This document shows positions 1-57,794 of a stretch of 57,794 nt of DNA, piece by piece; positions within the stretch are counted from its first letter, which is position 1, and the number at the start of each line of letters is the position of its first letter. This DNA is from a virus. Lineage: Duplodnaviria; Caudoviricetes. Below the pieces are notes generated by a model, which was not told where the DNA came from, made no database searches, and worked only from the letters and a program-made list of their open reading frames with translations. The translations under genes and the position numbers were made by a program. Location of the stretch: positions 1-57,794 of the IMG/VR virus record IMGVR_UViG_3300036846_000250, one strand, 5' to 3'.

Positions 1-127
1 ACGGCTTGGACGCGGCAGGGACTTCGGTCTGCGCAAGGCGAATTGCCATTGCAGGGACTTTGTCGACGCCGAAACCGTGTTCGCACACGGCGATGTAATA
101 AGGTTTCTCGGTGTAATAAGTGACGAG
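1..127. repeat. Terminal direct repeat (identical to 57668-57794); most likely circular-assembly k-mer overlap
   Basis: First 127 nt equal last 127 nt; 127 is a common maximum assembler k; an ORF reads through the join. Confidence 0.9.
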
Positions 128-220
128 CGGTTTTGCTTCACGCGCCTCTCTGCGAACACGCTGCAATTCGCGCTCGATCATTACACGCTCGACTGCATCT
201 GCTAATGGATAACGTTTCAT
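1..220 (-). CDS. N-terminal part of hypothetical protein spanning the circular junction (continues to 57525)
   Basis: ATG at 220 preceded by GGAGG; MKRYPLADAVERV...YYIAVCEHGFG is in frame with ORF 57525..57755. Confidence 0.7.
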   Translation of the reverse strand, partial: MKRYPLADAVERVMIERELQRVRREAREAKPLVTYYTEKPYYIAVCEHGFGVDKVPAMAIRLAQTEVPAASKP

Positions 221-401
221 TTTTTCCTCCGGTTGGTTGTGTATATGTTTGCGATGACCTGCGAGACGAGCCGCCTAATGTTTTCGCGGCGTGTTTATCC
301 GCCGCAGCGTATCTCAAACGAGCATACCACTCGCTCGCAGAGTCAAAGGCTCATAAGAGCGTCCAAGCGACTCGGGATCAAACCGAATCGCCTGACCGCC
401 A

Positions 402-878
402 TCATGCGAAATATCCGGCGCAAATCGGTCCGATGGAACGGGCGACCGAATCGGCTGCTTTAAGGTGACGACCGCAAACGATGCAACGCGCATATTGCGT
501 CAGGAACGCCTGCGCCTCTTTCAGCGGCCACTTGTCGGCTTCGGTCAGATTGTAGATCGCGCCAGCGCGATACACAGTCTCGAAATCGACTTTTTCGCCG
601 TGCTCGGTCATGCGAGGCGGCGACGCGATTACTTCTTTCGCGTAGCAACGGGTTTTGTCCTTGTTAGGCTTGACCACGTAGATGCGTCCATCTTTGCGAT
701 ATACGCCGACGCCGACGGCTTTGCCGCCGTTGGCTGCGAACGTGTTCGCGGTTGTGGTTTGCTCCGGACACTCAACGTGTTCGACGCCTCCGCCGCGTTC
801 CCACTCGACTTGATCGCCGACGTTTATATTGCCACCGCATTTGCGGCAGCGTGCTGGATATTTTGAAGTGATTTTCAT
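402..878 (-). CDS. Zn-ribbon protein with C-terminal DUF6011-like motif
   Basis: CRKC...H..C at N-terminus and CIVCGRHL..ADSVARSIGPICA at C-terminus; GAAAGGA RBS before ATG 878. Confidence 0.65.
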   Translation of the reverse strand: MKITSKYPARCRKCGGNINVGDQVEWERGGGVEHVECPEQTTTANTFAANGGKAVGVGVYRKDGRIYVVKPNKDKTRCYAKEVIASPPRMTEHGEKVDFETVYRAGAIYNLTEADKWPLKEAQAFLTQYARCIVCGRHLKAADSVARSIGPICAGYFA

Positions 879-967
879 TCTGTAGGTTTCCTTTCGGTGT
901 GTATGTTTTTGAAGCGTGATTGCTTCCTGCAACGCCGACCGGATGGAACAGTCGGCGTTGCGTGGAA

Positions 968-1864
968 TCACTCTGCTGCTTCGTCGTGGTTGACGTCGAG
1001 GACGTAGTCAGCGGCTCGGTGCGCTGCTGCGGCTGCGTGGACGACCATCTTGTGATCGTTCTTCAACGCTTTTAACCAGCCTTTGATGTAGGCGGCGCTG
1101 TGGTCGGCGGTGTTCTCGATGCCGGAAATCGCACACAGGAATGCTGCGGTCATTTCGGCAATGAGTTCTTCCTTCGCATACGGCTCGGAACCGAACTGCT
1201 TGGCATCTTCGGCGCATCCGGCGAAGCGGCCTTCGCGTGACGCGTGCCCTGTCGAGTGCGCCAGTTCGTGGAACAGCGTGGTGTAGAATCCGCTCGGACT
1301 GTCGAACGATTCTTTGACCGGCATTTTGACTCGGTCGAACATCGGCGAGTAACATGCTGCGCTGCCGTTGTAGATGATCTCAGGACGCTTCGGCATTCCG
1401 GCGACGATCTTCTCCGCTTCGGCGACCGGATTAAATTTCTTCGCCGATTTTTTCGGTTTCTCGACCTTCGGCAATTTGGCTTCGAGGCCGTCGCACTGCT
1501 CGACGTTGAACACACGATAGTAGCGAAGCAGGAACACGCGTTTCGTTTCGCCTGTTTTCTTGTCTTCGATCTCGTCGCGTTTCCAGAATACTGCCAGCGT
1601 GGACTGCTCGCCTGCGCGAACTTGTCCGCCGAGCTTGGCACACTGGTTGTAGGTCAGCCAATATGGCGACGCGTAACCTGCTGCGGCGAGCATCCAAACG
1701 TTGATGCCGCGATACGGCCGCTTGCTGACCAGATTTACTGGCATCTGAGGGCGACCGCTGTTATCGACTGTCCACGGCTTGCGCCACGGAATTGTGCCGC
1801 CTTGCAACAGGGCGATGATTTTGTCGGTGACGATCTGATATACGTCTGTGAACTGTTTTTTCAT
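968..1864 (-). CDS. ardC: ArdC-like antirestriction/ssDNA-binding protein with zincin-like metallopeptidase domain
   Basis: IPWRKPW, PYRGINVW, WLTYNQ, YRVFNVEQ, HELAHSTGH, YAKEELIAE, YIKGWLKAL motifs; start taken at MKKQFTD. Confidence 0.9.
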   Translation of the reverse strand: MKKQFTDVYQIVTDKIIALLQGGTIPWRKPWTVDNSGRPQMPVNLVSKRPYRGINVWMLAAAGYASPYWLTYNQCAKLGGQVRAGEQSTLAVFWKRDEIEDKKTGETKRVFLLRYYRVFNVEQCDGLEAKLPKVEKPKKSAKKFNPVAEAEKIVAGMPKRPEIIYNGSAACYSPMFDRVKMPVKESFDSPSGFYTTLFHELAHSTGHASREGRFAGCAEDAKQFGSEPYAKEELIAEMTAAFLCAISGIENTADHSAAYIKGWLKALKNDHKMVVHAAAAAHRAADYVLDVNHDEAAE

Positions 1865-1936
1865 TTTGTGTGTGTATGTTTGCGACGCAATTTGCAGCGT
1901 CGTTTGCACGGCCATTCGGCGGTGCGTGGTTTGTTT

Positions 1937-2012
1937 TGGTCTGTCTCATCAGCGTGCGATGACCAGTGCGCACGAACGACGGAAAAACTTAATTTCCCTC
2001 CGTCGTTTCGAC
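1937..2012 (-). ncRNA. Type II hammerhead ribozyme (HHR-1)
   Basis: Minus strand: GUC-GAA-A-CGACGGAGGGA/UUUUUCCGUCG-U-U^-CGUGCG/CGCACG-CUGAUGA-GAC; loop I UGGUC pairs with 3' tail GACCA; predicted cleavage between 1975 and 1974. Confidence 0.9.
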
Positions 2013-2372
2013 TTCATTTCGACGATCCACATGTTGGCTGGCGCGTTTCTTTTTCTGGTGGCCACACGCAAGGGCAGAGCCGTGATAACCCACGGCGGCA
2101 CAGCTGTTACAGTGATCGAGTCAGCGATGGTGATCTTTTTCGGTTGGCCACCGCTGCAAGTGCATTCTCAAACGTTCGGTTATTTCTTCAATCAGGCGCG
2201 TGGAATAAATCTCACTCTGCTGACTGCGAATCTTTAGGCGGGTCGGACGCCAATGGTATCAAAGAACTGACACGAGAATCACGCCGGATAAGACAAAAAC
2301 AACAGGAAAAACAAAAAAAACAGAAAAAGATTTGGCGGTGCCTGTTTTCCCCTGCGTGCGCCCCTCCGATGG

Positions 2373-2400
2373 AAGCTTATCTGCGTTTGGTGATAAGCTT
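2373..2400 (+). repeat. 28-bp palindromic element, copy 1
   Basis: AAGCTTATCTGCGTTTGGTGATAAGCTT in the divergent promoter region. Confidence 0.95.
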
Positions 2401-2427
2401 TCCCGCTTTACGGCCGGAAAATATTTC

Positions 2428-2457
2428 TTGCGCTTTAATTGCCACCGTGCTTACCGT
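2428..2457 (+). promoter_or_regulatory. Putative sigma70-type promoter for a leaderless transcript
   Basis: TTGCGC-N18-TACCGT, 6 nt before ATG 2464; no SD. Confidence 0.45.
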
Positions 2458-2463
2458 GGGCGC

Positions 2464-2766
2464 ATGGCTACTAAAAAACAAACCGAACTGCATATCGAGG
2501 GCAAAGGCGTTTCGCCTGCGAACATTCCAGAGATCGACAAGCTTGCTGACGATTACATCAAAGAACGCGACAAACGCATGAAACAAACTCCGCGCGAAGT
2601 CGCCGCCAAAGGCAAATTGATCGACGCGCTGCATGAGCACGCCGACCAACTGAAAAATCCTGACGGCGACATTCTGTATCGCATGGACAGTTTGCTGATC
2701 ACGTTGACCGCTGGAAAAGAAAAACTGCAAGTGCGCGACGTGAGCGAACAAGACGAGGCGCAATGA
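2464..2766 (+). CDS. Hypothetical protein
   Basis: MATKKQTELH...; ATGA overlap with next gene. Confidence 0.7.
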   Translation: MATKKQTELHIEGKGVSPANIPEIDKLADDYIKERDKRMKQTPREVAAKGKLIDALHEHADQLKNPDGDILYRMDSLLITLTAGKEKLQVRDVSEQDEAQ

Positions 2767-3263
2767 TCGCGCACAGCCAGCGTAGCGTGAGAGAGGCACG
2801 CGGACTCGTTACGCTGACCGATGACGAAGCGCGACGCGCTGTCGAAGCTGGTCGCAAACGACATGCTGCCTCGCGCGTGCAACGCCTGCACAATGCACGC
2901 GAGGATTTGCCTACAGGCGAATGGATGCTGCACGATATCATGGGCGCACTGGGAGAATTCGCTGCATGCAAAGCGCTCGGTCGGACATGGGAGGCTCGCA
3001 TCAATAACTTCCACAACGCCGATTTCGGAGAACGCGCCCAAGTGCGCACATCCACATATCGCAATGCCTGTCTCATCGTTAGGCCAAAAGACAATGATGA
3101 TCATTACTTCATCCTCGTTGTCGGTGATGCGCCTCCGAATAAAACGTTCACAGTCATCGGCTACATCAAAGGTGCAGACGCCAAACGCCAACGGTGGCGT
3201 CGCAATCCGCGAGGCATTGCTCCTGCGTATTTCGTTCCTCAATCGGATCTGTTGCCTCTGTGA
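2763..3263 (+). CDS. Hypothetical phage protein, possible restriction-endonuclease-like fold
   Basis: GALGEFAACKALG...ADFG...QVRTS pattern; translationally coupled. Confidence 0.55.
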   Translation: MIAHSQRSVREARGLVTLTDDEARRAVEAGRKRHAASRVQRLHNAREDLPTGEWMLHDIMGALGEFAACKALGRTWEARINNFHNADFGERAQVRTSTYRNACLIVRPKDNDDHYFILVVGDAPPNKTFTVIGYIKGADAKRQRWRRNPRGIAPAYFVPQSDLLPL

Positions 3264-3475
3264 TTGCTTCGCACATCAAGAGAAATTTTTTCGCGTGGGG
3301 CCTGAATAGGTTCTGTTGCAAAAAAAAGTCGACTGAGGACGCGGAGAGGCACCAAATATTTTTAGATACTGCACAGGGCATTTTGCATGTCACCGCACTT
3401 GGCCACCTAGCGTGGGAAGTGGTGTGAAAGTGACGTGATTCCCCTCCGGAAACCGGATGAAAGGCGGACAAAAAA

Positions 3476-4042
3476 ATGGCGGCACAAACTATTGAAACGG
3501 CGATGCTGGCGAAACTGCTGGACATAACGCCGAGGCACGTTATCCGGCTGACGAACGACGGCGTGCTTAGTCGGGCGATCGACGACGACGGAAACGAATT
3601 GCGCGGTCGTTATTCGCTGCTGGCGGTGCGCGACTACTGTCGATACCTCCGGTCACAGATGCGCGTCGGCGATACTGGGCAGGCGCAATGGGAAGCTTCA
3701 CGAAACAAACGAATGGCTGCCGAGGCTGAGATGAGCGACCTGCGCGTGAAGCAATACAAAGGCCAGCTGCACAACGCACACGACGTGGAGTTCGCAATCA
3801 CGAACATGATGACATATTTCAAGCAGCGTGCGCTGGCATTTCCCTCGAGAGTGGCGCGGCTGTGCGTAGGCAAAAATTTCCGGCAGATTTTGGAGATACT
3901 TTCAGACGAGATCGAACTGCTTTTGCGAGAACTTTCGGGTTATGACGCTTCGCAATTCACCGAGCAGGATGAGAAATATTTGGAGAACGAGAACGCGGAA
4001 CTGAATGGAAGCGACGGCGACAACGGCGAGTCTTCGGCGTGA
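3476..4042 (+). CDS. terS: Terminase small subunit (Nu1-like)
   Basis: N-terminal HTH (LAKLLDITPRHVIRL), RY.L..VRDYCRYLR, coiled coil; directly upstream of TerL. Confidence 0.85.
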   Translation: MAAQTIETAMLAKLLDITPRHVIRLTNDGVLSRAIDDDGNELRGRYSLLAVRDYCRYLRSQMRVGDTGQAQWEASRNKRMAAEAEMSDLRVKQYKGQLHNAHDVEFAITNMMTYFKQRALAFPSRVARLCVGKNFRQILEILSDEIELLLRELSGYDASQFTEQDEKYLENENAELNGSDGDNGESSA

Positions 4043-5948
4043 CGAGTATCTAGCGACCAAAAAGTTCTGCTGGTCGTTCGTTTCCGTCGTTAGGCCACCG
4101 TCGAAAATCACGCTTTCCGAGTGGGCGGACAAGTATCGCGTGCTCTCGTCTGAGAGTTCGGCCGAACCTGGTGCGTGGGTCACAGCGAAAGCGCCCTACG
4201 AAAAAGAGATCATGGACGCGATCAGTGATCCGTTCGTGCAGCGCGTGGCGATACAAAAAGCTGCGCAGCTCGGAATCACTGACGCGGCGATCTTGAATCC
4301 GGTCGGCTACTTCATGGACGCCGATCCGTGTCCGATCTTGGTCGTGCAGCCGACAATCGAAATGGCTGAGACGTTCTCGACCGACAGGCTTGCGCCGATG
4401 CTGCGCGACAGCAAGCGGCTGCGGCACAAAGTATCGGACGCGCGTTCACGCGACAGTTCAAACACGCTGCGCCGGAAAGCGTTCAAGGGCGGATTCGTGG
4501 CGCTCGGCGGCGCGAACAGCGCGGCGTCACTCTCTGGCCGACCGGTGCGAGCGGTGCTACTGGACGACGTCGACCGATATCCGGCGAGTGCCGGAACGGA
4601 GGGCAATCCGCTGCAACTGGCAATCGCTCGCACGACCGCATTTTGGAATCGCAAAATTGTGATCGTGTCGTCACCCGGCATCCGAGGCATATCGCACATC
4701 GAGCGTGAAATGGAGGACTCGACGCAGGAACACTGGTATCTGCCCTGTCCGGAGTGCGAGTGCATGCAAATTCTCGACTGGGACAGGATTCGATTTGCCG
4801 ATATGACGCATCGTTGCCTCGAGTGCGAAAAGTATTTCGAGAAATTTCTCTGGCTGGCTGGCGAGGGCGAGTGGCGAGCGCACAAGCCGTTCAACGAGCG
4901 CGGCGAAAAGATTTTGAAACGCGGCTTCTACCTGAGCGGCCTCTACAATCCTTGGATCGAATGGGAAATTCTTGTCGACGAGTTCATCAAGGCGGTCCGC
5001 GCCAACGAGGAGGGCGACATCGAGCCGTTGAAAGCGTTTCGCAATACGCGGCTCGGACTGCTGCACGACGAGAGCGGGACAAAAGTCGAGATCGATCTTT
5101 ACGCCGAGCGGCGCGAGGACTACGACGCGGAAATTCCCGACGGTGTTCTGGCGTTGACTGCTGGCGTGGACGTGGGCGAATACGCGTTGAACTACGAGGT
5201 CGTCGGCTGGGGCATAGGGCGTGAATCGTGGGGCATCGAATACGGTTTGATCGACGGCGATCCGCGCGAGGCCGACGTGTGGGACATACTTGACGAAGTG
5301 CTTTATCGCCAGACGTGGACGACGAGCGACGACAAAAAAATGCGCTGCCGGAAAATCGCTGTCGACAGTGGTTACGCTGCGGACTTCGTCTACACCTACA
5401 CCAAGATGCGTCAGCCGCGTTGCATTGCGATTAAAGGCATGGGCGGACTGGGCCGACCGTTCATCATCGGTGCTGGCTCATACACCAAAGGCAATCGCGC
5501 TCGGTTGCAGCCGATAGGCGTCGACAACGGCAAAGAGGAAATTGTCAATCGCCTGCTGGTGTCCAAGGTGGGGGCTGGTTACTGTCACTTTCCACGACTG
5601 AAAAATGGCGAAGCGACGCGCGGCTACGACGAGGAATATTTCAAAGGGCTGACGGCGGAGCGCCGGATCGTGAAAGCGAAACTCGGTTTCCGGACATACA
5701 TCTGGACGAAACGATTGTCGCAGCGGAACGAGCCATTCGACTGCCGGAACTACGCGCTAGCTGCGCTGGCGATGCCGTCGAGCGGCATTCATCTTGACAC
5801 GATGAGACGCGACATTTTCAGCGTGGCGGAAACAAAGAACGAGTCGACGGTGTTCGGCGCACAGGCGCGATCAATGACAGCGCCGCCTCCGCCGTCGCAG
5901 GGCGAGTCGCGCGGCGGTTTTGGTGCGCAGAATCGGCCACTGACGTGA
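4005..5948 (+). CDS. terL: Terminase large subunit, lambda GpA family
   Basis: LSEWADKYR, KAAQLG (Walker A variant), LLDDVDRYP, CPEC, AGVDV, AVDSG, RNEPFDCRNYA. Confidence 0.95.
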   Translation: MEATATTASLRRDEYLATKKFCWSFVSVVRPPSKITLSEWADKYRVLSSESSAEPGAWVTAKAPYEKEIMDAISDPFVQRVAIQKAAQLGITDAAILNPVGYFMDADPCPILVVQPTIEMAETFSTDRLAPMLRDSKRLRHKVSDARSRDSSNTLRRKAFKGGFVALGGANSAASLSGRPVRAVLLDDVDRYPASAGTEGNPLQLAIARTTAFWNRKIVIVSSPGIRGISHIEREMEDSTQEHWYLPCPECECMQILDWDRIRFADMTHRCLECEKYFEKFLWLAGEGEWRAHKPFNERGEKILKRGFYLSGLYNPWIEWEILVDEFIKAVRANEEGDIEPLKAFRNTRLGLLHDESGTKVEIDLYAERREDYDAEIPDGVLALTAGVDVGEYALNYEVVGWGIGRESWGIEYGLIDGDPREADVWDILDEVLYRQTWTTSDDKKMRCRKIAVDSGYAADFVYTYTKMRQPRCIAIKGMGGLGRPFIIGAGSYTKGNRARLQPIGVDNGKEEIVNRLLVSKVGAGYCHFPRLKNGEATRGYDEEYFKGLTAERRIVKAKLGFRTYIWTKRLSQRNEPFDCRNYALAALAMPSSGIHLDTMRRDIFSVAETKNESTVFGAQARSMTAPPPPSQGESRGGFGAQNRPLT

Positions 5949-5975
5949 AAGGTATCTGCATTTGGTGATAAGCTT
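5949..5975 (+). repeat. 28-bp palindromic element, copy 2 (AAGGTATC left-arm variant)
   Basis: AAGGTATCTGCATTTGGTGATAAGCTT directly after the terL stop. Confidence 0.9.
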
Positions 5976-6139
5976 TCCTGCTGCGTGTGCCCCACCATAG
6001 AGTTATTTCCCAACGGGCGTAACAACAACTTTTTTTCTGCTGCGAGACCCCCAGCAGGGCCAAAAAGAAAAACGACAGAAAAGACAAAAAAGACAGAAAA
6101 GGCCATTGTCTTTGTTTTTTTCCACCTGATCTTAGTGGC

Positions 6140-6562
6140 ATGATTACGACAGGAAACCGAGCGGAAAACTGGAACGGCATGAACTGGATTCGCCAAGAAA
6201 AAAGACTGGCGATCTATATGCGCGACGGTCTGGCTTGCGCCTATTGCGGCGACGCGGTCGAGAACGGTGCGACGCTGGCGCTGGATCATGTCAAGCCGGT
6301 TGCCAAAGGCGGCTGCAACGACGCGACAAATCTGGTGACTGCTTGCGAGCGTTGCAACGCCAGCAAAGGCAAACGCAGTCTGAAAGCGTTCGCCGCTGCG
6401 GTTGCCGAGTATCTCGATCACGGTGTGACAGCCGAATCAATTTTGGTTCACGTTCGCAAACAGCTTCGCGTGAAGCTGGACACGAGCGCGGCCAAGGCGA
6501 TGATCGCCAAACGCGGCAGCGCGGCCAAGGTGCTCGCAGCCGCACGCAGTCAACAACACTAA
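6140..6562 (+). CDS. HNH endonuclease
   Basis: RDGLACAYCG...LDHVKPVAKGG..DATNLVTACERCNASKG. Confidence 0.9.
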   Translation: MITTGNRAENWNGMNWIRQEKRLAIYMRDGLACAYCGDAVENGATLALDHVKPVAKGGCNDATNLVTACERCNASKGKRSLKAFAAAVAEYLDHGVTAESILVHVRKQLRVKLDTSAAKAMIAKRGSAAKVLAAARSQQH

Positions 6563-6581
6563 CCAAGGACACATACACACA

Positions 6582-7178
6582 ATGAAATGCCCATCATGCA
6601 ATAAGTTCTGCGGTCTTGAAATGCAGGATCCGGAAGTCAATTCGGTCGACTTCGACGCGAGCGACCTCGACAACATCACGCTGACGACCGACGTTCGCAT
6701 CGTTCGCAACAGCGAGTGCTGCGGCGACGAGTGCAAGGAATACACGTTCAACACGGACGGCGAAGTCAGCGACGAGATCGTGGACAAAATGCGCGAGCTT
6801 CGCGCGGCTGACGCCGACGTGGAGTTCGAGGCGAACGAGGGCGGCTGCGACTCGATCGAGGAGGGCGGCGGACGCTACGCGAAGTCCTACTACGGCTACA
6901 GCTTGGAGGTCGAGATCGGCTACAACAAGCCAACGGCTGGCCGCACGACCGAGCAACAGGCGGAGTTCGCCAAGCTGATCGCTGCGCTGGAGCGAATCAT
7001 GGCGGCGAACAACGAGCGTCGGGACTTCTCGGCGAACGCGCCACGCGCAATCGAGCCGGACGCTGATCGCGTTCGCCGCATCGTTTTGTCCAACATTGGC
7101 CGACCGGAGTTCGTATCGCTCGGCACGGTGACGGTCGACGACAAGGTCGCTGCCAGCGGAATGGACGAGCTGAACTAA
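6582..7178 (+). CDS. Acidic hypothetical protein with Cys motifs
   Basis: MKCPSCNKFC, ECCG; AAGGA RBS; followed by terminator. Confidence 0.7.
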   Translation: MKCPSCNKFCGLEMQDPEVNSVDFDASDLDNITLTTDVRIVRNSECCGDECKEYTFNTDGEVSDEIVDKMRELRAADADVEFEANEGGCDSIEEGGGRYAKSYYGYSLEVEIGYNKPTAGRTTEQQAEFAKLIAALERIMAANNERRDFSANAPRAIEPDADRVRRIVLSNIGRPEFVSLGTVTVDDKVAASGMDELN

Positions 7179-7208
7179 GCGTGCTACACTGGCTCCTCGT
7201 AATCATCG

Positions 7209-7244
7209 CCGCCGTCGGGAGTAATCTCGGCGGCGGTTTTTTTT
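7209..7244 (+). terminator. Intrinsic terminator
   Basis: CCGCCGTCGGGA-GTAA-TCTCGGCGGCGG followed by T8. Confidence 0.85.
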
Positions 7245-7287
7245 GGTTGCCTGCACGGTCTACAGACCAGCAGGCGAATCGCGCAAA

Positions 7288-7390
7288 CGCGCGAGGATTG
7301 CCGTAAACACGTTTTGATTTCTCGGGAGTATGAGGAGTCCAGCGGTGCAATAAAAACGCGATATACGCGAACGTGGCGCGTTTTTGAGCG
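7288..7390 (+). repeat. ~100-bp bipartite element (family B), copy 1
   Basis: GAGGATTGC...CACGTTTT-N37-AAAACGCGATATACGCG. Confidence 0.7.
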
Positions 7391-7465
7391 GGTCTGGTGG
7401 CTGGTCGTGGGCGATTTCGCGGTTCTGGCGGTTTTCAGCGCCTTCGCATTTTGCGCCACGCATCG

Positions 7466-7493
7466 GAGCTTATCTGCATTTGGTGATAAGCTT
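7466..7493 (+). repeat. 28-bp palindromic element, copy 3
   Basis: GAGCTTATCTGCATTTGGTGATAAGCTT, overlapping the stop of 7492..7701. Confidence 0.95.
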
Positions 7494-7701
7494 ACCTCAC
7501 GACGCCGAACGGGCTGATCTTCTGGCCGGTTTCGCGGCTCGCCCACTGGCATAAAACGTTCGCGGCGATGCGGGTTCGGTAGCCTTTGCCTTCGTGTTCT
7601 CGACGGATCAACAACGCCATGACGCGCTGCGGAATAACGGTCTCAATACGGCAGTCGCCGACCTTCGGTCGCCCTCGTCCGCGTTTGGTTTGCTTCTGCA
7701 T
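7492..7701 (-). CDS. Small DNA-binding protein (RGRP AT-hook plus ribbon-helix-helix-like)
   Basis: RGRGRPK followed by strand RIETVIP and two predicted helices; lone reverse gene in the late region. Confidence 0.55.
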   Translation of the reverse strand: MQKQTKRGRGRPKVGDCRIETVIPQRVMALLIRREHEGKGYRTRIAANVLCQWASRETGQKISPFGVVR

Positions 7702-7800
7702 TTACCACGCAAATAGCAGGGATTGAATTTCTTGGCAATTAAATTTTTTAATTATACTCGTTTTTTCCCTCCGGAGACTCTGCTATTGTCGCCGTTCGGA

Positions 7801-8154
7801 ATGCCCGAACAGACTGTCACCGCTCCTGCGCCGACCGAGATTCAAGTCGTTAGGCCAGCGGTCACTGACACGCCGCCTCCCTCGAATACGTCGCCGCCGC
7901 CTCCGTTCGCGTCGTGGTGCGACTGGGCGCGGAACGGATATTTCAACGCGCTGGCTGCGCTTAATGCTGTCGGCACTGGCGTCAAAGCGTATCACATTGG
8001 CTCGCGCGGCGTGGAATATCTGACGGCGACCAACGTGTGGGCGATCGTGGACCAGTGGCGCAAGCTCTACGAATACTACTGCGGCGCGGACGCGCTTCCG
8101 CCGTCGATTACCGGACGCGACACAGCAATGCGTGTCGTGCCGCGTGACGTATGA
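7801..8154 (+). CDS. Head-tail joining protein (gpW-like)
   Basis: KAYHIGSRGVEY motif and C-terminal RVVPRDV directly before a lambda-type portal. Confidence 0.7.
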   Translation: MPEQTVTAPAPTEIQVVRPAVTDTPPPSNTSPPPPFASWCDWARNGYFNALAALNAVGTGVKAYHIGSRGVEYLTATNVWAIVDQWRKLYEYYCGADALPPSITGRDTAMRVVPRDV

Positions 8155-9902
8155 CAGCGACGCTCAACGGCAACGGCGAATTGAAACGATTGCCGCGCGG
8201 CATCCTGCTGGGCGCGGACGGCGAGATCATGCGACCGACAAACGCGAGCGCGGCGTTGCTGCCGCTCTACGGCGGCTTGGGCGGTGGGACTGGCTACGGG
8301 AACTACGGTGCGAATGTCACGAAAAATTCTTTGCTCGGCTGGCTCTGGCGCGGTGGCGATGCGGACGCCGACATAGGTCTGAACATCGACGTGCTTCGGC
8401 AGCGTTCACGCGACGCCTTCATGGGCATTCCACTCGCGGCTGGCGCTGTCGAAACGCTCGATACAAACGTGATCGGCGAAGGCTTGTATGCCGCTCCGAA
8501 TCCGGACGGCAAGGTGCTCGGACTCTCCGACGACAAGACGGCGGAACTGGCCAAGGAATTGACCGACAAATTCGACTGGTGGGCGACCGATCCCTGCGAG
8601 TGCGACTGGGAAAAGAAACACAATTTCTATGTGCAACAGCACATCGCGTTTCAGTCGATGCTGCTCAGTGGCGACTGTCCGGTCTTGTTTCCTCTGAAAC
8701 CTCGACCGAACACGATGTTCGATTTGCGCCTGCGCATCTTGGAGGCCGACCGGATTCGCAATCCGAATCTCGGCAATCTGACGAAAAACATTTACAACGG
8801 TGTCGAGATCGATAACGACGGCGAGCTGTTGGCATACCACATTTGGGACAGGCACCCACTGGCGTTGACGCAGTTCTGGTTCGCGCCTCCGATCCCGAAC
8901 GTGACGCGCGTCGAGCCGTTCGGCGCACAGAGCGGACGCCGGAACATGGTGCTCTTGATGCGTCCGGAACGACCGGAGCAACGGCGCGGTGCGCCTATCC
9001 TGAGCGTGTGCTTGGAACTGTTGAAGCAACAAGGGCGCTACGTGGACGCCACTGTGCTCGGCGCGGTTATCCAAAGTTATTTCACGGCGTTCATCACATC
9101 CGAATTTCCTGATCCGACGCTGCTGGATTCGCTGCTGACCGACGAGCAAAAGAAACAGATCGCCGACTTGAATCCTTACAACGTGCAGCTCGGACCCGGC
9201 GTGGTGAATTTCATGCGACCTGGCCACGAAGTGAAATTCTCAAACCCGACGCAGCCGACAGCGACGTTCGGAGAGTTCTCGATCGCGTGCGCCAAGTTCG
9301 TTGGTTCTGCGACCGGAATCCCCTACGAGGTTTTGCTCAAACAGTTCAACGCCAGCTACAGCGCGAGCCGCGCGGCGCTGCTGGATTTCTGGCGGCGCGT
9401 GCGCAAGTATCGCGCCTTGATGGTCGATGGTATGTGCCAGCCGACCTACGAGGAATGGATGGCCGACGCGGTCTACTTGAATCGCCTCGACAATTTCAAG
9501 GGCAATTTTGACGATCCGTTTATTCGACGCGCCCTGTGCCGGTGCGTGTGGACTGGCAATTCTGCTGGCTCGTTAGACCCGCAAAAGGAGGTCAGTGCTG
9601 CCGACCTGAAAGTGAAATGCGGCTTCTCGACCATCGAGCGTGAGTCGATGGAATTGAACGGCAGCAATTGGCGCGACAACGTCCGGCAGCAGGCGACCGA
9701 GAAAACGGAATTCGAGGACGCCGACTTGATCTTTCCGCCTGACAGACCGACGCAAATCAGGGAACAGGAAACGCCGACGACTGCCGGAGGCCAGCCGCCT
9801 GCGCCTGCGGTTCCGGCTGCTCCGAAGCCGAAAGGCCAGCCAGCGGCGCGACAGCGGCCGCATGAACTGGCCAGCGGCACAAGTGGGAGGTTTGAACGAT
9901 GA
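8151..9902 (+). CDS. Portal protein, lambda family
   Basis: LRQRSRD, LEADRI, NGVEID..GELLAYHI, RPEQRRGAP, IPYEVL..FNASYSASRAAL, LDPQKE. Confidence 0.95.
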   Translation: MTATLNGNGELKRLPRGILLGADGEIMRPTNASAALLPLYGGLGGGTGYGNYGANVTKNSLLGWLWRGGDADADIGLNIDVLRQRSRDAFMGIPLAAGAVETLDTNVIGEGLYAAPNPDGKVLGLSDDKTAELAKELTDKFDWWATDPCECDWEKKHNFYVQQHIAFQSMLLSGDCPVLFPLKPRPNTMFDLRLRILEADRIRNPNLGNLTKNIYNGVEIDNDGELLAYHIWDRHPLALTQFWFAPPIPNVTRVEPFGAQSGRRNMVLLMRPERPEQRRGAPILSVCLELLKQQGRYVDATVLGAVIQSYFTAFITSEFPDPTLLDSLLTDEQKKQIADLNPYNVQLGPGVVNFMRPGHEVKFSNPTQPTATFGEFSIACAKFVGSATGIPYEVLLKQFNASYSASRAALLDFWRRVRKYRALMVDGMCQPTYEEWMADAVYLNRLDNFKGNFDDPFIRRALCRCVWTGNSAGSLDPQKEVSAADLKVKCGFSTIERESMELNGSNWRDNVRQQATEKTEFEDADLIFPPDRPTQIREQETPTTAGGQPPAPAVPAAPKPKGQPAARQRPHELASGTSGRFER

Positions 9903-11086
9903 ACGCACTACCAACAGACTACTACAAATTCACTTGCGAAGCTGGCGACGAGCCGACTGTCGCGGAACTTTTGATCTTCGACGTCATTGGCAACTGGGAG
10001 GAAATCGGCGAAGTCTCAGCGAAAGCGTTCGCACGCGACTTGGCTGCGCTGCCGAAAAGCGTGAAGCGCCTCGACCTGCACATCAACAGCCCCGGCGGTT
10101 CGATCTTCGATGCACAGGCGATTTACTCGCGGCTGGCCGATCATGCGAGCACGAAAAACGTCTACATCGACGGACTGGCCGCGAGCGCGGCATCTGTCAT
10201 TGCGATGGTCGGACACAAAATTTACATGCGGTCGAATGCGACCATGATGATGCATTTGCCCTCCGGATTCTCGATCGGCAATGCAGACGACATGCGCAAA
10301 ATGGCCTCCGCTCTGGACACGCTGACGGAGTCGATGATCAATGTCTACGCTCGGCGAAGCGGCTTGCAGCGTGACGAAATTCGCGGCCTGCTCGCAGCCG
10401 AAAGCTGGTTCTCGCCCGAGCAGGCCGTGAACAAAGGTTTTGCCGACGAAGTGCGCGGCGTGGTCAAGGCTGCGGCCTCGTTAGGCAACAAGCGATTTTC
10501 TTTCAACGGAGCGACTTTCAATCTGTCTCGGTTCTCCAACATTCCGGCGTTTGCCGATCAACAACCAACACGAGGAACACAAACCATGAACACACAAGCA
10601 CCGCCTTCGGGCGATCCACCGCCGACGCCGCCTGCGAGTCCGCCGACGCCGCCTGCGAATCCACCAACTCCACCGAATCCGCCGCCGAACGATCCGCCGC
10701 CGCCGAACACAGCGCCTGCGCCTGCTGCGCCTGCTGCGCCTGCGGCTGCTGCGGAGACTGACGTGCAACGCGGCGTCCGGCAGGAACGCGAGCGCGTGAC
10801 AGCGTTGCAGGCGCTCGATAGGCCAGCGACGCACACGATCATCGAGGCCGCGATCAAAGACGGAATGTCTGTCGCGGACGTGACCGCCGCGTGCATCGAC
10901 GCGATGGACAAAGCGTCGAGGCAAAACGCGAGGCGAGCGGACGCCAGCGTGCTTACGAGAGTTCCTGGCAGCACGACCGAACTTGTGCAGGAGGATGAAA
11001 ACGATTTCGGTGCGCTGCTGACACGCAAGGTGAAAGCCTGCGTGAAATCGCGCGGCCACAGGTCAGCTTTGAACAGTCGAAACTAA
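9899..11086 (+). CDS. ClpP-type head maturation protease fused to scaffold via Pro-rich linker
   Basis: HINSPGGS, IDGLAASAASVI, MMMH, ESWFSPEQAVNKGFAD; C-terminal QERERV..LQAL. Confidence 0.92.
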   Translation: MNALPTDYYKFTCEAGDEPTVAELLIFDVIGNWEEIGEVSAKAFARDLAALPKSVKRLDLHINSPGGSIFDAQAIYSRLADHASTKNVYIDGLAASAASVIAMVGHKIYMRSNATMMMHLPSGFSIGNADDMRKMASALDTLTESMINVYARRSGLQRDEIRGLLAAESWFSPEQAVNKGFADEVRGVVKAAASLGNKRFSFNGATFNLSRFSNIPAFADQQPTRGTQTMNTQAPPSGDPPPTPPASPPTPPANPPTPPNPPPNDPPPPNTAPAPAAPAAPAAAAETDVQRGVRQERERVTALQALDRPATHTIIEAAIKDGMSVADVTAACIDAMDKASRQNARRADASVLTRVPGSTTELVQEDENDFGALLTRKVKACVKSRGHRSALNSRN

Positions 11087-11123
11087 AAACCAACCAACAA
11101 TCGAAAGGGAAAAAACAAAGAAC

Positions 11124-11627
11124 ATGAAATCAATTCTACAGCGCGTTCGCTGGTCGATCGCGCTACTCGTCGCGTCTTTGATCGTTGCGCTTCATCGCCT
11201 TGGCAAGCCTGCTGGCGTCGAAGCGTTCAACGCGATCAGCGGCACGACATTTAATCCGTGGCCGCTGCTCAGTCACGACGACGATCCAGACTGGAAAGTC
11301 GTTCGCTTTCCTTACAGCGGCGGACCTCCGTTGAACACGGTCAAACCCGGCTACCTCGTAAAGTTCGATGCGGCAGGCGCGACGGTGCTCGGTGCAGTCG
11401 CAGCGGATGACGCTGCGCTGGCTGGCGTGATTCTCGACGTTGGTGGCACCGACGTGGCGAATCCGAACGACACGACAGTCGGCATCGGGCTGACCGGATC
11501 ATACGACAAGAACACAATCAAATACGCTGACGGCACACAGCCGATCAGTCCGGCTGGTGTGGCACGCCTGCGCGCGATCCAGATTTATCTCGACGCAGCA
11601 ATTCCTGCTGGCGGTTTTGCTCCCTGA
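11124..11627 (+). CDS. Head decoration protein (gpD-like) with hydrophobic N-terminal extension
   Basis: Position between protease and capsid; TGSY...LRAIQIYL C-terminus typical of this family. Confidence 0.7.
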   Translation: MKSILQRVRWSIALLVASLIVALHRLGKPAGVEAFNAISGTTFNPWPLLSHDDDPDWKVVRFPYSGGPPLNTVKPGYLVKFDAAGATVLGAVAADDAALAGVILDVGGTDVANPNDTTVGIGLTGSYDKNTIKYADGTQPISPAGVARLRAIQIYLDAAIPAGGFAP

Positions 11628-11665
11628 GTCAAATCAACAATCAACAAAAGAAAAAAAATTAAGAT

Positions 11666-13066
11666 ATGCCTCTAAATCCTGCATACGAAACCAAAACGCT
11701 GCTCGCGCCGTTTGAACAAGGGCCACTGGTCCCGACGTTCTTGCGCGACACGTTTTTCACTGGCCGCGACTATCCAGCAACGAACTTGATCGAGTTCGAC
11801 TTCCGGCGTGGCCGACGCAAAATGGCTCCTTTCGTTGCCCCGCTCGTCGGTGGCAAACTGATGGAGCGTCAAGGCTTCGAGACTCGGTTCTTCCGAGCGC
11901 CGCGCATCGCACCTGTCAGGGCGCTGCGCACGCCTGATCTCGAGGCGAGAATGATGGGCGAAAACATCTATAGCGCACGCTCGCCTGCGGATCGCGCTGC
12001 TGAACTGCTCGCCGAGGACGCGGTGTTCTGCGACGAAGCGATTTCTCGACGCGAGGAATGGATGTGCCGCAACGTGCTGGTCAATGGTGCGCTGACTGTG
12101 ACTGCCGACACTGGCTACCAGATGGTCGTCGATTACACTCAGTCGAGTGCTGGCGCGGCGAACAACCACTACATCCCTGCGACGAAGTGGGATCAGGCCG
12201 GAAGCGATCCGCTCGGCGACCTTGAAGCTGCTCGCCTTGCGACGATCAAGGACAGCGGCATCGCGCCCAACGTGGCGCTGTTCGGCGTGAACGCTGCCAA
12301 GGTGTTCATCCGGAACGCAATGGTGGCACAATTGCTGGACAAGATGCGCTACGCGATTGCGACCATCGAGCCGGTCATTCAGGACGACTCGGTCGTTAGG
12401 TTCGGAAAAGTTCCCGGCATGGAGCTTTACGAATACGCGGAATATTTCGAGGACGACGTCGGAACGATCTTTCCGATGCTGCCCGACAATTTCGTGATGC
12501 TGCTTTCGACCAACGCGCCGAACAAGATCGTCTACGGCTGCTTCACGCAGCTCGAGGACGCCAAGGCGAAACGGTTCGTCAGCTACCAGCAGTCTCGGAT
12601 TCCGTTCATCTACGGCGACGAGGAGGGCGGTGCGCTGTTCTACCGGCTGACGAGTTTGCCGCTGCCGATGCCTGCGGACATTTTGGGCTTCCGTATCGTC
12701 GAGGCGTTGACCATGACCTATCCGGCAACGGCACCGGAGGGCGCACGACGGTTCGTCGAAGGCGACGCGGTGCTCGATGAACTGACTGGCGAGATCACCG
12801 GCGACCCCGAGGAAGCTGCGAAGCTGAAAGAGGAAGCGGCACAGAGGGCCGAGGAACGAAAGAACACGACCTCGACTGCGAACTGGAAATCGGCCAAAGC
12901 CAACGGTGGCGAAGGCAACGGCGGCGGCGTGAACGATCTTGAGAGCAAGACGGTTCACGAACTAAAAGACATTGCGGACGACGAGGACATCGACATTGCG
13001 GGGCTGTCACGCAAAGACGATATCATCGACGCGATCCGCGCGGCTCGGGAGGCCCGAAAGAAATAA
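11666..13066 (+). CDS. Major capsid protein (lambda GpE family) with C-terminal Rho-N/HeH-like extension
   Basis: FLRDTFF, MAPFVAP, ISRREEWMC, KWD...DPLGDL, SLPLP; tail LESKTVHELKDIA...RKDDIIDAI. Confidence 0.92.
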   Translation: MPLNPAYETKTLLAPFEQGPLVPTFLRDTFFTGRDYPATNLIEFDFRRGRRKMAPFVAPLVGGKLMERQGFETRFFRAPRIAPVRALRTPDLEARMMGENIYSARSPADRAAELLAEDAVFCDEAISRREEWMCRNVLVNGALTVTADTGYQMVVDYTQSSAGAANNHYIPATKWDQAGSDPLGDLEAARLATIKDSGIAPNVALFGVNAAKVFIRNAMVAQLLDKMRYAIATIEPVIQDDSVVRFGKVPGMELYEYAEYFEDDVGTIFPMLPDNFVMLLSTNAPNKIVYGCFTQLEDAKAKRFVSYQQSRIPFIYGDEEGGALFYRLTSLPLPMPADILGFRIVEALTMTYPATAPEGARRFVEGDAVLDELTGEITGDPEEAAKLKEEAAQRAEERKNTTSTANWKSAKANGGEGNGGGVNDLESKTVHELKDIADDEDIDIAGLSRKDDIIDAIRAAREARKK

Positions 13067-13092
13067 GCTTATCACCGTTTGATGATAAGCTT
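13065..13092 (+). repeat. 28-bp palindromic element, copy 4 (variant spacer)
   Basis: AAGCTTATCACCGTTTGATGATAAGCTT overlapping the capsid stop codon. Confidence 0.9.
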
Positions 13093-13100
13093 TCCTGACT

Positions 13101-13469
13101 ATGGCGCTGCGTGACCAGTTCGTTCCGGATATCGACAATATCTGGATGCGGTTGGATGAGTTTGCGACCGAACGTGAGTTTCGCATCGGCGATGGTCAGG
13201 GCGGCTTCAAGGTGTTTCGCTGCCCTGTGGTGTGGGACAAGGATGCGGTGCGAAAACAACCACTGGTGACGGTTCATGGCGTATTCATGGGCGACGTTCG
13301 CTGCTATATCGCACACAGATACCTGCCACGCGCTCCGCTGGCCGGAGAGATCATTTACTCTCCGGCCAATACGCCGTGGGAAGTAATCGACTGCACGGAC
13401 GCCGAAAGCCTCTACGAACTGTCGCTGGCGATGTATCGCTCGCAGCCACATCGATACGGAGCAAACTAA
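13101..13469 (+). CDS. Head closure/head-tail adaptor
   Basis: D..DIDNI...DEFA motif; position after the capsid gene. Confidence 0.7.
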   Translation: MALRDQFVPDIDNIWMRLDEFATEREFRIGDGQGGFKVFRCPVVWDKDAVRKQPLVTVHGVFMGDVRCYIAHRYLPRAPLAGEIIYSPANTPWEVIDCTDAESLYELSLAMYRSQPHRYGAN

Positions 13470-14029
13470 TGGTTGCGATCCAGATCGATGCGAGGGAACT
13501 GCAGAAGCTGCAAAAGCAGATCGCCCATATCAAGGGCGCTGTGCCGAGAGCGACCTCGATCGCGGTTAATCGCGCTCTGAATAAAGGGCGGACGGAAGTG
13601 AAACGCGAGATCCGGAAAATCTACGAGATCAAAGCAAAAGACATTCCGGTGCAGGTCGTCGGGGCCAGTGTCGTTAGGCCTTACGGCTACGTGACACTGA
13701 AACAGGGAATGCTGGACTTGAACAAGTTCAAGGTGCAGCCCAAGGGCGTGCAGCATAAAACTCCACGACGCCCGATCAAGGCGACGGTGCGGCGCGGCCG
13801 AGGCGGCATGATCGCACACGGGTTCGTTGCTGCGATGCCAAGCGGTTACACTGGGCCGTTCGTGCGCGTCGGGAAGTCGCGCCATCCGATCCGGAAACTG
13901 CTGGCGATCAGCTCGGCGATCATGGCGAGCCAGCCGAGCGTTGCGCCTGCGGTTGAAAAAGCGATGACCGACACAATGGCTTTGTCGATGAACCAACAAA
14001 TCAAACGCATACTGAAACCGAAAGGTTAA
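13469..14029 (+). CDS. Minor tail/neck protein (gpZ-like)
   Basis: AVNRALNKGRT..KREI...Y.IKAKDI, F.R.GKSR.PI; TAATG coupling. Confidence 0.8.
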   Translation: MVAIQIDARELQKLQKQIAHIKGAVPRATSIAVNRALNKGRTEVKREIRKIYEIKAKDIPVQVVGASVVRPYGYVTLKQGMLDLNKFKVQPKGVQHKTPRRPIKATVRRGRGGMIAHGFVAAMPSGYTGPFVRVGKSRHPIRKLLAISSAIMASQPSVAPAVEKAMTDTMALSMNQQIKRILKPKG

Positions 14030-14035
14030 AAAAAT

Positions 14036-14197
14036 ATGAGCGGATACAAAGTTCTGCTGCTGTGCGGCGCGATTGCGTTCCTGATCGGTGCGCTTGCGCC
14101 TGTGATATTCGTTGCGCCTGCGACACCGCGTGCGCTGAACTGGCTGTGCCTCGGCGCGTCATTCGTGACGTTCGCGGTCTTTATCGGAGCACATTGA
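14036..14197 (+). CDS. Small two-TM membrane protein (53 aa; holin candidate)
   Basis: MSGYKVLLLCGAIAFLIGALAPVIF...LNWLCLGASFVTFAVFIGAH, translated by hand. Confidence 0.6.
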   Translation: MSGYKVLLLCGAIAFLIGALAPVIFVAPATPRALNWLCLGASFVTFAVFIGAH

Positions 14198-14199
14198 CC

Positions 14200-14352
14200 A
14201 TGGGAACAATTCTTATCATCATTCTGATCCTGCTGCTGCTCGGCGCGTTTCCACGCTGGCCATACAGCACAGGCTGGGGCTACGGGCCGAGCGGTTTGCT
14301 CGGGTTAATTTTGGTTATCGTGATCATCCTCCTGTTGTTAGGCAAATTATAA
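14200..14352 (+). CDS. DUF3309-like small membrane protein
   Basis: MGTILIIILILLLLGAFPRWPYSTGWGYGPSGLLGLILVIVIILLLLGKL matches the family pattern. Confidence 0.85.
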   Translation: MGTILIIILILLLLGAFPRWPYSTGWGYGPSGLLGLILVIVIILLLLGKL

Positions 14353-14355
14353 ATC

Positions 14356-14562
14356 ATGAAATACGTCGCATTCACGATGCAGTGCAAATGGTCTGGCGAA
14401 GTCAAAGGCGGCTTCCTGAGCGTTCTTGAGGGAAAACAATTTGACACCATGCTCATTGAGTTCTGCGAGAACACAGGCATGCAGCCTATTGGCGGTGTAT
14501 CGGTGACGCCGCAGGGCACAACGTTTTTGGTGACGCAGTCGTTGGTCGAAGCTGTGCCATGA
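14356..14562 (+). CDS. Hypothetical protein
   Basis: Fills the gap; ATGA overlap with next gene. Confidence 0.55.
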   Translation: MKYVAFTMQCKWSGEVKGGFLSVLEGKQFDTMLIEFCENTGMQPIGGVSVTPQGTTFLVTQSLVEAVP

Positions 14563-15290
14563 CGCCGACGCCTGTCACACCGCCTGAGCGCGACTTCGGT
14601 CGTCGCGCACAGAGCGTCTACGATCTGGAAGTGACGCTGGTCGCTTTCATTAAACGCATCGTGGACGGCTACCGGTTTGACAATCCGGCTGTGAATTACG
14701 AGCAGCAGACTGGGGCGTTTCCAAAAAATTACGATCCCGACCAGCCGCCTGTGCCGTTCGATCCGACGGCGCGAGCGCAAACGCTGGCAAGCAAATTTCC
14801 GCCGCGCGTCGAGCGTGGTCGCGTTCCTCGGACGGTGACAGGCGAACTGGTGGTCGACAAGATGCCGGATTTCCCTGCGATACTGGTGCAGTCGATCAGC
14901 GCCGAAGTGGGAAACAAGGAGACGATTGCGACGGTGCGGATCTTCGTGAACATGTATGACGAGAATCCGAACAGCAGCGGCTATCAGGACTGCTTGAATA
15001 TTCTCGAAGCGCTGGCGATTGCGCTGACCAGCTACGGGCAGCAGGGCATCGATCAGGCCTACGTGATCGTGATGCCTTTTGAGTGGCGGCTACTTGAGAA
15101 TGACACGTTCCCACACTATATCGGGGAAATGACGACACAGTGGGAATTGCCGAGCGGACGGCCGTTGCCGGACTCTGAGACGTTCGGGCTGTTGCCGATT
15201 CCTGCGGAGCACATCGACCTGAGTCTGGATAAAGCGCCGCCGCAGCGGTTTGACATGAGCGGTGGCGAAATTACACCGGAGGGACAATGA
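14559..15290 (+). CDS. Tail completion/terminator-like protein
   Basis: FPAILVQ...GYQDCLNILE...TFPHY.G pattern; position upstream of sheath. Confidence 0.6.
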   Translation: MTPTPVTPPERDFGRRAQSVYDLEVTLVAFIKRIVDGYRFDNPAVNYEQQTGAFPKNYDPDQPPVPFDPTARAQTLASKFPPRVERGRVPRTVTGELVVDKMPDFPAILVQSISAEVGNKETIATVRIFVNMYDENPNSSGYQDCLNILEALAIALTSYGQQGIDQAYVIVMPFEWRLLENDTFPHYIGEMTTQWELPSGRPLPDSETFGLLPIPAEHIDLSLDKAPPQRFDMSGGEITPEGQ

Positions 15291-15622
15291 CCACAGCGAG
15301 GCTAATCACAGGACAAGTGATCTACATGGGACCACAAGTGCCGCATCTTGGCCTGAGCTACAGCAACATTTTCCGAGACGGAATCTACAAGCATCTTTAC
15401 GATTCGATCGCCAAATGCCCTGCGCTCGGACAACTGTTCGTTCCGATCAAAGAGTGCGCTGTCGTTAGGCGCGAACTGAATTTTGATTACACCCACAATA
15501 TGCGCGGCACGACAGGCCGCCACGTAACGTTTTACCGCGAAGTCCAGAAATGGCTCGCACAACGCAAACCAAAAGAAACAAAGCCTTCGGGCGTCACCAT
15601 GGAACAAATAAAACATGCCTAA
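15287..15622 (+). CDS. Conserved pre-sheath hypothetical protein
   Basis: IYMGP....GL....IF.DG...CPAL..LFVP pattern. Confidence 0.65.
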   Translation: MTTARLITGQVIYMGPQVPHLGLSYSNIFRDGIYKHLYDSIAKCPALGQLFVPIKECAVVRRELNFDYTHNMRGTTGRHVTFYREVQKWLAQRKPKETKPSGVTMEQIKHA

Positions 15623-17114
15623 TCTCGGACCATTCAAACACGGCGTTAGCTGGGCGGACGTTCCCACTAGCGTCATTGCGCCTGTTCAAGCAGACGTAGG
15701 AATCAACGTCGTTTTCGGCTCAGCGCCTCTCCATCTGCATCCAAACGGAAAGGATTTTGTAAACAAGCCCCGCGTTTACAACCGCTACGAGGACGCCGTA
15801 GCGGAGCAGGGCTATTCAAACAACTGGAACACCTACGATATCTGCGAGCACATGGACGCGGTTTTCGTTGAGTTCGGCGTTTACCCAGTGATCTACGTGG
15901 CGGTCAACGACCCTGAGCACAACGCCACGGTTGTCCCGCCTGCGCCGTTTCCTCTGGTCAACGGCCAAGTGGACACAGGGCTTGAACTGATTCGCTGGCT
16001 GACTGTGGTCAAAGATGAGACCGGCGCGACTACATACGTCGAGGGCACCGACTACTTGGTGTCGCTGTCGGCCAACAATACAACGATCATCACGCGCATC
16101 GCAGGCGGCGCGATTGTGAACGACGACGACACGATCGAAGTCAGCGGCAGTTCACCGAGCGCTGCGCCAATCGACTCTGCTGACATCATCGGCGGCATCG
16201 ACATTAACACTGGCGCACGCCACGGCCTTGAAGTGATCGAGGACGTTTTCCAAGCGACCGGCTACATACCTGGCGTGATCATCTGCCCGAAGTTCTCGAG
16301 CGATCCGGTTGTCGCTGCGGCGATGGAAGCGAAGTCGGAGAACATCAACGGCTGCTTTGCCTGCACATGCCTGATCGACGTGGACACCAAAGTGGTGAAA
16401 AAAACGCAGGACGTGAACGCGTGGAAAAATGCGAACAACATCGTTTTCCCGCGACAGGAATGCTTGTTCGGCAAACCTGCGCTGGTCGGCACGACGCAGA
16501 AAAAAGTCTACAATTTTGCGTCGCAGCAGGGACCGCTCCTCCAGTGGACGGATATCTACCGAGGCGACGGCCTGCCGTATTACTCGCCGTCGAACAAAAA
16601 CCTGCGGATGAATTCGCTACAGCTCGACAACGGCGACGAGATCAACATGCATCTGCTCGACGCAAACATGCTCAACGGGCAGGGCGTGATCACGGCTCTT
16701 AACTGGATCGGCGGCTGGCGGTCGTGGGGCAACCGGACGGCGTGCTACCCGAGCGACACGGACGTGCATGACATGTTCATTCCGGTGCGCCGGATGTTCG
16801 ATTACATCGGGAACACGATCGTGCTGACCATCTGGCAAAAAGTGGACGAACCCGGCAATCGCCGGCTGATCGACGCCATCGTGAATTCGTTGCAGCTCTG
16901 GCTTGACGGCCTGACGAATCAGCAGGCCTTGTTAGGCGCACGCATCGAGTTTCGGCAGGACGAGAATCCGACGACAGAACTGCTCAACGGGCACTATCTG
17001 TTCCACGTTTATTTCGCAGTCCCGACGCCAGCCGAGTGGCTGGACTTCCGGCTCGAATACTGGGTTCCGTATCTGGCCAATCTGTTTACGACGGACGAAA
17101 CCGCAGTCGCTTAA
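15615..17114 (+). CDS. Contractile tail sheath protein
   Basis: FKHGV, APLH, IIGG, GLEVIE, SPSNK, LNGQGVITALN..GGWRSWGNRTACYP, FIPVRRMFD. Confidence 0.95.
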   Translation: MPNLGPFKHGVSWADVPTSVIAPVQADVGINVVFGSAPLHLHPNGKDFVNKPRVYNRYEDAVAEQGYSNNWNTYDICEHMDAVFVEFGVYPVIYVAVNDPEHNATVVPPAPFPLVNGQVDTGLELIRWLTVVKDETGATTYVEGTDYLVSLSANNTTIITRIAGGAIVNDDDTIEVSGSSPSAAPIDSADIIGGIDINTGARHGLEVIEDVFQATGYIPGVIICPKFSSDPVVAAAMEAKSENINGCFACTCLIDVDTKVVKKTQDVNAWKNANNIVFPRQECLFGKPALVGTTQKKVYNFASQQGPLLQWTDIYRGDGLPYYSPSNKNLRMNSLQLDNGDEINMHLLDANMLNGQGVITALNWIGGWRSWGNRTACYPSDTDVHDMFIPVRRMFDYIGNTIVLTIWQKVDEPGNRRLIDAIVNSLQLWLDGLTNQQALLGARIEFRQDENPTTELLNGHYLFHVYFAVPTPAEWLDFRLEYWVPYLANLFTTDETAVA

Positions 17115-17141
17115 CTGCATTAACCACAGGAGAAAAATAAA

Positions 17142-17672
17142 ATGCTAATCCCGAATCACGTCACTAATTACTCGATCTTTTTGCAAGGCAAACGGCTGAT
17201 TGGAATCGCCGACGTGACCTTGCCGAAACTGGAAAATCTCGCCGACACGCTGAAGGGCAGCGGCATCTTTGGCGAGATCGACATGCCGGTGCAGGCGCAT
17301 TTCAAGCCATACTCGGTGCTGTTGAAATGGCTGACGATTTGCGACGCGGCCGTTTACGCCACGATACAGGACGGCGCACAGCTCGACGCGTGGGTCGCCA
17401 ATCAGTATCACGACAGCGGCACGAACAAGATCATCCACCAAGGCTGGCGCTTCATCATGGGCACAGCGCCCAAAGGCTTCAACATGGGAAAACTTGAAGT
17501 CGGCACGAAGGGCGACGACGAGAGCGAATACGAATTGATCAGTCTCCGCGCCTTGCGCGACGACCAGATCATGTTCGAGATCGACAAAGAGAACGCGGTC
17601 TGCCGCTGGTGGGACGGCATCCAGCTGGTCGACAACGCGTTGCGAATCCGGCAACTGATCGGACTGGGATAA
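17142..17672 (+). CDS. Tail tube protein (P2 FII-like)
   Basis: GIADVTLPKL...TLKGSGIFGEID, EIDKEN; follows the sheath. Confidence 0.9.
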   Translation: MLIPNHVTNYSIFLQGKRLIGIADVTLPKLENLADTLKGSGIFGEIDMPVQAHFKPYSVLLKWLTICDAAVYATIQDGAQLDAWVANQYHDSGTNKIIHQGWRFIMGTAPKGFNMGKLEVGTKGDDESEYELISLRALRDDQIMFEIDKENAVCRWWDGIQLVDNALRIRQLIGLG

Positions 17673-17698
17673 GCTTATCTGCATTTGGTGATAAGCTT
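17671..17698 (+). repeat. 28-bp palindromic element, copy 5
   Basis: AAGCTTATCTGCATTTGGTGATAAGCTT overlapping the tube stop codon. Confidence 0.95.
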
Positions 17699-17751
17699 GC
17701 CCGACCGATGAAAGGTTTGACATTGTGACCGGACTGTGGTGAAAGGTCTTC

Positions 17752-18204
17752 ATGGATAACGACCTACTGGAAAAAGCTGAGCCTGCGGCGACCAATCGGT
17801 TGCCGCTTGGGCCTAACGACGAAAGCCACTCGGAAACTGAAACTGCAATTGAAACGCAATATCGAGAACTGGAAGTCGAGAAACCGTCCCCTCCGGTGCG
17901 ACTGAAATTTGATCCGCCGATCGAATACGACGGAGAAAAATACGACCAGATCGTGTGCGATTTCGACAAGCTGATCGGAAAAGATTTTCAGCGGATCGAG
18001 CGCGAGTTCGTCCACATGTATAAGGCGGAGAAAAACGAGACCGTGCTGCCGGAACTGAAACATTTGTTTCACTGTCTGGTGATCGCGCGTGCTGCCGATG
18101 TGCCGGTTGGGTTAATCTTCAAACTGCCAAGGAGGTATTACACGCCGATACGACTTGAAGCTCTAAAAGCCTGCGGCAGCTCGCCGGACACGGAGAAAGT
18201 CTGA
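17752..18204 (+). CDS. Tail assembly chaperone
   Basis: PIEYDGEKYD..DFDKL.GKD..RIE, ARAADVP; between tube and tape measure. Confidence 0.8.
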   Translation: MDNDLLEKAEPAATNRLPLGPNDESHSETETAIETQYRELEVEKPSPPVRLKFDPPIEYDGEKYDQIVCDFDKLIGKDFQRIEREFVHMYKAEKNETVLPELKHLFHCLVIARAADVPVGLIFKLPRRYYTPIRLEALKACGSSPDTEKV

Positions 18205-18347
18205 CCGGACTTATCCGGACGATTGTGGTGCGGTTGGCGCGTGCATTAGGCGGCGGCGTCGACTACTGGATGGAGCTGCCGATCAGAGAACTGGGAGAGT
18301 ATATGACCGAACTCGCCAAGCAAATCGAAGCGGAGAACGCCGAGTAA
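18159..18347 (+). CDS. Tail chaperone extension (GT/E+E'-like), probably by -1 frameshift
   Basis: -1 frame open 18159-18347 (LTGLIRTIVVRLARALGGGVDYWMELPIRELGEY...); CTA AAA G at 18163-18169. Confidence 0.6.
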   Translation, partial: SSKSLRQLAGHGESLTGLIRTIVVRLARALGGGVDYWMELPIRELGEYMTELAKQIEAENAE

Positions 18348-18348
18348 T

Positions 18349-20610
18349 ATGGCTGCGTCCGCCCAACAGCAATACGTAGTCAATTTCGCCATAGGCGCGA
18401 AGCTGCTCAGTTCGTTCTCCGGTGCGATGAACGCTGCACAGACTCGCATGAAAACCATGGAGAAAACTGTGAAGGGCGTCAGCACAGCGGTCAAAGGCAT
18501 GACCGGCATCTTGTTAGGCGCACTCGCTGCACTGGGCGGTCGCGCGATCTTCAACAAAATATTCGAGGGCGCGGAGGAGGCTGCGATCGCGGCGGAACAA
18601 CGGACGCGGCGCATGGTGACGTCGCTCCTGCGGCTGCAATCAATCGCTGCCAGAGGTCGCGGCTACTCCGAGGATCAGGTCAAAATACTGCAGAAGCACA
18701 CCGAGGAACTTGCGAAACATTCCGTCTACTCGCAGGACATTCTGAACGCTGGCGAGGATCAGCTGGCGGTCTACGCTGTGCCTCCGAAATACATCGAACA
18801 GGCTATCGGCCCGATGCAGGATTTGCTGGCTGTGAGCAAAGGCGTCACGGCGAACGAGGGCGACATGTCTCAGCTCGCAAACGCATTCGGCAAAGCAATC
18901 AAGACTGGAATGACGAAGCCGTTGAAGGAATTCGGCATCGTGCTCAGTCCACTGGAACAGCAGTATCTGAAAGCGATGTCGAAAGCTGGCGACCTCCAAG
19001 GGGCATACAATTTCTTGTTAGGCAAAATGCGATTCGCTGCTGGCGAAGCGGCGCGGCTGATGACCACGCCACAGGGCAGAATCAAAAAAGCACAGGAGAA
19101 TATTCTCGAAATGGGCAAGCGCGTGAAACAGGCGCTGCTGCCCGACCAAGCGGCGATGCAGGAAGCGTGGACGAACGCGATGCTGTCGCTTGAACCTGCG
19201 CTGACTGCATTCGAGCGTTCCATGACACATCTGAAAACGTGGGGCGCACAAGAGTTCGGCGACTTAGTGAAGGCACTCTCGACGCCGGACGCGAAGCAGG
19301 CTATCGACGACCTGACGCAATCTGTGAAAGGCCTCGGCGCGTCATTCGGCAGCACGCACACGGAGGGCAAGTCGTTAGGCACGATGCTCGGAGAATGGCT
19401 GTCTGGCGAGATCAAGCAGACCGGCGAGGATTTCATTCATCTCGAGCGGATCATCGTGAACATCCAACGCCACTGGACGATTCTCGAAGGCGCGTTCATC
19501 GGCGGCTGGCAACGGATCGAATCGGCGTTCGGAAAGCTGACCGACCTGTGGGAAAAGTTCAAGGCGTCAATCACGGACTGGAAACCTCCGTGGTGGATGC
19601 CACTGAATCCGTTGACTATCGGACAAAAAATTTACAAGGGCGGCGCTGGCGTTCGTTCGGCTGTGGGAAACTGGAACGCTGGCGCGACACAACGCGCGAT
19701 CACAGCGGCTGGCGGTGGGCCGTCCGGCGGTGTGGCGTCTGCTGCTTCTGGTGTCGCTGCGGCTGGCGGCGCGTCGAACGCCGCGCCACTGAGCGCGGCG
19801 GCGGCGTCGAGCATCCAAGCCGAACGCGCTGGCTTCATCAAGGAATTGCAGACGCCATACATGCAGAAGCTGGTCGCGGCGACTCTGTCGACCGAGACCT
19901 CTGGCGCGGAGAGCCAGAAGAACGTCTACGAAGCTTTAATCAATCGCGCTGCGGCCTACAAGATCGCTGGCAAATACCACGGCATGGAACAGATGATCAA
20001 AGGCGGTTTCTACGGCCCGTGGAATCGCCGCGAGACGGCTGCTGTGATGAGCAAAGGAATCTCTGAGGCGCGACTGAAACAAGTGGCGGAATACACCAGC
20101 GAACTCGCTGCCGGTCGCAACGTTCTCGGAGGCCTGACCGATCAGGGAATGATCAACGAGATCAAAGGTGCCAAGAAAAAATTCGGCGAGGACTACTACG
20201 GCATGATGGGATTCGAGGGCGAAAAACAAACTGCTGCCTACCGTGCTGGCGCTGGTCAAGTGGCTGCGCCTACGGCTGTGGCGTCGGAGAACAAACCTCC
20301 GCCGTTGCTTGCTGCGGTTCCTGGCATGGCTGCTGGCGGCATTGCCATGCGTCCGATGCTGGCGCAGCTCGCCGAGCGCGGCGCGGAAGCGGTCGTCCCG
20401 TTAGGCCGAGGCGGTCGCGGTCTTGGCGGCATGATGGGAACGGCTGTGCATTTCATGCCGAACATAACGATCCACGGCGGCGGCTCCGGCGCGGAAATAC
20501 AGGACGGCATGGTCGACAAGCTGCGCGATCTGTCGCGCGAATTCGTGGGGCAATTCAAGCGTGCGCAGCAGCACGAACGCCGACTAAGTTACGAGGGCGG
20601 CTACGGATGA
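18349..20610 (+). CDS. Tape measure protein with putative C-terminal peptidoglycan hydrolase domain
   Basis: Ala/Gly-rich helical protein; AATLSTE...VYEALINR...GFYGPWN domain; MAAGGI..P....AERGAEAVVPL C-terminal motif. Confidence 0.85.
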   Translation: MAASAQQQYVVNFAIGAKLLSSFSGAMNAAQTRMKTMEKTVKGVSTAVKGMTGILLGALAALGGRAIFNKIFEGAEEAAIAAEQRTRRMVTSLLRLQSIAARGRGYSEDQVKILQKHTEELAKHSVYSQDILNAGEDQLAVYAVPPKYIEQAIGPMQDLLAVSKGVTANEGDMSQLANAFGKAIKTGMTKPLKEFGIVLSPLEQQYLKAMSKAGDLQGAYNFLLGKMRFAAGEAARLMTTPQGRIKKAQENILEMGKRVKQALLPDQAAMQEAWTNAMLSLEPALTAFERSMTHLKTWGAQEFGDLVKALSTPDAKQAIDDLTQSVKGLGASFGSTHTEGKSLGTMLGEWLSGEIKQTGEDFIHLERIIVNIQRHWTILEGAFIGGWQRIESAFGKLTDLWEKFKASITDWKPPWWMPLNPLTIGQKIYKGGAGVRSAVGNWNAGATQRAITAAGGGPSGGVASAASGVAAAGGASNAAPLSAAAASSIQAERAGFIKELQTPYMQKLVAATLSTETSGAESQKNVYEALINRAAAYKIAGKYHGMEQMIKGGFYGPWNRRETAAVMSKGISEARLKQVAEYTSELAAGRNVLGGLTDQGMINEIKGAKKKFGEDYYGMMGFEGEKQTAAYRAGAGQVAAPTAVASENKPPPLLAAVPGMAAGGIAMRPMLAQLAERGAEAVVPLGRGGRGLGGMMGTAVHFMPNITIHGGGSGAEIQDGMVDKLRDLSREFVGQFKRAQQHERRLSYEGGYG

Positions 20611-20616
20611 ACACGG

Positions 20617-20644
20617 AAGCTTATCTCCATTTGATGATAAGCTT
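20617..20644 (+). repeat. 28-bp palindromic element, copy 6
   Basis: AAGCTTATCTCCATTTGATGATAAGCTT. Confidence 0.9.
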
Positions 20645-20661
20645 TCCCACGGAGAACGGCT

Positions 20662-20997
20662 ATGGCTAACGGCATCCCGACTCCGCCTGCGCCTGTCGTC
20701 GTGCCGCCGTTCGTGCCGGACGCCACATACATTTCGTTAGGCCAGCCGAAGTCGCCGCGCATCTATGTCTCGACACAGGGCGATTGGTGGGATCTGATCG
20801 CCATTCGCGTTTACGGCCGCGTCCGAGGCAACGAGCATTTGATGTTTCGCCTGCTTGAAGCGAACTACGCGCTGCGGGAAGTCTGCAATTTTCCGGCTGG
20901 CGTGGCGGTGATTGTGCCGGACGTGCCGATCGTGAACGAAATTCCTCTGGTGCCGTGGAAAGCGGCTACTGCAATTCCATCTTCGTTGCCGCCATGA
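20662..20997 (+). CDS. Tail protein X (LysM-like)
   Basis: Y.STQGDWWDLIA.RVYG...LLEAN...FPAGV.V.VP...PW. Confidence 0.88.
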   Translation: MANGIPTPPAPVVVPPFVPDATYISLGQPKSPRIYVSTQGDWWDLIAIRVYGRVRGNEHLMFRLLEANYALREVCNFPAGVAVIVPDVPIVNEIPLVPWKAATAIPSSLPP

Positions 20998-22133
20998 TTG
21001 CACAAGTTCGAGCAGCGCATCCGGAAATCATTGTCGGCGGACAGGATTACTACCACGCGCTCGCGCCGTATTTCATGAGCATGACCTACGAGGATTCGTG
21101 CGACGGAATGAAAGCGGACGACTTGCATATCGTGCTGGCCGACCGCGATCACAAGTTCATCAGCTCGTGGGCACCGAGCAAAGGCGCGACGCTTGAAGCT
21201 GCGATCGTGGCCGAGCGATGGTTCGCGCCGAACGCTTCCGCGCTGCGACTGGACTGCGGCAAATTCTGGATCGACACAATCGAGTTCACTCTGCCTGACA
21301 GCAAGGTGCTGATCAAAGCGACTTCGATCCCGACGGACGTTCGGATCAAGGCGAGCACGGAAACGCGCGGCTGGGAACAGACTACGTTGCAGGACGTGAC
21401 TGCGCAGATCGGCGGCGAGAACAAACTGATGATCGACTGGCAAGCGATGGTCAATCCGCGCTACAAACGCGTGGAACAAGTCGAGGAATCCGGACTCGGC
21501 TTCCTGCAAAAAAAAGCGAACGACGCGAAGCTGGCGATCAAGGTATGCCGCGACAAGCTGATCGTGTTCGACGAGCAACAGCTCGAGGAAAAACCGGCTG
21601 CGTTTACTCTGCTCTACGGCAACATGCCTGTGCAGGGCGGCGCGTGCTACCGGCTGGCTGGCGCACACTTCGTGACGCAGATCATGGACACGGCACAGAA
21701 GGCGAAAATTCTGGCGATGAGTGCGGAGACCGCGAACATCAAATCCGGCGAGTGGGCCACGACGGATTCTGCTGGCGGCGACGGCGAAGGCGGTGACACC
21801 GAGGGCGACAAAGTGAACTACGACACGGACGGCGAGGAAAACGAGGACGGCGAGGGCGAGTTCCGCGACGAGAATTTGTCTGGCAACTGGGAGACGACCG
21901 ACTCTCTCAGCGCACTAAAAGCGAAGTCGTTGCTGCGCGACAAGAACAAGAAAAAAGATCAATGCCGGTTGCAGCTTGGCATCGGCAATCCGCTGGTTGC
22001 GGCGGGACAGACTTTCAATCTGGTCGGCGTCGGACAGTTCGACGGCAAGTGGTTTATCGAGTGCGCACGCCACACGGTCGGGCCGCAATACGAGACCGAA
22101 CTGGATGTGCGTCGGTGTTTGGAGGGCTACTGA
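20994..22133 (+). CDS. Baseplate hub / late control D protein
   Basis: SMTYED..DG..ADDL.I.LADRD, G.F.ID.IE, VEQ..ESGLGFL, GNP.VAAG, G.G.FDGKW.I..ARH. Confidence 0.9.
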   Translation: MIAQVRAAHPEIIVGGQDYYHALAPYFMSMTYEDSCDGMKADDLHIVLADRDHKFISSWAPSKGATLEAAIVAERWFAPNASALRLDCGKFWIDTIEFTLPDSKVLIKATSIPTDVRIKASTETRGWEQTTLQDVTAQIGGENKLMIDWQAMVNPRYKRVEQVEESGLGFLQKKANDAKLAIKVCRDKLIVFDEQQLEEKPAAFTLLYGNMPVQGGACYRLAGAHFVTQIMDTAQKAKILAMSAETANIKSGEWATTDSAGGDGEGGDTEGDKVNYDTDGEENEDGEGEFRDENLSGNWETTDSLSALKAKSLLRDKNKKKDQCRLQLGIGNPLVAAGQTFNLVGVGQFDGKWFIECARHTVGPQYETELDVRRCLEGY

Positions 22134-22165
22134 TGGTCAAACATCGCTCTAGGAATGGCTCGCCT

Positions 22166-22260
22166 TGCGCTCAGGATTGCGCGTATCGCGTTTTTATGGC
22201 GGCATGGCTGTGGTCATACTGGAAAGCAAACAAAACGATTCTAGCGCGGTTTTAGAACGA
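22166..22260 (+). repeat. ~100-bp bipartite element (family B), copy 2
   Basis: CAGGATTGCGCGTATCGCGTTTT-N37(TGGCTGTGG)-AAAACGATTCTA. Confidence 0.85.
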
Positions 22261-22271
22261 TCTTCACTTTT

Positions 22272-22955
22272 ATGCAAAAGAACTTGCTGTCGGACACGGA
22301 CTACACGAAAGGCCACGACAACCGCTACGGCATCACAGGAGCGTTCGGTCGCATCTCGAAGCTCGAAGTGACAAAAGACGCGGCGAACGTCCGCGTGATC
22401 ATGGGCGACCGGCAGGATCACAAAAACCAGCCGCTGATTTCAAAACCGATTCCGGTGTTGCAGATCGCGTCACAGGCGAAAAAAAGTTTCGCCATGCCTC
22501 GCGTGAACGACGTCGTCTGCATGGTCAAGCTGCCGAACGGCACAGGGAACTACGCGGTGCTCGGATCGTTCTACACCAAGAAAAATCCGCCGCCTGTGAC
22601 CGACCCGATGCTTGATCACACGCTCTACGACGACGGCTCGACGCTGCAATTCGACGCCAGCAAAGGCCAGATGGATTGGAACATCAAAGGCGACATCAAC
22701 TGGACGAACGACGGCGCGGTGACGATCACTCTTAAAAAAGGCTACACGATCAAGCTTGACGGCGACATGTCGATCGAAGCGGCGAACATCATTTTGAAGG
22801 GCAACATCCAGCACACTGGCGACATGACGACCAGCGGCATCCACAACGCGAGCGACGGTCCGCACGCGTCGTGCGGCTCGGCACAGGGCGAACTGGAACA
22901 ACGAATCGCCTCGCTCGAGGCGCGGCTCGCAGCGTTGGAGGCGCGGCCGCAATGA
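22272..22955 (+). CDS. Baseplate spike (gpV-like)
   Basis: G.IS......VRV, MPRVND.V, VLGSFY, YDDGS..FD. Confidence 0.85.
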   Translation: MQKNLLSDTDYTKGHDNRYGITGAFGRISKLEVTKDAANVRVIMGDRQDHKNQPLISKPIPVLQIASQAKKSFAMPRVNDVVCMVKLPNGTGNYAVLGSFYTKKNPPPVTDPMLDHTLYDDGSTLQFDASKGQMDWNIKGDINWTNDGAVTITLKKGYTIKLDGDMSIEAANIILKGNIQHTGDMTTSGIHNASDGPHASCGSAQGELEQRIASLEARLAALEARPQ

Positions 22956-22958
22956 ACG

Positions 22959-22986
22959 AAGCTTATCTGCATTTGGTGATAAGCTT
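22959..22986 (+). repeat. 28-bp palindromic element, copy 7
   Basis: AAGCTTATCTGCATTTGGTGATAAGCTT. Confidence 0.95.
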
Positions 22987-22994
22987 ACCTGCTT

Positions 22995-23492
22995 ATGGTT
23001 GAAGGATTCTACGGCTCTATCATTTTCGGTCGTGCGCTCGGACGCATACAGACTTTCCATGAGATCGAGCGCAAGTATCAGGGACGCTTCAACGCGCACA
23101 TGGTTCACTTGCAGAAACCGCTGCTCGAGTGGGCTGGCAACGACCTGATCAAGCTGGACATGAAAGTGAATCTCGACGCGTCGTGGTGCGGCGATCCGCT
23201 GCCGCTGCTGGCGGAGTGGCATTTCTACCACGAGAACGCCATGTTCGCGCCATTGCTGATCGGCGGAAAACCAATGGCGTCCGGCCTGTCGCTGTTCGTG
23301 ATTACGGACTTGCACGAAGCGCACAAGCACTGGCTGGTCGGCGGTCGCCTGCTGGCGGTCGAACTGGCGATCACGTTCGGCGAATACATTCCGTTCGCGG
23401 ACAGCTCGTCGACCTCGTTAGGCATTCCCGGCTTCGGCGGCGGATTTGGAAACGGTGGCGGCGGCACTGTGGAAGTGGGGCCTGTCCAGTGA
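22995..23492 (+). CDS. P2 GpU-like tail tube initiator
   Basis: G.YGSIIF, H....KPLLEW.G, PLLIGGK, ITFGEY. Confidence 0.8.
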   Translation: MVEGFYGSIIFGRALGRIQTFHEIERKYQGRFNAHMVHLQKPLLEWAGNDLIKLDMKVNLDASWCGDPLPLLAEWHFYHENAMFAPLLIGGKPMASGLSLFVITDLHEAHKHWLVGGRLLAVELAITFGEYIPFADSSSTSLGIPGFGGGFGNGGGGTVEVGPVQ

Positions 23493-24220
23493 ACGCTCGC
23501 ATCACACTGCCGAAACCGCCTGTGCCGTCCGCGCCGCCGCCCTATGTGCCTCCGGCAAACAAGGTGTATGGCTACGGGCAGATGCCGGAACTAGGATCGA
23601 ACTGGCGCATCAAATTCTCGGACGCGGACGGCCTTCCTCTGAACATGGTTTCGTTTGAAGTGATCGACTTCGGCGCGATCTCCTACAAGGAAATTTTTCA
23701 GAACGTGAAGACGATCCTCGCCACGCCGCTCTACTCTGCGGCTCTGGAACGTTTGCTAGGCATCGACGAGTCGATCGTGGACTTGCCAATCGGTCAGGCG
23801 GCACAGGCTGTGGTGGCGATTCTGGACGCGCTATACTTTTGGGAGCCGCGCGTCGAAGTGGTGAACATCGGGTTCGCCTCCGACGGAATAAGCGCACATC
23901 TGATTTGCAACCTGCAATTGAAAATAAAAAATGTAATCTATGGGACGGAGACGCCGTATGATCGAAACAATATTTTCCCGATGCCGCCAGTCGTTACGCA
24001 GGAGCTGCCTCCGATGAATGTGCCTGTCGCTGGACCTATTGGGCCGACCGGAGTGCGCGGCAGTCTGTGGTTCACTGGCCCGACCGATCCGACGCAAGTG
24101 ACTGGCGTGCTGCCACAGGACATGTATCTGAACACGACGAGCGGCGACGTGTTTCAGTTCGACGGCGTCACCAACACATGGAAAGGAGTCACACAGCCAT
24201 GGGCTGGGGCGCGCCAATAG
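23489..24220 (+). CDS. Baseplate wedge gp25/GpW-like protein with fibre-like C-terminal extension
   Basis: EIFQNVKTILATP...LGID...WEPRVEV; GTGA overlap start. Confidence 0.8.
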   Translation: MNARITLPKPPVPSAPPPYVPPANKVYGYGQMPELGSNWRIKFSDADGLPLNMVSFEVIDFGAISYKEIFQNVKTILATPLYSAALERLLGIDESIVDLPIGQAAQAVVAILDALYFWEPRVEVVNIGFASDGISAHLICNLQLKIKNVIYGTETPYDRNNIFPMPPVVTQELPPMNVPVAGPIGPTGVRGSLWFTGPTDPTQVTGVLPQDMYLNTTSGDVFQFDGVTNTWKGVTQPWAGARQ

Positions 24221-25299
24221 GCAACATCAAAGGTCCGGCTGGCGATCCCGAGGGCGCGGTCAATGGACTGACGCCACTGCTCGCCGGACAGGATTACGTG
24301 GACGTCGATTTCGGATTTGATCAGGACAATCTTGAATGGATCGTTCGCGCCCTAAACGTGATCAACACGACCGACGCTTCTCCGGCGCGGCTGGTGCCAA
24401 TGACGATGGTGCAAAAGACTGTGAGCGGATTTCGCGTTCTGTTAAACGGAGCGCCGGACACAGGCAATTATCTTTTGGCGTGGGGCGTTCTCGGGACGCC
24501 GCCACCGCCGCCGACCGAGGCGACCACATATTTGATGTCAGGCCCGACCGGAGGAATACAAGGGCAACAGTCGACGCCGTTCTTACTCTCGCTGCCGCCG
24601 AATACTTTTCTGTCTGCTGACGTGTCGATCACTCCTGCGGAGACGATTGGCAATCCGCCGTCGACTGACTTTACTCCTCCACAGGTCACGTTAGGCCCGA
24701 ACGCGGCTTCGGCGACGTTCATCTATACGCCAGCGACCGCAGGCGACAAATCAATCTCTTGCAGCAACAGTGGCGGTCTGACTGATCCAACGCCGCTGCC
24801 CTACCATGTTCAGGGCATGGTGCTTGATGCTAGCTACAACCAAGTCGGCACGATCAGCGACACATGGTATGGCGGCGACGACAGCGCGGTCGGCGAGTTC
24901 TTCACCTCGAATGGCGGCGTGCTCGATCACGTAAAAAAAGTCATCAGAGTGACCGGTGCTCCGACCGGAAACGTGTTCGCCAAAATCTACACGAGCGACA
25001 ACGTCAATTACATTCCTGGCTCCCTGCTTGCTACGTCCGATCCTGTGGCGATCAGCGCCATCGCCGCTGGCGATTGGAACACGTTTAATTTTTCCGGCTC
25101 CAATCGCATCACGCTCGACAACGGCGGAAACTATTTCGTGGTGTTCGAGTTCACAGGCGGCGATGCGAGCAACAAGCTCGGCTACCTGTATTCTGGCGAC
25201 AGCGGATACGGAGGCTGGTGCGTGACTAATCATTTGGGCGCGTGGACAAACCTGAGTTTTGCCTACGATACTGACTTCGAAGTTTGGGTCATACGATGA
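24199..25299 (+). CDS. Virion structural/receptor-binding protein
   Basis: AAGGAG RBS; Gly/Thr/Pro-rich beta-sandwich-like sequence in the baseplate module. Confidence 0.65.
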   Translation: MGWGAPIGNIKGPAGDPEGAVNGLTPLLAGQDYVDVDFGFDQDNLEWIVRALNVINTTDASPARLVPMTMVQKTVSGFRVLLNGAPDTGNYLLAWGVLGTPPPPPTEATTYLMSGPTGGIQGQQSTPFLLSLPPNTFLSADVSITPAETIGNPPSTDFTPPQVTLGPNAASATFIYTPATAGDKSISCSNSGGLTDPTPLPYHVQGMVLDASYNQVGTISDTWYGGDDSAVGEFFTSNGGVLDHVKKVIRVTGAPTGNVFAKIYTSDNVNYIPGSLLATSDPVAISAIAAGDWNTFNFSGSNRITLDNGGNYFVVFEFTGGDASNKLGYLYSGDSGYGGWCVTNHLGAWTNLSFAYDTDFEVWVIR

Positions 25300-27572
25300 A
25301 CAATTTTCTTATCAGGGACGGAAAGCTGCAAAGTCCGTTGGACTTCGGCGGCTTTCCTATGATCAATCCGCCTGCTGGCATAGGCGGCGGCGGCAGCGGC
25401 AGCGGCTATCAATACAGCGTGCGATCATACGGCGCGGTCGGCGACGGCGTGAGCGATGACACTGGCGCGATACAGGCGACGCTCGCCGCGATTCCTGCTA
25501 CTGGCGGCGTGTTGTATTTCCCTGCGGGGCAATACAAATATTCCGGCCCGACTCTGACGCTGACGAAAAAAGTGACTGTCCTCGGCGACGGTGGCGTGAA
25601 CGAGTTTCAGAATGGGATCGCAATCTCGACAATCGATTTCCCGAGCGGAACTGGAACTTTGTTCGACGTGAAAGTGAGCGGCTGCACGTTCCGGCATCTT
25701 ATGCTTCGCAATACCAGCATGAGCGTGCCGACCGATGGCGCTGGCATCGTTGTGTCTGGCGGTGGCGGAACACTCGACGGCAGCCGGACTACCTACGAGT
25801 GCGTGAGCGTGCAGGGCTTTTACATCCCGATCGACGTGCAGGCTGGCACAGGGCACGTCTGGCAAAACTGCTTGATCTTCGATCCGGTGCTCTACGGACT
25901 AAGGCTGCGGAACATCGTTCTGCCGGACGGCGGCGACCACGCGATCAGCGACTGCTTTATCTACGGAAGCCCGACGCGGACAGTGGCTGCTGCGATCCGA
26001 ATCGAGTCAGGCGGCGGCGTGAAAATCGTCAATACGAAAATCAACAACGGCTCTTTCCTGTGGGACGTGGGCATCGACTTGGCTGTGACCGCTGGCATAT
26101 CGACGTCCGATTTGAATATCTGCAATTGCTCGATCGAAGGCTTGAGCGGCTTCGGCATTCGAGGGCGACTCGGCGCTGGCGCGGCGTGGGGCAACATCCA
26201 GATCACGGGCAACCAGATTATGATGCAGGGCGCATCGCCGACCGGAATCGACTTCGACGGCACAGGCGGCAGCGCAATGGCTTTCACTGGTCTGCACCTG
26301 ACCGGAAACCGTGGCAATTGCGGCGGCAGCAGCAATCCGTTTATCCGAGTCGCCAGCGCACTCGACGTGGTCATGTCCGGCAACGGACACACTGGATTTT
26401 CTTCACCGATCATCATCGGAAACTCGGTGACGTTCTCCTCCGGCGGCACGATGCCGTGGCCGTCTGGCGGCGGCAGCAATGTGCTCGGCGTTTTCAAAAA
26501 CGTGATGGACCCGCCCTACAACGCCAAGTGCGACGGCGCGACGGACGACACAGCGGCGATTCAAGGCGCAATTCAAGACGTGTTCAATCTCGGCGGCGGC
26601 GTGGTTTATTTTCCGCGCCCGAGCGACCCGACGAAATTCTACCTGTGCAACGGGAGCTACGACGCGACGACGAACAGCATTTTGAAATTTCCTCTGGCGA
26701 GTGCGCTGACCGATCGACCGCGATACATCGAACTGCGCGGCGAGTCGCCGTCGATGTGGGGAACGTATGACGGCGACGGTTACGCCACGATGATCCAGAC
26801 TACGCGCAACGACGGAAGCGGAACTGCGCCTGCGTTATTGGCTGGCGGCGCGGCGTCCTACTACGGCGCGGACATGAATCCGCGCAATCAAAACCAGATC
26901 AAAGTCTGCCTCCGGAATTTGCGATTCACGCTGCCGAATAACTCGACGCTGTGGGGCGTCCGGCTGGACTCGGTTGGCTTGGCTGTGGTCGAAGACATTT
27001 CGGTGCTGGCTGGTGGGCCGAACACTTATGGCGCAGTCGGATTGCACATGCCGCGCTACGTGACCATGTCGCAGTCTCAGGCGAACCGGATTTTGGTTGC
27101 CGGTTTCGACACTGGCGTTGCGGCTGGCGAAACGTTCATCATGCCGTGGTCGTATCTGTCGAACTGCAAGATCGGATTTCTTTGCCTCGGTGGCGGCTGC
27201 AACCGGATCACAGTGAACTGCGACACTTGCCAGACAGGAATCAAAATTCTTGCTGGCCCACCGCTTTACGCTGGCCAGACGGTGATGGACTGCATCTACA
27301 ATCACGAACACAACGACCTCGGCGGGACGTTTCCATTCGTGGCTGACATTGACGATGCAGGCAACATGGGCGGCGGCATCATCCGATACTTGATCGCTCA
27401 GGTCAGCACGGTCGGTTACAATCAGATCGCGCCCGTGATCATCGGCGGCGCGAACCTGAGCATCGTCTCAGCGACCGGCAATCGCTTCTGCCAGAGGCAA
27501 TCGACTTATCCAACGCCGACTGATTTGCCATCGGCAATCGCCTGCCTTCGGGCGGCTGGACTTTGCGCATGA
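25296..27572 (+). CDS. Tailspike/depolymerase with two tandem pectate-lyase-like beta-helix domains
   Basis: YSVRSYGAVGDGVSDDTGAIQA...LYFPAG.Y and NVMDPPYNAKCDGATDDTAAIQ...VYFP. Confidence 0.8.
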   Translation: MNNFLIRDGKLQSPLDFGGFPMINPPAGIGGGGSGSGYQYSVRSYGAVGDGVSDDTGAIQATLAAIPATGGVLYFPAGQYKYSGPTLTLTKKVTVLGDGGVNEFQNGIAISTIDFPSGTGTLFDVKVSGCTFRHLMLRNTSMSVPTDGAGIVVSGGGGTLDGSRTTYECVSVQGFYIPIDVQAGTGHVWQNCLIFDPVLYGLRLRNIVLPDGGDHAISDCFIYGSPTRTVAAAIRIESGGGVKIVNTKINNGSFLWDVGIDLAVTAGISTSDLNICNCSIEGLSGFGIRGRLGAGAAWGNIQITGNQIMMQGASPTGIDFDGTGGSAMAFTGLHLTGNRGNCGGSSNPFIRVASALDVVMSGNGHTGFSSPIIIGNSVTFSSGGTMPWPSGGGSNVLGVFKNVMDPPYNAKCDGATDDTAAIQGAIQDVFNLGGGVVYFPRPSDPTKFYLCNGSYDATTNSILKFPLASALTDRPRYIELRGESPSMWGTYDGDGYATMIQTTRNDGSGTAPALLAGGAASYYGADMNPRNQNQIKVCLRNLRFTLPNNSTLWGVRLDSVGLAVVEDISVLAGGPNTYGAVGLHMPRYVTMSQSQANRILVAGFDTGVAAGETFIMPWSYLSNCKIGFLCLGGGCNRITVNCDTCQTGIKILAGPPLYAGQTVMDCIYNHEHNDLGGTFPFVADIDDAGNMGGGIIRYLIAQVSTVGYNQIAPVIIGGANLSIVSATGNRFCQRQSTYPTPTDLPSAIACLRAAGLCA

Positions 27573-27772
27573 ATATTCCGCCACGCGATCAGGTAGCACT
27601 CATCATCGCCGCTGGCTTGATCGGTTGGGGGCTTGTGCTGTTGATTGGTCTCACGATTCGCGGCAGACCGTTATCAGGCAGCGGCGGCGAAATTTTCTTG
27701 GCAATCGCCACAGGCCTGACTACAGCTTTGGGCGCATATTTCGCAACACGTAACGGAGGAGGGAAACCATGA
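27569..27772 (+). CDS. Small two-TM membrane protein (holin candidate)
   Basis: Two hydrophobic segments; LGAYF near C-terminus. Confidence 0.55.
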   Translation: MNIPPRDQVALIIAAGLIGWGLVLLIGLTIRGRPLSGSGGEIFLAIATGLTTALGAYFATRNGGGKP

Positions 27773-27799
27773 AGCTTATCTGCATTTGGTGATAAGCTT
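27772..27799 (+). repeat. 28-bp palindromic element, copy 8
   Basis: AAGCTTATCTGCATTTGGTGATAAGCTT overlapping the stop codon. Confidence 0.95.
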
Positions 27800-27819
27800 G
27801 CCACACGGAGACAAAGAAC

Positions 27820-29007
27820 ATGGCGAACAACGAACCGGATTATGGCGTCGGCTTTGTGCCTGACATAGATTTCGCAGTCAAAGATCCGACGGTGATCAAG
27901 TCGGAAGTGATCGCAGATTACGAGGCGCAATTTCTACAGCTGACGAATATCGCCAAGACGCTGGCACCCGGCGATCCCGTTAGGCTGCATCTTGAAGTGG
28001 TGTGCCACTGGCTCAGTCAGCAACGCGTGCTGATCGATTTCACTGGCAAAAGTAATCTGCTGAAATACGCACAGGGCGATTTTCTCGACAATCTGGCTGC
28101 GCTCTACGGCGACCGCGCCTTGCGATTGCAGGCTGCGCCTGCTGTGACGACGCTGCGATTTTCTCTGGCCGCTGGCCTGTCTTTCAGCGCCACGATTCCT
28201 TCTGGCACAATGTGTCAGGCTCCGAACGGCGTGGTCTTTACGACGCTGGCGGACGGCGTTATTCCGGCAACGGTGCTGACTGTCGACGTGCCTGCGCAGG
28301 CGACGGCGTCAGGCGTGGTGGGCAACGGCTTTGTCGCCGGACAGATCAACTCAATCATCAACTGGAATCAGCCATTCGCTGTGACGGTGGCGAACACTGT
28401 GGTGACGGCTGGCGGCAGCGACAAGGAAACGGACGACCAATATCGCTATCGTGTCTGGCTGGCGATTGAAAGTTTCTCGACCTGCGGACCGCATGATGCC
28501 TACGAATTTTGGGCGTTGTCGGCGCATCCTGATATCATCCAGTGCGTGGTTTATTCTGCGCCTGAGATCGCAGGCGAAGTCTGGCTCTACCCGCTGCTGG
28601 TCGGCGGACAATTGCCGACGCAGCCGATCCTCGATCTGGTGCTGGCGACGTGCAGCGCGCGCAACCGCCGGCCGCTGACCGATTACGTGAGCGCGTTCAT
28701 CCCGACGGTTGTGGCATACACGCTGAACTTTGACTACTACGTGCTGACCGACAACGGCGTGCTGCTGGACACGATACAGGCGAACGTGGCGCAAGCGGTG
28801 GCCGACTGGATTTTGTGGCAACGGAGCTACGTGTCGCGCGACATTAACTGCGACGAACTGCGCAAACGCTGTCTGGAAGCTGGCGCGAAACGCATCGTCG
28901 TTCATTCGCCGTCGCCGGACTTCCAAGTGCTAAACTACGACCAGCTTGCGTGCCACGACGACACGATCGCGCCGATCATTAACTTCGCCGGACTCGAGGA
29001 TCCATGA
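27820..29007 (+). CDS. Baseplate J-like protein
   Basis: L.PGDP.RL, NLLKYA.GD.LD.L, GGSD.ETDD.YR.R, ESFSTCGP..AYEFWA, RPLTD.V. Confidence 0.95.
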   Translation: MANNEPDYGVGFVPDIDFAVKDPTVIKSEVIADYEAQFLQLTNIAKTLAPGDPVRLHLEVVCHWLSQQRVLIDFTGKSNLLKYAQGDFLDNLAALYGDRALRLQAAPAVTTLRFSLAAGLSFSATIPSGTMCQAPNGVVFTTLADGVIPATVLTVDVPAQATASGVVGNGFVAGQINSIINWNQPFAVTVANTVVTAGGSDKETDDQYRYRVWLAIESFSTCGPHDAYEFWALSAHPDIIQCVVYSAPEIAGEVWLYPLLVGGQLPTQPILDLVLATCSARNRRPLTDYVSAFIPTVVAYTLNFDYYVLTDNGVLLDTIQANVAQAVADWILWQRSYVSRDINCDELRKRCLEAGAKRIVVHSPSPDFQVLNYDQLACHDDTIAPIINFAGLEDP

Positions 29008-29963
29008 GCACGATCCTGCGCGGCTCTAGGCTGATCGACAATTGCACGCCGTCGATAAGTTACGACCGGCAAGTGCAGGCTGCGTCGGGCGCGTTCGACA
29101 ATCAATGCTACGAGATCATCGACGAGACCGGACAGGTTTTTTTCATCCCAAACATCATGGGGCTGACGGACGAAACGCTGGTCGACATTCTGGCTTGGCA
29201 ATTCCATGTCGATTTCTACGACAGGACGCGCGACTTGGAGTTTCGAAAAAACTTGGTGCAAATGTCGATCCAGTGGCACATGACCAAGGGCACTGTGGCT
29301 CTGGTTGAATGGGTTCTCGACACGTATTTCCCTGCGGTGGCGACGTTGCAGGAATGGTTCGAGTATCGTGCGCCGAAAGGCGGACCGAACTGGCCTCCGA
29401 ATTATCCGGCCAGCAATCCGGACGTGCTGGCTGCTACGTTCGTTCCGAGTAACGTCGACGTTACGAATGACAGACTCGATATCGCTGGCTTTTTGAATCA
29501 GCAGCAGATCAGATTTCAACCGGCGGACACGATATCGCAAAAGCCGAGCGGCGGCGGACCGATAGGAAAACCGCCACAGCAGTCAGGCGACATACTGCCT
29601 CGGCCGCTGCTGGTTGGGATATGGTATTACGTCGTCAATGTCGTCGGCGCGACCTTCCAGATAGCGAACACACCGAACGGGACGCCGATCAACCTGATGG
29701 ACGCAGGGCAAGGCTCAATCCAGATTTGGCGAATAGGCGTCGGAAGCTGGCACGACCGCTACAGATTCCGCGTGCTGATCGACAGCCAGTTCATCGATCC
29801 TGACGACCAGCTAACAGTGCTGACGCTGATCGATCGCTACAAACCAATCAGCCGCTGGATGGAAGGTTTCGTCAGGGCGCGAGCGAGCGAGTGCGATATT
29901 GGCTGGACAGGAATGACATTGCGGTTCATCTATCGAACGTCGGAGGCACCAACATACCCATGA
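29004..29963 (+). CDS. Tail protein I (P2-like)
   Basis: VDILAWQFHVDFYD, SIQWHMTKGT, LQEWFEY, YRFRV, KPISRW. Confidence 0.9.
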   Translation: MSTILRGSRLIDNCTPSISYDRQVQAASGAFDNQCYEIIDETGQVFFIPNIMGLTDETLVDILAWQFHVDFYDRTRDLEFRKNLVQMSIQWHMTKGTVALVEWVLDTYFPAVATLQEWFEYRAPKGGPNWPPNYPASNPDVLAATFVPSNVDVTNDRLDIAGFLNQQQIRFQPADTISQKPSGGGPIGKPPQQSGDILPRPLLVGIWYYVVNVVGATFQIANTPNGTPINLMDAGQGSIQIWRIGVGSWHDRYRFRVLIDSQFIDPDDQLTVLTLIDRYKPISRWMEGFVRARASECDIGWTGMTLRFIYRTSEAPTYP

Positions 29964-31831
29964 GCATAGCAAAACAGGAATTTACAAACGCGGGGCGCTC
30001 CATGTTAGGCCGAGCGCAAAACGGCGAGACATTGACAATTACGAGCATCGTTGTCGGCGACGGCTTCGCCACGCAGCCGAGCGACCTGTGGCCACTGACC
30101 GCGTTGAACAGTCAGCAATTTGCTGTGGTGATTTCGACGAAAAACGACTACGGCAACGGCACGCTGCTGGTCGAAGGCTCGTTCACGAGCGACGAGGTGG
30201 CTGCTGCGTTTTACCTCCGAGAATTGGGCGTCATGGCGCACATCGGCTCTGAGGCCGATCGGCTTTACTCGGTGGCGAATGTGTTCTCTGATCCGCCGGA
30301 CTACATCGATCCTGCTGCGCCGACAGTGCAGGCGTTCAAAATCAAGCTGGTGATCGACCGAATTCCGACCGCGCAAGTGGTCGTGCAGATCGGCCCGAGC
30401 GAAAACGTGATCGGCTCGAACATCGGCGCGGAAACAGTCGGACCCGGCGTGTATCACGACGCGGCTGGCAACGTGCTGAATTTCAAACGCCTTGTGCAGG
30501 GCATCGGCATGGACATACGCGATGCGACAGACGGCAATTCGATTTACATCGGCATCAAAACGCTGGCGCAAAATGTCGATCTCTACGTGCCGATGAACAA
30601 TCCGGACGCGCCAGCGGGGCATCCGGAAGTCTTGTTCCCGAGCGTGCAAGCGGCGCACGACTACTTGTTAGGCTCTGTGATTCCGCCGAGCTTGTTCGCA
30701 ACGATTCACGTCCACGAATTGAACAACGCGCCTCTGGTGTCTGCTCCGATCGTTCTCTCGCATCCGAATAGCAAGCAGATCAACATCATCGGCGTGCCGC
30801 TGGTCGACCGCGCCATAACTTCCATCGTGCCTGTGTCTGGCGGCAAAGAGATCCACTGCGACTCAACGGGATTAGGACCTAGCGACGTTGGCCGCTACGT
30901 CTACATCACGAACTCTTATCGCTACGGCGGCGGCTGCTGGATCACGCTATACCGAGCGAACGATATCGTGTGCAACATTTACGACCAAGGCGGTCTGCCT
31001 GCGGAAAGCGTGACGGAGACTCCTGGCTCACAGCGGCTGCGCTGGCTGCCGACGGCGTTGCGGATCAACGCGAACCCGACAACACTCAGCTATATGATTG
31101 CAGCGCCGAACGGCATCGGCACAATCAGGAACATTCTGGTGATTGGCGATTCTCGGGCACAGGCACCGAACAACGACACGAACCAATATTTCACCTACGG
31201 ATTCGGAATCGACTCCGGTGCGCTGATCAATTGCATGGCTGTGAATTGTCGGCGCGGTGTCAGCGTCGGGTCAGGCAACGTGGGACTGGGCAACGAATGC
31301 ATTTTCAGCAACTGCGCGTTTGGAATCACGGGCGTTGGCACTTTGGTGGCAACCGATCAGACCTACGTGAACGGCTGTCTTCAAGGCATCACGCCGAGTC
31401 CATCAGGCTTCGCTGTCGGCTCGGTCACTGGCAACATGCCAAATGCAATCGTGTTCCTGCTTCGCAATTACTACGGCCTGCTTTGCGGCGCGTTTTATCA
31501 GGGCGGCTCGGTCTTCTACGGCAGGAACGTGGAGGGCTTCGAGTGCCGCAACAACGGTCTGATCCTGCTTGGCGCGGCTTATGGCTCATACCCGTATAAC
31601 AACGGCATCGACTTGAAAGCAATCGGGCACAGCTACATCACATACGATCAATGGGGGCAAGCTGTGCCGACGTGCAGTCCGCTGGCGAACGCGTTCAATC
31701 CTGCGCCGCCGTCATGCAACAACGCGCTGTCGTTCATTACGCTGGCGAACTCGAGCGGACGCAGCATCGAAGGCGTGGAGGCTGGCGAGGCTGGACTGTT
31801 CGCCAAGATACTGGATTCGCTTCGCGCTTGA
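29960..31831 (+). CDS. Tail fibre protein
   Basis: FTNAG, VGDG, FYLRELGV N-terminal anchor; LNFKRL; C-terminal beta-rich region. Confidence 0.85.
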   Translation: MSIAKQEFTNAGRSMLGRAQNGETLTITSIVVGDGFATQPSDLWPLTALNSQQFAVVISTKNDYGNGTLLVEGSFTSDEVAAAFYLRELGVMAHIGSEADRLYSVANVFSDPPDYIDPAAPTVQAFKIKLVIDRIPTAQVVVQIGPSENVIGSNIGAETVGPGVYHDAAGNVLNFKRLVQGIGMDIRDATDGNSIYIGIKTLAQNVDLYVPMNNPDAPAGHPEVLFPSVQAAHDYLLGSVIPPSLFATIHVHELNNAPLVSAPIVLSHPNSKQINIIGVPLVDRAITSIVPVSGGKEIHCDSTGLGPSDVGRYVYITNSYRYGGGCWITLYRANDIVCNIYDQGGLPAESVTETPGSQRLRWLPTALRINANPTTLSYMIAAPNGIGTIRNILVIGDSRAQAPNNDTNQYFTYGFGIDSGALINCMAVNCRRGVSVGSGNVGLGNECIFSNCAFGITGVGTLVATDQTYVNGCLQGITPSPSGFAVGSVTGNMPNAIVFLLRNYYGLLCGAFYQGGSVFYGRNVEGFECRNNGLILLGAAYGSYPYNNGIDLKAIGHSYITYDQWGQAVPTCSPLANAFNPAPPSCNNALSFITLANSSGRSIEGVEAGEAGLFAKILDSLRA

Positions 31832-31859
31832 CAGCTTATCTGCATTTGGTGATAAGCTT
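31832..31859 (+). repeat. 28-bp palindromic element, copy 9
   Basis: CAGCTTATCTGCATTTGGTGATAAGCTT at the tail/modification module boundary. Confidence 0.95.
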
Positions 31860-31865
31860 GCCTCT

Positions 31866-32654
31866 ATGCCGAAAGCCAAGACTGTCCGAGCGCCGGACAT
31901 TCCGCACACGAACGGCGACCACGACGTGGAATACTGGTCGCCACAGGACTTGAAACCTTACGACCGGAACTCGAACAAACATCCACCGGAGCAAGTGGCG
32001 CTGATCGCACAATCGATCGAGGAATTCGGATTCACAATTCCGATTCTGGCCGACGAGACCGGAATGATTCTGGCTGGCGCTGGCCGACAACTGGCGGCAA
32101 TCGAACTGGATTTGACCAGCGTGCCGGTGATCGTTAGGCGCGGCCTGTCCGAGGCACAGAAACGCGCCTACGTCATGGCCGACAACCAGATCGCGCGGAC
32201 GAGCGAATTCGATTTCGATATCATCGCCGCCGAACTGAAAGCGTTGGCGCGTGAATATCCGGAGTTCAATCTCGGCGTGATCGGGTTCGCTGCGGCGGAT
32301 GTGCGGAAATTTCTCGACCCGCTTTTTGGCGCACAGCATCCTGACACTGGCAAGCTTTTGGAAGTGCTGCGCGTATCGTTCGACGATCCCAAGCACAGCG
32401 TGAAACATGGCGACGCGTGGGACTGCAACGATCATTGCGTGATGTGCCTCGATCTGTTCACCGAGTGGGAAATCTGGCAACGCGAACTGACAGCCGGAAC
32501 GGTGTTCCTGCCCTACGCTGGTCCTCTGGTGCTGCTCAGCGAACGCGCGAAAACGACTCGGATGCTGATCGTTAATCCGCAGGAATACATTTGCGGAATG
32601 ATTCTCGACAAGTTTGTCGAGGCGAAACTCGGCAAACCGACCAAGCGCAAATGA
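31866..32654 (+). CDS. ParB/Srx N-terminal domain protein
   Basis: LKPYDRN..KH...QV..IA.SI.EFGFT.PIL.D....ILAG.GR..AA, MADNQ. Confidence 0.85.
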   Translation: MPKAKTVRAPDIPHTNGDHDVEYWSPQDLKPYDRNSNKHPPEQVALIAQSIEEFGFTIPILADETGMILAGAGRQLAAIELDLTSVPVIVRRGLSEAQKRAYVMADNQIARTSEFDFDIIAAELKALAREYPEFNLGVIGFAAADVRKFLDPLFGAQHPDTGKLLEVLRVSFDDPKHSVKHGDAWDCNDHCVMCLDLFTEWEIWQRELTAGTVFLPYAGPLVLLSERAKTTRMLIVNPQEYICGMILDKFVEAKLGKPTKRK

Positions 32655-33547
32655 TCCACACGGCAGGCAACACATTCGATCCACGCGAGCGCCAGCTTTA
32701 TTTCATCGCCATCAACGCGGACAAACTGCTGCGCGTGGAAAAATTGAATCGCCACTTGCTGGTGGCCGTGAACGAAGTCACAGGCTCAAACGCGCTCGGC
32801 ATCGTCGAGCAATTGTGCGAGCGCGGGACAAAAATCCTGATCGACTCCGGCGTGTTCAATCTTGCGATGCAGCACGCGCGGAAACACGACTGCCACATGA
32901 ACGAGGCGCTGGCGATGCCGCCGGACGAGATCGACGGCTTCCAAGAACTCTACGACAAATACGTGGACCTTTGTTCGACTGTCGGCGTGAAGTCGTGGGG
33001 CTACGTCGAGATCGATCAAGGCGGACGCGAGAACAAAATCAAGACGCGAGCGAAGCTTGAAAAACTGGGGCTGTATCCGATCCCTGTGTATCATCCGTTG
33101 AACGACGGCTGGGACTACTTCGATTATCTGGCTGCGCGATACGACCGGATCTGTTTCGGCAACGTGGTGCAGGCGGAAATCGCCGAGCGAATCCGGCTGA
33201 TCTCGACGGCGTTCCTTCGGCAGCAGAAATATCCAAAGCTCTGGATTCACTTGTTAGGCGTGACGCCGAACGAACTGCTGCATTCCTGTCCGTCGTGTTC
33301 GTGCGACAGTTCGACGTGGCTGTCATCGATGCGGTGGGGCAGCTGTGACGCGACGTGCTTCGGCAAACGCGTCGGCGAGGGCTTCGGCCCTGCGCTGACA
33401 TATCGCTACGGCGCGGCTGCGCTGGATGAGAATCCCGACCGGAACGCGAGCTACATCAAGGGCGAAAAACTTTTTGCATACGACGCGGAAATCATGGGCA
33501 GAAACTGGTCGGACTACTGCAAGCACTACAAGGCTGCGACCACATGA
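32651..33547 (+). CDS. dpdA: DpdA/TGT-like 7-deazaguanine DNA transglycosylase
   Basis: ILIDSGVF, IPVYH, IHLLG, SCDSSTW motifs of the TGT-like barrel; clustered with folE/queD/queE. Confidence 0.7.
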   Translation: MIHTAGNTFDPRERQLYFIAINADKLLRVEKLNRHLLVAVNEVTGSNALGIVEQLCERGTKILIDSGVFNLAMQHARKHDCHMNEALAMPPDEIDGFQELYDKYVDLCSTVGVKSWGYVEIDQGGRENKIKTRAKLEKLGLYPIPVYHPLNDGWDYFDYLAARYDRICFGNVVQAEIAERIRLISTAFLRQQKYPKLWIHLLGVTPNELLHSCPSCSCDSSTWLSSMRWGSCDATCFGKRVGEGFGPALTYRYGAAALDENPDRNASYIKGEKLFAYDAEIMGRNWSDYCKHYKAATT

Positions 33548-34218
33548 GAAAACAAACGCGCCTCAGCGACGCCGAGCTGCACAAGCGTAATCCGCGCACG
33601 ATTACCGACGAGCAATTGGAGCGGCTGAAAAATGCCATGCGAAAATATGGCGACCTGTCTGGTTTAATTGCGAACCTGACGACCGGCAATTACATCGGCG
33701 GCAATCAGCGCGTCAAAATACTGGGCGACTTGCCAGTGTCGATTGTGCGCCGATACGCTACGCCGACAGCGTGCGGGACTGTGGCGGAAGGCGTGGTCAT
33801 ATACGAGGGCGAACGCTTTACTTATCGGCAAGTCCGCTGGTCTGAACAGCAGGAACTGGCTGCGATGATCGCGGCCAATCAACACGGCGGCGAATGGGAC
33901 ATGCCAGGCTTGGGCGACCTGCTGATGCAGCTGCGTGACGAGAATTACGAAATGCCGTTGCTCGGGTTCGACGCTAAAGAACTCGCCTCGATGCTGGCAG
34001 AATCAAAGAGCGGCAACGGACGGACTGGCGACGAATTGCGAACGGTGCTGCTCAGTTACGACGAAGTTCAATTTCCAATCTTCATGGAACGCGTGCAGTT
34101 GTTAGGCGAACACTATGGCGCGACCAATGTGGCTGACACGGTGCTGCAAGCTGTGAGCGATACCTATGCGCGTAAAGCGGCCGAAATTGCTGACTCAAAA
34201 CAGCGAGCTGAAAGCTGA
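33544..34218 (+). CDS. ParB-like N-terminal domain protein
   Basis: NPRTI....LERLK..M.KYG, IGGNQR, AN..GGEWD. Confidence 0.8.
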   Translation: MRKQTRLSDAELHKRNPRTITDEQLERLKNAMRKYGDLSGLIANLTTGNYIGGNQRVKILGDLPVSIVRRYATPTACGTVAEGVVIYEGERFTYRQVRWSEQQELAAMIAANQHGGEWDMPGLGDLLMQLRDENYEMPLLGFDAKELASMLAESKSGNGRTGDELRTVLLSYDEVQFPIFMERVQLLGEHYGATNVADTVLQAVSDTYARKAAEIADSKQRAES

Positions 34219-34867
34219 CGGCGTTTTCAATTGGTCGCTGCCAGCGTGGGCGATCAAGCTGCGCGACGGTCGCAAGTTCAACGTGTGTCCGAACGCTGGC
34301 ATCTGCGCCACGCTGTGCTACGCGCGGAACGGGACGTATATGTTTCCAGAAGTGCGAGCGGCGCATGAACGAAATCTGTTGCTGGTGCTGGATCATCTGG
34401 CGCTGTGGGAAAAATGGCTGACAGCGGAATTGCTCGAGCGGCGCTACCACGGCAAACACATCCGCATCCATGACTCTGGCGACTTTTTCAGCGACGACTA
34501 TTTGCTGGCGTGGCTGCGCGTGATTCGCGTCACACCGTGGGCGACGTTCTACGCTTACACCAAGGAAGTCAGTCGGTTCAAGCGGCTGGTTGAATCCGAT
34601 CCGCCGGCGAATTTCAAATGGATCTATTCGCTTGGCGGTCGCGAGGATCATTTGATCGACCGCGAGAACGACAGACACGCAGACGTATTTCCTGACAGAC
34701 TGTCGGCGGTGCTGGCTGGTTACGTCACGCAACAGGCCAGCGACTTGTTCGCGATTTACAGCGCACGAAAAGTCGGGATCGTGGCAAACAACATTCCACA
34801 ATTTCGCAAGCGGCAGGGCAAACACACGTTCGCCGACTTGCAAAACGAAAGGGCAAAACGCAAATGA
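34166..34867 (+). CDS. GP88-like protein (radical-SAM-like Cys cluster)
   Basis: LLTQNSEL, WSLPA, CPNAG.C...CYA, IRIHDSGDFFS, FYAYTK. Confidence 0.8.
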   Translation: MRVKRPKLLTQNSELKADGVFNWSLPAWAIKLRDGRKFNVCPNAGICATLCYARNGTYMFPEVRAAHERNLLLVLDHLALWEKWLTAELLERRYHGKHIRIHDSGDFFSDDYLLAWLRVIRVTPWATFYAYTKEVSRFKRLVESDPPANFKWIYSLGGREDHLIDRENDRHADVFPDRLSAVLAGYVTQQASDLFAIYSARKVGIVANNIPQFRKRQGKHTFADLQNERAKRK

Positions 34868-35199
34868 CGATATTTATCACCACACGATTTGAAGGCTTTC
34901 ACAGCTGGCCGAACGCGCCGAGCGAAGTGGCGTTCCTGCGCGATCCGCACAGGCACATTTTTCATGTGCGCTGCTGGCGTGAAGTGACACACGACGACCG
35001 CGACGTCGAGTTCATCCTGTGGAAACGCGAAATAGAAAAACAGATCGGACTGCTGGCGGACGCCAACGACACGAAACACTGGTCGTGCGAGCGGTGGGCG
35101 CGAGCGATCGGCGAACGCTGCGGTGCGCACTCGGTCGAAGTTTCCGAGGACGGCGAGAACGGTGCGCTCTGGTCCGACAACGACAGCACGGTTTTATGA
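34864..35199 (+). CDS. dpdL: QueD-paralogous T-fold protein, DpdL-like (putative CDG decarboxylase)
   Basis: LRDPHRHIF matches the LxxxHRHxF motif I recall for DpdL; SCE, VSEDGENGA. Confidence 0.65.
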   Translation: MTIFITTRFEGFHSWPNAPSEVAFLRDPHRHIFHVRCWREVTHDDRDVEFILWKREIEKQIGLLADANDTKHWSCERWARAIGERCGAHSVEVSEDGENGALWSDNDSTVL

Positions 35200-35426
35200 G
35201 AATCGAAATCCACACACGTCCACTGATACTGGCAAAGCTGGCTGGCCAGACCGACTGCGCACAAGAGGTCGACGTCTGGCTGTTCACAGGCGACGAATAC
35301 GACTGCGGCAGCGTGATACTCGAGGCGGTCGTGCCTAGCAAAGCGAAGGCGAACAAGATGATCGACGACTTGGTTGTGGCGTTCGCCAGCGCGGCTGTGA
35401 TCGTGAACGACAATCAGCAGTCATAA
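35196..35426 (+). CDS. Hypothetical protein
   Basis: ATGA-coupled to the dpdL-like gene. Confidence 0.5.
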   Translation: MRIEIHTRPLILAKLAGQTDCAQEVDVWLFTGDEYDCGSVILEAVVPSKAKANKMIDDLVVAFASAAVIVNDNQQS

Positions 35427-35450
35427 AGCGCCTCAGGAATGGCGATTGCT

Positions 35451-35545
35451 CGCGCGAGGATTGCGCGTATCGCGTTTTGTTATGGCGGTGGCTGTGGCGA
35501 CACTGGAATGAAGGCAAAACGATTCTAAAGGGATTCTGGTGCGTT
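35451..35545 (+). repeat. ~100-bp bipartite element (family B), copy 3
   Basis: GAGGATTGCGCGTATCGCGTTTT-N37(TGGCTGTGG)-AAAACGATTCTA. Confidence 0.85.
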
Positions 35546-35567
35546 CTGCTCAAACGCGCGTAAAAAC

Positions 35568-35594
35568 AAGGTATCTGCGTTTGGTGATAAGCTT
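35568..35594 (+). repeat. 28-bp palindromic element, copy 10 (AAGGTATC variant)
   Basis: AAGGTATCTGCGTTTGGTGATAAGCTT. Confidence 0.9.
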
Positions 35595-35600
35595 CGAGGC

Positions 35601-35635
35601 AAAAAAAAGCGCCGCCGGATTTCTCCGACGGCGCT
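35601..35635 (-). terminator. Intrinsic terminator for the reverse gene 35663..36196
   Basis: AGCGCCGTCGGA-GAAA-TCCGGCGGCGCT then T-run on the minus strand. Confidence 0.85.
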
Positions 35636-35662
35636 GCCTTATGCCTTAACCGACGAACGGTA

Positions 35663-36196
35663 TCAGGCGTCTGCTGCGGCCACAAGTTCTTTCAACGCTT
35701 TTTTGCTGACAGGCGCTGGCGTGCCTCGCAGACCGTGGCGGCCTGCCTGCACGAACGTGCGAATCGCGGCGACGGACGCACGCGGCTCAACGGTGTGAAT
35801 CGCGGCGACGGCTACGGCTGGTTTGAATCCAGCTTTGCCGAACGCGCGAGCGACTGCGACGACCGGATAACCGAGCACAGGCTTCAACGGGCGCTTGCCG
35901 TTCGCCACTTGTTTCTTGGCGGACTTGGCTGCACGCGCGTCGACTTTCTTGGCTTTTTTCATGGTTGCCTCCGTGGTGTTGACCGCCTCCTGCAAGTCGG
36001 CGACGGTGGGTTTGGTTTTGCCAGCGGTTGCTGGCTTTGCGAACACTTGCTCGGCGACTGCTTCGCCGTGTTCGTCTGTGATGATCCGGCGCAGGTTTCC
36101 CTCCGTCGGACGGACTTGGTTTGCTTTGCAGACGTTTTTGGCATCGCGTATCATTTCGGCGATGTCGTTTTTGCTGTAGGTGACTGATGTTTTCAT
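35663..36196 (-). CDS. Basic Lys/Ala-rich protein, possible DNA-binding
   Basis: MKTSVTYSK...KKAKKVDARAAKSAKK; own terminator; inserted antisense within the modification cluster. Confidence 0.65.
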   Translation of the reverse strand: MKTSVTYSKNDIAEMIRDAKNVCKANQVRPTEGNLRRIITDEHGEAVAEQVFAKPATAGKTKPTVADLQEAVNTTEATMKKAKKVDARAAKSAKKQVANGKRPLKPVLGYPVVAVARAFGKAGFKPAVAVAAIHTVEPRASVAAIRTFVQAGRHGLRGTPAPVSKKALKELVAAADA

Positions 36197-36297
36197 GCCG
36201 TCCCTGTCCATCCGGAAACCAGTTCCGCAACAGTTCAAGCAAACTTTTTTCAAAATATTTTTTGGCGCTGCCTCCGGTGATGCTGCGCAAAAAAAAC

Positions 36298-36327
36298 TTG
36301 CATCGTGTTCCCGACCGAAATAGAAGT
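36298..36327 (+). promoter_or_regulatory. Putative promoter for leaderless queD-queE-folE transcript
   Basis: TTGCAT-N17-TAGAAG(T) shortly before GTG 36335. Confidence 0.5.
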
Positions 36328-36334
36328 TCGGGAC

Positions 36335-36769
36335 GTGTTCACCTGCACAAAGACTTATGCCGACCTGCCGTTTGCGCATCGTGCGCCACAGCACGATGGA
36401 CATTGCAAATTGATCCACGGACACAATTGGTCTTTCACGATCACGTTCTGCGCCACATCGCGCGACGCTAACGGCTTCATCGTGGACTTCGGGAAGCTTG
36501 GCGAATTCCGGCAGATGCTGTGGGACATATTCGATCACAAGTTCGTGGTGTCGCAGGACGATCCGCTGCTGCGTGAGATCGGCTGCTTCCTCCGCGACAA
36601 CCAGATTTCCAATCTGACGGTCGTGCCGGATTGCTCGAGCGAAGGCATCGCCGAGTTCGTGTCTGGTCTGGCGGACGCCTACGTCCGGAAACTGACCGAT
36701 GACAGGGCGCGCGTCATCGAAGTGATCGTCCATGAGAGCGCGTCGAATGTGGCGACCTACCGGCCATGA
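36335..36769 (+). CDS. queD: 6-carboxytetrahydropterin synthase QueD
   Basis: FAHR, CKLIHGHN (CxxxHGH), VDFG, FDHK, SSEG.A, HES. Confidence 0.92.
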   Translation: MFTCTKTYADLPFAHRAPQHDGHCKLIHGHNWSFTITFCATSRDANGFIVDFGKLGEFRQMLWDIFDHKFVVSQDDPLLREIGCFLRDNQISNLTVVPDCSSEGIAEFVSGLADAYVRKLTDDRARVIEVIVHESASNVATYRP

Positions 36770-37461
36770 TAAAAATCTCTGAAATATTCGGGCCGGTGAT
36801 ACAGGGCGAGGGCGCACACATCGGTGTGCCGACGGTGTTCGTTAGGACTGGCGGCTGCGATTATCGCTGCTCATGGTGCGACACGATGTATGCCGTCGAC
36901 AAAAAGTTCTCAGGCGAGTGGCGAGGGATGTCGAACGACGAAGTCTTGCAGGCGATCTACGCGCGGTCACACCGGCCGATACTCGTTACGCTGTCCGGCG
37001 GCAATCCGGCGCTGTTCGATTTTTCATTCGTGATCGATGAACTGCACGACCAGAAATTTCGCGTGACCATCGAAACACAGGGCAGCGTGCCGCGCGACTG
37101 GTTTGGTCAGCTCGATCACATGACGCTGTCGCCGAAACCGCCCTCGAGCGGAATGCCAACGGATCTGGCGAAGCTGGATACCTGCGTGTCGAAGCTGGAC
37201 CGGACGAAGCAATCACTCAAAATCGTGGTGGCCGACGACGCTGATTACGACTACGCGCGACACATCGCCGACCGATATCCGAACGTGAAATTATACTTGC
37301 AAGTCTGCAATCCTGATCCGGCAGTCGAGGGCGATATCATGGCGATGCTGTTGGACAAATTGCGCTGGCTGTCTGACAAGGTTTTGTCGGACTGCTGGTA
37401 TACCGCGACGGTGCTGCCACAGCTGCATGTTCTCTTATACGGAAATCGGCGTGGAATCTAA
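36766..37461 (+). CDS. queE: 7-carboxy-7-deazaguanine synthase QueE (radical SAM)
   Basis: [50 protein letters not shown]. Confidence 0.95.
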
Positions 37462-38314
37462 ACACACACAATTGTCGTGGGCTGACATTCGCAGTTTGAT
37501 CGCCGACCGGATTCCAAAAGACCTTCTGGTTTACGGCGTGCCGCGCGGCGGCGCGGTCGTGGCTGCGATGCGCGGCCGCAACGTGGACAATGCGCCGGAC
37601 GCCGACGTGATCGTGGACGACATAATCGACAGCGGACGGACGCGCGACAAATTCAAGCACATGTTTCCTGACAAGATGTTCGTCGCGCTGATCGACAAGA
37701 CCGACCAGAGCGATCCGCATCTGCGCGACGGCTGGATTCATTTTCCGTGGGAGCCGCCAGCGGAGACCGACATACAGGAATCGGTGACGCGGATTCTGGA
37801 ATACATCGGCGACCGACCGGAGCGCGAAGGCTTGAAGGAAACTCCTGCGCGTGTCGTCAGGTCGTGGGACGAAATATTCGCTGGCTACAAAATGAAAGTC
37901 GAAGACGTGCTGTGCAAAGAGTTCGAGGCGGACGGCTACGACGAATTGATCATCTGCCGGAACATCGATTTCTACTCGACGTGCGAACATCATCTGCAAC
38001 CGTTCTTCGGACGTGCGCACGTCGGCTACATCCCGAAACGTAAAGTGGTCGGCCTGTCGAAGCTGGCGCGGCTCGTCGATCTGTTCGCGCGTCGGTTGCA
38101 GATACAGGAGCGACTGACAGCTCAGATCGCGGACGCGCTCGAGGAACATCTGCAACCGTTAGGCGTGGCGGTGCTGATCGAGGCGCAACATTTCTGCATG
38201 GTCTGTCGCGGCGTGCGCAAACAAAACTCCTGCATGACGACGAGCAGTCTGAAAGGTTTATTCCGGAGCGCGGAAGCTCGCGCGGAATTTTTCGCTCTGG
38301 TGGCGCGATCATGA
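37451..38314 (+). CDS. folE: Purine phosphoribosyltransferase-like domain fused to GTP cyclohydrolase I (FolE)
   Basis: N-terminal [23 protein letters not shown]; C-terminal [38 protein letters not shown]. Confidence 0.92.
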
Positions 38315-38407
38315 TCTCGTCGATCGACTTCATTGGCTGCGGCGTGCCCGTGCTGTTGTTCTGCTACAGCGAGAACATTCCGTGGACTTGGACATGAACA
38401 TGACCAC

Positions 38408-38599
38408 ATGAAACAACCACTGAACGTGATTGTCGAAGGTGCTCTCGACTGGTGGCGTCAAATCGATACGCAACGCTACTACCGGATCGTGTGGGCGTCG
38501 CCGCACGAAGTCGCTGCGATCTCCGACAGCGATACCTGGCTCGGCTCTGCGGTAACGTTCGTCCGAGAATTTGAACGCATCGACGGCGGTGCTGTATAA
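38408..38599 (+). CDS. Hypothetical protein
   Basis: MKQPLNVIVEG... short ORF after folE. Confidence 0.45.
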   Translation: MKQPLNVIVEGALDWWRQIDTQRYYRIVWASPHEVAAISDSDTWLGSAVTFVREFERIDGGAV

Positions 38600-38706
38600 C
38601 AACGGCAGTGGTGTATATCGCCGGAAGGTGCGTCGCGCCCCAAAAGGCATGTATGACAACGGCAGTCCTGTATAACGACGCCGGTGCTGTATATCGCCGC
38701 GAAGTG
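38581..38706 (+). repeat. 19-bp-period degenerate tandem array (iteron-like)
   Basis: TGTAT starts at 38593, 38612, 38650, 38669, 38688; unit approx. TGTATAACAACGGCAGTNN. Confidence 0.75.
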
Positions 38707-38719
38707 CGTCGGCATTTTG

Positions 38720-38785
38720 CTGCGTGTCTCCCAGCAGCGAAAATCGCTGGACAAAAATATTTTCCCCCTGCGTGTCTCCCAGCAG
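38720..38785 (+). repeat. 18-bp direct repeat CTGCGTGTCTCCCAGCAG x2
   Basis: Exact copies at 38720-38737 and 38768-38785; variant at 6040-6057. Confidence 0.85.
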
Positions 38786-38857
38786 GGTCTGGATTTGAAG
38801 CGAGAAAAATCCGCTTTTTCGCCATTGTCTTTTGATGGAGCACCCTGAGCGTGCGGA

Positions 38858-39073
38858 ATGATACACACACAGAAACCAAATCCAGATTGCATCAAAGGGC
38901 GGATCTTCCGACACAAGAACGGCAAATTTTACATCGTGTTTGCGGCTGACGGCTGCTTCTACAAAGACGGGCAACCGGTCTTCGGGATGTTCGGCGGTCA
39001 GACGCTGCGCGACGGAAAACCATACGGGCCAATGCGCGACATGGCGATTGCCAACGTTGCGGAGTGGCTCTAA
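38858..39073 (+). CDS. Hypothetical protein
   Basis: ORF behind a TTGTCT promoter-like motif, probably leaderless. Confidence 0.55.
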   Translation: MIHTQKPNPDCIKGRIFRHKNGKFYIVFAADGCFYKDGQPVFGMFGGQTLRDGKPYGPMRDMAIANVAEWL

Positions 39074-39094
39074 CAACCAACGGAAAATACACAC

Positions 39095-39451
39095 ATGACA
39101 AAAATACTGACAATAAAAAAAGCGGCGGCGGCTGGACGGTCGTTCGGTCGCGGAATGGATAACTACCGAACACCGGCACGTTACGAAATTTTCTTCAACG
39201 ACCGGCTGATCGGTTCAATCGTCGGCAAGCGTGTCGGCTACATGGACAGCGGCACTTGGGAAATCTACTACGTCGAAGCGGCGACCGGACTGTGGCGACC
39301 AGCGAAGACGTTCTACATAGGCGGACGCAAGGCGGCTGTGGAATGGGTTCACGCCGAGACGCCTCGGCTTATGTGCCTGCATCACGGAACGACGCCTGCC
39401 GAGCTTGACGAGATCGACCGCCGGATCGCTGCGGCGGTGCGAAAAAACTGA
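39095..39451 (+). CDS. Hypothetical protein
   Basis: ORF followed by an intrinsic terminator. Confidence 0.65.
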   Translation: MTKILTIKKAAAAGRSFGRGMDNYRTPARYEIFFNDRLIGSIVGKRVGYMDSGTWEIYYVEAATGLWRPAKTFYIGGRKAAVEWVHAETPRLMCLHHGTTPAELDEIDRRIAAAVRKN

Positions 39452-39469
39452 CGGATCGCCTGACCAACG

Positions 39470-39504
39470 ACGGCTGCACTGGAAACGGTGCAGCCGTTTT
39501 TTTT
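39470..39504 (+). terminator. Intrinsic terminator
   Basis: ACGGCTGCACTG-GAAA-CGGTGCAGCCGT followed by T-run. Confidence 0.85.
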
Positions 39505-39511
39505 GCGTCCG

Positions 39512-39537
39512 AAGGTATCTGCAAACGGTGATAAGCT
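39512..39537 (+). repeat. 28-bp palindromic element, copy 11 (divergent)
   Basis: AAGGTATCTGCAAACGGTGATAAGCT. Confidence 0.85.
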
Positions 39538-39540
39538 AAA

Positions 39541-39635
39541 ACGCGCGAGGATTGCGCTAGAATCGTTTTGATGTGGTTTGGCTATGGTGACACTGGTCAA
39601 GGCAACAAAACGCGATATACACAAACGTCAGCGCG
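39541..39635 (+). repeat. ~100-bp bipartite element (family B), copy 4
   Basis: GAGGATTGCGCTAGAATCGTTTT-N37(TGGCTATGG)-AAAACGCGATATAC. Confidence 0.85.
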
Positions 39636-39791
39636 GCAATGGGCATTCTGGAAGCGGATCAGGACTGCTCTAAGGCAAAAAGAGAGCGGCGACAGATATC
39701 CGGTCCGTCGCCGCCCCTATGGTTTCATGTCTCAGTTCCACCTACAGTTCCACTTCAATGAAACGCTAGCACAGCGAAAGCGCGGTGCAAA

Positions 39792-39995
39792 TCATTTCAA
39801 ACTGTCGAGCCACAGCTTGACGACTGCGATCGAGTTCTTCCATCGCTTAGGATTCTCGACGTGATTCAAGATCACTCGCAGCGCCACGCGGACTGCTGGC
39901 GGCAGCGGAACGCGCACGACGTTCGAGTTCTGGTTCACTGGCGCGTTTATCGGGTCGCGCGGACCTTTGTATGCGGTGTCGCTCATTCTGCTCAT
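39792..39995 (-). CDS. Hypothetical protein
   Basis: ATGA-coupled small ORF at the end of the early operon. Confidence 0.5.
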   Translation of the reverse strand: MSRMSDTAYKGPRDPINAPVNQNSNVVRVPLPPAVRVALRVILNHVENPKRWKNSIAVVKLWLDSLK

Positions 39996-40174
39996 GTGGT
40001 TTTGATCACGGCGTGCTTGCACATTTTTTGCAATTGCTCCGCCGCCATTTTGGTTGCTGCCTCGCGTGTCTCTGGCGTGTCAGGCACGCCGAGTTCACGC
40101 AACATCTTCGGCACGTCGATGTGCAGCGACTGGTCGCGCTCATCGATCCATGCACAGGGCGTGATTTGTTTCAT
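39992..40174 (-). CDS. Hypothetical protein
   Basis: GGAGG RBS, coupled. Confidence 0.6.
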   Translation of the reverse strand: MKQITPCAWIDERDQSLHIDVPKMLRELGVPDTPETREAATKMAAEQLQKMCKHAVIKTT

Positions 40175-40389
40175 TTTTTCCTCCGGTCTGTAGTTATTAA
40201 CATGCCATGCGTTCGCGTTGCTGCCTCGCGCTGGCTGACTGCGAGCGCAAGGTCATGCACAGCTTGTTCACGGACTTCGTCGTAGATATGCCGGAGTGCG
40301 CCACGCGGCGTTGCTCCTGCCTGCGGATCGTCTGGCATCCATTCGCGGACGAGATTACTGACGGACTTTACAAATTCCTCGAAGTGCAT
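40171..40389 (-). CDS. Hypothetical protein
   Basis: Coupled small ORF. Confidence 0.55.
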   Translation of the reverse strand: MHFEEFVKSVSNLVREWMPDDPQAGATPRGALRHIYDEVREQAVHDLALAVSQREAATRTHGMLITTDRRKK

Positions 40390-40391
40390 GG

Positions 40392-40625
40392 TTATTTAAT
40401 GTAGTGAACGAGCGCGAAGACGGCGGCGGCGATGAACACCGCAGCGCCAAGCAGGATCGCTACGGCGTGCCAGCCGGATATCGGCTGGTCAGGTTCACTG
40501 ACCGGCAGTCCTTCTTTGTTAGGCCACCAGCGGTCGTCGGCGAAATGTGCGCTGACGTGGCCTTTTTCGCCTTCGCAACGGTAATATTTGCCGTGCAAAA
40601 TTATGTTGTGCTTACACTGGCTCAT
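40392..40625 (-). CDS. Small Cys/His protein with C-terminal TM helix
   Basis: AAGGAG RBS; C...CEGEKGHVSAH; hydrophobic C-terminus. Confidence 0.6.
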   Translation of the reverse strand: MSQCKHNIILHGKYYRCEGEKGHVSAHFADDRWWPNKEGLPVSEPDQPISGWHAVAILLGAAVFIAAAVFALVHYIK

Positions 40626-40824
40626 AATGGACTCCTTTCGTGTCGAGCGTCTTGCGGAGCGCCTCGGCTTCGGTCCAAAGTTCTCTGGCATACGCCTTGT
40701 CGATCGTAGCCCACGTCCGCGCCAGATCGCGCTTGCCATAAAATCTCTCGAGCGTCGCGGCGGCGCGTGCTTCGCATCGTTTCCGCGTGCGGTTGCTGAA
40801 ATGTGAATTGCTGTGTCGTGCCAT
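40612..40824 (-). CDS. Hypothetical protein
   Basis: Small ORF in the operon. Confidence 0.5.
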   Translation of the reverse strand: MARHSNSHFSNRTRKRCEARAAATLERFYGKRDLARTWATIDKAYARELWTEAEALRKTLDTKGVHYEPV

Positions 40825-40886
40825 TGTATTTTCGTTTCAGTGCGGCGGCGGATTTGCCGACCGCCGCACGATGTTTTAATTCACGC

Positions 40887-41927
40887 TCAGATTTTTGACC
40901 AGCACGATTTCGGCAGCTCTAATATTTCGCCGCCGACACGTTGCAGATCGACGCTGCGATCGTAGGACTCGACGTCCGTGGCCGTGCGCGTAACTGCGTT
41001 TATCAGGCCGAACAGATTCGCCTGACCGCCTTCGATCAGATGATTCAACACAGCGGCTTTCTCGTCCTCATTGAACGAGAAGCGGCTGGCGACTTCCTCG
41101 ACAGCGCCGACCGGATCTTTGAACTTCTGCGCGGTTGCGCCCTCGAACTTGTCGACCATCGCGTTGAATCGCGCCGGATCGAACAGACCGTCGCAGACGT
41201 CTTTCACCTTCATCCAGAACGCGCGGTCATCCATCTGCCGCGTGGCGTCGGTGTAATACTCTGCGGCGTCGTCGAGTTCGTCGTCGAATCTGCGACCGAC
41301 GTGACGGCGCTCGAGCACGCGCGGCATGACCATGCCGTTCAAGCAGCGCAAGTAATACAGGAGCGGTTCGAGCTTGATCTTGCCGCTGCCGACTTCGCTG
41401 TTGCTGATGCACGCGCCAGCTTGGACCACGTCGCCGACGAGCTTGGCCTCGATCTTCGGCGTGGCTGCTTGGATGTAGAGACGAGTCTCGGTGATCTCGC
41501 ACGACAGGATTGTGCAATTGAGTTCGGCCAGCTTCGGCAGGATTACTGCTGCCAGATCGGCGTTCTCCAACGGACGATATCGCTCGGCGAGAAACGCGCG
41601 TGCGGTGTGATCGCCGTTCAAGAGCGTGCGAAGCATTCGGCGCTCGGGCTGGTTCTTCCACCAATAGTTAATGTTCTGCGCCATCAATTTGCCGTGGCCG
41701 TCGCTCATCCTGTCCGCATACGCGGCAGGAATATTGCTGCGCTGACATATTTGCCTGAGGCAATGTCGCGTCGGCGCGGCGTCATAATGATCGCGCTTCA
41801 CTTTGAACCCGATCGTGCCTTCGTCACTGAAACGAAGCACGTCGGTCGGGACGCGGAAATCTTTCCGCGCCTCCTCTGTGCGTTTGATTATAGCTGCGAT
41901 ATCTTGCAGCGGTCTTCCTTCTTTCAC
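40887..41927 (-). CDS. DUF932-family protein
   Basis: ARAFLAERYRPLEN, ISNSEVGSG, LRCLNGM, RRHVG, GLINAVT. Confidence 0.85.
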   Translation of the reverse strand: MKEGRPLQDIAAIIKRTEEARKDFRVPTDVLRFSDEGTIGFKVKRDHYDAAPTRHCLRQICQRSNIPAAYADRMSDGHGKLMAQNINYWWKNQPERRMLRTLLNGDHTARAFLAERYRPLENADLAAVILPKLAELNCTILSCEITETRLYIQAATPKIEAKLVGDVVQAGACISNSEVGSGKIKLEPLLYYLRCLNGMVMPRVLERRHVGRRFDDELDDAAEYYTDATRQMDDRAFWMKVKDVCDGLFDPARFNAMVDKFEGATAQKFKDPVGAVEEVASRFSFNEDEKAAVLNHLIEGGQANLFGLINAVTRTATDVESYDRSVDLQRVGGEILELPKSCWSKI

Positions 41928-42355
41928 TTGGTTTTTTCCTCCTTGGTTTGTTGTTGGTTTTGTTCTGCGGGGACATTCTCTAAAAGTTTTTTGGTGGCTT
42001 GCTTGGCAACCAGACCGTGAACGGTCGGCTGCATGACGGCTTCCATGCGCTCTAGCAACGCGTGCGTGACGTTCTGCTCGATGCCAGCGAGAACAACGTC
42101 GCGGACTTGCAGCTCAAGCGACTGGATGATATCGCGGACTGCTTCGCCTTTATCCATGCGCCACCAGCGCAATCGCTGGTCAGGCTTGGCGTCTTTGCCT
42201 TGCTTGTCGAGCATCAGCAGACGACGGATGCGCGGCGTCGCCGGAATGTAATACGAAATGCCGAACGACTGGACGCACAGATAAAACTCTGCGCGGTCGC
42301 GTAGGTTCGGCGACAGCTCGACGTGGTCGGGCAGTTCGTGGACGACATACATCAT
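41924..42355 (-). CDS. Hypothetical protein
   Basis: GGAGG RBS, coupled. Confidence 0.65.
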   Translation of the reverse strand: MMYVVHELPDHVELSPNLRDRAEFYLCVQSFGISYYIPATPRIRRLLMLDKQGKDAKPDQRLRWWRMDKGEAVRDIIQSLELQVRDVVLAGIEQNVTHALLERMEAVMQPTVHGLVAKQATKKLLENVPAEQNQQQTKEEKTK

Positions 42356-42879
42356 GGTTTTTTTTTCCTCCGTGGAAGCTTATCTGCGTTTGGTGATAAG
42401 CTTTCCCAAACGCCAAGCGGCGCGTGCTGAATATCTTTGTCGTCGAGATTCGGACGCCCCATGCGCGAGCCGAATACACCGCCAAAGATGAATCGCTCGA
42501 CTATTGCGGCAATGCCGCTGATCGTTAGGCCGTGCGGATGTTCGCGGCGATAGCGCCGGAATAAATGCTCAGGCGTGGCTTGCGCTTTCATTACTTCGCG
42601 CTGCACCAGAATCAATGCGCCAGCGCATTCGCGCGTCTGCACGGTTTCCGGTGCGCGCTTGCCATTGATCTGCGGATGCCGACAGTCAGTCGGATGACAG
42701 GTCATGCGTTCGCCGGAACGCAGACCGCGCCACAGGCGGTTTCTGTTGGCGTCGCTATACCAAGCGAATCGATCGCCTGCCACGCGCGGCGATGGTTTGT
42801 CGCGATTGCTGACGCGCCACGGACATTCGCTACACGCTGCGTCTGCGGCTGGCTGGACTTGTTTTTCTCGTTTTTTCAT
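42352..42879 (-). CDS. Cys-rich hypothetical protein (DUF6283-like)
   Basis: ACSECPWR...MTCH...ECAG; C-terminus encoded by a repeat copy (SLSPNADKL). Confidence 0.6.
   Translation of the reverse strand: MKKREKQVQPAADAACSECPWRVSNRDKPSPRVAGDRFAWYSDANRNRLWRGLRSGERMTCHPTDCRHPQINGKRAPETVQTRECAGALILVQREVMKAQATPEHLFRRYRREHPHGLTISGIAAIVERFIFGGVFGSRMGRPNLDDKDIQHAPLGVWESLSPNADKLPRRKKKP
42376..42403 (+). repeat. 28-bp palindromic element, copy 12 (inside CDS)
   Basis: AAGCTTATCTGCGTTTGGTGATAAGCTT. Confidence 0.95.
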
Positions 42880-43057
42880 GCGGATAAATCTTGAAATAGC
42901 GCCAAGCGCTGTCGTTGAATGGATACATGATGCGGCAACCGCCTTTCCAGCGCACTAGCACAGCGCCCCACGTAACGTGTTCGACGGTGGCGGTGTCGCC
43001 GTCGTGCCAGTGCAGCGTGTCGCCTGTTTTTAGTTTGGACGGATCTTCGATTTTCAT
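42830..43057 (-). CDS. Hypothetical protein
   Basis: MKIEDPSKLKTGD...; ATGA coupling. Confidence 0.5.
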   Translation of the reverse strand: MKIEDPSKLKTGDTLHWHDGDTATVEHVTWGAVLVRWKGGCRIMYPFNDSAWRYFKIYPHEKTRKTSPASRRRSV

Positions 43058-44043
43058 CGCTGGACAGAATAAATTTTTTCGAGGACTGGCTTGTCCTCTG
43101 GACCTTTGACGTAGGGCGCAATCCAAATCACTTTGTGCGCCTTCTCTTTGGAATACCATTGCGCTCGGTGATGGCCTGTGACCCACCATTTGTGTCGCCA
43201 GTCTACGTGGCGGTGATCGCCGCTCGGCGGTTTGCGTTCGCGATACCGGCGCAACGCCACGACGCGAACGTCGGCTTTATTATCCTCGAACACGCCTTGC
43301 TGACCGCTGCGCTGCATCTGTCGCCGGATGTGATGCGGCAGACCGTGCGCGGTGTGTGTCGTGTAGGGACTGGCGAGAAACGAACAGCGTTTCAACAGCC
43401 GACCGATTTCATTTTGCGACATGCCTTCGCCGAAGTCGTCCGGATAAATCATGCCATACGGAATGTCCATCAGGACAAACTCGGCGCGTCTGCGGCTGTC
43501 GCGCTTGCCATAGATTTCGTCGTGCAGGATTCGCATACGGTCGACGCCGTGCATGACGAGCATCCAATTGGTCTCGAAGTATTCCGGTTCGTGAATGATA
43601 TACGACCGCTGGCGCGACCAGAACATGATCGGCGTCGGCATGACGTTGCGCGATATTGTGTGCTTCGGCAGTGGCGCTGCGTCGGCGAGTTCTTCGCAAT
43701 GATCGCTCCATTGATACACTTGCGCGTGCAGCATGAAATAAGCGAACGTCGACGCGATTGCCGGATCAAGTTTTCTGTCGAGATAAACGAGGCTCAACAT
43801 TTCTGTTCGCGTGGCTGCGAGGCTGGCCAATTGCATGACGGCCCACAGCTGTTCGCCTATGGCGTGCTCAGGACGTGTGTTGTGCGCGTTCTGCCGATTG
43901 ATATGCTGCATATACAGGCGCACGACATGATCGTTGGACAGCGCGGCGACCACTCTGCGCGCCCACGCGTCGTAAAGGTGCGGATCGATTTCGGTGGCAA
44001 TCGACTTGGTTATCAGCTCGTCGAGCTGGTCAAAATTCATCAT
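43054..44043 (-). CDS. Conserved phage hypothetical protein
   Basis: C-terminal WWVTGHHRAQWY...IWIAPYVKGP motif; strong AAGGAGG RBS. Confidence 0.75.
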   Translation of the reverse strand: MMNFDQLDELITKSIATEIDPHLYDAWARRVVAALSNDHVVRLYMQHINRQNAHNTRPEHAIGEQLWAVMQLASLAATRTEMLSLVYLDRKLDPAIASTFAYFMLHAQVYQWSDHCEELADAAPLPKHTISRNVMPTPIMFWSRQRSYIIHEPEYFETNWMLVMHGVDRMRILHDEIYGKRDSRRRAEFVLMDIPYGMIYPDDFGEGMSQNEIGRLLKRCSFLASPYTTHTAHGLPHHIRRQMQRSGQQGVFEDNKADVRVVALRRYRERKPPSGDHRHVDWRHKWWVTGHHRAQWYSKEKAHKVIWIAPYVKGPEDKPVLEKIYSVQR

Positions 44044-44175
44044 GGTTTTTTTTTCCTCCTTGGTTTTTTGTGGTTGACAATGATTTGTTAGGCTGTTAAA
44101 AAAGTGCTATGGCGCATGCTGCACAGGGCGCGGAGGCATAGTCGGCGAGACTTTGAACCTCCGCGCCTCTGGTTT

Positions 44176-44658
44176 TTAATACGCGTTCGGTTTGTAGGAC
44201 GTGGCATAATCGAGGTCGTTGCGTTGCGCCTGATACTCTGGCGACGCGCTCGAGCACGCCATGTAAACGCTGCGTGGATGCGCGATGCTCGGCGGCATGT
44301 GCGTATCGAAATACGCGCAACCGAACGGCGCTACGGCATGAATGCTGCACTGATCGTTCTCATTCAAGAACACACAGCGGCTCTTGTGCATCTTTGGACA
44401 GATCGATCCGATGCGCATTGTCCGACCGGTGCGACTGTCTTTCACGAGCGAACCTGGGCTTGCGGCGAAATACTTTTTCGCGCATTCCTCGACCGACATT
44501 TGCAGATACGCGGCGATGCGCTCGAGATCGCCACGCACAAGTGCGCCGGACTGCCGACGACAACATGCTTTACAGTTCTCGCACGCACAGACTGTGCGGC
44601 TGAACGGATGCTTATCATCGTTTGGTGATAAGCTATCCTCCGAATTCAATTGGTTCAT
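44176..44658 (-). CDS. YkgJ-like CxxCxxCC cysteine-cluster protein
   Basis: CACENCKACC...CVFL....CSIH..APFGC..F. Confidence 0.8.
   Translation of the reverse strand: MNQLNSEDSLSPNDDKHPFSRTVCACENCKACCRRQSGALVRGDLERIAAYLQMSVEECAKKYFAASPGSLVKDSRTGRTMRIGSICPKMHKSRCVFLNENDQCSIHAVAPFGCAYFDTHMPPSIAHPRSVYMACSSASPEYQAQRNDLDYATSYKPNAY
44608..44635 (+). repeat. 28-bp palindromic element, copy 13 (variant, inside CDS)
   Basis: ATGCTTATCATCGTTTGGTGATAAGCTA; encodes SLSPNDDKH on the minus strand. Confidence 0.85.
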
Positions 44659-45067
44659 CTGATGTTTCCTCCTTGGTTCGCGCCTTCTGTTCATCGACTG
44701 GTTCGACAAATGGCGCTTTTCCTTTGTCGTAGTCGGTCTGCATTGGTTTTATTGTGCGCTTGATCGCGCGGACGGTGTTCGCCACAACCGACGTGAACAT
44801 CGCCTGCTGCTCTAGCGTCGCGGCGAGGGACACGAACGGTTCGCCTTGCGGTTTGCCTGCGGCGACCCACTGATAAAACTCGTCGCGATATCCGTCGTGC
44901 GCCCAAGCGTGGATTGCGTCTGTGCCTGTGACGCGACGCGTAATCTGGCCGTTGTCGATTCGCGCCCAAATGCGTCTGGCGTCCGGATGACCTCCGACGC
45001 TCGCGCCCGTGGCGTCGTCTGAGCCTGCTGGCTCCCACCAAGTGATAAATGCTGGTGGCGGTCTCAT
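44633..45067 (-). CDS. Hypothetical protein
   Basis: ATGA-coupled to the upstream gene. Confidence 0.55.
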   Translation of the reverse strand: MRPPPAFITWWEPAGSDDATGASVGGHPDARRIWARIDNGQITRRVTGTDAIHAWAHDGYRDEFYQWVAAGKPQGEPFVSLAATLEQQAMFTSVVANTVRAIKRTIKPMQTDYDKGKAPFVEPVDEQKARTKEETSDEPIEFGG

Positions 45068-45402
45068 AGTTCGCACAGACGAATCCGAATCTGCTCAAGC
45101 TTGCGGTCGCGCTCTGCGGACTCTGGCTGTCGCATGAGTTCGGCCTTGCGCCTGTTCAGATCGTTGATGATTTTGTTCCTGACGTGAATCGGCGGCAGCG
45201 GCTGGCGCTGCTGTTTTCGCCGACCGAATCTGGCTGCATGTTTTTTCCATGTGACAACGGTGTGACGCCAGCTAACCATTTTGACTTTGCCGACGTGCCA
45301 GCCGTTGGAATTGTAGTGCGCGAGAAATTCCTCCGGATCGAAATCATGGAATCCGATTCGTTGGGCATACTCGCGTAACTGATCGACTGTAGGTTTTCTC
45401 AT
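45064..45402 (-). CDS. Protein resembling the C-terminal domain of phage replication initiators
   Basis: PTVDQLREYA...DPEEFLAHYNSNGW.VGK.KM.SWR..V.TW pattern. Confidence 0.65.
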   Translation of the reverse strand: MRKPTVDQLREYAQRIGFHDFDPEEFLAHYNSNGWHVGKVKMVSWRHTVVTWKKHAARFGRRKQQRQPLPPIHVRNKIINDLNRRKAELMRQPESAERDRKLEQIRIRLCEL

Positions 45403-45659
45403 AGTGTGTATTTCTGTTGCTGCATTTTTTCACGCGCGGCGACCGAACTGAAAAGAGAAAAGAAAAAGCCCCAAAAAAGAAAAGACGCGCGGCGACCGTT
45501 TATTAACGTGACGGGGCTTCCACGATCCGCTGCGCGTCACCTTCCGTTTGAGGCTCGGTCTATCTCTGCTCACCGACTGCCGACGTGCTCAGAGTAATTT
45601 CTGAGGATTTAATTTCGGACTAAGACCGATACGACTGTCAACAGTTTTTTTTGCTACGG

Positions 45660-45911
45660 TCACTCGCGTCCCTCTTTCACGCGCTGCACGAACTCTTGCA
45701 GCTGCTGCGCGACATTCTCGGCTTCCTTGACGCCTTCGTCCTCGCTGATCTTTGTCACCTCGACCGCCATGTGAGTAAAAAGGGCAGCGCACGCAGCGAA
45801 CCACACACGTCTGCTCTCTTTGTATTGCGACTGATACTGCTGCACTTGCGGGTTCACTTTTCGCATGAACGCTTCAAACTCGTCGTCGAGATCTATCGGT
45901 TGAAAGCTCAT
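45660..45911 (-). CDS. Hypothetical protein
   Basis: Q..ESRRVWFAACAA pattern; coupled. Confidence 0.6.
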   Translation of the reverse strand: MSFQPIDLDDEFEAFMRKVNPQVQQYQSQYKESRRVWFAACAALFTHMAVEVTKISEDEGVKEAENVAQQLQEFVQRVKEGRE

Positions 45912-46273
45912 AACGTCATCGGCTGATCGTGCGTGAGCGATTCTCGGCGAAGCGTCCACAGTTTGCGTTTGCCGCGTGCGCCTCGTTTCGCCCACGACCA
46001 GATTTCGATCCGGAAGTGGCGCGACAGAAGCGCGAACGACGGCGACGCGATTGCTTTCTTCTTGCGTGCGTTGTGATGCGTGTCGGTCGTGGACTGGACG
46101 GCGAGCACGCCGAACGCGTCGACGGCCAGCGTGTCGATGAATCCATACAAGTCCTGCGTGAGGAGTGGGCCTCGCCAGCCGCGAGCGGTGGCCGGAAGTT
46201 TGCGCTCGCAGTTTGCGACGTGATATCCTCGGTCGCGCAAATGCTTTTGCGTGCGACTGGTCGGACTGCTCAT
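45908..46273 (-). CDS. PD-(D/E)xK nuclease, Holliday-junction-resolvase-like
   Basis: LRDRGY.V...E, DLYGFIDTLAV...LAVQST, IEIWSW. Confidence 0.7.
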   Translation of the reverse strand: MSSPTSRTQKHLRDRGYHVANCERKLPATARGWRGPLLTQDLYGFIDTLAVDAFGVLAVQSTTDTHHNARKKKAIASPSFALLSRHFRIEIWSWAKRGARGKRKLWTLRRESLTHDQPMTL

Positions 46274-46488
46274 TTCGCCGTCCTTAATCGTTTGAGCACA
46301 GGGCACAAATTGAACATGTGCCGACGTGCTGCTTCCTGACGGTTGTGCATCTGGCGTGTTTCCGGCCGGAGCTTGGCATATCGCCGATACAACACCATCG
46401 AGTTTTTCAGACTGTGAATGACGCTGCGTTTCTGTTCATCGTTTAGTTCGAGAACGACCGGCTGGCCGTTTTTTCTTTTCACTGCCAT
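46270..46488 (-). CDS. Hypothetical protein
   Basis: AAGGAGG RBS, MAVKRKNG... Confidence 0.6.
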   Translation of the reverse strand: MAVKRKNGQPVVLELNDEQKRSVIHSLKNSMVLYRRYAKLRPETRQMHNRQEAARRHMFNLCPVLKRLRTAK

Positions 46489-46591
46489 GTAGTTTTTCCT
46501 CCTTGTTTGGTGGCGCGAGATCGAACAGATCAAGCGCGGTTTTTTTGACTGGTTTGCAGCCGAAGCTGCCGCAAATGATTCCGACCGTCGG

Positions 46592-46619
46592 AAGCTTATC
46601 TGCGTTTGGTGATAAGCTT
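46592..46619 (+). repeat. 28-bp palindromic element, copy 14
   Basis: AAGCTTATCTGCGTTTGGTGATAAGCTT. Confidence 0.95.
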
Positions 46620-46730
46620 TCCCGCTGCGGACAGAGCGCATACAGTGCGCCATGACCTTGGCCGAGGACGTAGCCGCATTTGCACGACCACGAATCGGTT
46701 TTCCTGCTGTAGATCAGGCTGTGCGTGAGT

Positions 46731-47045
46731 TCACGCTTCGCCAGTGTTTTCGATGAGTTCTTCGAGGCGTTCATGTAGTTTGGTTTCCAGTGTTGACCGA
46801 GCTTGCAAAAACGGAATGCCTTGCTCGACGGCGGCGACCGCCGACTTGATTGCTTTGCGGTGGCAATTGGCAATCACTTCGGCGTCGCCATTATAGGCTG
46901 CAATGATATCGTGCTCGATGATCAGTGCCTGCTCGCTCTCTCCGTTGACATTCCGCTGATACGCGGCGTCGAACACGACCATCAGCGACGCGGTGAGTTG
47001 CTCGCCGAATTGCCTGCGCGTTCGTTTAGGTTTTTTCTTTTTCAC
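46731..47045 (-). CDS. Hypothetical protein
   Basis: Small ORF in the operon. Confidence 0.55.
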   Translation of the reverse strand: MKKKKPKRTRRQFGEQLTASLMVVFDAAYQRNVNGESEQALIIEHDIIAAYNGDAEVIANCHRKAIKSAVAAVEQGIPFLQARSTLETKLHERLEELIENTGEA

Positions 47046-47277
47046 GGGCTATAACGTTTCCGGTGTAACTTATGATTCCTCTCTTGTGCAATTTACGCAG
47101 CTCTGGAACAAGCTGCACGATTTCACCGAGTATCCATGACGCCACCCATTGCTGATAACCTTCGGCGATTTCGGCTCGCGTGAGTTTTTCGGTGGCGAAT
47201 CCAAGCGATGGACCGTTGCGCATGTGGCGCAATAATTCGAGGGCGCGCTGGCGTCGTGTGTTGCTTATCTTCGGCAT
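47026..47277 (-). CDS. Hypothetical protein
   Basis: GGAGG RBS. Confidence 0.6.
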   Translation of the reverse strand: MPKISNTRRQRALELLRHMRNGPSLGFATEKLTRAEIAEGYQQWVASWILGEIVQLVPELRKLHKRGIISYTGNVIAREKEKT

Positions 47278-47456
47278 ACTGTTGTCCTCCGCGCGGTGTC
47301 GTTAGGGCATCGCAGTTCGTGACTGGCGACGCCGTTTATGACCAGCGCCGCGCATTGCGAACAGCGGACTTTAATTGCGCCGTCACTTCCGGCTGCATGG
47401 CTCTGATCGAATCCGCGCCGTTTCAATTTTCTTACTCGGTCGTGCGTTTTGCTCAT
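47265..47456 (-). CDS. Small Zn-finger protein
   Basis: VRCSQCAALVINGVASHELRCPN. Confidence 0.65.
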   Translation of the reverse strand: MSKTHDRVRKLKRRGFDQSHAAGSDGAIKVRCSQCAALVINGVASHELRCPNDTARRTTVCRR

Positions 47457-48598
47457 AATGATCGCGCCTCGTCGAGATAGTATTTCGACTTCTTGAATAT
47501 GAGAAGCGACCCGAGACTGCGCTCGATGCTGCGCTTCGCATCTTTGCGCGTGCCACGTTTGGCGAGCAAATCTTCCAGCGCCTTGATCGAAAACGACAGA
47601 CAGGCGGTGGCGACTTCCTCTCCGTAATCGCGCCGGACATTGGCGATTGCCAGACCTTCGTTGGTGACGGCGCGTGTAAGTTTTCGCGCCAGCCGATAGC
47701 CGTCGATCGAGTCAGGATCGCGCTCCATCAGCTCGGTATACTGGTCGAGGATGTATTCGACCGAGTGCATCCGATCTTTCAGAGCGCGGACATGCTCGCC
47801 GCGTTCTTCGGCGGATCGCCTGTTAATCGCTGTGAAACCGCCGTCCTTGATCTCGTCGGCAATTGCGCGGTCAAGCGCCTCGTCCGCCGCGATGCGCTCG
47901 GGACAGACGCGCTTGGCGCGACACCACTGGCACTGGATGCCGCCTGCGATCCGGCGCTGATCCGGCTGCTGGATTACTTGCACGCCTCGGCGCACAATTT
48001 CCAGCAGATCGTCGGATTGCTTGCGGCTGTAGACTCTCGCCTCCCACAGGCTGTCCGGATGGTGCGGATGTATCAGCGCGGCGACGACTTCCAGCGCGTC
48101 ATAATGCTCGGCGAGCAATGCTGCTTCGCTGCGGATTTGCCAATTTATTCCGACAGGCGGCGGCGTGACCCAACCGGTCTTGTCGTCGATCACCAGCAGT
48201 CGGCGTTCGTTAGGCTGCCAGTCGTGGCGATCGATACGCGCCGACCACAGATGATTCAGATCGGCGTCGACGTCCCAGTGGCGTTCTTCAAACTCGATGA
48301 TCGCGCCCTCGAATCCGTATTCGTGGACGATCTCGCTCTCTGCGTAGGCAATGCGCGAGGCGGTTTTTTCTTCGTTCTCTGCGAGATCGGAGAAGTCGCC
48401 AGCGGCCAGCGCGTCGTGGATTCTTTTGCCACGCGCGGCGACGGCCGTGTCGTCCTCGTTAGGCATTCTCTGGCAGAGTGCCCTCTTACCTGGGCAGCGG
48501 AACTCGGAGTCGAATCCGCTGGCGCTCGGCAGGCCTTCGGACTCAATGTCGTGCGGATTTATTTTTTCGGGACGGCTGCGCTTTGCTCGCTTCGGCAT
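47453..48598 (-). CDS. PD-(D/E)xK exonuclease (DUF2800/Cas4-like)
   Basis: SAS.....CPG, G..IH, ARID, VIDDKTG, Q, CQWC.AK..CP. Confidence 0.8.
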   Translation of the reverse strand: MPKRAKRSRPEKINPHDIESEGLPSASGFDSEFRCPGKRALCQRMPNEDDTAVAARGKRIHDALAAGDFSDLAENEEKTASRIAYAESEIVHEYGFEGAIIEFEERHWDVDADLNHLWSARIDRHDWQPNERRLLVIDDKTGWVTPPPVGINWQIRSEAALLAEHYDALEVVAALIHPHHPDSLWEARVYSRKQSDDLLEIVRRGVQVIQQPDQRRIAGGIQCQWCRAKRVCPERIAADEALDRAIADEIKDGGFTAINRRSAEERGEHVRALKDRMHSVEYILDQYTELMERDPDSIDGYRLARKLTRAVTNEGLAIANVRRDYGEEVATACLSFSIKALEDLLAKRGTRKDAKRSIERSLGSLLIFKKSKYYLDEARSL

Positions 48599-48818
48599 GT
48601 TTCCTCCTTTCGTCTGTTATGATTTTGTGCGTGCGGACTGCGTTGCGAAACACGCTGACAATTTCCAGCGTGGTCGGATACGCGCTCATCAGGACTCGCA
48701 CAGGCGTAATGATGAGATCGTCGCAGACATTGCAGCAAGTGCCGTCGGTGATGATCGGCGACGCGCTGCACATTTGGTGTCGTTCAAGATTTTCTCGACC
48801 GCAGAATTCGCAGTTCAT
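48543..48818 (-). CDS. Small Cys-rich protein
   Basis: CEFCG...ASPI..GTCCNVCD...P.R. Confidence 0.6.
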   Translation of the reverse strand: MNCEFCGRENLERHQMCSASPIITDGTCCNVCDDLIITPVRVLMSAYPTTLEIVSVFRNAVRTHKIITDERRKHAEASKAQPSRKNKSARH

Positions 48819-49009
48819 CGCGCCCCCTCCCATTTGTGATGTCGTTGCCAATTTAATTCCGCTTCGGCAATGATGCGTTCGACGAAGGAATGGAACAACG
48901 AATGATTGTGATAAAGCCACCAAAGTTCGTCGACGGTGACGTTGTCCGGCAATAGTGGGCGCGGAGGCGACGGCATGCCCATGAGATCTTTGCTAATGCG
49001 TTCGCTCAT
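48815..49009 (-). CDS. Hypothetical protein
   Basis: GGAGG RBS, coupled. Confidence 0.55.
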   Translation of the reverse strand: MSERISKDLMGMPSPPRPLLPDNVTVDELWWLYHNHSLFHSFVERIIAEAELNWQRHHKWEGAR

Positions 49010-49398
49010 CGCGCCTCCTCTCGTTTGCGCCGTCGCGGTTTCTTTTTGCTGCCATGTAGTTTTTCCTCCTTGTTAGGCCAATTCCAGTTCAGATGCCAGT
49101 GCGCTCCGGCGTGGCCTTTTTCGCCTAGGCACTGCAATTTTTCTCGACGCAGCTCATCGGTGACGATCGTTGTCGATGGACAGAGTTTGCTGCTCAACAG
49201 GTCTGGATGCGCTTCGACTGGCTCGACGGTGAGGTATGTCGCCTCCGGCCATTGTGCGCGTAGTTTCTCGACCGAATCGTAGACGAGCAGAAATCCGACC
49301 GACTCGTCCATCGGCGCGATGCGCTGCGGCATCGGCGTCAAGGCGGTGATTTTGTCCCACCGTTGCAGGATCATCACGATGTATTTCAGCTCAGCCAT
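49006..49398 (-). CDS. Hypothetical protein with C-x-GEKGH-x3-H motif
   Basis: AAGGAG RBS; motif shared with 40392..40625. Confidence 0.55.
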   Translation of the reverse strand: MAELKYIVMILQRWDKITALTPMPQRIAPMDESVGFLLVYDSVEKLRAQWPEATYLTVEPVEAHPDLLSSKLCPSTTIVTDELRREKLQCLGEKGHAGAHWHLNWNWPNKEEKLHGSKKKPRRRKREEAR

Positions 49399-49628
49399 TC
49401 GCGGTTCTCCTTTCGCCACTGGCGTATTTCCTCGATCATGCGCTTGAATGTTTCCCACGCGGTGTCGTTCATCGCTAATAGGTGATGAATGATCGACGCC
49501 ATGATGAGGCCGATGCGGTCGTGATCGTCCTCGCTGATTTTGCCGTCCATGTAAAGGTCGCGTAACTCCTGACAGTGACGCTGGACGGTTGCGACTCGCT
49601 CTGCTTGCAATTGTGCTTCTGTTTTCAT
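49386..49628 (-). CDS. Hypothetical protein
   Basis: GGAGG RBS, coupled. Confidence 0.6.
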   Translation of the reverse strand: MKTEAQLQAERVATVQRHCQELRDLYMDGKISEDDHDRIGLIMASIIHHLLAMNDTAWETFKRMIEEIRQWRKENREWLS

Positions 49629-49885
49629 TTTTTCTTCCTCCATTTTTTGCGATCCGGACACGTTGCGAAGTGCGACACGTAAAGCAGTTCGCCGTCGGCG
49701 CGGAATTTTTCGAGTGCTTGGTTGGTCTGATACATGGCAATCGGCGGCAGATGTTCGCGCTCGCCGAGCATGATGTTTCCCTCTTTGGTTGGAGTGGCGT
49801 CGAGCGGCATGCGCGATCCTGTGATCGTTACCGACCACAGGACCGACGCGCCACACGACCGGCATTTGTCGTGTTTGCTAGCCAT
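49625..49885 (-). CDS. Zn-binding phage protein
   Basis: CRSCGA.V.W..T..G.RMPLD...YVSHFATCP. Confidence 0.75.
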   Translation of the reverse strand: MASKHDKCRSCGASVLWSVTITGSRMPLDATPTKEGNIMLGEREHLPPIAMYQTNQALEKFRADGELLYVSHFATCPDRKKWRKKK

Positions 49886-51104
49886 TGTCGATTTCCTCCG
49901 CTGCGAGGCATAGCGCGGCGTCGAGCAACAAAGTATCTTCCTCCCATGTGCCTTTGTATGGTTTCGCCTGCCAGTTCTCGATCCACCATTCAAGCGACGC
50001 GCGGCTCAATTTGCCGAGCGGTGTGCCTTCTTTTTCGCCGAAATGGATTTTGACTCTGCGCCAATCATCGATGCCGTGCTGGCCGAGGAAATCGCGCGGC
50101 TTGCCGCCTTGCGAGAACTTGCGACGCGCCGGACGCTGCTGTTCTGCGGCTGGCGGCGTGGCTTTCGCTTTGCCGTTGACGCTCGGTTCGCGCTCCGGTG
50201 TGCCGCTGTCGAACGGAGATTTTTCCTGCGGCTTTTCCTGCGGCTTGTTAGGCTTTTCTTCGTCGGCCTGCTGCGCCTTCCATGCCGAGAGCAAACCTTG
50301 CTTCGATCTGTCGTCGAGGCACCGGCGCAAAATACCTGGCTTGATCGCGCCGACTGTTTTCGTGCGACCGTCGATGAGTTTTTTATCCTGCAAGAGGCGA
50401 AGCAAAAATCCCTCCGGTATATTGTGCTCCGACAGGAACGTGGACAGCTCAAGCAGATCGGCGGTTGCGGTGCTGGTTTCTGCTGCTGTGGTTTCCTCAT
50501 ACGCCTTGGTGCGGCGGTGGCCTTGCGTAGGCGACGACGAGGCGATGACGACGGAGTCAGTATCTTCGTCCGCTGTGAGGATGCCGAACGAATTTACAAA
50601 CGCGTATCGCTTGGCGAACGTGAGCGCGGCCGCGAATTTCTGCGCGTCGCTCATGTATGCCTCAGGATCAATCGGGACGAGGAACGACGAGCGTTCGGAA
50701 TGTCCGGCATTGTGCGTGACGATGCAGAACGCTTCGACCGAGCGGCCTTCGATTTTCGCGTCGGTGCGATAATTAAAGCCGTGCTCTTTCAGCAGGTCTT
50801 TCACCTGCGTGACGATGCTGTCCAGCGGCGCGTAACGATAGCGGACGCTCTTGCCGTCTTTGTTCATTACCTCCTTCGCCTTTTTGATGATCGGACACGC
50901 TGCTTGGAACGCGGCGAGCGCGACGTGAAACTGGTCACGCGCCCACTCCGACTTTAGCTGCGTGCGCATCGCTAGAAGTTTTTCCATCGTTTCGACGTTG
51001 ACGTTTTTGTCGATTGCCTGCGCGATCAGCAAGTGAACGTCTTTCGCATCGCCACTCAACGGAGCAGCGACGGTTTCTTTGACTGCGGTTTGTTTCTTTG
51101 CCAT
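49878..51104 (-). CDS. erf: ERF-family single-strand annealing protein
   Basis: Y.YAPLDSI, H..GH.E, Q..AAALTFAKRY...FGI...DEDTD. Confidence 0.85.
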   Translation of the reverse strand: MAKKQTAVKETVAAPLSGDAKDVHLLIAQAIDKNVNVETMEKLLAMRTQLKSEWARDQFHVALAAFQAACPIIKKAKEVMNKDGKSVRYRYAPLDSIVTQVKDLLKEHGFNYRTDAKIEGRSVEAFCIVTHNAGHSERSSFLVPIDPEAYMSDAQKFAAALTFAKRYAFVNSFGILTADEDTDSVVIASSSPTQGHRRTKAYEETTAAETSTATADLLELSTFLSEHNIPEGFLLRLLQDKKLIDGRTKTVGAIKPGILRRCLDDRSKQGLLSAWKAQQADEEKPNKPQEKPQEKSPFDSGTPEREPSVNGKAKATPPAAEQQRPARRKFSQGGKPRDFLGQHGIDDWRRVKIHFGEKEGTPLGKLSRASLEWWIENWQAKPYKGTWEEDTLLLDAALCLAAEEIDNG

Positions 51105-51162
51105 AGTAGTTTTCCTCCTTAGTGGCTGGCGGGGCAGACTTGGCTGCGCCGCCAGCCTGTTT

Positions 51163-51387
51163 TTAGCTTGTGGTTCGTTGTGTGCTCAACAGCCACGATT
51201 CGACATCGCGGACATTGACATAGTAACGCGCCTTCTCGGCGCTGCTGCTTCTGATTGACGGAATGAGACCTTCACGGATCGCCTTTCTGATGCTGGCGAC
51301 CGGCGCCCACGGATACTTATTTTTTATTTCCGCGAGCGCTTTGCTTTGCAGGACTCGTCCGTCCGACTGGTTTTGTTTTTTTGCCAT
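51163..51387 (-). CDS. Small excisionase/MerR-like HTH protein
   Basis: SIRKAIREGLIPS......RYYV...DVESWL. Confidence 0.6.
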   Translation of the reverse strand: MAKKQNQSDGRVLQSKALAEIKNKYPWAPVASIRKAIREGLIPSIRSSSAEKARYYVNVRDVESWLLSTQRTTS

Positions 51388-51592
51388 TGCTGGCCTCCTT
51401 CGGTTGTGCTGCCGGAATTACTTTCGCTGACAATCCGGCTGCGATTCGTTGGCCGCACAGATAGACGCGCCTCTGGTCGGCGCTTGACAGGCCCTCGAGG
51501 ACTTCGTCCATCTTGCTGCGTGTTTTTTCCTTGCTGTGTAGCTGCGCCCAATCACGGGCGCGCTCTACGACTTGCTCATTGGTTAATGCCAT
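51317..51592 (-). CDS. Hypothetical protein
   Basis: MALTNEQVV... Confidence 0.5.
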   Translation of the reverse strand: MALTNEQVVERARDWAQLHSKEKTRSKMDEVLEGLSSADQRRVYLCGQRIAAGLSAKVIPAAQPKEASNGKKTKPVGRTSPAKQSARGNKK

Positions 51593-51594
51593 AA

Positions 51595-51682
51595 ATGCGT
51601 TTAGATTCGTTTTGTTTGGTGGTTGGCTATGGTCCCACAGGATCGCTCCAGAAAACGTGATATACGCGATTCTGGCGCGATT
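51595..51682 (+). repeat. ~100-bp bipartite element (family B), copy 5
   Basis: TAGATTCGTTTT-N38(TGGCTATGG)-AAAACGTGATATACGCGATTCTGGCGCG. Confidence 0.8.
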
Positions 51683-51726
51683 GTGGGGCATTCTAGTGCC
51701 GATCTTTGATCGGTTTATTCGCTGTA

Positions 51727-52377
51727 TCAGAGTCCGACAGATTCTACGATTTTGACTCTGAGCAGATCACGGAGTCGCTCGCGTTGCGCCGTGCCGAATG
51801 AATCGTTGTCGAGCGCGTGCAGAATATTCTCGAGCGGAACGGCGTCGAGGATTTCTTTTTTGAGCGCGTCGGCATCGTGGTCGCTGCCGAGTATATGTGC
51901 GAGCGCTTCGGCAAGCTGGCGCAAACCGAGACTGTCGATTCGCTGCTTCGCTGTCATGCGAGCGTTCGCCTCTTCGTCGGCAGCTTCTGCGAGTGCGTCA
52001 CGCCTTGATTGCCATCGCGCTTTCATCGCATCGGATAATTTTTTTCGGCCTTCTGGTGTCAGATGGTCGCCGCCGCCTTGTCTTGCGGTTTCCCAGCGTC
52101 GTGTTGCTGCGATGGATAATTTCTGGCGTGTCTCCGGCGAGAAATATCTCTGCTTGCCTGAATATCCGTAATGCAGGACAGCAACGTCTGTGGCGTCTAC
52201 GCGACGCTGAAACACCAGACGGTCTTCGATGCCGCCAAGATAATACTCGCCTTCGTCTTCGCCTTCCCTCGGTTCGTGTTGATGCACCCATTGGTCGCCG
52301 ACTTGTATGCACCACGGCCACCGACTGTCATTGCCGTCTTTTCTGATTTCCACTACGGGTTTTTCTTTATCTTCCAT
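51727..52377 (-). CDS. Protein with two NUMOD3-like DNA-binding repeats
   Basis: FSPETRQKLSIAATRRW and LTPEGRKKLSDAMKARW; AAGGAGG RBS. Confidence 0.7.
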   Translation of the reverse strand: MEDKEKPVVEIRKDGNDSRWPWCIQVGDQWVHQHEPREGEDEGEYYLGGIEDRLVFQRRVDATDVAVLHYGYSGKQRYFSPETRQKLSIAATRRWETARQGGGDHLTPEGRKKLSDAMKARWQSRRDALAEAADEEANARMTAKQRIDSLGLRQLAEALAHILGSDHDADALKKEILDAVPLENILHALDNDSFGTAQRERLRDLLRVKIVESVGL

Positions 52378-52491
52378 GCTTTCCTCCTTGGTTTGTGTTT
52401 TTATGTTTGAAAAGCCCTCTGATGCGTAAAAACGTTCGCAAAAAAAGGGGCGACAGACGACCGAACGCTGGTCTGTCAGCAGCGGTGCGGG

Positions 52492-52519
52492 AAGCTTATC
52501 TGCGTTTGGTGATAAGCTT
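52492..52519 (+). repeat. 28-bp palindromic element, copy 15
   Basis: GGG-AAGCTTATCTGCGTTTGGTGATAAGCTT-TCCC. Confidence 0.95.
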
Positions 52520-52531
52520 TCCCAGTGGTGT

Positions 52532-52804
52532 TTATCGGTTGAACGTGCCGTAGCTACGCGGCATGGTGCGCACGTCGTAGCCGCCACCGAACTGGTTCGG
52601 GCGCGACTGCCATTGCAGACCTTGCGGTCCATAGGCATCGTAGCCTCCACCGAACGGATTTGGTCGCACGTTCACAGTCCCACCGTTGGGATACTGGATG
52701 TTGTAACCTCCTCCGAACTGGTTCGGTCTGACTTGAATTGTGCTCTGTGCTTGCGCTGCGAGCGCGATGCAGCAGAACACGAATCCGATGATCAGTTTTT
52801 TCAT
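52532..52804 (-). CDS. Secreted small protein with three RPNxFGGGY repeats
   Basis: Signal peptide MKKLIIGFVFCCIALAAQA; AAGGAGG RBS. Confidence 0.75.
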   Translation of the reverse strand: MKKLIIGFVFCCIALAAQAQSTIQVRPNQFGGGYNIQYPNGGTVNVRPNPFGGGYDAYGPQGLQWQSRPNQFGGGYDVRTMPRSYGTFNR

Positions 52805-52884
52805 GGTTCCTCCTTGGTTTGTGGAGCGTGATTGCTCCGAGAGTGCGTCGCGGTTTGTTAGGCCGGACGCACGTTGCGGAACAC

Positions 52885-54318
52885 TCAGATTTCCAGCGCC
52901 TCGTCGAGGCTGTTGTCGTTGAATATCGACACGCGTTTCAGACGCGCCCTGACTTTGGCGCACGCCTTTTCCTCGACGGTGTCTGCTGCCCACACGATCT
53001 TCTGAATCGAATGCGCTCCGCCTGCGCGGTGGCAACGGCCAAGCGCCTGTTTCAAATCGATGCCGCTGAACGTGGGACTGATAAGAACGAGGCGCGGACG
53101 GCTGGTCGCCGTGCCGTGCAATGAGATTCCGAGGCCGCCTGCTTTCATGTTCATCAAAATGAACTGCTGACGGTCGGCGTTGAAATCATCGATCAGTTCC
53201 TGCCGGAACACGTCTTTGATTGCGCCAGTGATCAGATTCGTCGCCTGCCCTCCGAGTTTCTTCGACCATAGCTGCGCGTTTATCGACTGATCGAAATTCA
53301 GAACGACGACGACCGACATGCCTTCGGCTAAACCGTCTTGCGCCATTTGAATGAGCGACGGAACTTTCAACAGTTCGACCTGCTGGCGAGCGCGAAGCAT
53401 GATCGTCAACGCGCTGGCTTTCGCCGCTGCGCTGTCTTTCGCTGCACGCTCTCGAAGCTTGGCGAGTTCTTCGTGCATGGCACGATAGATCGACTCGATC
53501 TTGTCCGCGTCGTCCATCTCGTATGCCTCCGAAATGATCTGCGTCTGCGGGAAGCGTTCGCCGAGTTCGGCTACACGGATGCGACTGCCATGCATCGGAA
53601 AAATGCGATTGTGAATCAGCGACAGCATTCGCTGGCCGCCGACGTATTCCAGACCGAACCTGCCTTTGCGAACGCCATGCGACAACATCCATCCGTAGAA
53701 TTGCGACGGATGCGGGAACAGATGCGTGAGCAGGCCGACGAACTTCATGTGCATCGGATTGTCGACGGCGGTCGCCGAGAGCGCGAGAACGCGCCACCTC
53801 GCTTCGACCGCTGCGACTCCGACGGCGCACGTCAGCGTCCGGTAATCTTTCAGACGGTGACACTCATCGAACACAAGCAGGCGGCTGGCCAGCGACTGGC
53901 AAAAGTGAAACGTCTTGATGATTCGCTTCACGCCTTGCTTTTGCGTCCAGTATCCCCACTCGGTTGTGCCGCGACGGAGCAATTCGTAATTGATCGCAAC
54001 GCATCGCACGCCGAAAAGTTTCGCCATGCGCCTCCACGGCGGCAGGACGTTTTTCGGACAGGCGACGAACAGATCGCGCTCGAGGATGTAAGCGACTGCA
54101 CAGGCGACGGCTGTTTTGCCTGTGCCTGTGTCGCTGGCATCGAGTGCGCCTCGATACGAATCGATCGCCGACACAAGCTGCCGAATCGACGGAAGCTGAA
54201 ACGAAAAATCGTTTCCGGAGTCGATGCGAATCTGCTCGTAGATTGCGACCACTTCGGCGAAGCGTTCTTCATGCTCCGGCGACAGCCAGACTTGTTCTTC
54301 GATTGGCAGCGCGGTCAT
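52885..54318 (-). CDS. Superfamily 2 (SNF2-like) helicase
   Basis: DTGTGKT, FDECH, LSAT, AGGLGISL, QALGRCHR, DTVEE. Confidence 0.9.
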   Translation of the reverse strand: MTALPIEEQVWLSPEHEERFAEVVAIYEQIRIDSGNDFSFQLPSIRQLVSAIDSYRGALDASDTGTGKTAVACAVAYILERDLFVACPKNVLPPWRRMAKLFGVRCVAINYELLRRGTTEWGYWTQKQGVKRIIKTFHFCQSLASRLLVFDECHRLKDYRTLTCAVGVAAVEARWRVLALSATAVDNPMHMKFVGLLTHLFPHPSQFYGWMLSHGVRKGRFGLEYVGGQRMLSLIHNRIFPMHGSRIRVAELGERFPQTQIISEAYEMDDADKIESIYRAMHEELAKLRERAAKDSAAAKASALTIMLRARQQVELLKVPSLIQMAQDGLAEGMSVVVVLNFDQSINAQLWSKKLGGQATNLITGAIKDVFRQELIDDFNADRQQFILMNMKAGGLGISLHGTATSRPRLVLISPTFSGIDLKQALGRCHRAGGAHSIQKIVWAADTVEEKACAKVRARLKRVSIFNDNSLDEALEI

Positions 54319-54905
54319 AACAACATCCCTCGGACGTCCGACCAATCCTCGGCGGACATTCTTTCGGGGCACAGCGCGTGCGTTTCCGCCACGACGTGCG
54401 GATGCAGCAGGACTGTTCCTGCCTCTGTCCGGTCGCAATCGTATCCGGAGGCTTTTTTGATCACCCACAGCGGATTGCGAACGGCGAGAACGTTGTCGAC
54501 GGTGCGGATTACGACCGACGACTTGTCGTCTGCCGTGCATGTTCGACCGATTGGCTGACTGTATTGCTTCTGAATCTTGCCAAGGTCGGCGTGCTCGATT
54601 TTGCCAATGATGAACGGGCAGACTTGCATCGCATACATCGTGCAGTCCAAGTGCGCTGCTGGCTCGAAATAGGCGTTCGTTTCTGCGGCTTTGGGGCCGC
54701 CGACAAAGAACATCCATTTGCCGAGCGGCTTGGCGCACAGCTGGCAACGACGATACTCGATCACGAACAGGCGCGACGCCTCGTCGGTGACTCTGAAATC
54801 AGGATCACCATCCGGCTTGATCAGCGCGATGAACGGAATCGGCAGACCGCGCCACATCGGGCGCGAGATTAGATGCGGCGGAATCGGGACGGTGACTTTA
54901 TTCAT
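54315..54905 (-). CDS. Conserved Cys/His phage protein
   Basis: GLPIPF, CQLC, FVGGP, EPAAHLDC..YA..VCPF. Confidence 0.7.
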   Translation of the reverse strand: MNKVTVPIPPHLISRPMWRGLPIPFIALIKPDGDPDFRVTDEASRLFVIEYRRCQLCAKPLGKWMFFVGGPKAAETNAYFEPAAHLDCTMYAMQVCPFIIGKIEHADLGKIQKQYSQPIGRTCTADDKSSVVIRTVDNVLAVRNPLWVIKKASGYDCDRTEAGTVLLHPHVVAETHALCPERMSAEDWSDVRGMLL

Positions 54906-55026
54906 GGTTCGTCTTCTCCTTCATCGGTGACATCGACCGTCCAACCGTCTTTTTCTAATTGGCGGACAAGCTTATCACGTTCTCTGGTGGTTTTGACTTC
55001 GCGTTGAATGGTTAGTGTGAGGATTC

Positions 55027-55245
55027 TCATTGCGCCTCCTCCGCGCCTGAGGCTGTGCCGAACGGTGTGCCGTGGCTGCTTCCCATCGGGAAGTCGAGAT
55101 CGTAAGACTCATTGATCTTGCGACACTCGTCTTGCACGACTGGATGCCAGATGCCAGCAATCGGCGACAGCGCTTTGTAGTTATCTCGCGCCCACTGGCG
55201 AAAGATTTTTTCCTGCTCTGGTGTCAGGTCTTGAAACAGTTTCAT
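55027..55245 (-). CDS. Hypothetical protein
   Basis: FRQWARDNY...WHPVVQDEC..IN; AAGGAG RBS. Confidence 0.65.
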   Translation of the reverse strand: MKLFQDLTPEQEKIFRQWARDNYKALSPIAGIWHPVVQDECRKINESYDLDFPMGSSHGTPFGTASGAEEAQ

Positions 55246-55312
55246 TTTTCTCTCCTTGGTTGGTTTGGTTGTGTGTATTTCTGGTCTAGCAGCGGTCTGA
55301 GAACGGCTCGCG

Positions 55313-55412
55313 CCGCGCTCAGGATTGCGCTAGAATCGTTTTTCTGGTCGGTTGGCTATGGTCGGGCAGGTCTGCCAAACAAAACGATTCTAACGCGATT
55401 CTGGCGCGTTTA
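55313..55412 (+). repeat. ~100-bp bipartite element (family B), copy 6
   Basis: CAGGATTGCGC-TAGAATCGTTTT-N38-AAAACGATTCTA (perfect 12-bp inverted arms). Confidence 0.85.
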
Positions 55413-55499
55413 GCGTGCGTCCGCCTACGCTGTCCCGACTGTGGGCGATGGCATCGCACAGGCGGTCGTTCGATCAGCGGACGCACGAAATAAAAACGC

Positions 55500-55727
55500 T
55501 TATTCTTTTTGCTCGGTGACGGTGACGACGTAGGCGCGTCCGAGCGACAGATCGCGCGCCACATTTTCGGTGATTACATCGCCGACGTGATACTCGTCAC
55601 GGCGCGACATGGTCGACACAGCGACTGCGCCGACCAGCTTCGCAATGCGAAACGTCCGAGTCTTTTTGTCGGACGCGCCGTCGGTGCGACTCTGCTGTGC
55701 GAGGATGATTTGGACGGTGTTTTTCAT
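55500..55727 (-). CDS. Hypothetical protein
   Basis: GGAG RBS. Confidence 0.6.
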   Translation of the reverse strand: MKNTVQIILAQQSRTDGASDKKTRTFRIAKLVGAVAVSTMSRRDEYHVGDVITENVARDLSLGRAYVVTVTEQKE

Positions 55728-55826
55728 GTATGTATTTTTCTCCGGTTGCTTGCCTGCTTCATTGCAAACAAGAACGATGCGGCGAACGGTTTTGCTAGGC
55801 GCGTTCGCCGCACGAGTTCTTCCCTG

Positions 55827-56543
55827 CTATTTCGCCTGCGGCTTGTCGCCGCCGATCCAGCCTTTGACCAGATCCATCACACGCCGACGCTGCGGCGGTG
55901 CGAAGCGGTTAATCCATTGCGTCCACTTTTTGTAGACTTGATCCTCCCACGGCACTTCGGTCTTGCGTGGCTTTTTCTTGGTGGGAGTTTTCGATGCGGC
56001 TTTGCCGAGCTTCGACTTGCCGCTGATCACATCCTCCAGTCCGCCGGACTTGCGAACTTTCTCGGCCTGCTCGCCTTTGCGCTGGCTGACGCCAGCGGTC
56101 TTGGCGACTTGAGCAGCGACGCTGCCCTTGCCGTCCAGTTTCGCTTTGCCTTTGAACGTGCCAGCTTTCGACTGGCGCTCTTTCGCATCTTTTTCCAGAG
56201 CGGGGCCACGCATCTTGGATACGATTGCGACGCGCTGGTCGTCGCTCATGTGCCGTCGGAACAGATTGCGCGACATGATTTCATTCGCAATTTGTTCTTC
56301 GGTGCCGTCGAAAATTTCGAACTTGTCGTCCGGAACTTCGACGTCTGCCTCGTATGCTAATTTCCAGCGCGTTGCGCCGTCGAGGATTGTGCTACGATCT
56401 TTGGTGACAAGGATCGGAACTTTGATGCCATTCTGCTTGATATCCTCTCGCATTTCATCGAGTTCGCTCTTAGGCATCGGAGCGATCTGGCCGAACATTC
56501 GGCACAGCGGATGTATCTGCATCACTTTTTGGGATTTAGCCAT
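55827..56543 (-). CDS. ParB-like protein with HTH
   Basis: HP, DIKQNG..VPI, ILDGATR..LA, SRNL.RRHMS, HTH VAAQVAKTAGVSQR; AGGAGG RBS. Confidence 0.8.
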   Translation of the reverse strand: MAKSQKVMQIHPLCRMFGQIAPMPKSELDEMREDIKQNGIKVPILVTKDRSTILDGATRWKLAYEADVEVPDDKFEIFDGTEEQIANEIMSRNLFRRHMSDDQRVAIVSKMRGPALEKDAKERQSKAGTFKGKAKLDGKGSVAAQVAKTAGVSQRKGEQAEKVRKSGGLEDVISGKSKLGKAASKTPTKKKPRKTEVPWEDQVYKKWTQWINRFAPPQRRRVMDLVKGWIGGDKPQAK

Positions 56544-56581
56544 TTTGTGATTTACCTCCTATGGTTTGTCGTTTGTATGTG

Positions 56582-56679
56582 GGTTCTCTGCTCATCAGTG
56601 CAGGCGCGAACCGTTTGACGCCTACAGATTGCGCGAAGCTTATCTGCATTTGGTGATAAGCTTCAAGCGCAATTTCGCA
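56582..56679 (-). ncRNA. Type II hammerhead ribozyme (HHR-2) whose stem III contains the 28-bp palindrome
   Basis: Minus strand: UGC-GAA-A-UUGCGC..[repeat]..GCGCAA-U-C^-UGUAGGCG/CGCCUGCA-CUGAUGA-GCA; loop I GGUUC pairs with tail GAACC; predicted cleavage between 56627 and 56626. Confidence 0.9.
56636..56663 (+). repeat. 28-bp palindromic element, copy 16 (within HHR-2)
   Basis: AAGCTTATCTGCATTTGGTGATAAGCTT. Confidence 0.95.
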
Positions 56680-56693
56680 AATCAAATTTTTGG

Positions 56694-56987
56694 CTACTGC
56701 TGCATGGCGGCGATGGTTTCCGGCGACGGCTTTTTTATTCGCCGCCACACGGATTGTGCGACGGTCTCATTCCGTTTCTCGGCGAAGTGGAACATCGTTT
56801 GCAGACGCGCCTTGCTGGCCATGATCTTCGTCTGCGCTTTGTCGAGTTCCAAGCGTTCGCGTTGAATGAACTCGATCGAGTTGCGGTCTTGTTTGGTGCG
56901 GAACGTGGACTCGACCGACATTAGTTTGATCATCGCCGCTTCGAGCGAACGCTCGGCTTTGATGATTGCTTCGAGTGCTGATTTCAT
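56694..56987 (-). CDS. Coiled-coil hypothetical protein
   Basis: AAGGAGG RBS, MKSALEAII... Confidence 0.65.
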   Translation of the reverse strand: MKSALEAIIKAERSLEAAMIKLMSVESTFRTKQDRNSIEFIQRERLELDKAQTKIMASKARLQTMFHFAEKRNETVAQSVWRRIKKPSPETIAAMQQ

Positions 56988-57210
56988 TACTGCTTCCTCC
57001 TTGGTGGTTGTGTGTGTGTTTTTCTGACGACGCATGGATGCGAACGAGCCGCACCGATGACGGTATATTTTTTGCCTGTCTCGCGCTCACGAATCATCAA
57101 AGCGATTCGTTGCTTGAAGTCGGCAACCGACTCTGGCTGTGTGTATGTGTTTTTCATGGATTACTCCGCACGCCCGACAGCCACAGGCGCTGTCGGGCGG
57201 TTCGGAACGA

Positions 57211-57528
57211 TCACAGACTGATTGTCGGGCAGTCGACGACCAGACCGCCGCAGTATTCACATTGCGACGTGACCAATCGTTCGCCTGCTCGACCGGATGG
57301 ACGCGCGGCAATATCGCGGAAGCGATGCCGACGCGTTTGCCACTTGAATTTCGGCTCTGGCGCGTTCGGACAGATCGCCGTGCTATTCCATCCGCCGACG
57401 GCAATGATGGTTTTTTGCTGCTTTTGCAATTTGCGAAGCGTGGCTGCAAGATGGTGTCTGCCGACTCGATCCATCGCTGTCGCTGCTTCGGCCAACGTGT
57501 ATAACGGATGTTTCGTTTTCTTTTTCAT
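57211..57528 (-). CDS. Hypothetical protein with Zn-ribbon C-terminus
   Basis: MKKKTKHP...CEYCGG; GGAGG RBS; ATGA coupling. Confidence 0.55.
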   Translation of the reverse strand: MKKKTKHPLYTLAEAATAMDRVGRHHLAATLRKLQKQQKTIIAVGGWNSTAICPNAPEPKFKWQTRRHRFRDIAARPSGRAGERLVTSQCEYCGGLVVDCPTISL

Positions 57529-57794
57529 CGATAGGTTTGCCTGTAGCCTCCGTGTGTGGTGGTTAGGCCGACCAGCTTCGGCTGTTCGCCATTCGGCCAT
57601 ACTGGTGCGCCGCGCTTGAAGTCTGTCGGCTCGACAAACGACATGCTGGAATACACCAGCAATTGCGACGGCTTGGACGCGGCAGGGACTTCGGTCTGCG
57701 CAAGGCGAATTGCCATTGCAGGGACTTTGTCGACGCCGAAACCGTGTTCGCACACGGCGATGTAATAAGGTTTCTCGGTGTAATAAGTGACGAG
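57525..57794 (-). CDS. C-terminal part of the junction-spanning hypothetical protein (start at 220)
   Basis: Continuous frame across the 127-bp overlap. Confidence 0.7.
   Translation of the reverse strand, partial: LVTYYTEKPYYIAVCEHGFGVDKVPAMAIRLAQTEVPAASKPSQLLVYSSMSFVEPTDFKRGAPVWPNGEQPKLVGLTTTHGGYRQTYR
57668..57794. repeat. Terminal direct repeat (identical to 1-127)
   Basis: Direct sequence identity. Confidence 0.9.

Follow-up and report, generated by a model that had tools for sequence, protein, structure and literature searches.

A strand-polar nine-base word in the genome of an uncultivated soil phage

The genome of a soil phage carries the heptamer GTTAGGC in marked excess and almost entirely on one strand, and our analysis strongly supports reading it as a selected, strand-polar DNA signal. 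The earlier note on this DNA had proposed such a signal, and the proposal gains its support from codon-aware nulls, rare-codon substitutions and even spacing. Short polar words show how DNA is handled (the direction of its replication, entry or degradation). Uncultivated phages offer few cases as clean as this one, in which the strand ratio is 32:1, the 9-mer is sharp and synonymous changes to rare codons demonstrably spell out the sites. The window analysed here is the whole stretch of 57,794 nucleotides, a complete circular assembly (57.7 kb) of a myovirus-like phage, G000 in our comparisons, whose sequence data are assembled contigs of three soil runs. Its packaging genes are lambda-type: TerS/TerL, with GpA ATPase and nuclease domains, lie at the left end together with portal and capsid. 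The genome is organised as two convergent arms, late (+) and early (−). The phage has its own recombination module, consisting of Erf (49878-51104, −) and a PD-(D/E)XK exonuclease (47453-48598, −), and an HNH gene at 6140-6562, while many of the early proteins belong to no known family. Restriction-site avoidance is heavy across the genome, and about 17 hairpin repeats occur in a single orientation on the same strand as the word.

An exact recount found GTTAGGC 32 times on the + strand and once on the − strand, at 17811 (32 of 33, binomial p = 8e-9), and all 33 coordinates listed in the earlier note were correct. Dinucleotide shuffles (n = 100) gave 2.3 copies for both strands summed, with a largest value of 6, and Markov models of order 1-3 gave 1.2-3.1 on the + strand. 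Shuffling synonymous codons within genes gave 5.96 on the + strand (sd 1.33, max 11, 1000 runs), a figure in which the 4 intergenic copies were kept fixed, so that about 2 are expected in coding DNA versus 28 observed; on the − strand 2.55 were expected versus 1 observed. In 200 such codon-preserving shuffles GTTAGGC was the most enriched of all heptamers of the genome (z = 21.7). Its overall excess is about 14-fold. The earlier estimate that chance would supply only a few copies per strand was sound, with about 2 expected under the dinucleotide, Markov and codon-preserving nulls alike, and both the excess and the polarity held in the over-representation, skew and codon-preserving shuffle tests that it had suggested.

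The pyrimidine that had been noticed in front of the heptamer is present in 31 of the 32 + copies. Position −2 is T in 27 of them, and 26 of the 32 have the full TY prefix, for which the background frequency is 0.155 (p = 3e-16). The actual word is a sharp 9-mer, TYGTTAGGC, with one degenerate position. The 21 single-base variants of GTTAGGC are not enriched (42 on + and 49 on −, versus 55.6 and 61.0 expected). The motif copies, with the two bases that precede each, are as follows.

663..669, +, prefix TT; antisense in gene 402-971(−), CCT AAC
3078..3084, +, prefix TC; GTT AGG in gene 2763-3263(+)
4089..4095, +, prefix TC; GTT AGG in terminase large subunit
7849..7855, +, prefix TC; GTT AGG in gene 7723-8154(+)
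10480..10486, +, prefix TC; TTA GGC in gene 9899-11086(+)
13673..13679, +, prefix TC; GTT AGG in gene 13232-14029(+)
14337..14343, +, prefix TT; intergenic
15464..15470, +, prefix TC; GTT AGG in gene 15287-15622(+)
16931..16937, +, prefix TT; TTG TTA GGC (Leu-Leu-Gly) in tail sheath
17811..17817, −, sole minus-strand copy, prefix TC; inside gene 17752-18204(+)
18513..18519, +, prefix TT; TTA GGC in gene 18349-20610(+)
19017..19023, +, prefix TT; TTA GGC in gene 18349-20610(+)
19374..19380, +, prefix TC; TTA GGC in gene 18349-20610(+)
20400..20406, +, prefix CC; TTA GGC in gene 18349-20610(+)
20736..20742, +, prefix TC; TTA GGC in gene 20662-20997(+)
23417..23423, +, prefix TC; TTA GGC in gene 22995-23492(+)
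24690..24696, +, prefix AC; TTA GGC in gene 24067-25299(+)
27979..27985, +, prefix CC; GTT AGG in gene 27820-29007(+)
30004..30010, +, prefix AT; ATG TTA GGC in tail-fibre gene 29891-31831(+)
30667..30673, +, prefix TT; TTA GGC in tail-fibre gene 29891-31831(+)
32133..32139, +, prefix TC; GTT AGG in ParB-like gene 31866-32654(+)
33253..33259, +, prefix TT; TTA GGC in DpdA/TGT-like gene 32591-33547(+)
34101..34107, +, prefix TT; TTA GGC in gene 33544-34218(+)
38158..38164, +, prefix CC; TTA GGC in GTP cyclohydrolase I gene 37427-38314(+)
40518..40524, +, prefix TT; antisense in gene 40392-40739(−)
42524..42530, +, prefix TC; antisense in gene 42352-42879(−), codon CTA
44087..44093, +, prefix TT; intergenic
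48209..48215, +, prefix TC; antisense in PD-(D/E)XK exonuclease gene 47453-48598(−)
48458..48464, +, prefix TC; antisense in PD-(D/E)XK exonuclease gene 47453-48598(−)
49072..49078, +, prefix TT; intergenic in the gene set used
50247..50253, +, prefix TT; antisense in Erf gene 49878-51104(−)
52857..52863, +, prefix TT; intergenic
57562..57568, +, odd prefix TG; antisense in gene 57211-57753(−)

The word falls in varied reading frames and draws on rare codons, as the earlier note had observed. It is read as TTA-GGC at 14 sites, which account for 14 of the 55 TTA codons of the gene set (TTA makes up 4% of Leu codons), and as GTT-AGG at 7 sites (AGG, 6% of Arg codons); in minus-strand genes it gives CCT-AAC at 6 sites and CTA at 1, and 4 copies are intergenic. 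One frame of each strand contains a stop codon inside the word. At many sites the residues are conserved in relatives that use common codons there, whereas G000 has the rare codons that spell the word: Leu-Leu-Gly of the sheath site at 16931 is conserved in 7/7 relatives with other codons, Pro-Val-Arg-Leu at 27979 in 6/7 (spelled GTG/GTT CGG/CGC), and Met-Leu-Gly of the tail-fibre site at 30004 in 6/7 with other Leu codons. Selection therefore acts on the DNA.

The claim that the word ignores gene direction is borne out by counts of 22:1 in the late (+) arm and 10:0 in the early (−) arm. Mean spacing, put earlier at about 1.8 kb, was measured at 1806 bp, and the copies are more even than under random placement (CV 0.67 versus 0.96, P = 0.012), the largest gap being 4705 bp (P = 0.025). 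Measured at four-fold sites, the + strand of G000 is rich in G and T throughout both arms (GC skew +0.18 and +0.11), a richness that is independent of transcription, and CTG over CAG is the trimer with the most consistent skew across both arms.

We then compared relatives of the phage, in which enrichment is limited to some lineages scattered over the sheath tree (6 of 49 tips positive, each with negative sisters); such patchiness would be expected of a determinant located outside the phage. The word has been repeatedly gained and lost inside one phage clade, and its strand flips among close relatives. With late genes on the top strand and terminase at the left, polarity is 32:1 in G000, 5:0 in G004 and 5:0 in L165, but it is reversed with respect to the lambda-type late genes in G003 (1:8), L137 (0:6) and L142 (0:6), and G001 (16:9) and G628 (9:12) carry the word on both strands. 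Polarity is thus not a fixed property of the word, since relatives use the other strand or both. In the three lineages with visible early genes the word is antisense to them (10:0 in G000, 8:2 in the early arm of G001 and 4:1 in the early part of G003). The early module of G001 is unrelated to that of G000, yet the word is the same, with TY in 17 of 25 copies. In G628 the preferred base at −1 is G, not Y as in G000. Four-fold-site skew in G004 and L165 resembles that of G000; G001, with the word on both strands, has no skew, L137 and L142 have a polar word with no compensating skew, and G010 has a stronger skew than G000 but no enrichment. When seven complete or near-complete relatives were scanned for polar words of their own, none was comparably extreme.

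A Chi-like site, one of the mechanisms that the earlier note had listed, is still the best single candidate, and we tentatively suggest that the reader is most likely a host helicase-nuclease of the RecBCD/AddAB type. TYGTTAGGC would then be a strand-specific recognition word for an enzyme, presumably the host's, that acts on a single DNA strand or moves along it and that, on meeting the word, would be attenuated or switched to recombination. The excess, polarity, sharpness and even spacing of the word and the selection on DNA speak for this reading, as do its patchy distribution, the lack of an accessory phage gene that tracks it and its presence in G001 beside an unrelated early module. The direction of this reader may be set by replication or DNA entry, since in G000 the word is antisense to early genes and on the G/T-rich 'leading-like' strand, and the phage would benefit in that its DNA ends or broken forks are protected and recombination is stimulated. 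Bacterial chromosomes carry Chi and KOPS as short polar words that share the orientation of the G-rich leading strand, but there they switch orientation at origin and terminus, whereas here one orientation spans a 57.7-kb phage genome. The stop codon in one frame of each strand and the need of rare codons count against a Chi-like role, being unlike known Chi words.

Phage precedents for such Chi polarity are described by Zheng et al. 2025 (PMC12315714). The E. coli phage LLS has 23 Chi sites, 20 in the same orientation, at one per 1.86 kb, and the P. aeruginosa phage MD8 has 32 Pseudomonas Chi sites, every one pointing the same way, on the top strand when terminase is drawn at the left; their abundance is interpreted there as selected, and Chi-rich lambdoid phages are described as lacking Rec modules. 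The 32:1 ratio on the top strand and the density of one per 1.8 kb in our phage are close to these cases (20:3, 32:0, about one per 1.9 kb). However, in contrast to LLS and MD8, our phage encodes Erf and an exonuclease, contrary to the Rec-module rule, its copies are spread evenly rather than clustered near the right end, and its relatives carry the word in opposite or both orientations. Reversed polarity in G003, L137 and L142 runs counter to the cos-orientation rule and argues against a Chi-like site, as do the polar word without skew in L137 and L142, the skew without the word in G010 and the lack of a similarly extreme polar word in the seven relatives scanned. Further, the word of LLS and MD8 is the known Chi of the host, while GTTAGGC was enriched in none of 609 bacterial genomes sampled from two phyla (208 of one phylum and 401 Pseudomonadota, one being the unpublished G546). 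Across these genomes the 9-mer reached at most about 80 copies per 4.4 Mb, a density about 25 times lower than that of the phage. Of 5 further GC-rich genomes, four had the 7-mer at a 7- to 25-fold lower count than its control word, and the fifth at an about 4-fold lower count. If the word is Chi, it would define the Chi of a soil bacterium and provide a sequence handle for the search for this host.

The closest anatomical precedent, left out of the earlier list of mechanisms, is a site- and strand-specific nicking system that leaves single-strand interruptions in packaged DNA, as in tf, T5/BF23 and phiKMV-like phages; we regard this as possible, though somewhat unlikely. The account of tf (PMC3517423) describes an asymmetric consensus of 9 bp, two of them degenerate, at 14 sites, all on the top strand and spanning two convergent transcription units, with positions similar in related phages, just 17 sites even with any single substitution allowed, and a nicking gene given as not identified. 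The anatomy here is close to that of tf (a 9-mer with one degenerate position, 32:1, two convergent arms), and the likeness to tf, LUZ24-like, T5 and phiKMV-like phages extends to an asymmetric one-strand consensus (7-19 bp in systems of this type) regardless of transcription, few one-mismatch variants, partial positional conservation and lineage-specific variants. Three G000 sites can be aligned to G004, and position is conserved in 2/3: that at 4089 in the terminase large subunit, where relatives have other codons or residues, and that at 57562, where G004 shares the odd TG prefix. The site at 663 has one mismatch in G004, and in G001 the 7-mer stands at the corresponding place. The G at −1 in G628 versus Y in G000 is comparable to the difference between the tf and LUZ24 consensus sequences. 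The nicks of tf were shown physically, however, and tf has 14 sites; our 32 candidate sites are more than double the number in any described case. No recognised nuclease gene among the compared relatives co-varies with the word; the HNH gene at 6140-6562 is also in motif-poor G006 and G010 and absent from motif-rich G001. Nor did any accessory gene track the word: G000, G001 and G628 share none, and only three genes are common to G000 and G001 and absent from the six motif-poor G005-G010, all three being missing from motif-rich G628. The word on both strands in G001 and G628 also argues against nick sites of the tf type. Should these be nick sites, the T5/tf phenomenon, itself unexplained, would extend to lambda-like myoviruses at record density.

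It is rather unlikely, in our view, that the word is a new polar signal bound or processed by a core clade protein of lineage-varying specificity (for example terminase, exonuclease/Erf or ParB-like) or by a host defence translocase. Such a reader fits the lineage-dependent flank preference, the lack of host enrichment in the sampled bacteria and the restriction of the dispersed word to this clade among the matches listed from viral and metagenome collections, where searching for 2 or 3 closely spaced copies yielded repeat arrays but no other convincing case. However, no candidate protein emerged, and polarity does not track packaging genes. A clade-specific signal of a new kind, not a host Chi and repeatedly evolved without an accessory gene, seems unlikely. 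It might be a 9-nt start for discontinuous-strand synthesis on long-lived single-stranded DNA, together with the hairpin repeats, or a 'self' mark that halts or redirects a host defence nuclease other than RecBCD/AddAB. A word that proves neither Chi nor nick site would represent a new signal class.

Priming, which the earlier note had also offered, is a doubtful explanation: during replication that is unidirectional or of the rolling-circle type, the word would be a start or loading signal for discontinuous-strand synthesis, and a primase or primosome would read it on the single-stranded lagging template. Even spacing at a mean of 1.8 kb is consistent with this, as are the skew of CTG over CAG in both arms, the one-orientation hairpin repeats on the same strand (about 17) and the G/T-rich strand that carries the word in G000, which by analogy with bacteria would be the lagging-strand template. 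However, known primase recognition sites are 3-5 nt long, no family match to a primase or DNA polymerase was found among the window proteins scanned (two atlas look-ups suggest AcrVA2-like and DUF932-like proteins instead), the word in G001 is identical despite an unrelated early module, and L137 and L142 are polar without skew.

A KOPS-like guide for an FtsK-type translocase, the remaining suggestion of the earlier note, found no support, as no FtsK, Xer or dif element was seen in the window annotation, and we consider it, like a by-product of strand composition bias, highly improbable. The word is indeed polar on the G/T-rich strand, but about 2 copies are all that is expected under the codon-preserving null, which retains the composition of every gene, and the stronger skew of G010 comes with no enrichment.

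There is likewise very little likelihood that uniform orientation reflects escape from Type III-like restriction, which cuts between inversely oriented sites and would leave head-to-tail sites harmless. In T7 (PMC12707154) the 36 EcoP15I sites are head-to-tail and cleavage needs inverted sites; our phage shares with T7 an asymmetric word in one orientation genome-wide, and heavy restriction-site avoidance would fit such a pressure. However, this would explain the orientation and not the 14-fold excess against codon preference, plain site loss would do better, and G001 and G628 retain both orientations. In T7, orientation confers escape with no large excess of sites, whereas the word here is strongly over-represented.

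A pattern search reproduced all coordinates of the earlier note: the heptamer GTTAGGC occurs 32 times on the + strand of the phage genome (G000) and once on the - strand, at 17811. That only a few copies would be expected by chance was borne out, with 2.3 expected on both strands together (100 dinucleotide-preserving shuffles, largest value 6) and 1.2-3.1 for the + strand in Markov models of orders 1 to 3, and so was the strand skew, with 32 of 33 copies on one strand (binomial p = 8e-9). A codon-aware null, in which synonymous codons were shuffled within each gene and the four intergenic copies were left in place, gave 5.96 copies on + (sd 1.33, maximum 11) and 2.55 on - over 1000 runs; since this null keeps those four copies, the expectation for coding DNA is about two against 28 observed. 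In the codon-preserving shuffle proposed as a check on over-representation, GTTAGGC proved to be the most enriched heptamer in the genome (z = 21.7, 200 shuffles). We regard the finding as real and robust and the word as a selected signal.

The word is also sharp. A pyrimidine precedes it in 31 of the 32 sites, as the earlier note had remarked, and T stands at position -2 in 27; the two together (TY) are found in 26/32 sites against a background of 0.155, and an alignment of the 32 sites confines the information to positions -2 to +6. The word is therefore better written T-Y-GTTAGGC, and the sole minus-strand copy is likewise preceded by TC. The 21 single-base variants of the heptamer sum to 42 copies on + and 49 on -, against 55.6 and 61.0 expected. 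The same or a near-identical phage turns up in three soil metagenome runs, as contigs that are uninformative about strand ends; among 40 of the 118 variant positions in these contigs none fell within a motif copy, which proves little.

The heptamer had been described as falling in different reading frames and often using rare codons, and both points held: 14 sites read G-TTA-GGC and seven GTT-AGG-C, with TTA making up 4% of Leu codons and AGG 6% of Arg codons. The provisional gene set holds 55 TTA codons, 14 of them inside the word, and the word's third frame is shut on each strand by TAG or TAA. Intergenic sites account for 4/32, the non-coding share of the genome being 13.5% in the same gene set. 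Each site was compared with the aligned residues in relatives, and the suggested check at synonymous positions gave a clear result in the tail sheath, where Leu-Leu-Gly is kept in 7/7 relatives with codons such as CTG CTC GGC and is written TTG TTA GGC in G000, thereby creating the T at -2 too. Pro-Val-Arg-Leu at 27979 is kept in 6/7 relatives as GTG or GTT followed by CGG or CGC (GTT AGG in G000), and Met-Leu-Gly at 30004 is also kept in 6/7. At other sites the residue itself is altered at variable positions, for example Val-Val-Arg-Pro in the large terminase (TerL) against Leu-x-Arg-Pro in relatives. By these alignments, selection acts on the DNA.

The window begins and ends with the same 127 bases, a mark of circular assembly; the genome therefore has 57,667 bp of unique sequence, and the choice of position 1 is arbitrary. 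The phage is myovirus-like, with late genes on the + strand from about 2.3 to 38.3 kb and early genes on the - strand, running from 38.3 kb across the window's end as far as about 1.9 kb. Packaging and structural genes encode a small terminase, a lambda-family large terminase (GpA ATPase and nuclease domains), a lambda-family portal, a gpE-type capsid protein, the tail sheath and tail fibres; early genes include Erf, a PD-(D/E)XK exonuclease, an SF2 helicase and the early-arm proteins listed below. Sequence searches of the PDB with three early proteins gave nothing usable, and no tRNA or Rfam family was found in the window.

Features of the phage genome (late arm on +, early arm on -)
402-971, DUF6011 protein, which with the next gene starts the early arm
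968-1915, ArdC-like anti-restriction protein
11666-13066, major capsid protein (gpE family), with a C-terminal Rho_N/SAP-like domain of ~40 residues (424-460)
31866-38314, 7-deazaguanine DNA-modification cluster, comprising the next seven genes
31866-32654, ParB-like
32591-33547, DpdA/TGT-like
33544-34218, ParB-like
34166-34867, GP88 family
36305-36769, QueD
36766-37461, QueE
37427-38314, GTP cyclohydrolase I (FolE)
40887-41927, DUF932-like protein, a language-model (atlas) lead only
43054-44043, AcrVA2-like protein, a language-model (atlas) lead only, common only to G000 and the related fragment G003
55827-56543, ParB-like nuclease, early arm

The ArdC-like, DUF6011, DUF932-like, AcrVA2-like and ParB-like proteins of the early arm are, as a set, reminiscent of conjugative plasmids and their leading regions. 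Guanines in the phage DNA probably carry a modification. Several GC-rich words are strongly avoided under the codon-aware null (GCGGGC 0 against 44 expected and its complement 0 against 18.5; GGCGCC 1 against 34; GCCGGC 3 against 33; CCGCGG 0 against 29; GCGCGC 10 against 50; GCCTGG 0 against 22.5; CCTGGA 0 against 22.8), a pattern that restriction pressure commonly leaves on short words of this kind.

The spacing of ~1.8 kb noted earlier was recovered as a mean gap of 1806 bp, and the sites are more evenly spaced than random (coefficient of variation 0.67 against 0.96, P = 0.012; largest gap 4705 bp, where random placement averages 7342, P = 0.025). The word indeed ignores gene direction, standing at 22:1 (+:-) among late genes and at 10:0 among early ones; it thus lies on the coding strand of the former and on the template strand of the latter. 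The inference of a selected polar DNA signal stands, and of the proposed roles (Chi-like, priming, KOPS-like) the Chi-like one is tentatively preferred. A priming or replication signal seems improbable, no primase or DNA polymerase having been recognised in the window.

Three precedents (Chi-rich phages, tf nicks and T7 sites) each fit parts of the picture. In Zheng et al. 2025 (PMC12315714), phage LLS has 23 Chi sites, 20 of them in active orientation, or one per 1.86 kb, and phage MD8 has 32 Pseudomonas Chi sites, all on the top strand with the terminase at left. The copy numbers and the orientation match G000; however, LLS and MD8 are described there as lacking Rec modules and as having sites clustered at the right end, unlike G000, and the cos-orientation rule fails in half of the polar relatives of G000. 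We tentatively favour a Chi-like signal for a host helicase-nuclease. According to Glukhov et al. 2012 (PMC3517423), phage tf has 14 physically mapped nicks with a 9-bp consensus, on the top strand only and across convergent transcription units, one-mismatch variants being almost absent and site positions similar in related phages. As so described, tf is the closest anatomical match to the word, but its nicks were mapped physically, and no nicking gene was found in G000. We hold nick sites to be a less likely reading than the Chi-like one. A third source (PMC12707154) gives 36 head-to-tail EcoP15I sites in T7, a case which, as described there, explains uniform orientation but not an excess like that of G000. 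Escape from a Type III system would thus account for the orientation and not for the excess, and we give it, like a KOPS-like guide or a compositional by-product, only a small probability.

About 120 related viral contigs were recovered with TerL, the sheath and an early protein as queries. In the collection searched, isolated phages gave no megablast match and a best TerL identity of 47% (tblastn), and none of 185,579 species genomes held a relative above 48%. The word is enriched in only some relatives, for which the Markov expectation is 0.2-4 copies per strand.

Copies of the word (+:-) in relatives where it is enriched
G004, closest relative (TerL 82%), 9.2-kb fragment, 5:0
G003, 15.5-kb fragment, 1:8
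G001, complete, 57.4 kb, 16:9 in TerL orientation, TY in 17/25
L137, fragment, 0:6
L142, fragment, 0:6
L165, fragment, 5:0
L186, fragment, 2:4
G628 (L329-L331), 50 kb, 89% complete, 9:12, G instead of Y at -1 in 11/21

G002 is the same virus as G001, in which the codon-aware null (copies outside called genes kept) expects 11.7 copies against 25 observed, so the excess there is moderate. The G at -1 in G628 suggests that the flank requirement differs between lineages; every gene of G628 lies on one strand, and its 21 copies are split over both. In six relatives that are complete or nearly so (G005-G010) the count, 0-8, is close to expectation. The six motif-positive tips do not group together in a tree of 49 distinct sheath sequences, and every one has negative sisters next to it. 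G000 and G004 are about 80% identical in nucleotides where alignable; there, two of three G000 sites are conserved, one with an odd TG prefix, and the third has a single mismatch. All other sites of the two genomes fall in unalignable DNA. The idea that each relative has a polar word of its own was dropped, none being found in seven genomes scanned.

Gene content was compared by tblastn, and only three genes occur in both G000 and G001 but in none of G005-G010: a 64-aa protein (48815-49009), for which sequence searches found no relatives, a 113-aa protein (56694-57035) and the tail spike. The early module of G001 is otherwise unrelated to that of G000. These genes were ruled out as the determinant, motif-rich G628 having none of them. 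The 7-deazaguanine cluster (DpdA-like, QueD, QueE, FolE, ParB-like) was rejected as the word's partner because the two occur independently, G010 having only the cluster and G001 only the word. An HNH gene beside TerL was rejected on similar grounds, being present in motif-poor relatives and missing from G001. Judged by gene content, no accessory phage gene tracks the word, so that its reader would lie outside these genomes or be a core protein of varying specificity. A new kind of signal, tied to the binding of another protein or to defence, is also unlikely; we rank it just below nick sites and above priming.

In the search for a host, copies of the 9-mer were tallied over 208 genomes from a single phylum and 401 from Pseudomonadota (the unpublished G546 included). 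The highest total, about 80 in 4.4 Mb, corresponds to a density some 25 times lower than that of the phage, and most totals fell short of those for the control word. Five GC-rich genomes were examined for the 7-mer, which was rarer than its control word by 7- to 25-fold in four of them and by about 4-fold in the other. Pattern counts over 208 + 401 + 10 genomes thus gave no enrichment. Two contigs, G032:C118 and G041:C2, looked dense, and the latter is ordinary bacterial DNA without the TY prefix. The G041 MAG has 60 copies in 3.6 Mb, 22-23 of them within 60 kb on C2 (about 36.8-96.3 kb; L193-L197, L201), on both strands and amid ordinary genes (histidine kinase, SDR, tricorn protease, beta-lactamase family); this cluster is probably unrelated to the phage signal. 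Searches with word pairs in the viral collection and word triples in the metagenome collection gave nothing convincing among at least 80 loci each, dense viral loci being tandem or inverted repeat arrays and the metagenome loci mostly repeat copies. Among the viral matches listed, G623 has 12:4 without the TY prefix; the metagenome locus L393 is cellular DNA with 6 copies, partly a consequence of how it was picked.

Polarity in both arms of G000 extends to many other words (CTGCGC 82:8, GGTGCG 44:2, CTGCG 224:63), and among trimers the most consistent skew is that of CTG over CAG. CTGCGC is enriched on + (38.7 expected) and depleted on - (28.4 expected) under the codon-aware null, and symmetric in relatives (80:95 in G006, for example). 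At four-fold degenerate sites in + genes, the + strand has a GC skew of +0.18 and an AT skew of -0.10; the corresponding values for - genes are +0.11 and -0.22. The bias of G000 is transcription-independent and 'leading-strand-like', with a G/T-rich + strand in both arms. G004 (+0.17, +0.22) and L165 (+0.38) share this bias with the word on the same strand, and G003 deviates weakly in the opposite direction (-0.08, AT +0.18) with the word on the other strand. G001 is without such bias and has the word on both strands, L137 and L142 lie at the clade background (0.025 ± 0.089, 67 loci), the skew of L186 is inconsistent with the word's polarity, and G010 has the strongest bias and no excess of the word. 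The rule that polarity always follows four-fold-site skew thus fits G000, G004, L165 and weakly G003 and fails in L137, L142 and L186, so the association is partial; the word is not a by-product of strand bias. Its antisense placement in early genes (10:0 in G000, 8:2 in the early arm of G001, 4:1 in the early part of G003) is a firmer regularity, though in three lineages only. Of the polar lineages, three have the word in sense orientation to the late genes and three in antisense orientation.

A hairpin unit of ~40 bp, AAGCTTATC - TGCRTTTGGT - GATAAGCTT, often with a longer stem and predicted at -11 to -17 kcal/mol, occurs in about 17 copies, mainly in short intergenic gaps.

Copies of the hairpin unit
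2374-2400
5967
7467-7493
13066-13092
17650-17698
20618-20644
22960-22986
27773-27799
31833-31859
35586
39530
42377-42403
44627
46593-46619
52493-52519
56637-56663

The loop word is 15:0 on the + strand across both arms, and the unit is also found in G004 (3:0) and the loci L002 (3:0) and L138 (2:0). These units are a second one-orientation system and may serve as hairpin signals in single-stranded DNA, bind proteins, or represent REP/IS200-like elements, a type reported to target the lagging-strand template (PMC6006769, PMC5027513).

Follow-up and report, generated by a model that had tools for sequence, protein, structure and literature searches.

Hammerhead ribozymes as a class cleave themselves during transcription and in cells, according to the available parts of two reports (PMC3088659, PMC8782182). 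In prophages, multiple hammerheads flank either one gene or a short block of genes, whose identity varies, as described in the accessible sections of Perreault et al. 2011 (PMC3088659). For instance, these sections report a triple hammerhead that flanks ardA in a prophage of Agrobacterium tumefaciens and cleaves both in vitro and in E. coli, and a hammerhead located just upstream of ardA in three strains of Legionella (PMC3088659). The same sections place a hammerhead of the haloviruses HF1 and HF2 in an early polycistronic transcript, 13 nt ahead of its first ORF; the mapped 5' end of this transcript lies at most 3 nt from the cut (PMC3088659). Three type II hammerheads located near phage-like genes of Desulfovibrio vulgaris cleave in vivo, as stated in the available part of PMC8782182. 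The role of bacterial and phage hammerheads is open, and a review of 2019 calls for more work on their purpose (PMC6765202).

The window analysed here, meaning the whole stretch of DNA, is a complete IMG/VR record of 57,794 bases that belongs to the class 'direct terminal repeats'. The genome measures 57,667 bp and is either circular or linear and permuted, the repeat marking the linearisation point. AT skew and gene content divide it into two arms. The rightward arm extends from ~2.4 to 40 kb and encodes the small and large terminase subunits (3476-4042 and 4005-5948, respectively). The leftward arm starts at ~2.0 kb, descends to 1, crosses the junction and continues from 57.7 to 40 kb. It encodes ArdC, a DUF6011 protein, a ParB-like protein, a helicase, an Erf-type annealing protein and a PD-(D/E)XK exonuclease, a gene content from which this arm is presumed to be early. 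ArdC was assigned through the Pfam families ArdcN (E 1.1e-32) and MPTase-PolyVal (E 1.6e-35) and through PHROG 7245 'anti-restriction protein' (E 9.9e-73). Two type II hammerheads, hereafter HHR-1 and HHR-2, were identified in the leftward arm. Their coordinates are given in Table 1 together with those of the neighbouring features; the close relative G001 and the covariance models R1 and R2 are described below.

Table 1. Features of the two hammerhead loci in the window
Feature	Position	Strand	Description	Evidence
Direct terminal repeat	1..127	.	Identical to 57668-57794	Exact 127-nt match; G001 contiguous across
DUF6011 gene	402..971	-	Gene after ardC, with a C-terminal DUF6011 domain; start overlaps the ardC stop	Pfam DUF6011 E 6.9e-11
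ardC	968..1864	-	Anti-restriction protein, 298 aa from ATG 1864 (ssDNA-binding N domain and zincin-like metallopeptidase)	Pfam, PHROG
Spacer	1865..1933	-	From HHR-1 to the ardC start; two predicted hairpins (~1925-1906, ~1902-1883), then a CA-rich stretch	Predicted fold
HHR-1	1934..2013	-	Type II hammerhead ribozyme	Sequence, RF02276, model R2, G001 ortholog, family covariation
Upstream region	2014..2470	-	Non-coding stretch preceding HHR-1, in the gap that separates ardC from the divergent plus-strand genes	G001 alignment, ORF scan
ParB-like gene	55827..56543	-	First gene after HHR-2; AGGAGG precedes the ATG	PHROG 17439 and 4715; weak Pfam ParB_N
HHR-2	56580..56680	-	Second, divergent type II hammerhead	RF02276 28.8 bits, R1 25.0, R2 14.6, sequence
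28-nt inverted repeat	56636..56663	+	AAGCTTATC-N10-GATAAGCTT, one of 14 copies; distal part of HHR-2 stem III	Sequence

Compared with these systems, HHR-1 shares the core, the permutation with a short open stem II, the pseudoknot between loop I and the 3' tail and the phage context of the RF02276 type II hammerheads, as far as the available part of PMC3088659 describes them. It differs from a typical RF02276 member by its long stem III (12 bp with three G.U pairs), by a GUU instead of a GUC triplet and by a score 0.2 bits below the gathering score. HHR-1 is thus a further member of a well-described kind of ribozyme, its leader position, long stem III and GUU being minor oddities. Like the ardA hammerheads of A. 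tumefaciens and Legionella, it is located directly upstream of an anti-restriction gene in an operon of phage type, and like the clustered ardA hammerheads of prophages it is followed a few kb downstream by a second hammerhead, so that a short gene block is bracketed (PMC3088659, accessible sections). It departs from the ardA precedent set out there in that the gene is ardC, which belongs to an unrelated protein family, in that HHR-1 stands in a leader with no upstream gene, and in that it is known from its sequence. The HF1/HF2 ribozyme also precedes the first ORF at the start of an early polycistronic unit; it is an archaeal virus variant placed 13 nt before a helicase gene, whereas HHR-1 is a canonical type II ribozyme placed 69 nt before ardC (PMC3088659, same sections).

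Read on the minus strand from 2013 to 1934, HHR-1 has the layout AGUC-GAA-(A...U stem III)-U^-(stem I hairpin)-CUGAUGA-GAC-A-GACCA. Stem II is open and pairs G2012-U2011-C2010 with G1945-A1944-C1943 (GAC/GUC, 3 bp). The core elements GAA and CUGAUGA occupy positions 2009-2007 and 1952-1946, respectively. Stem III pairs 2006-1995 with 1987-1976 over 12 bp, counting the A15.1-U16.1 pair (A2006-U1976), and includes 3 G.U pairs and a 7-nt loop. Stem I pairs 1974-1969 with 1958-1953 (6 bp) and is closed by the 10-nt loop CACUGGUCAU, in which UGGUC (U1965-C1961) can form a pseudoknot with GACCA (G1941-A1937), one nucleotide past stem II. H17 is U1975, giving a GUU triplet and a predicted scissile bond U1975|C1974. 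All the invariant hammerhead positions are present (C3-U4-G5-A6-N7-G8-A9, G12-A13-A14, A15.1-U16.1 and an H17 that is not G). The permutation is that of type II, with stems I and III closed by loops, stem II open and a G10.1-C11.1 pair, and the pseudoknot corresponds to the definition of Perreault 2011 (at least 4 bp between loop I and nucleotides 3' of stem II).

An earlier sequence-only reading of this DNA had announced a type II hammerhead in front of ardC, and the complete core, the three helices and the pseudoknot read on the minus strand at 1934-2013 bear it out. Its 6-bp stem I, its CUGAUGA and its UGGUC/GACCA pseudoknot are all found in the sequence, and the cut that it placed at 1975/1974 agrees with the one predicted from H17. 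Stem III, for which it had counted 11 bp, has one pair more when A15.1-U16.1 is included. The distance to the ardC start, put at ~75 nt, is consistent with the position of the ATG (1864-1862), on the same strand, 72 nt past the last pseudoknot base (1937) and 69 nt from the end of the HHR-1 model. The same reading had also described the stems as unrelated in sequence to those of HHR-2, the two ribozymes being of type II, and this is indeed so. Minimum free energy folding of positions 1925-2025 alone gave a z-score of -0.75, an uninformative value, as expected of a small junction with a pseudoknot.

The Rfam model Hammerhead_II (RF02276) aligns end to end with HHR-1 and yields 36.8 bits, with E = 1.2e-5 in a 1-kb search and E = 7.2e-4 when the whole window is searched against all 4227 families. 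The score falls 0.2 bits short of the Rfam gathering threshold of 37 bits, which is a database criterion and not a property of the RNA, and the shortfall is due to the long stem III insertion and to GUU. As HHR-1 lies just under this cut-off, a default Rfam scan at the gathering thresholds returns 0 matches in the window, and the hammerheads appear only when Rfam is run with an E-value threshold. Under such conditions the sole other match of the window at E < 0.1 is HHR-2 (56582-56680, minus strand, 28.8 bits, E 0.088). The third-best Rfam match of the window is an irrelevant microRNA model. No RF02276 match above the cut-off was detected in 14 control genomes.

To retrieve relatives we used the 16-mer CUGAUGAGACAGACCA, taken from HHR-1, which is present in 51 viral contigs. 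A complete type II hammerhead, as defined by a strict descriptor, surrounds it in 35 of them. The 3-kb loci around CUGAUGAGACAGACCA held many more hammerheads with different tails, bringing the total to 58 distinct ribozymes. A covariance model, R1, was built from these 58 sequences and collected 86 matches, among which 65 are distinct and show the same type II arrangement as HHR-1. With filters off, R1 hits exactly two sites of the window, HHR-1 and HHR-2. GUU is rare in this family, occurring in 5 of the 65 distinct relatives versus 54 of the 65 for GUC. Of the two triplets, GUU is the slower hammerhead substrate.

In the R1 alignment (86 matches, 65 distinct), 95.0% of the cells are paired, a percentage inflated for stems I-III by the fitting of the alignment to the nested structure and by seeds that were required to have paired stems. 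Changes on both sides are observed for 16 of the 19 pairs. The covariation score is 0.610. Shuffled alignments give 0.143 +/- 0.010, none of 500 attaining the observed value, and sliding the 3' partners by 1-3 columns yields no more than 0.091. The pseudoknot was part of neither the descriptor nor the model, and is nevertheless paired at 84.4%, with 4 of its 5 pairs changing on both sides; its variants in the family include UGGUC/GACCA, UGACC/GGUCA and UGGCU/AGCCA. Neither the pseudoknot result nor the slid controls are affected in the same way by the fitting to the nested structure. A further model, R2, was built from 39 hammerheads of other viral contigs, none of them from the window or from its close relative G001. 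HHR-1 reaches 58.7 bits with R2, part of this score being obtained by construction since the seeds had been retrieved through a 16-mer of HHR-1; the G001 ortholog scores 64.0 bits and HHR-2 14.6 bits. Taken at the level of sequence, these data confirm HHR-1 as a genuine type II hammerhead ribozyme.

Searches of the viral collection through ArdC, the ParB-like protein and a leader DNA pattern identified one close relative, the 9.2-kb fragment G001 (also L110), which was the only record returned by the ParB-like protein search and by the leader pattern search. G001 and the window are collinear over a stretch that begins at the helicase gene, crosses the junction and ends at the terminase gene, with ~77-81% DNA identity. 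At the position of HHR-1, G001 carries an ortholog scoring 42.7 bits with RF02276, above the Rfam cut-off. The two phages do not differ in the core, in stem I, in UGGUC or in GACCA. Stem III reads CGGGCG...CGCCCG in G001 and CGACGG...CCGUCG in HHR-1, so that both strands have changed and pairing is retained, over a background of ~77% identity. Together with the family covariation, these compensatory changes of stem III indicate that the structure of HHR-1 is conserved. Among close relatives, conservation is read from G001, a third record being truncated: the metagenome contig L192, with the same 81% ArdC identity, starts inside the ribozyme.

We next considered the position of HHR-1 relative to genes. 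No minus-strand ORF of at least 40 aa ends at HHR-1. The ~450 nt that separate it from the first rightward gene align with G001 with gaps of 1, 2, 9 and 13 nt, which are not all multiples of three, arguing for a non-coding region. This layout is not the usual one in the family. In 27 non-redundant 3-kb loci of other phages, comprising 58 hammerheads, the stop codon of an upstream co-directional ORF falls between -40 and +6 nt of the ribozyme start in 50 of the 58 cases; the median gap is -1, the stop overlapping the first bases of the ribozyme. The next start codon is found within 80 nt for 55 of the 58, at a median of 15 nt and a maximum of 46. A single hammerhead is present in 13 of the 27 loci, and two to seven in the 14 others. 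The tightly intercistronic arrays of uncultured phages (loci L059-L109) share their consensus with HHR-1: AGUCGAAAC comes first and is followed by stem III, GUC, a stem I whose loop contains UGGUC, and CUGAUGAGACAGACCA. In contrast to these arrays, HHR-1 has no upstream ORF, and its structured 69-nt spacer is longer than those of all 55 family cases. Within the spacer (1865..1933), no obvious Shine-Dalgarno sequence precedes ardC. Its first hairpin is kept in G001, where 2 of the 7 pairs are changed on both sides, a weak hint of structure from a comparison of two sequences. An alternative fold of the 3' product, pairing UCAUC with GAUGA, was tried and dropped, not being conserved in G001.

Given the missing upstream ORF and the divergent layout, we read HHR-1 as the leader ribozyme of the leftward operon and not as an intercistronic one. 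Scanning positions 1-3600 and 55500-57794 for sigma-70-like and promoter consensus sequences gave no minus-strand hit, the counts being at or below the shuffled expectation. A promoter may also lie inside the 69-nt spacer, downstream of HHR-1.

From the observed motif, conservation, covariation and position of HHR-1, we infer cleavage in vivo, an upstream promoter and an effect on the message. HHR-1 is probably an active, constitutive type II hammerhead located in the 5' leader of the leftward operon for replication and anti-defence, where it would fix the 5' end of the ardC message. The leftward transcript would start upstream of 2013, and the three-way junction would fold co-transcriptionally, the pseudoknot between loop I and the 3' tail locking stems I and II. 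Self-cleavage after U1975 would then produce two fragments. The upstream one would be a structured leader of ~150-450 nt whose 3' end is the 12-bp stem III hairpin bearing a 2',3'-cyclic phosphate. The downstream one, the ardC message, would start at C1974; its 5'-OH would adjoin the stem I hairpin and pseudoknot without any intervening nucleotide, and the two small hairpins and the ardC start would come next. The type II permutation would thereby leave both new ends structured, the stem I hairpin staying tied to the tail by the pseudoknot. The likely benefit would be a fixed, hairpin-capped 5' end, free of triphosphate and independent of the promoter used, which would set the stability and the translation of the ardC message. 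A separate cut of this transcript by HHR-2 would part the ardC block from the parB-like and replication genes.

Synthetic insulators of the RiboJ type make use of a comparable arrangement. A hammerhead in the 5' UTR, engineered in the case of RiboJ from a satellite-RNA hammerhead, removes the variable leader, leaves a 5'-OH and a hairpin and standardises expression. By analogy, HHR-1 could work as such an insulator. The effect of a hairpin end with 5'-OH on RNA stability is known in general terms from 5'-end-dependent decay, and differs between bacteria. Only tentatively do we suggest that the hairpin-capped 5'-OH end is itself a selected feature, which would shield the first anti-restriction message from 5'-end-dependent decay and release a structured leader RNA. 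HHR-1 offers a clean and small test case, being a single leader ribozyme in front of a gene with a measurable phenotype, with a natural ortholog and a nearby slot that is free of hammerhead in the relative. Comparing the expression of ardC with and without an active core would tell if the removal of the leader or the 5'-OH end aids the first counter-defence gene.

The functional product could also be the fragment upstream of the cut, in which case HHR-1 would make the 3' end of a structured RNA, leader or non-coding, measuring ~150 nt or more (2014-2157 and beyond). Consistently, the ~145 nt adjoining the ribozyme (2014-2157) show higher conservation in G001 than does the sequence farther upstream and are predicted to be structured, and the 5' product of the type II topology ends in a stable hairpin. 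Their consensus fold comprises 29 pairs, 2 of which are changed on both sides, a weak hint since two sequences are compared and covariation at this depth is anecdotal. However, no Rfam match besides HHR-1 is found over positions 1500-2500, the leader DNA pattern retrieves no homologs beyond G001, and the conserved blocks could equally correspond to promoter or operator DNA. We consider it unlikely that the upstream fragment is the functional product.

HHR-1 might otherwise be a neutral remnant, left by a hammerhead cassette that was mobile or duplicated, perhaps still able to fold and deprived of any selected role. The sporadic association of hammerheads with ardC (see below), the gain or loss of a hammerhead in the HHR-2 slot between close relatives and the weaker GUU triplet would fit such an origin. 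Against it, every core position of HHR-1 is intact, and stem III has changed on both strands with pairing kept at ~77% background identity, which makes a neutral remnant very unlikely.

A more elaborate scenario involves HHR-2. This second hammerhead has a 5-bp stem II, a long stem III, H17 at C56627 with a predicted cut 56627|56626, and a GGUUC/GAACC pseudoknot. Its slot is the canonical one: an ORF stop precedes it by 13 nt, and the ParB-like start follows after 36 nt. The sequence-only reading had placed both ribozymes on a single leftward unit extending from ~2.2 kb across the junction to 56.5 kb. The co-directional run of minus-strand genes, the 127-nt terminal repeat and the contiguity of G001 agree with this proposal, and the terminator or promoter that could have separated the two is not indicated either, as consensus hits between them do not exceed the shuffled expectation. 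Two cuts would release an RNA of 3,015 nt (1974..1 plus 57667..56627) carrying ardC, close to the ~3 kb that had been proposed; the accompanying ORFs number about four and not five. If both hammerheads cut one transcript, it follows from hammerhead chemistry that this piece would carry a 5'-OH and a 2',3'-cyclic phosphate. Ends of this kind are substrates of RtcB.

It was on this basis that an RtcB-type ligase was imagined to close the excised RNA, with ardC and its about four accompanying ORFs, into an mRNA circle of increased stability. The location of both ribozymes on the same strand of one co-directional gene run, terminator signals between them that are not above chance, and an end chemistry suited to RtcB, which is common in prokaryotes and present in 10 of the 14 control genomes, would be compatible with it. 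Several observations weigh against circularisation. The pair is not a conserved device: G001 keeps HHR-1 without HHR-2, showing at the HHR-2 position the repeated hairpin only, without CUGAUGA or CGAAA, and no second hammerhead is detected in the 5.2 kb downstream of its HHR-1 ortholog, where the best other match reaches 10.2 bits. The number of hammerheads per locus varies from 1 to 7 in the relatives, with a single one in 13 of 27. A hybrid ribozyme made of the 5' half of HHR-2 and the 3' half of HHR-1 would oppose GAC to C, G and U (G-C, A.G, C.U), leaving a stem II of 1 bp, so that nothing would bring the excised ends together, unlike in viroids or retrozymes. A domain search of the phage revealed neither an RtcB nor an RNA ligase domain.

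Viroid, satellite and retrozyme hammerheads resemble the HHR-1/HHR-2 pair in that an RNA is freed by two cuts and has 5'-OH and 2',3'-cyclic phosphate termini (PMC7229834, PMC7761336, available parts). In these systems, as the available parts present them, the copies are one and the same ribozyme and the ends re-form a hammerhead in which they are aligned for ligation, whereas HHR-1 and HHR-2 are unrelated and their hybrid stem II has 1 bp. For clustered hammerheads, the accessible sections of Perreault et al. state that no circular or spliced products were detected (PMC3088659). A host RtcB could still act on the 3,015-nt piece, but circularisation is unlikely, and we give next to no credit to excision and sealing taken together. 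Equally hard to believe is the broader version, in which two unrelated hammerheads would release an 'anti-restriction module' that host RtcB turns into an exonuclease-proof circular phage mRNA. As to the distal hairpin of HHR-2 stem III, a search with the 28-nt repeat pattern retrieved no other viral contig.

A chance resemblance without any ribozyme, which only the Rfam score just below the curated threshold could suggest, can be set aside given the E-value of 7.2e-4 for the window against all families, the 58.7 bits with R2, the G001 ortholog above the cut-off and a pseudoknot that is present though scored by no model.

Finally, we asked how far hammerheads of this family are linked to ardC. 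The genes flanking them are mostly small and of unknown function: 115 of the 177 called ORFs were run against PHROGs and 15 matched. A common partner gene of the related hammerheads was rejected, as these 15 matches (115 ORFs) include 0 anti-restriction families. A general link between ardC and hammerheads was likewise rejected: among loci with ardC, a nearby hammerhead occurs in 3 of 53 from viruses, 1 of 80 from bacteria and 1 of 80 from metagenomes; RF02276, run on 50 of the 53 viral records, also gave 3. HHR-1 is therefore tied to ardC only loosely, and any role specific to ardC is unsupported. A search of the literature outside subscription journals returned no published description of a hammerhead before ardC. 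With ardC, our finding extends the precedent set by ardA, and in other respects it confirms what is known. In the bacterial locus the hammerhead is downstream of ardC, and the metagenome locus is a close relative cut by the contig end. In phage G003 the hammerhead is located just after ardC. Phage G050, whose ArdC is 33% identical, possesses a type II hammerhead just before ardC that scores 45.1 bits, above the cut-off, and is placed 11 nt past the stop of an upstream ORF and 21 nt before the ardC ATG.

An inverted repeat of sequence AAGCTTATC-TGC(A/G)TTTGGT-GATAAGCTT occurs in 14 copies in the window, where 0 are expected. Its loop is asymmetric, and all the copies lie in a single DNA orientation, across both transcription arms. 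In the rightward arm, an ORF stop codon falls within a few bases of the start of most copies. The sole close viral relative, the 9.2-kb fragment G001 (locus L110), carries 5 copies, likewise of uniform orientation, and comparison of the repeat pattern with viral contigs gave no match beyond the window and G001. Possible roles for the repeat are as a hairpin in intercistronic RNA or, at the DNA level, as a site recognised by a protein of the phage.

Coordinates of the repeat copies and of the other features described (window positions, or positions in locus L110 where G001 is indicated)
Feature	Position	Strand	Description
Inverted repeat	2373, 5948, 7466, 13065, 17671, 20617, 22959, 27772, 31832, 42376, 44608, 46592, 52492, 56636		28 nt each
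Repeat copy in HHR-2	56636-56663
Repeat copy at HHR-2 position, G001	2850-2877
Conserved stretch upstream of HHR-1	2014-2157	minus	145 nt
ardC leader 3' of ribozyme	1865-1933	minus	two small predicted hairpins
Indel, window side	118-402		~284 nt
Indel, G001 side	3422-3437		15 nt
ORF within indel	138-317		59 aa

One of the copies constitutes the outer part of stem III of HHR-2, the divergent type II hammerhead ribozyme located at 56580-56680 on the minus strand. In G001 the repeat is kept at the HHR-2 position and the hammerhead core is absent. Hammerhead and repeat are two element types occupying one common intergenic slot. The hairpin would be the resident element, the hammerhead having been either built around it or lost from around it. 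Dense arrays of type II hammerheads were found in several unrelated viral contigs, among them L066, L096, L099 and L109 with 7, 6, 5 and 4 ribozymes, respectively, per 3-kb locus. The hammerheads of an array all lie on the same strand and number roughly one for each small gene; the pseudoknot sequence varies between copies.

The stretch directly upstream of HHR-1, the type II hammerhead preceding ardC, is conserved in G001. The consensus fold predicted from these two sequences comprises 29 pairs, 2 of them compensatory, and includes a long-range CGAUC/GGAUCG helix. This stretch could be a structured leader RNA freed by HHR-1, or else promoter and operator DNA. Downstream of the ribozyme, the ardC leader is closed by a CA-repeat stretch, ACACACACAAAAUG, in which no Shine-Dalgarno sequence was found; in contrast, AGGAGG precedes the ParB-like gene that follows HHR-2. 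A CA-rich start region before ardC is also present in G001.

The nearest cellular relatives of ArdC (80 bacterial loci, L111-L190) share 40-52% identity with it. Because they come mostly from Acidobacteriota (Terriglobia) genomes and MAGs, with a minority from Planctomycetota, Armatimonadota and 'Deltaproteobacteria', their taxonomy weakly hints at a soil or peat host range for the phage.

Just inside the terminal repeat, the window and G001 differ by an indel, and a 59-aa ORF falls within the stretch replaced in G001.

What the first reader, a model, noticed from the sequence alone, without database searches (positions are those of the whole stretch)
56582..56679. Hammerhead ribozyme with the genome-wide 28-bp palindrome in stem III, in the leader of a ParB-HTH gene
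Seen: the minus strand has the full type II hammerhead core (stem II UGC/GCA, GAAA, stem III, AUC^ cleavage triplet, 8-bp stem I, CUGAUGA). It also has a 5-bp loop-I/3'-tail pseudoknot (GGUUC/GAACC). The distal part of stem III is an intact copy of the 16-copy palindrome. The ribozyme ends ~40 nt before the ATG of a ParB-like HTH gene. Established: type II hammerheads with such pseudoknots self-cleave, and stem III tolerates insertions. Inference: one locus is both a DNA site and a catalytic RNA. It could be an autoregulatory switch in which the ParB-HTH or another binder recognises the palindrome while cleavage sets the 5' end and stability of its own mRNA. I know of no described example of this arrangement.
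Basis: partly seen in the sequence, partly recalled or inferred. Interest (0 to 1): 0.9.

Follow-up and report, generated by a model that had tools for sequence, protein, structure and literature searches.

The report
Phage hammerhead ribozyme carrying a repeat palindrome
A soil phage has a genuine-looking self-cutting hammerhead RNA just before a ParB-like gene; one of its helices is lengthened by a copy of the phage's dispersed palindrome, which related phages' ribozymes lack, so the palindrome looks like a tolerated passenger, not a switch.

Summary
The minus strand at 56582-56681 has a complete type II hammerhead: the full core, three helices, a 5-bp loop-I/3'-tail pseudoknot, and a predicted cut at 56627/56626. 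It ends 38 nt before the ParB-like ATG.

Rfam scores it 28.8 bits, below the cut-off of 37. Long inserts in the stem III and stem I loops account for at least part of the shortfall.

The distal part of stem III is one of 16 co-oriented copies of the palindrome.

Comparative evidence:
- Three related phages have a homologous hammerhead in the same ParB leader without the palindrome. Stems I and III covary.
- The closest relative keeps the palindrome there but has no hammerhead.
- Four phages share a two-ribozyme layout: HHR-1 before ArdC and HHR-2 before ParB. This matches the clustered prophage hammerheads described in 2011.

Most likely reading: a cis-cleaving mRNA-processing ribozyme, with a lineage-specific palindrome nested where the helix tolerates it. 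The proposed ParB/palindrome autoregulatory switch gets no comparative support, but it was not tested biochemically.

Earlier notes of this scan report palindrome-in-stem-III hammerheads in other soil phage genomes. I did not check those notes.

The parts
56582..56681 (-). HHR-2: complete type II hammerhead motif (100 nt)
   Evidence: Rfam RF02276 at 28.8 bits, model positions 1-66 of 66. Unconstrained fold gives the three-way junction. Parsed.
56677..56681 (-). Stem II 3' strand (UUUGC). It pairs with 56587-56591 (GCAGA). This is the open helix of a type II hammerhead.
56674..56676 (-). Core G12-A13-A14
56667..56673 (-). Stem III proximal 5' strand (A15.1 plus UUGCGC). It pairs with 56628-56634.
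56635..56664 (.). Copy of the dispersed palindrome (10-bp arms, asymmetric 10-nt centre). It forms the distal part of stem III. It is preceded on the RNA by a UU bulge (56665-56666).
56628..56634 (-). Stem III proximal 3' strand (GCGCAA plus U16.1)
56627..56627 (-). C17. Predicted scissile bond lies between 56627 and 56626.
   Evidence: sequence and model alignment; cleavage itself is inferred
56599..56626 (-). Stem I hairpin (9 bp) with a 10-nt loop I that contains GGUUC
56592..56598 (-). Core CUGAUGA (C3-A9)
56582..56591 (-). Stem II 5' strand GCAGA (56587-56591), then tail GAACC (56582-56586), which is complementary to loop I (pseudoknot)
   Evidence: Loops and tails are printed. The pairing is my reading of those strings.
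55827..56543 (-). ParB-like gene (238 aa): ParB N-terminal domain plus an HTH-like region. The AGGAGG Shine-Dalgarno sequence is at 56555-56560.
56694..57035 (-). Upstream gene (113 aa, no family). Its stop codon lies 12 nt before the ribozyme. A longer homologue precedes ParB in L011.
   Evidence: The similarity to L011 I read by eye.
1935..2013 (-). HHR-1: a second type II hammerhead without a palindrome, 19 nt upstream of the ArdC gene (968-1915). With HHR-2 it brackets the ArdC gene block across the circular junction.
   Evidence: Rfam 36.8 bits. ArdC: Pfam ArdcN 1.2e-32 and PHROG anti-restriction 7e-73. 127-bp exact terminal repeat.

Best explanation
HHR-2 is a genuine cis-acting type II hammerhead in the leftward (minus-strand) early transcript of a 57.8-kb lambda-like soil phage. 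That transcript probably starts near 2.3 kb and runs across the circular junction. Together with HHR-1 (1935-2013), HHR-2 brackets a short gene block: ArdC, a DUF6011 protein, and two or three small genes.

Cleavage after C56627 would separate that block from the ParB-like gene and the helicase and recombination genes behind it. The upstream RNA would end in the long stem III hairpin with a 2',3'-cyclic phosphate. The ParB mRNA would start with a 5'-OH and the stem I hairpin, 83 nt before its AUG. This would uncouple the stability of the two messages.

The palindrome is one copy of a dispersed, mostly intercistronic dyad repeat that this phage family carries. In this lineage it lies nested in the end of stem III. 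That is a place where a self-complementary insert only lengthens the helix. It is carried there without being needed for the ribozyme and without gating it.

What is shown: the motif, its conservation in position, the covariation, and the absence of the palindrome from homologous ribozymes. What is inferred: cleavage, the polycistronic transcript, and the effect on mRNA stability.
For: 1. Canonical core, three helices and pseudoknot.

2. Homologous hammerheads lie in the same ParB leader in three phages whose ParB is only 49-61% identical. L013 scores 35.5 bits, L015 34.6 bits and L014 31.7 bits, with per-genome E-values of 3.7e-7 to 3.5e-6.

3. Each of the three near-complete relatives has two strong matches, HHR-1 and HHR-2, 2.6-3.1 kb apart. 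G001 has a third, weak one (15.3 bits, E 0.069). The same search found no match over the cut-off in 14 control genomes.

4. Covariation over 9 ribozymes (4 HHR-2, 5 HHR-1). Stem I positions 1-6 are standard pairs in 54 of 54 cells. Stem III positions 1-5 are standard pairs in 45 of 45 cells. There are 2-4 pair types at every position except the invariant A15.1-U16.1.

5. Loop-I/3'-tail complementarity of 4-6 nt in 9 of 9, in four sequence versions. This is my reading of the strings printed.

6. Stem III hairpins are 17-32 nt (-9.0 to -15.3 kcal/mol) in the 8 other ribozymes, against 46 nt (-21.6 kcal/mol) here. None of the 8 holds a palindrome.

7. Palindrome positions differ between close relatives. 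L012 has copies where the window has none, and the reverse. They fall in gaps between homologous blocks.

8. No sigma-70-like promoter was found in 55700-57794 (0 found; 1.1 expected). Terminator-like sites were no more frequent than in shuffles.

9. Perreault et al. 2011 describe type II hammerheads with this pseudoknot. They describe clusters that flank single genes or short blocks in prophages, including an anti-restriction gene (ardA), and in vitro and in vivo cleavage of such sets (PMC3088659, passages).
Against: 1. The score is below Rfam's cut-off. No cleavage or RNA-end data exist: no RNA run holds this DNA.

2. In a 301-nt context the predicted fold keeps stems I and III, but it replaces stem II with a longer-range helix.

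3. Some relatives' copies deviate. L013 HHR-2 has no standard stem II pair. L015 HHR-2 has a U inserted in GAAA. L015 HHR-1 reads CAGAUGA. Selection for catalysis may therefore be relaxed in parts of the family.

4. The palindrome in this leader is kept in L012, with the same unusual TT flank in place of the usual GG, while both flanks are replaced. A 3028-nt contig of run X4 (about 87% alike) matches through the palindrome to 56667 and then diverges. This suggests the palindrome at this spot is itself under selection, so it may not be a neutral passenger.

5. Earlier notes of this scan report palindromes inside or next to hammerheads in several other phages (unchecked). If those cases are independent, that argues for a functional association.
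Confidence: 0.6

Rival explanations
1. Purposeful hairpin-then-cut unit. The palindromes are intercistronic RNA hairpins that cap the 3' ends of cistrons, in the way REP elements do. Placing one in stem III, the helix just 5' of the cut, is then adaptive: it gives the upstream ArdC-block message a stronger 3' hairpin. There is still no protein gating.
For: - The stem III hairpin is 46 nt and -21.6 kcal/mol, against at most -15.3 kcal/mol in relatives.
- At least 7 of 16 copies overlap the stop codon of the upstream ORF or lie within 6 nt of it: 5947, 13064, 17670, 20616, 22958, 31831 and 44607. This is my comparison of the ORF ends with the positions.
- The copy at 52491 is followed by a stem plus T-run (seen). 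The copy at 39512 follows a T-run.
- The dyad symmetry of the inner part is kept in relatives although its sequence changes.
- Scan notes describe hairpin-then-ribozyme layouts in other phages (unchecked).
Against: - The asymmetric centre has the same orientation on the DNA in both the rightward and the leftward gene blocks.
- The outer hexamers AGCTTA/TAAGCT are conserved in sequence across relatives at a fixed 14-nt spacing.
- Both features suggest recognition of DNA sequence and not only RNA pairing.
- Three homologous HHR-2 copies do without the palindrome.
Confidence: 0.17
2. The palindrome is an operator read as DNA, and perhaps as an RNA hairpin, by the ParB-like HTH protein or another binder. 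Binding would tune cleavage or the fate of the ParB mRNA, giving autoregulation.
For: - The repeat looks like a site for a dimeric protein: conserved outer half-sites 20 bp apart centre to centre and an A/T-rich centre. In L013 it is a perfect 26-bp palindrome.
- The ParB-like protein is the only HTH-type candidate I recognised. Pfam gave no DNA-binding family for the other 31 window ORFs scanned, 26 of them in the early leftward block or beside it.
- A palindrome is kept in or right after the ParB gene in several relatives: the L012 leader, and directly after the ParB stop in L013, L014 and L161.
Against: - 0 of 3 homologous HHR-2 copies carry the palindrome, and the L012 palindrome has no ribozyme. 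The two parts are separable.
- The HHR copy lacks the N-CC flank that 13 of the 15 copies aligned have.
- ParB/Noc-type sites known to me (recalled) are about 14-16 bp, not half-sites 20 bp apart.
- No binding test was possible.
Confidence: 0.08
3. HHR-2 is an inactive relic or a slow variant. The motif is inherited but no longer cleaves at a useful rate. The intergenic region then matters only for the palindrome.
For: - Sub-threshold Rfam score.
- Core or stem II lesions in relatives: L015 in both ribozymes, L013 in HHR-2.
- HHR-2 was replaced by another element in L012 and L011, and is absent from L016, L160 and L161.
- The X4 contig shows gaps placed inside the CUGAUGA stretch (table 4; the alignment is uncertain).
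Against: - The window's own copy has every core nucleotide, a 5-bp stem II, long stems I and III and the pseudoknot.
- The 3' segment from CUGAUGA to the GAACC tail is identical in L015, although ParB there is only 49% identical.
Confidence: 0.1

Closest known systems
Type II hammerhead ribozymes with a loop-I/3'-tail pseudoknot, clustered in prophage transcripts (Rfam RF02276; Perreault et al. 2011, PMC3088659, passages read)
   Same: Same core, same permutation (stems I and III capped, stem II open) and same pseudoknot. Same kind of context: several ribozymes flanking a short gene block in a phage, next to an anti-restriction gene (ardA there, ArdC here). The proposed role is also the same: cutting a long phage transcript into gene- or operon-length mRNAs.
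   Different: Stem III is lengthened to 46 nt by a copy of a genome-wide repeat, which pushes the score below Rfam's cut-off. The second ribozyme sits in the leader of a ParB-like gene. No cleavage has been shown for this one.
Dispersed dyad-symmetric repeats of phage genomes, such as the 17-bp repeat of Cluster O mycobacteriophages (Cresawn et al. 2015, PMC4351075, passages read)
   Same: Tens of copies of a short inverted repeat spread over the genome. Many are intergenic. The centre is A/T-rich. They are predicted to bind a dimeric protein, and their function is unknown.
   Different: Here the repeat is longer (28 bp, half-sites 20 bp apart). Its asymmetric centre has one orientation in all 16 copies, whereas the Cluster O paper found no meaningful orientation. 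One copy lies inside a ribozyme helix. In Cluster O the repeats were said not to take part in rearrangements. Here they lie at gaps between homologous blocks.
REP (repetitive extragenic palindromic) elements of enterobacteria (recalled, no call)
   Same: Imperfect palindromes placed after stop codons inside operons. They can form RNA hairpins that protect upstream mRNA, and they are also bound by proteins as DNA.
   Different: No RAYT/Y1 transposase was found in the ORFs I scanned. This is a phage genome, with far fewer copies.
KorB operator network of plasmid RK2 and Noc binding sites (recalled, no call)
   Same: A ParB-family HTH protein with many palindromic sites spread over a replicon.
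   Different: Those sites are 13-16 bp (recalled). No ParA partner or binding evidence was found here. Similarity of the protein to ParB/Noc is weak.

Membership tests
Hammerhead ribozyme, type II (Rfam RF02276) | Conserved core: C3-U4-G5-A6-N7-G8-A9 and G12-A13-A14 | tested here: met
   CUGAUGA at 56592-56598 and GAA at 56674-56676
Hammerhead ribozyme, type II (Rfam RF02276) | A15.1-U16.1 pair followed by a non-G residue 17 at the cleavage site | tested here: met
   A56673 pairs with U56628, followed by C56627
Hammerhead ribozyme, type II (Rfam RF02276) | Three helices around the core, with stems I and III closed by loops and stem II open | tested here: met
   The unconstrained fold of 126 nt gives this junction. 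In a 301-nt context stems I and III persist, but stem II is predicted to be replaced.
Hammerhead ribozyme, type II (Rfam RF02276) | Pseudoknot of 4 or more pairs between loop I and the nucleotides just 3' of stem II (Perreault 2011) | tested here: met
   GGUUC in loop I against GAACC at 56582-56586. Equivalent complementarity in 9 of 9 family ribozymes, in four versions (my reading).
Hammerhead ribozyme, type II (Rfam RF02276) | Score at or above Rfam's gathering cut-off (37 bits) | tested here: not met
   28.8 bits. The alignment shows inserts of 32 and 14 nt in the two loops. Four of the five relatives' ribozymes aligned, which have no palindrome, also score below the cut-off (30.3-35.5 bits). 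So do a sixth, not aligned there (L015 HHR-1, 33.6 bits), and the window's own HHR-1 (36.8 bits).
Hammerhead ribozyme, type II (Rfam RF02276) | Helices supported by compensatory changes in homologues | tested here: met
   Stem I positions 1-6 are standard pairs in 54 of 54 cells. Stem III positions 1-5 are standard pairs in 45 of 45 cells. There are 2-4 pair types per position (9 sequences, aligned by numbering outward from the core).
Hammerhead ribozyme, type II (Rfam RF02276) | Mg2+-dependent self-cleavage giving 2',3'-cyclic phosphate and 5'-OH ends | not testable with these tools
   No RNA run holds this DNA.
The phage's dispersed 28-bp palindrome family | 9-bp inverted arms AAGCTTATC/GATAAGCTT around the asymmetric 10-nt centre, in the common orientation | tested here: met
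   56635-56664 has both arms intact, and its centre is the same as in 5 other copies, in the same orientation.
The phage's dispersed 28-bp palindrome family | Conserved N-CC flank on the + strand 3' side | tested here: not met
   13 of the 15 copies aligned have it. The HHR copy and the copy at 35566 do not. The orthologous L012 copy shares the unusual flank.
Protein- or ligand-gated (allosteric) ribozyme | The sensing module co-occurs with the ribozyme in homologues | tested here: not met
   0 of 3 homologous HHR-2 copies and 0 of 5 HHR-1 copies hold a palindrome. The L012 palindrome has no ribozyme.
Protein- or ligand-gated (allosteric) ribozyme | A binder changes the cleavage rate | not testable with these tools
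   This needs biochemistry.

The most novel reading that the evidence does not exclude
The palindrome is a module read twice, and its place in stem III is selected. As DNA it would be the site of a phage dimeric binder, with the ParB-like HTH protein as the only recognised candidate. As RNA it would be the terminal hairpin of the upstream cleavage product. Binder occupancy or hairpin strength would then set how the early ArdC block and the ParB/replication block are uncoupled. If the other palindrome-in-hammerhead phages noted by this scan are independent cases, this would be a recurrent design for punctuating phage transcripts.
Probability: 0.1. Interest if true: 0.75.

Novelty: new member of a known kind. 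Interest (0 to 1): 0.4.

Why it matters
- It adds a small family of soil phages to the known clustered prophage hammerheads. Two related prophage-like loci lie in Verrucomicrobiota MAGs. In this family two type II hammerheads bracket an anti-restriction gene block.
- Five of the six relatives' ribozymes scored and both of the window's own fall below Rfam's cut-off, so standard annotation misses them.
- The nested palindrome is a natural experiment on how much a hammerhead's stem III tolerates.
- The comparison with relatives shows that ribozyme, palindrome and a third structured element are swapped as cassettes in one gene leader.
- If the palindrome proved to be functionally tied to cleavage, it would be a natural protein-responsive or 3'-end-capping hammerhead. 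The present evidence makes that unlikely.

Tried and rejected
- Rfam at gathering threshold: no match in the window. The hit appears only with E-value thresholds.
- blastn of 55800-57794 against the phage records: no match.
- Exact palindrome pattern in viral contigs: 0 stretches (the window's own record may be left out).
- Single-protein ParB scans found only 1 relative in viral contigs and 2 short contigs in metagenome contigs.
- The 17-nt 3' segment of HHR-2 in viral contigs gave the L015 phage and one chance match inside a coding region, which I read and rejected.
Of the 118 loci my script read, only 1 held a hammerhead at the match, and that was the L014 phage again. This route gave no new homologues.
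- MAFFT alignments of the ribozymes (A2, A3) were not structurally consistent. I therefore numbered pairs outward from the core by script instead. I built no covariance model.
- No RNA holder was listed for this DNA.
- Laying contigs of 4 DNA runs gave no read-end information. It showed only that one X4 contig diverges beyond 56667, and its letters could not be seen. Many short contigs stop at the palindrome, as expected for a repeat.
- I looked by eye for a sigma-70 promoter reading of the palindrome arms and rejected it, because the -10-like match is poor. The promoter scan found none in 55700-57794.
- An IHF-site or Fur-box reading of the arms was considered from memory and dropped as a poor fit.
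They may list hammerheads with long stem III inserts.
- None of the listed titles describes a dispersed repeat inside a hammerhead helix. Perreault's figure S8 legend concerns palindromic loop III in eukaryotic repeat hammerheads that may dimerise, which is a different matter.
Full report
WHAT THE WINDOW IS

The window is a complete virus record of 57,794 bp with an exact 127-bp terminal repeat. It encodes a lambda-type large terminase, a lambda-family portal and an E-type major capsid protein on the + strand.

A leftward block runs from about 2.0 kb across the junction down to about 39.8 kb. This block holds ArdC (968-1915; Pfam ArdcN 1.2e-32, PHROG anti-restriction 7e-73), a DUF6011 protein, small ORFs, the ParB-like gene (55827-56543), a helicase, an ERF recombinase and a PD-(D/E)XK nuclease.

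THE OBSERVATION

On the minus strand, 56582-56681 holds every element of a type II hammerhead:
- Stem II: UUUGC pairing with GCAGA.
- Core GAA.
- A15.1-U16.1 closing a 7-bp proximal stem III.
- A UU bulge.
- The palindrome as the distal 10 bp of stem III, with a 10-nt loop.
- C17 at 56627.
- A 9-bp stem I with a 10-nt loop.
- Core CUGAUGA.
- The tail GAACC, complementary to GGUUC in loop I.

Rfam's gathering scan finds nothing in the window. With E-value thresholds, RF02276 aligns end to end at 28.8 bits against a cut-off of 37. The E-value is 5.4e-4 locally and 0.088 over the whole window and all families. The alignment shows inserts of 32 nt and 14 nt in the two loops.

An unconstrained fold of 126 nt returns the three-way junction (z -3.07). 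In 301 nt, stems I and III persist, but stem II is predicted to be replaced by a longer-range helix. That caveat rests on prediction alone.

The palindrome has 13 copies with 3 or fewer mismatches, against none expected. There are 15 copies with 6 or fewer of 30 mismatches, each closer to the + orientation. A 16th variant copy lies at 39512.

A SECOND RIBOZYME AND A FAMILY LAYOUT

The whole-window scan also found a type II hammerhead at 1935-2013(-). It scores 36.8 bits, has no palindrome, and ends 19 nt before ArdC.

I searched the ParB-like protein (42 homologues) and a 26-sequence alignment of it against viral contigs. This gave one 9.2-kb contig (L012 = L001, ParB 85% identical) and four larger relatives: L013/G001 at 61%, L014/G002 at 54%, L015/G003 at 49% and L016/G004 at 46%.

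Scanning the whole records with RF02276 gave the following:
- G001, G002 and G003 each have two strong matches, 2.6-3.1 kb apart. One is an HHR-1 homologue. The other ends 25-40 nt before the ParB start.
- G001 has a further weak match (15.3 bits, E 0.069).
- G005 (L012) has HHR-1 only.
- G004 has none.
- The 14 control genomes had no match over the cut-off.

The HHR-2 homologues score 35.5, 34.6 and 31.7 bits. HHR-2 in the ParB leader is therefore inherited, not a chance motif.

Two of the HHR-2 homologues deviate. L013's has no standard stem II pair, and L015's has a U inserted in GAAA. L015's HHR-1 reads CAGAUGA.

COVARIATION

I numbered pairs outward from the core in the 9 ribozymes.
- Stem I positions 1-6 are standard pairs in 54 of 54 cells.
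- Stem III positions 1-5 are standard pairs in 45 of 45 cells.
- Every position has 2-4 pair types, except the invariant A15.1-U16.1.
- The loop I and tail strings printed there allow a 4-6 bp pseudoknot in 9 of 9, in four sequence versions (GGUUC/GAACC, CGGUU/AACCG, UGGUC/GACCA, UUGAUC/GAUCAA). That last point is my own reading of the strings.

IS THE PALINDROME PART OF THE RIBOZYME?

Stem III hairpins of the 8 other ribozymes are 17-32 nt (-9.0 to -15.3 kcal/mol), and none holds a palindrome. The window's is 46 nt and -21.6 kcal/mol.

I read 8 other ParB leaders (L011, L012, L013, L014, L015, L016, L160, L161). L010 was left out because it has only 47 nt upstream.
- 3 have HHR-2 without a palindrome.
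- 1 (L012) has the palindrome without a hammerhead.
- 4 have neither.
- None has both.

In L012 and L011 the place of HHR-2 is taken by a different conserved hairpin with a CCUAACAAA loop.

blastn shows that the window and L012 are homologous up to window 57012 and again from 56569. Between those points lies a non-homologous cassette in which only the palindrome is shared. That shared copy carries the same unusual TT flank, where 12 of the 13 copies shown in minus orientation have GG.

A contig in run X4 (about 87% alike) matches from ParB through the palindrome to 56667. It then has 568 other letters in place of 138.

So the palindrome, the ribozyme and the third element behave as exchangeable parts. 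Joints fall at or near the palindrome.

WHAT THE PALINDROME IS

Relatives carry the same kind of repeat. The outer hexamers AGCTTA and TAAGCT are conserved at a fixed 14-nt spacing. The inner part differs between phages but keeps its dyad symmetry. In L013 the repeat is a perfect 26-bp palindrome. L014 has 12-bp arms and L015 has 11-bp arms.

Copy positions are not conserved between close relatives. In the window the copies are mostly intercistronic, and at least 7 of 16 touch or nearly touch the stop codon of the upstream ORF.

The fixed DNA orientation of the asymmetric centre in both gene blocks, together with the conserved outer hexamers, points to recognition as DNA by a dimeric protein. 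The preserved dyad and the position after stop codons would also suit an RNA hairpin. I cannot decide between these.

The ParB-like protein has a ParB N-domain and a Noc-like match through its HTH region. It is the only DNA-binding candidate I recognised. The other 31 window ORFs scanned with Pfam showed no DNA-binding family, but many have no family at all.

Dispersed dyad repeats of unknown function are known in phages, for example in Cluster O mycobacteriophages (PMC4351075, passages).

MECHANISM

The best-supported reading is the one Perreault et al. proposed for clustered prophage hammerheads (PMC3088659, passages). On that reading the ribozymes cut a long phage transcript into shorter mRNAs.

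Here HHR-1 and HHR-2 would release the ArdC block. HHR-2 would leave the upstream RNA ending in the long stem III hairpin. It would give the ParB mRNA a 5'-OH end with the stem I hairpin, 83 nt before the AUG.

No sigma-70-like promoter was found between the two ribozymes. There was also no excess of terminator-like sites. This evidence is weak, because the host is unknown.

The palindrome sits where a self-complementary insert merely lengthens a helix that takes no part in the loop-I/tail tertiary contact. I rate tolerated nesting, with or without a modest benefit for 3'-end protection, well above a protein-gated switch.

EARLIER NOTES OF THE SCAN

Notes on this genome list the 16 palindrome copies and HHR-1. 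I confirmed both.

Notes on other genomes report hammerheads whose stem III is a genome-wide palindrome, and hairpin-then-ribozyme cassettes, in several soil and lake phages. Look-ups by place and by the ParB protein found no look-alike of this locus among them, so they are probably not close kin. I did not check them. If they are independent cases, they raise the odds of the adaptive hairpin-then-cut reading, and I have weighted the rivals accordingly.

HOST HINT

Two ParB relatives lie in MAG contigs labelled Verrucomicrobiae and Chthoniobacterales. The second has a bacterial RNase P RNA gene 3.5 kb upstream. Both contigs carry palindromes of the family but no hammerhead within 5 kb.

VERDICT

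This is a real but ordinary kind of ribozyme with an unusual passenger. The switch interpretation is not supported by the comparison with relatives. Biochemistry and a wider survey of relatives are still needed.

Noticed in passing
window 1935-2013 (-); L012:3875-3951; L013:6666-6744; L014:7212-7293; L015:7220-7293: A second type II hammerhead (HHR-1) lies directly upstream of the ArdC anti-restriction gene in the window and at the matching place in four relatives. Of these five, three fall below Rfam's cut-off (36.8, 33.6 and 30.3 bits).
   Followed up: yes
L015 (record G003): HHR-1 at 7220-7293 and HHR-2 at 9891-9961: Both ribozymes of this phage carry a core lesion. HHR-1 reads CAGAUGA instead of CUGAUGA. 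HHR-2 reads GAUAA instead of GAAA. L013's HHR-2 has no standard stem II pair. This may reflect decay or slow variants.
   Followed up: partly
L012:6357-6440 and L011:1283-1350; also L160 near 4975-4990: Where the window has HHR-2, L012 and L011 have a different conserved hairpin with a CCUAACAAA loop and compensatory stem changes, followed by a conserved CGCAAUUACGC stretch. L160 has GCGCCUAACAAG before its ParB start. No Rfam family matched L001 (the part of L012 holding this hairpin) at E up to 1, nor the L160 stretch at E up to 0.1. L011 was not scanned. Function unknown.
   Followed up: partly
window: 16 copies from 2372 to 56664; L012, L013, L014, L015, L160, L161: The palindrome family is shared across the phage group. 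The outer hexamers AGCTTA and TAAGCT are conserved at a fixed 14-nt spacing. The inner arms differ between phages but stay symmetric. Positions differ between close relatives. Several relatives have a copy directly after the ParB stop codon.
   Followed up: partly
window 5947, 13064, 17670, 20616, 22958, 31831, 44607: These palindrome copies overlap the stop codon of the upstream ORF or lie within 6 nt of it. In two of them the TAA stop is the first three bases of the repeat.
   Followed up: partly
window 5947, 35566, 39512: Three copies share a variant left arm (GGTATC in place of GCTTATC). The copy at 39512 also has its central four bases flipped relative to the others. L012 copies show a similar flip.
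   Followed up: no
window about 52440-52490 (-): A G+C-rich stem followed by a run of T, like an intrinsic terminator, lies directly downstream of the palindrome copy at 52491 in the direction of leftward transcription.
   Followed up: no
window 56569-57012 versus L012:6184-6449: This is a cassette swap between close relatives. The upstream small gene and the leader element differ completely, while the flanks are 76-82% identical. Only the 30-bp palindrome is shared inside the swapped part.
   Followed up: partly
L161:910-1445: A bacterial RNase P RNA gene (188.7 bits) lies 3.5 kb upstream of a ParB relative in a Chthoniobacterales MAG contig. This hints that the phage family is temperate in Verrucomicrobiota and may integrate near this RNA gene.
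   Followed up: no
window 56682-56687 and 56546-56551 (-): In the 301-nt fold, the stretch just 5' of the ribozyme (UGAUUU) is predicted to pair with AAAUCA, which lies between the Shine-Dalgarno sequence and the ParB AUG. Cleavage would detach that stretch from the ParB mRNA. This rests on prediction only.
   Followed up: no
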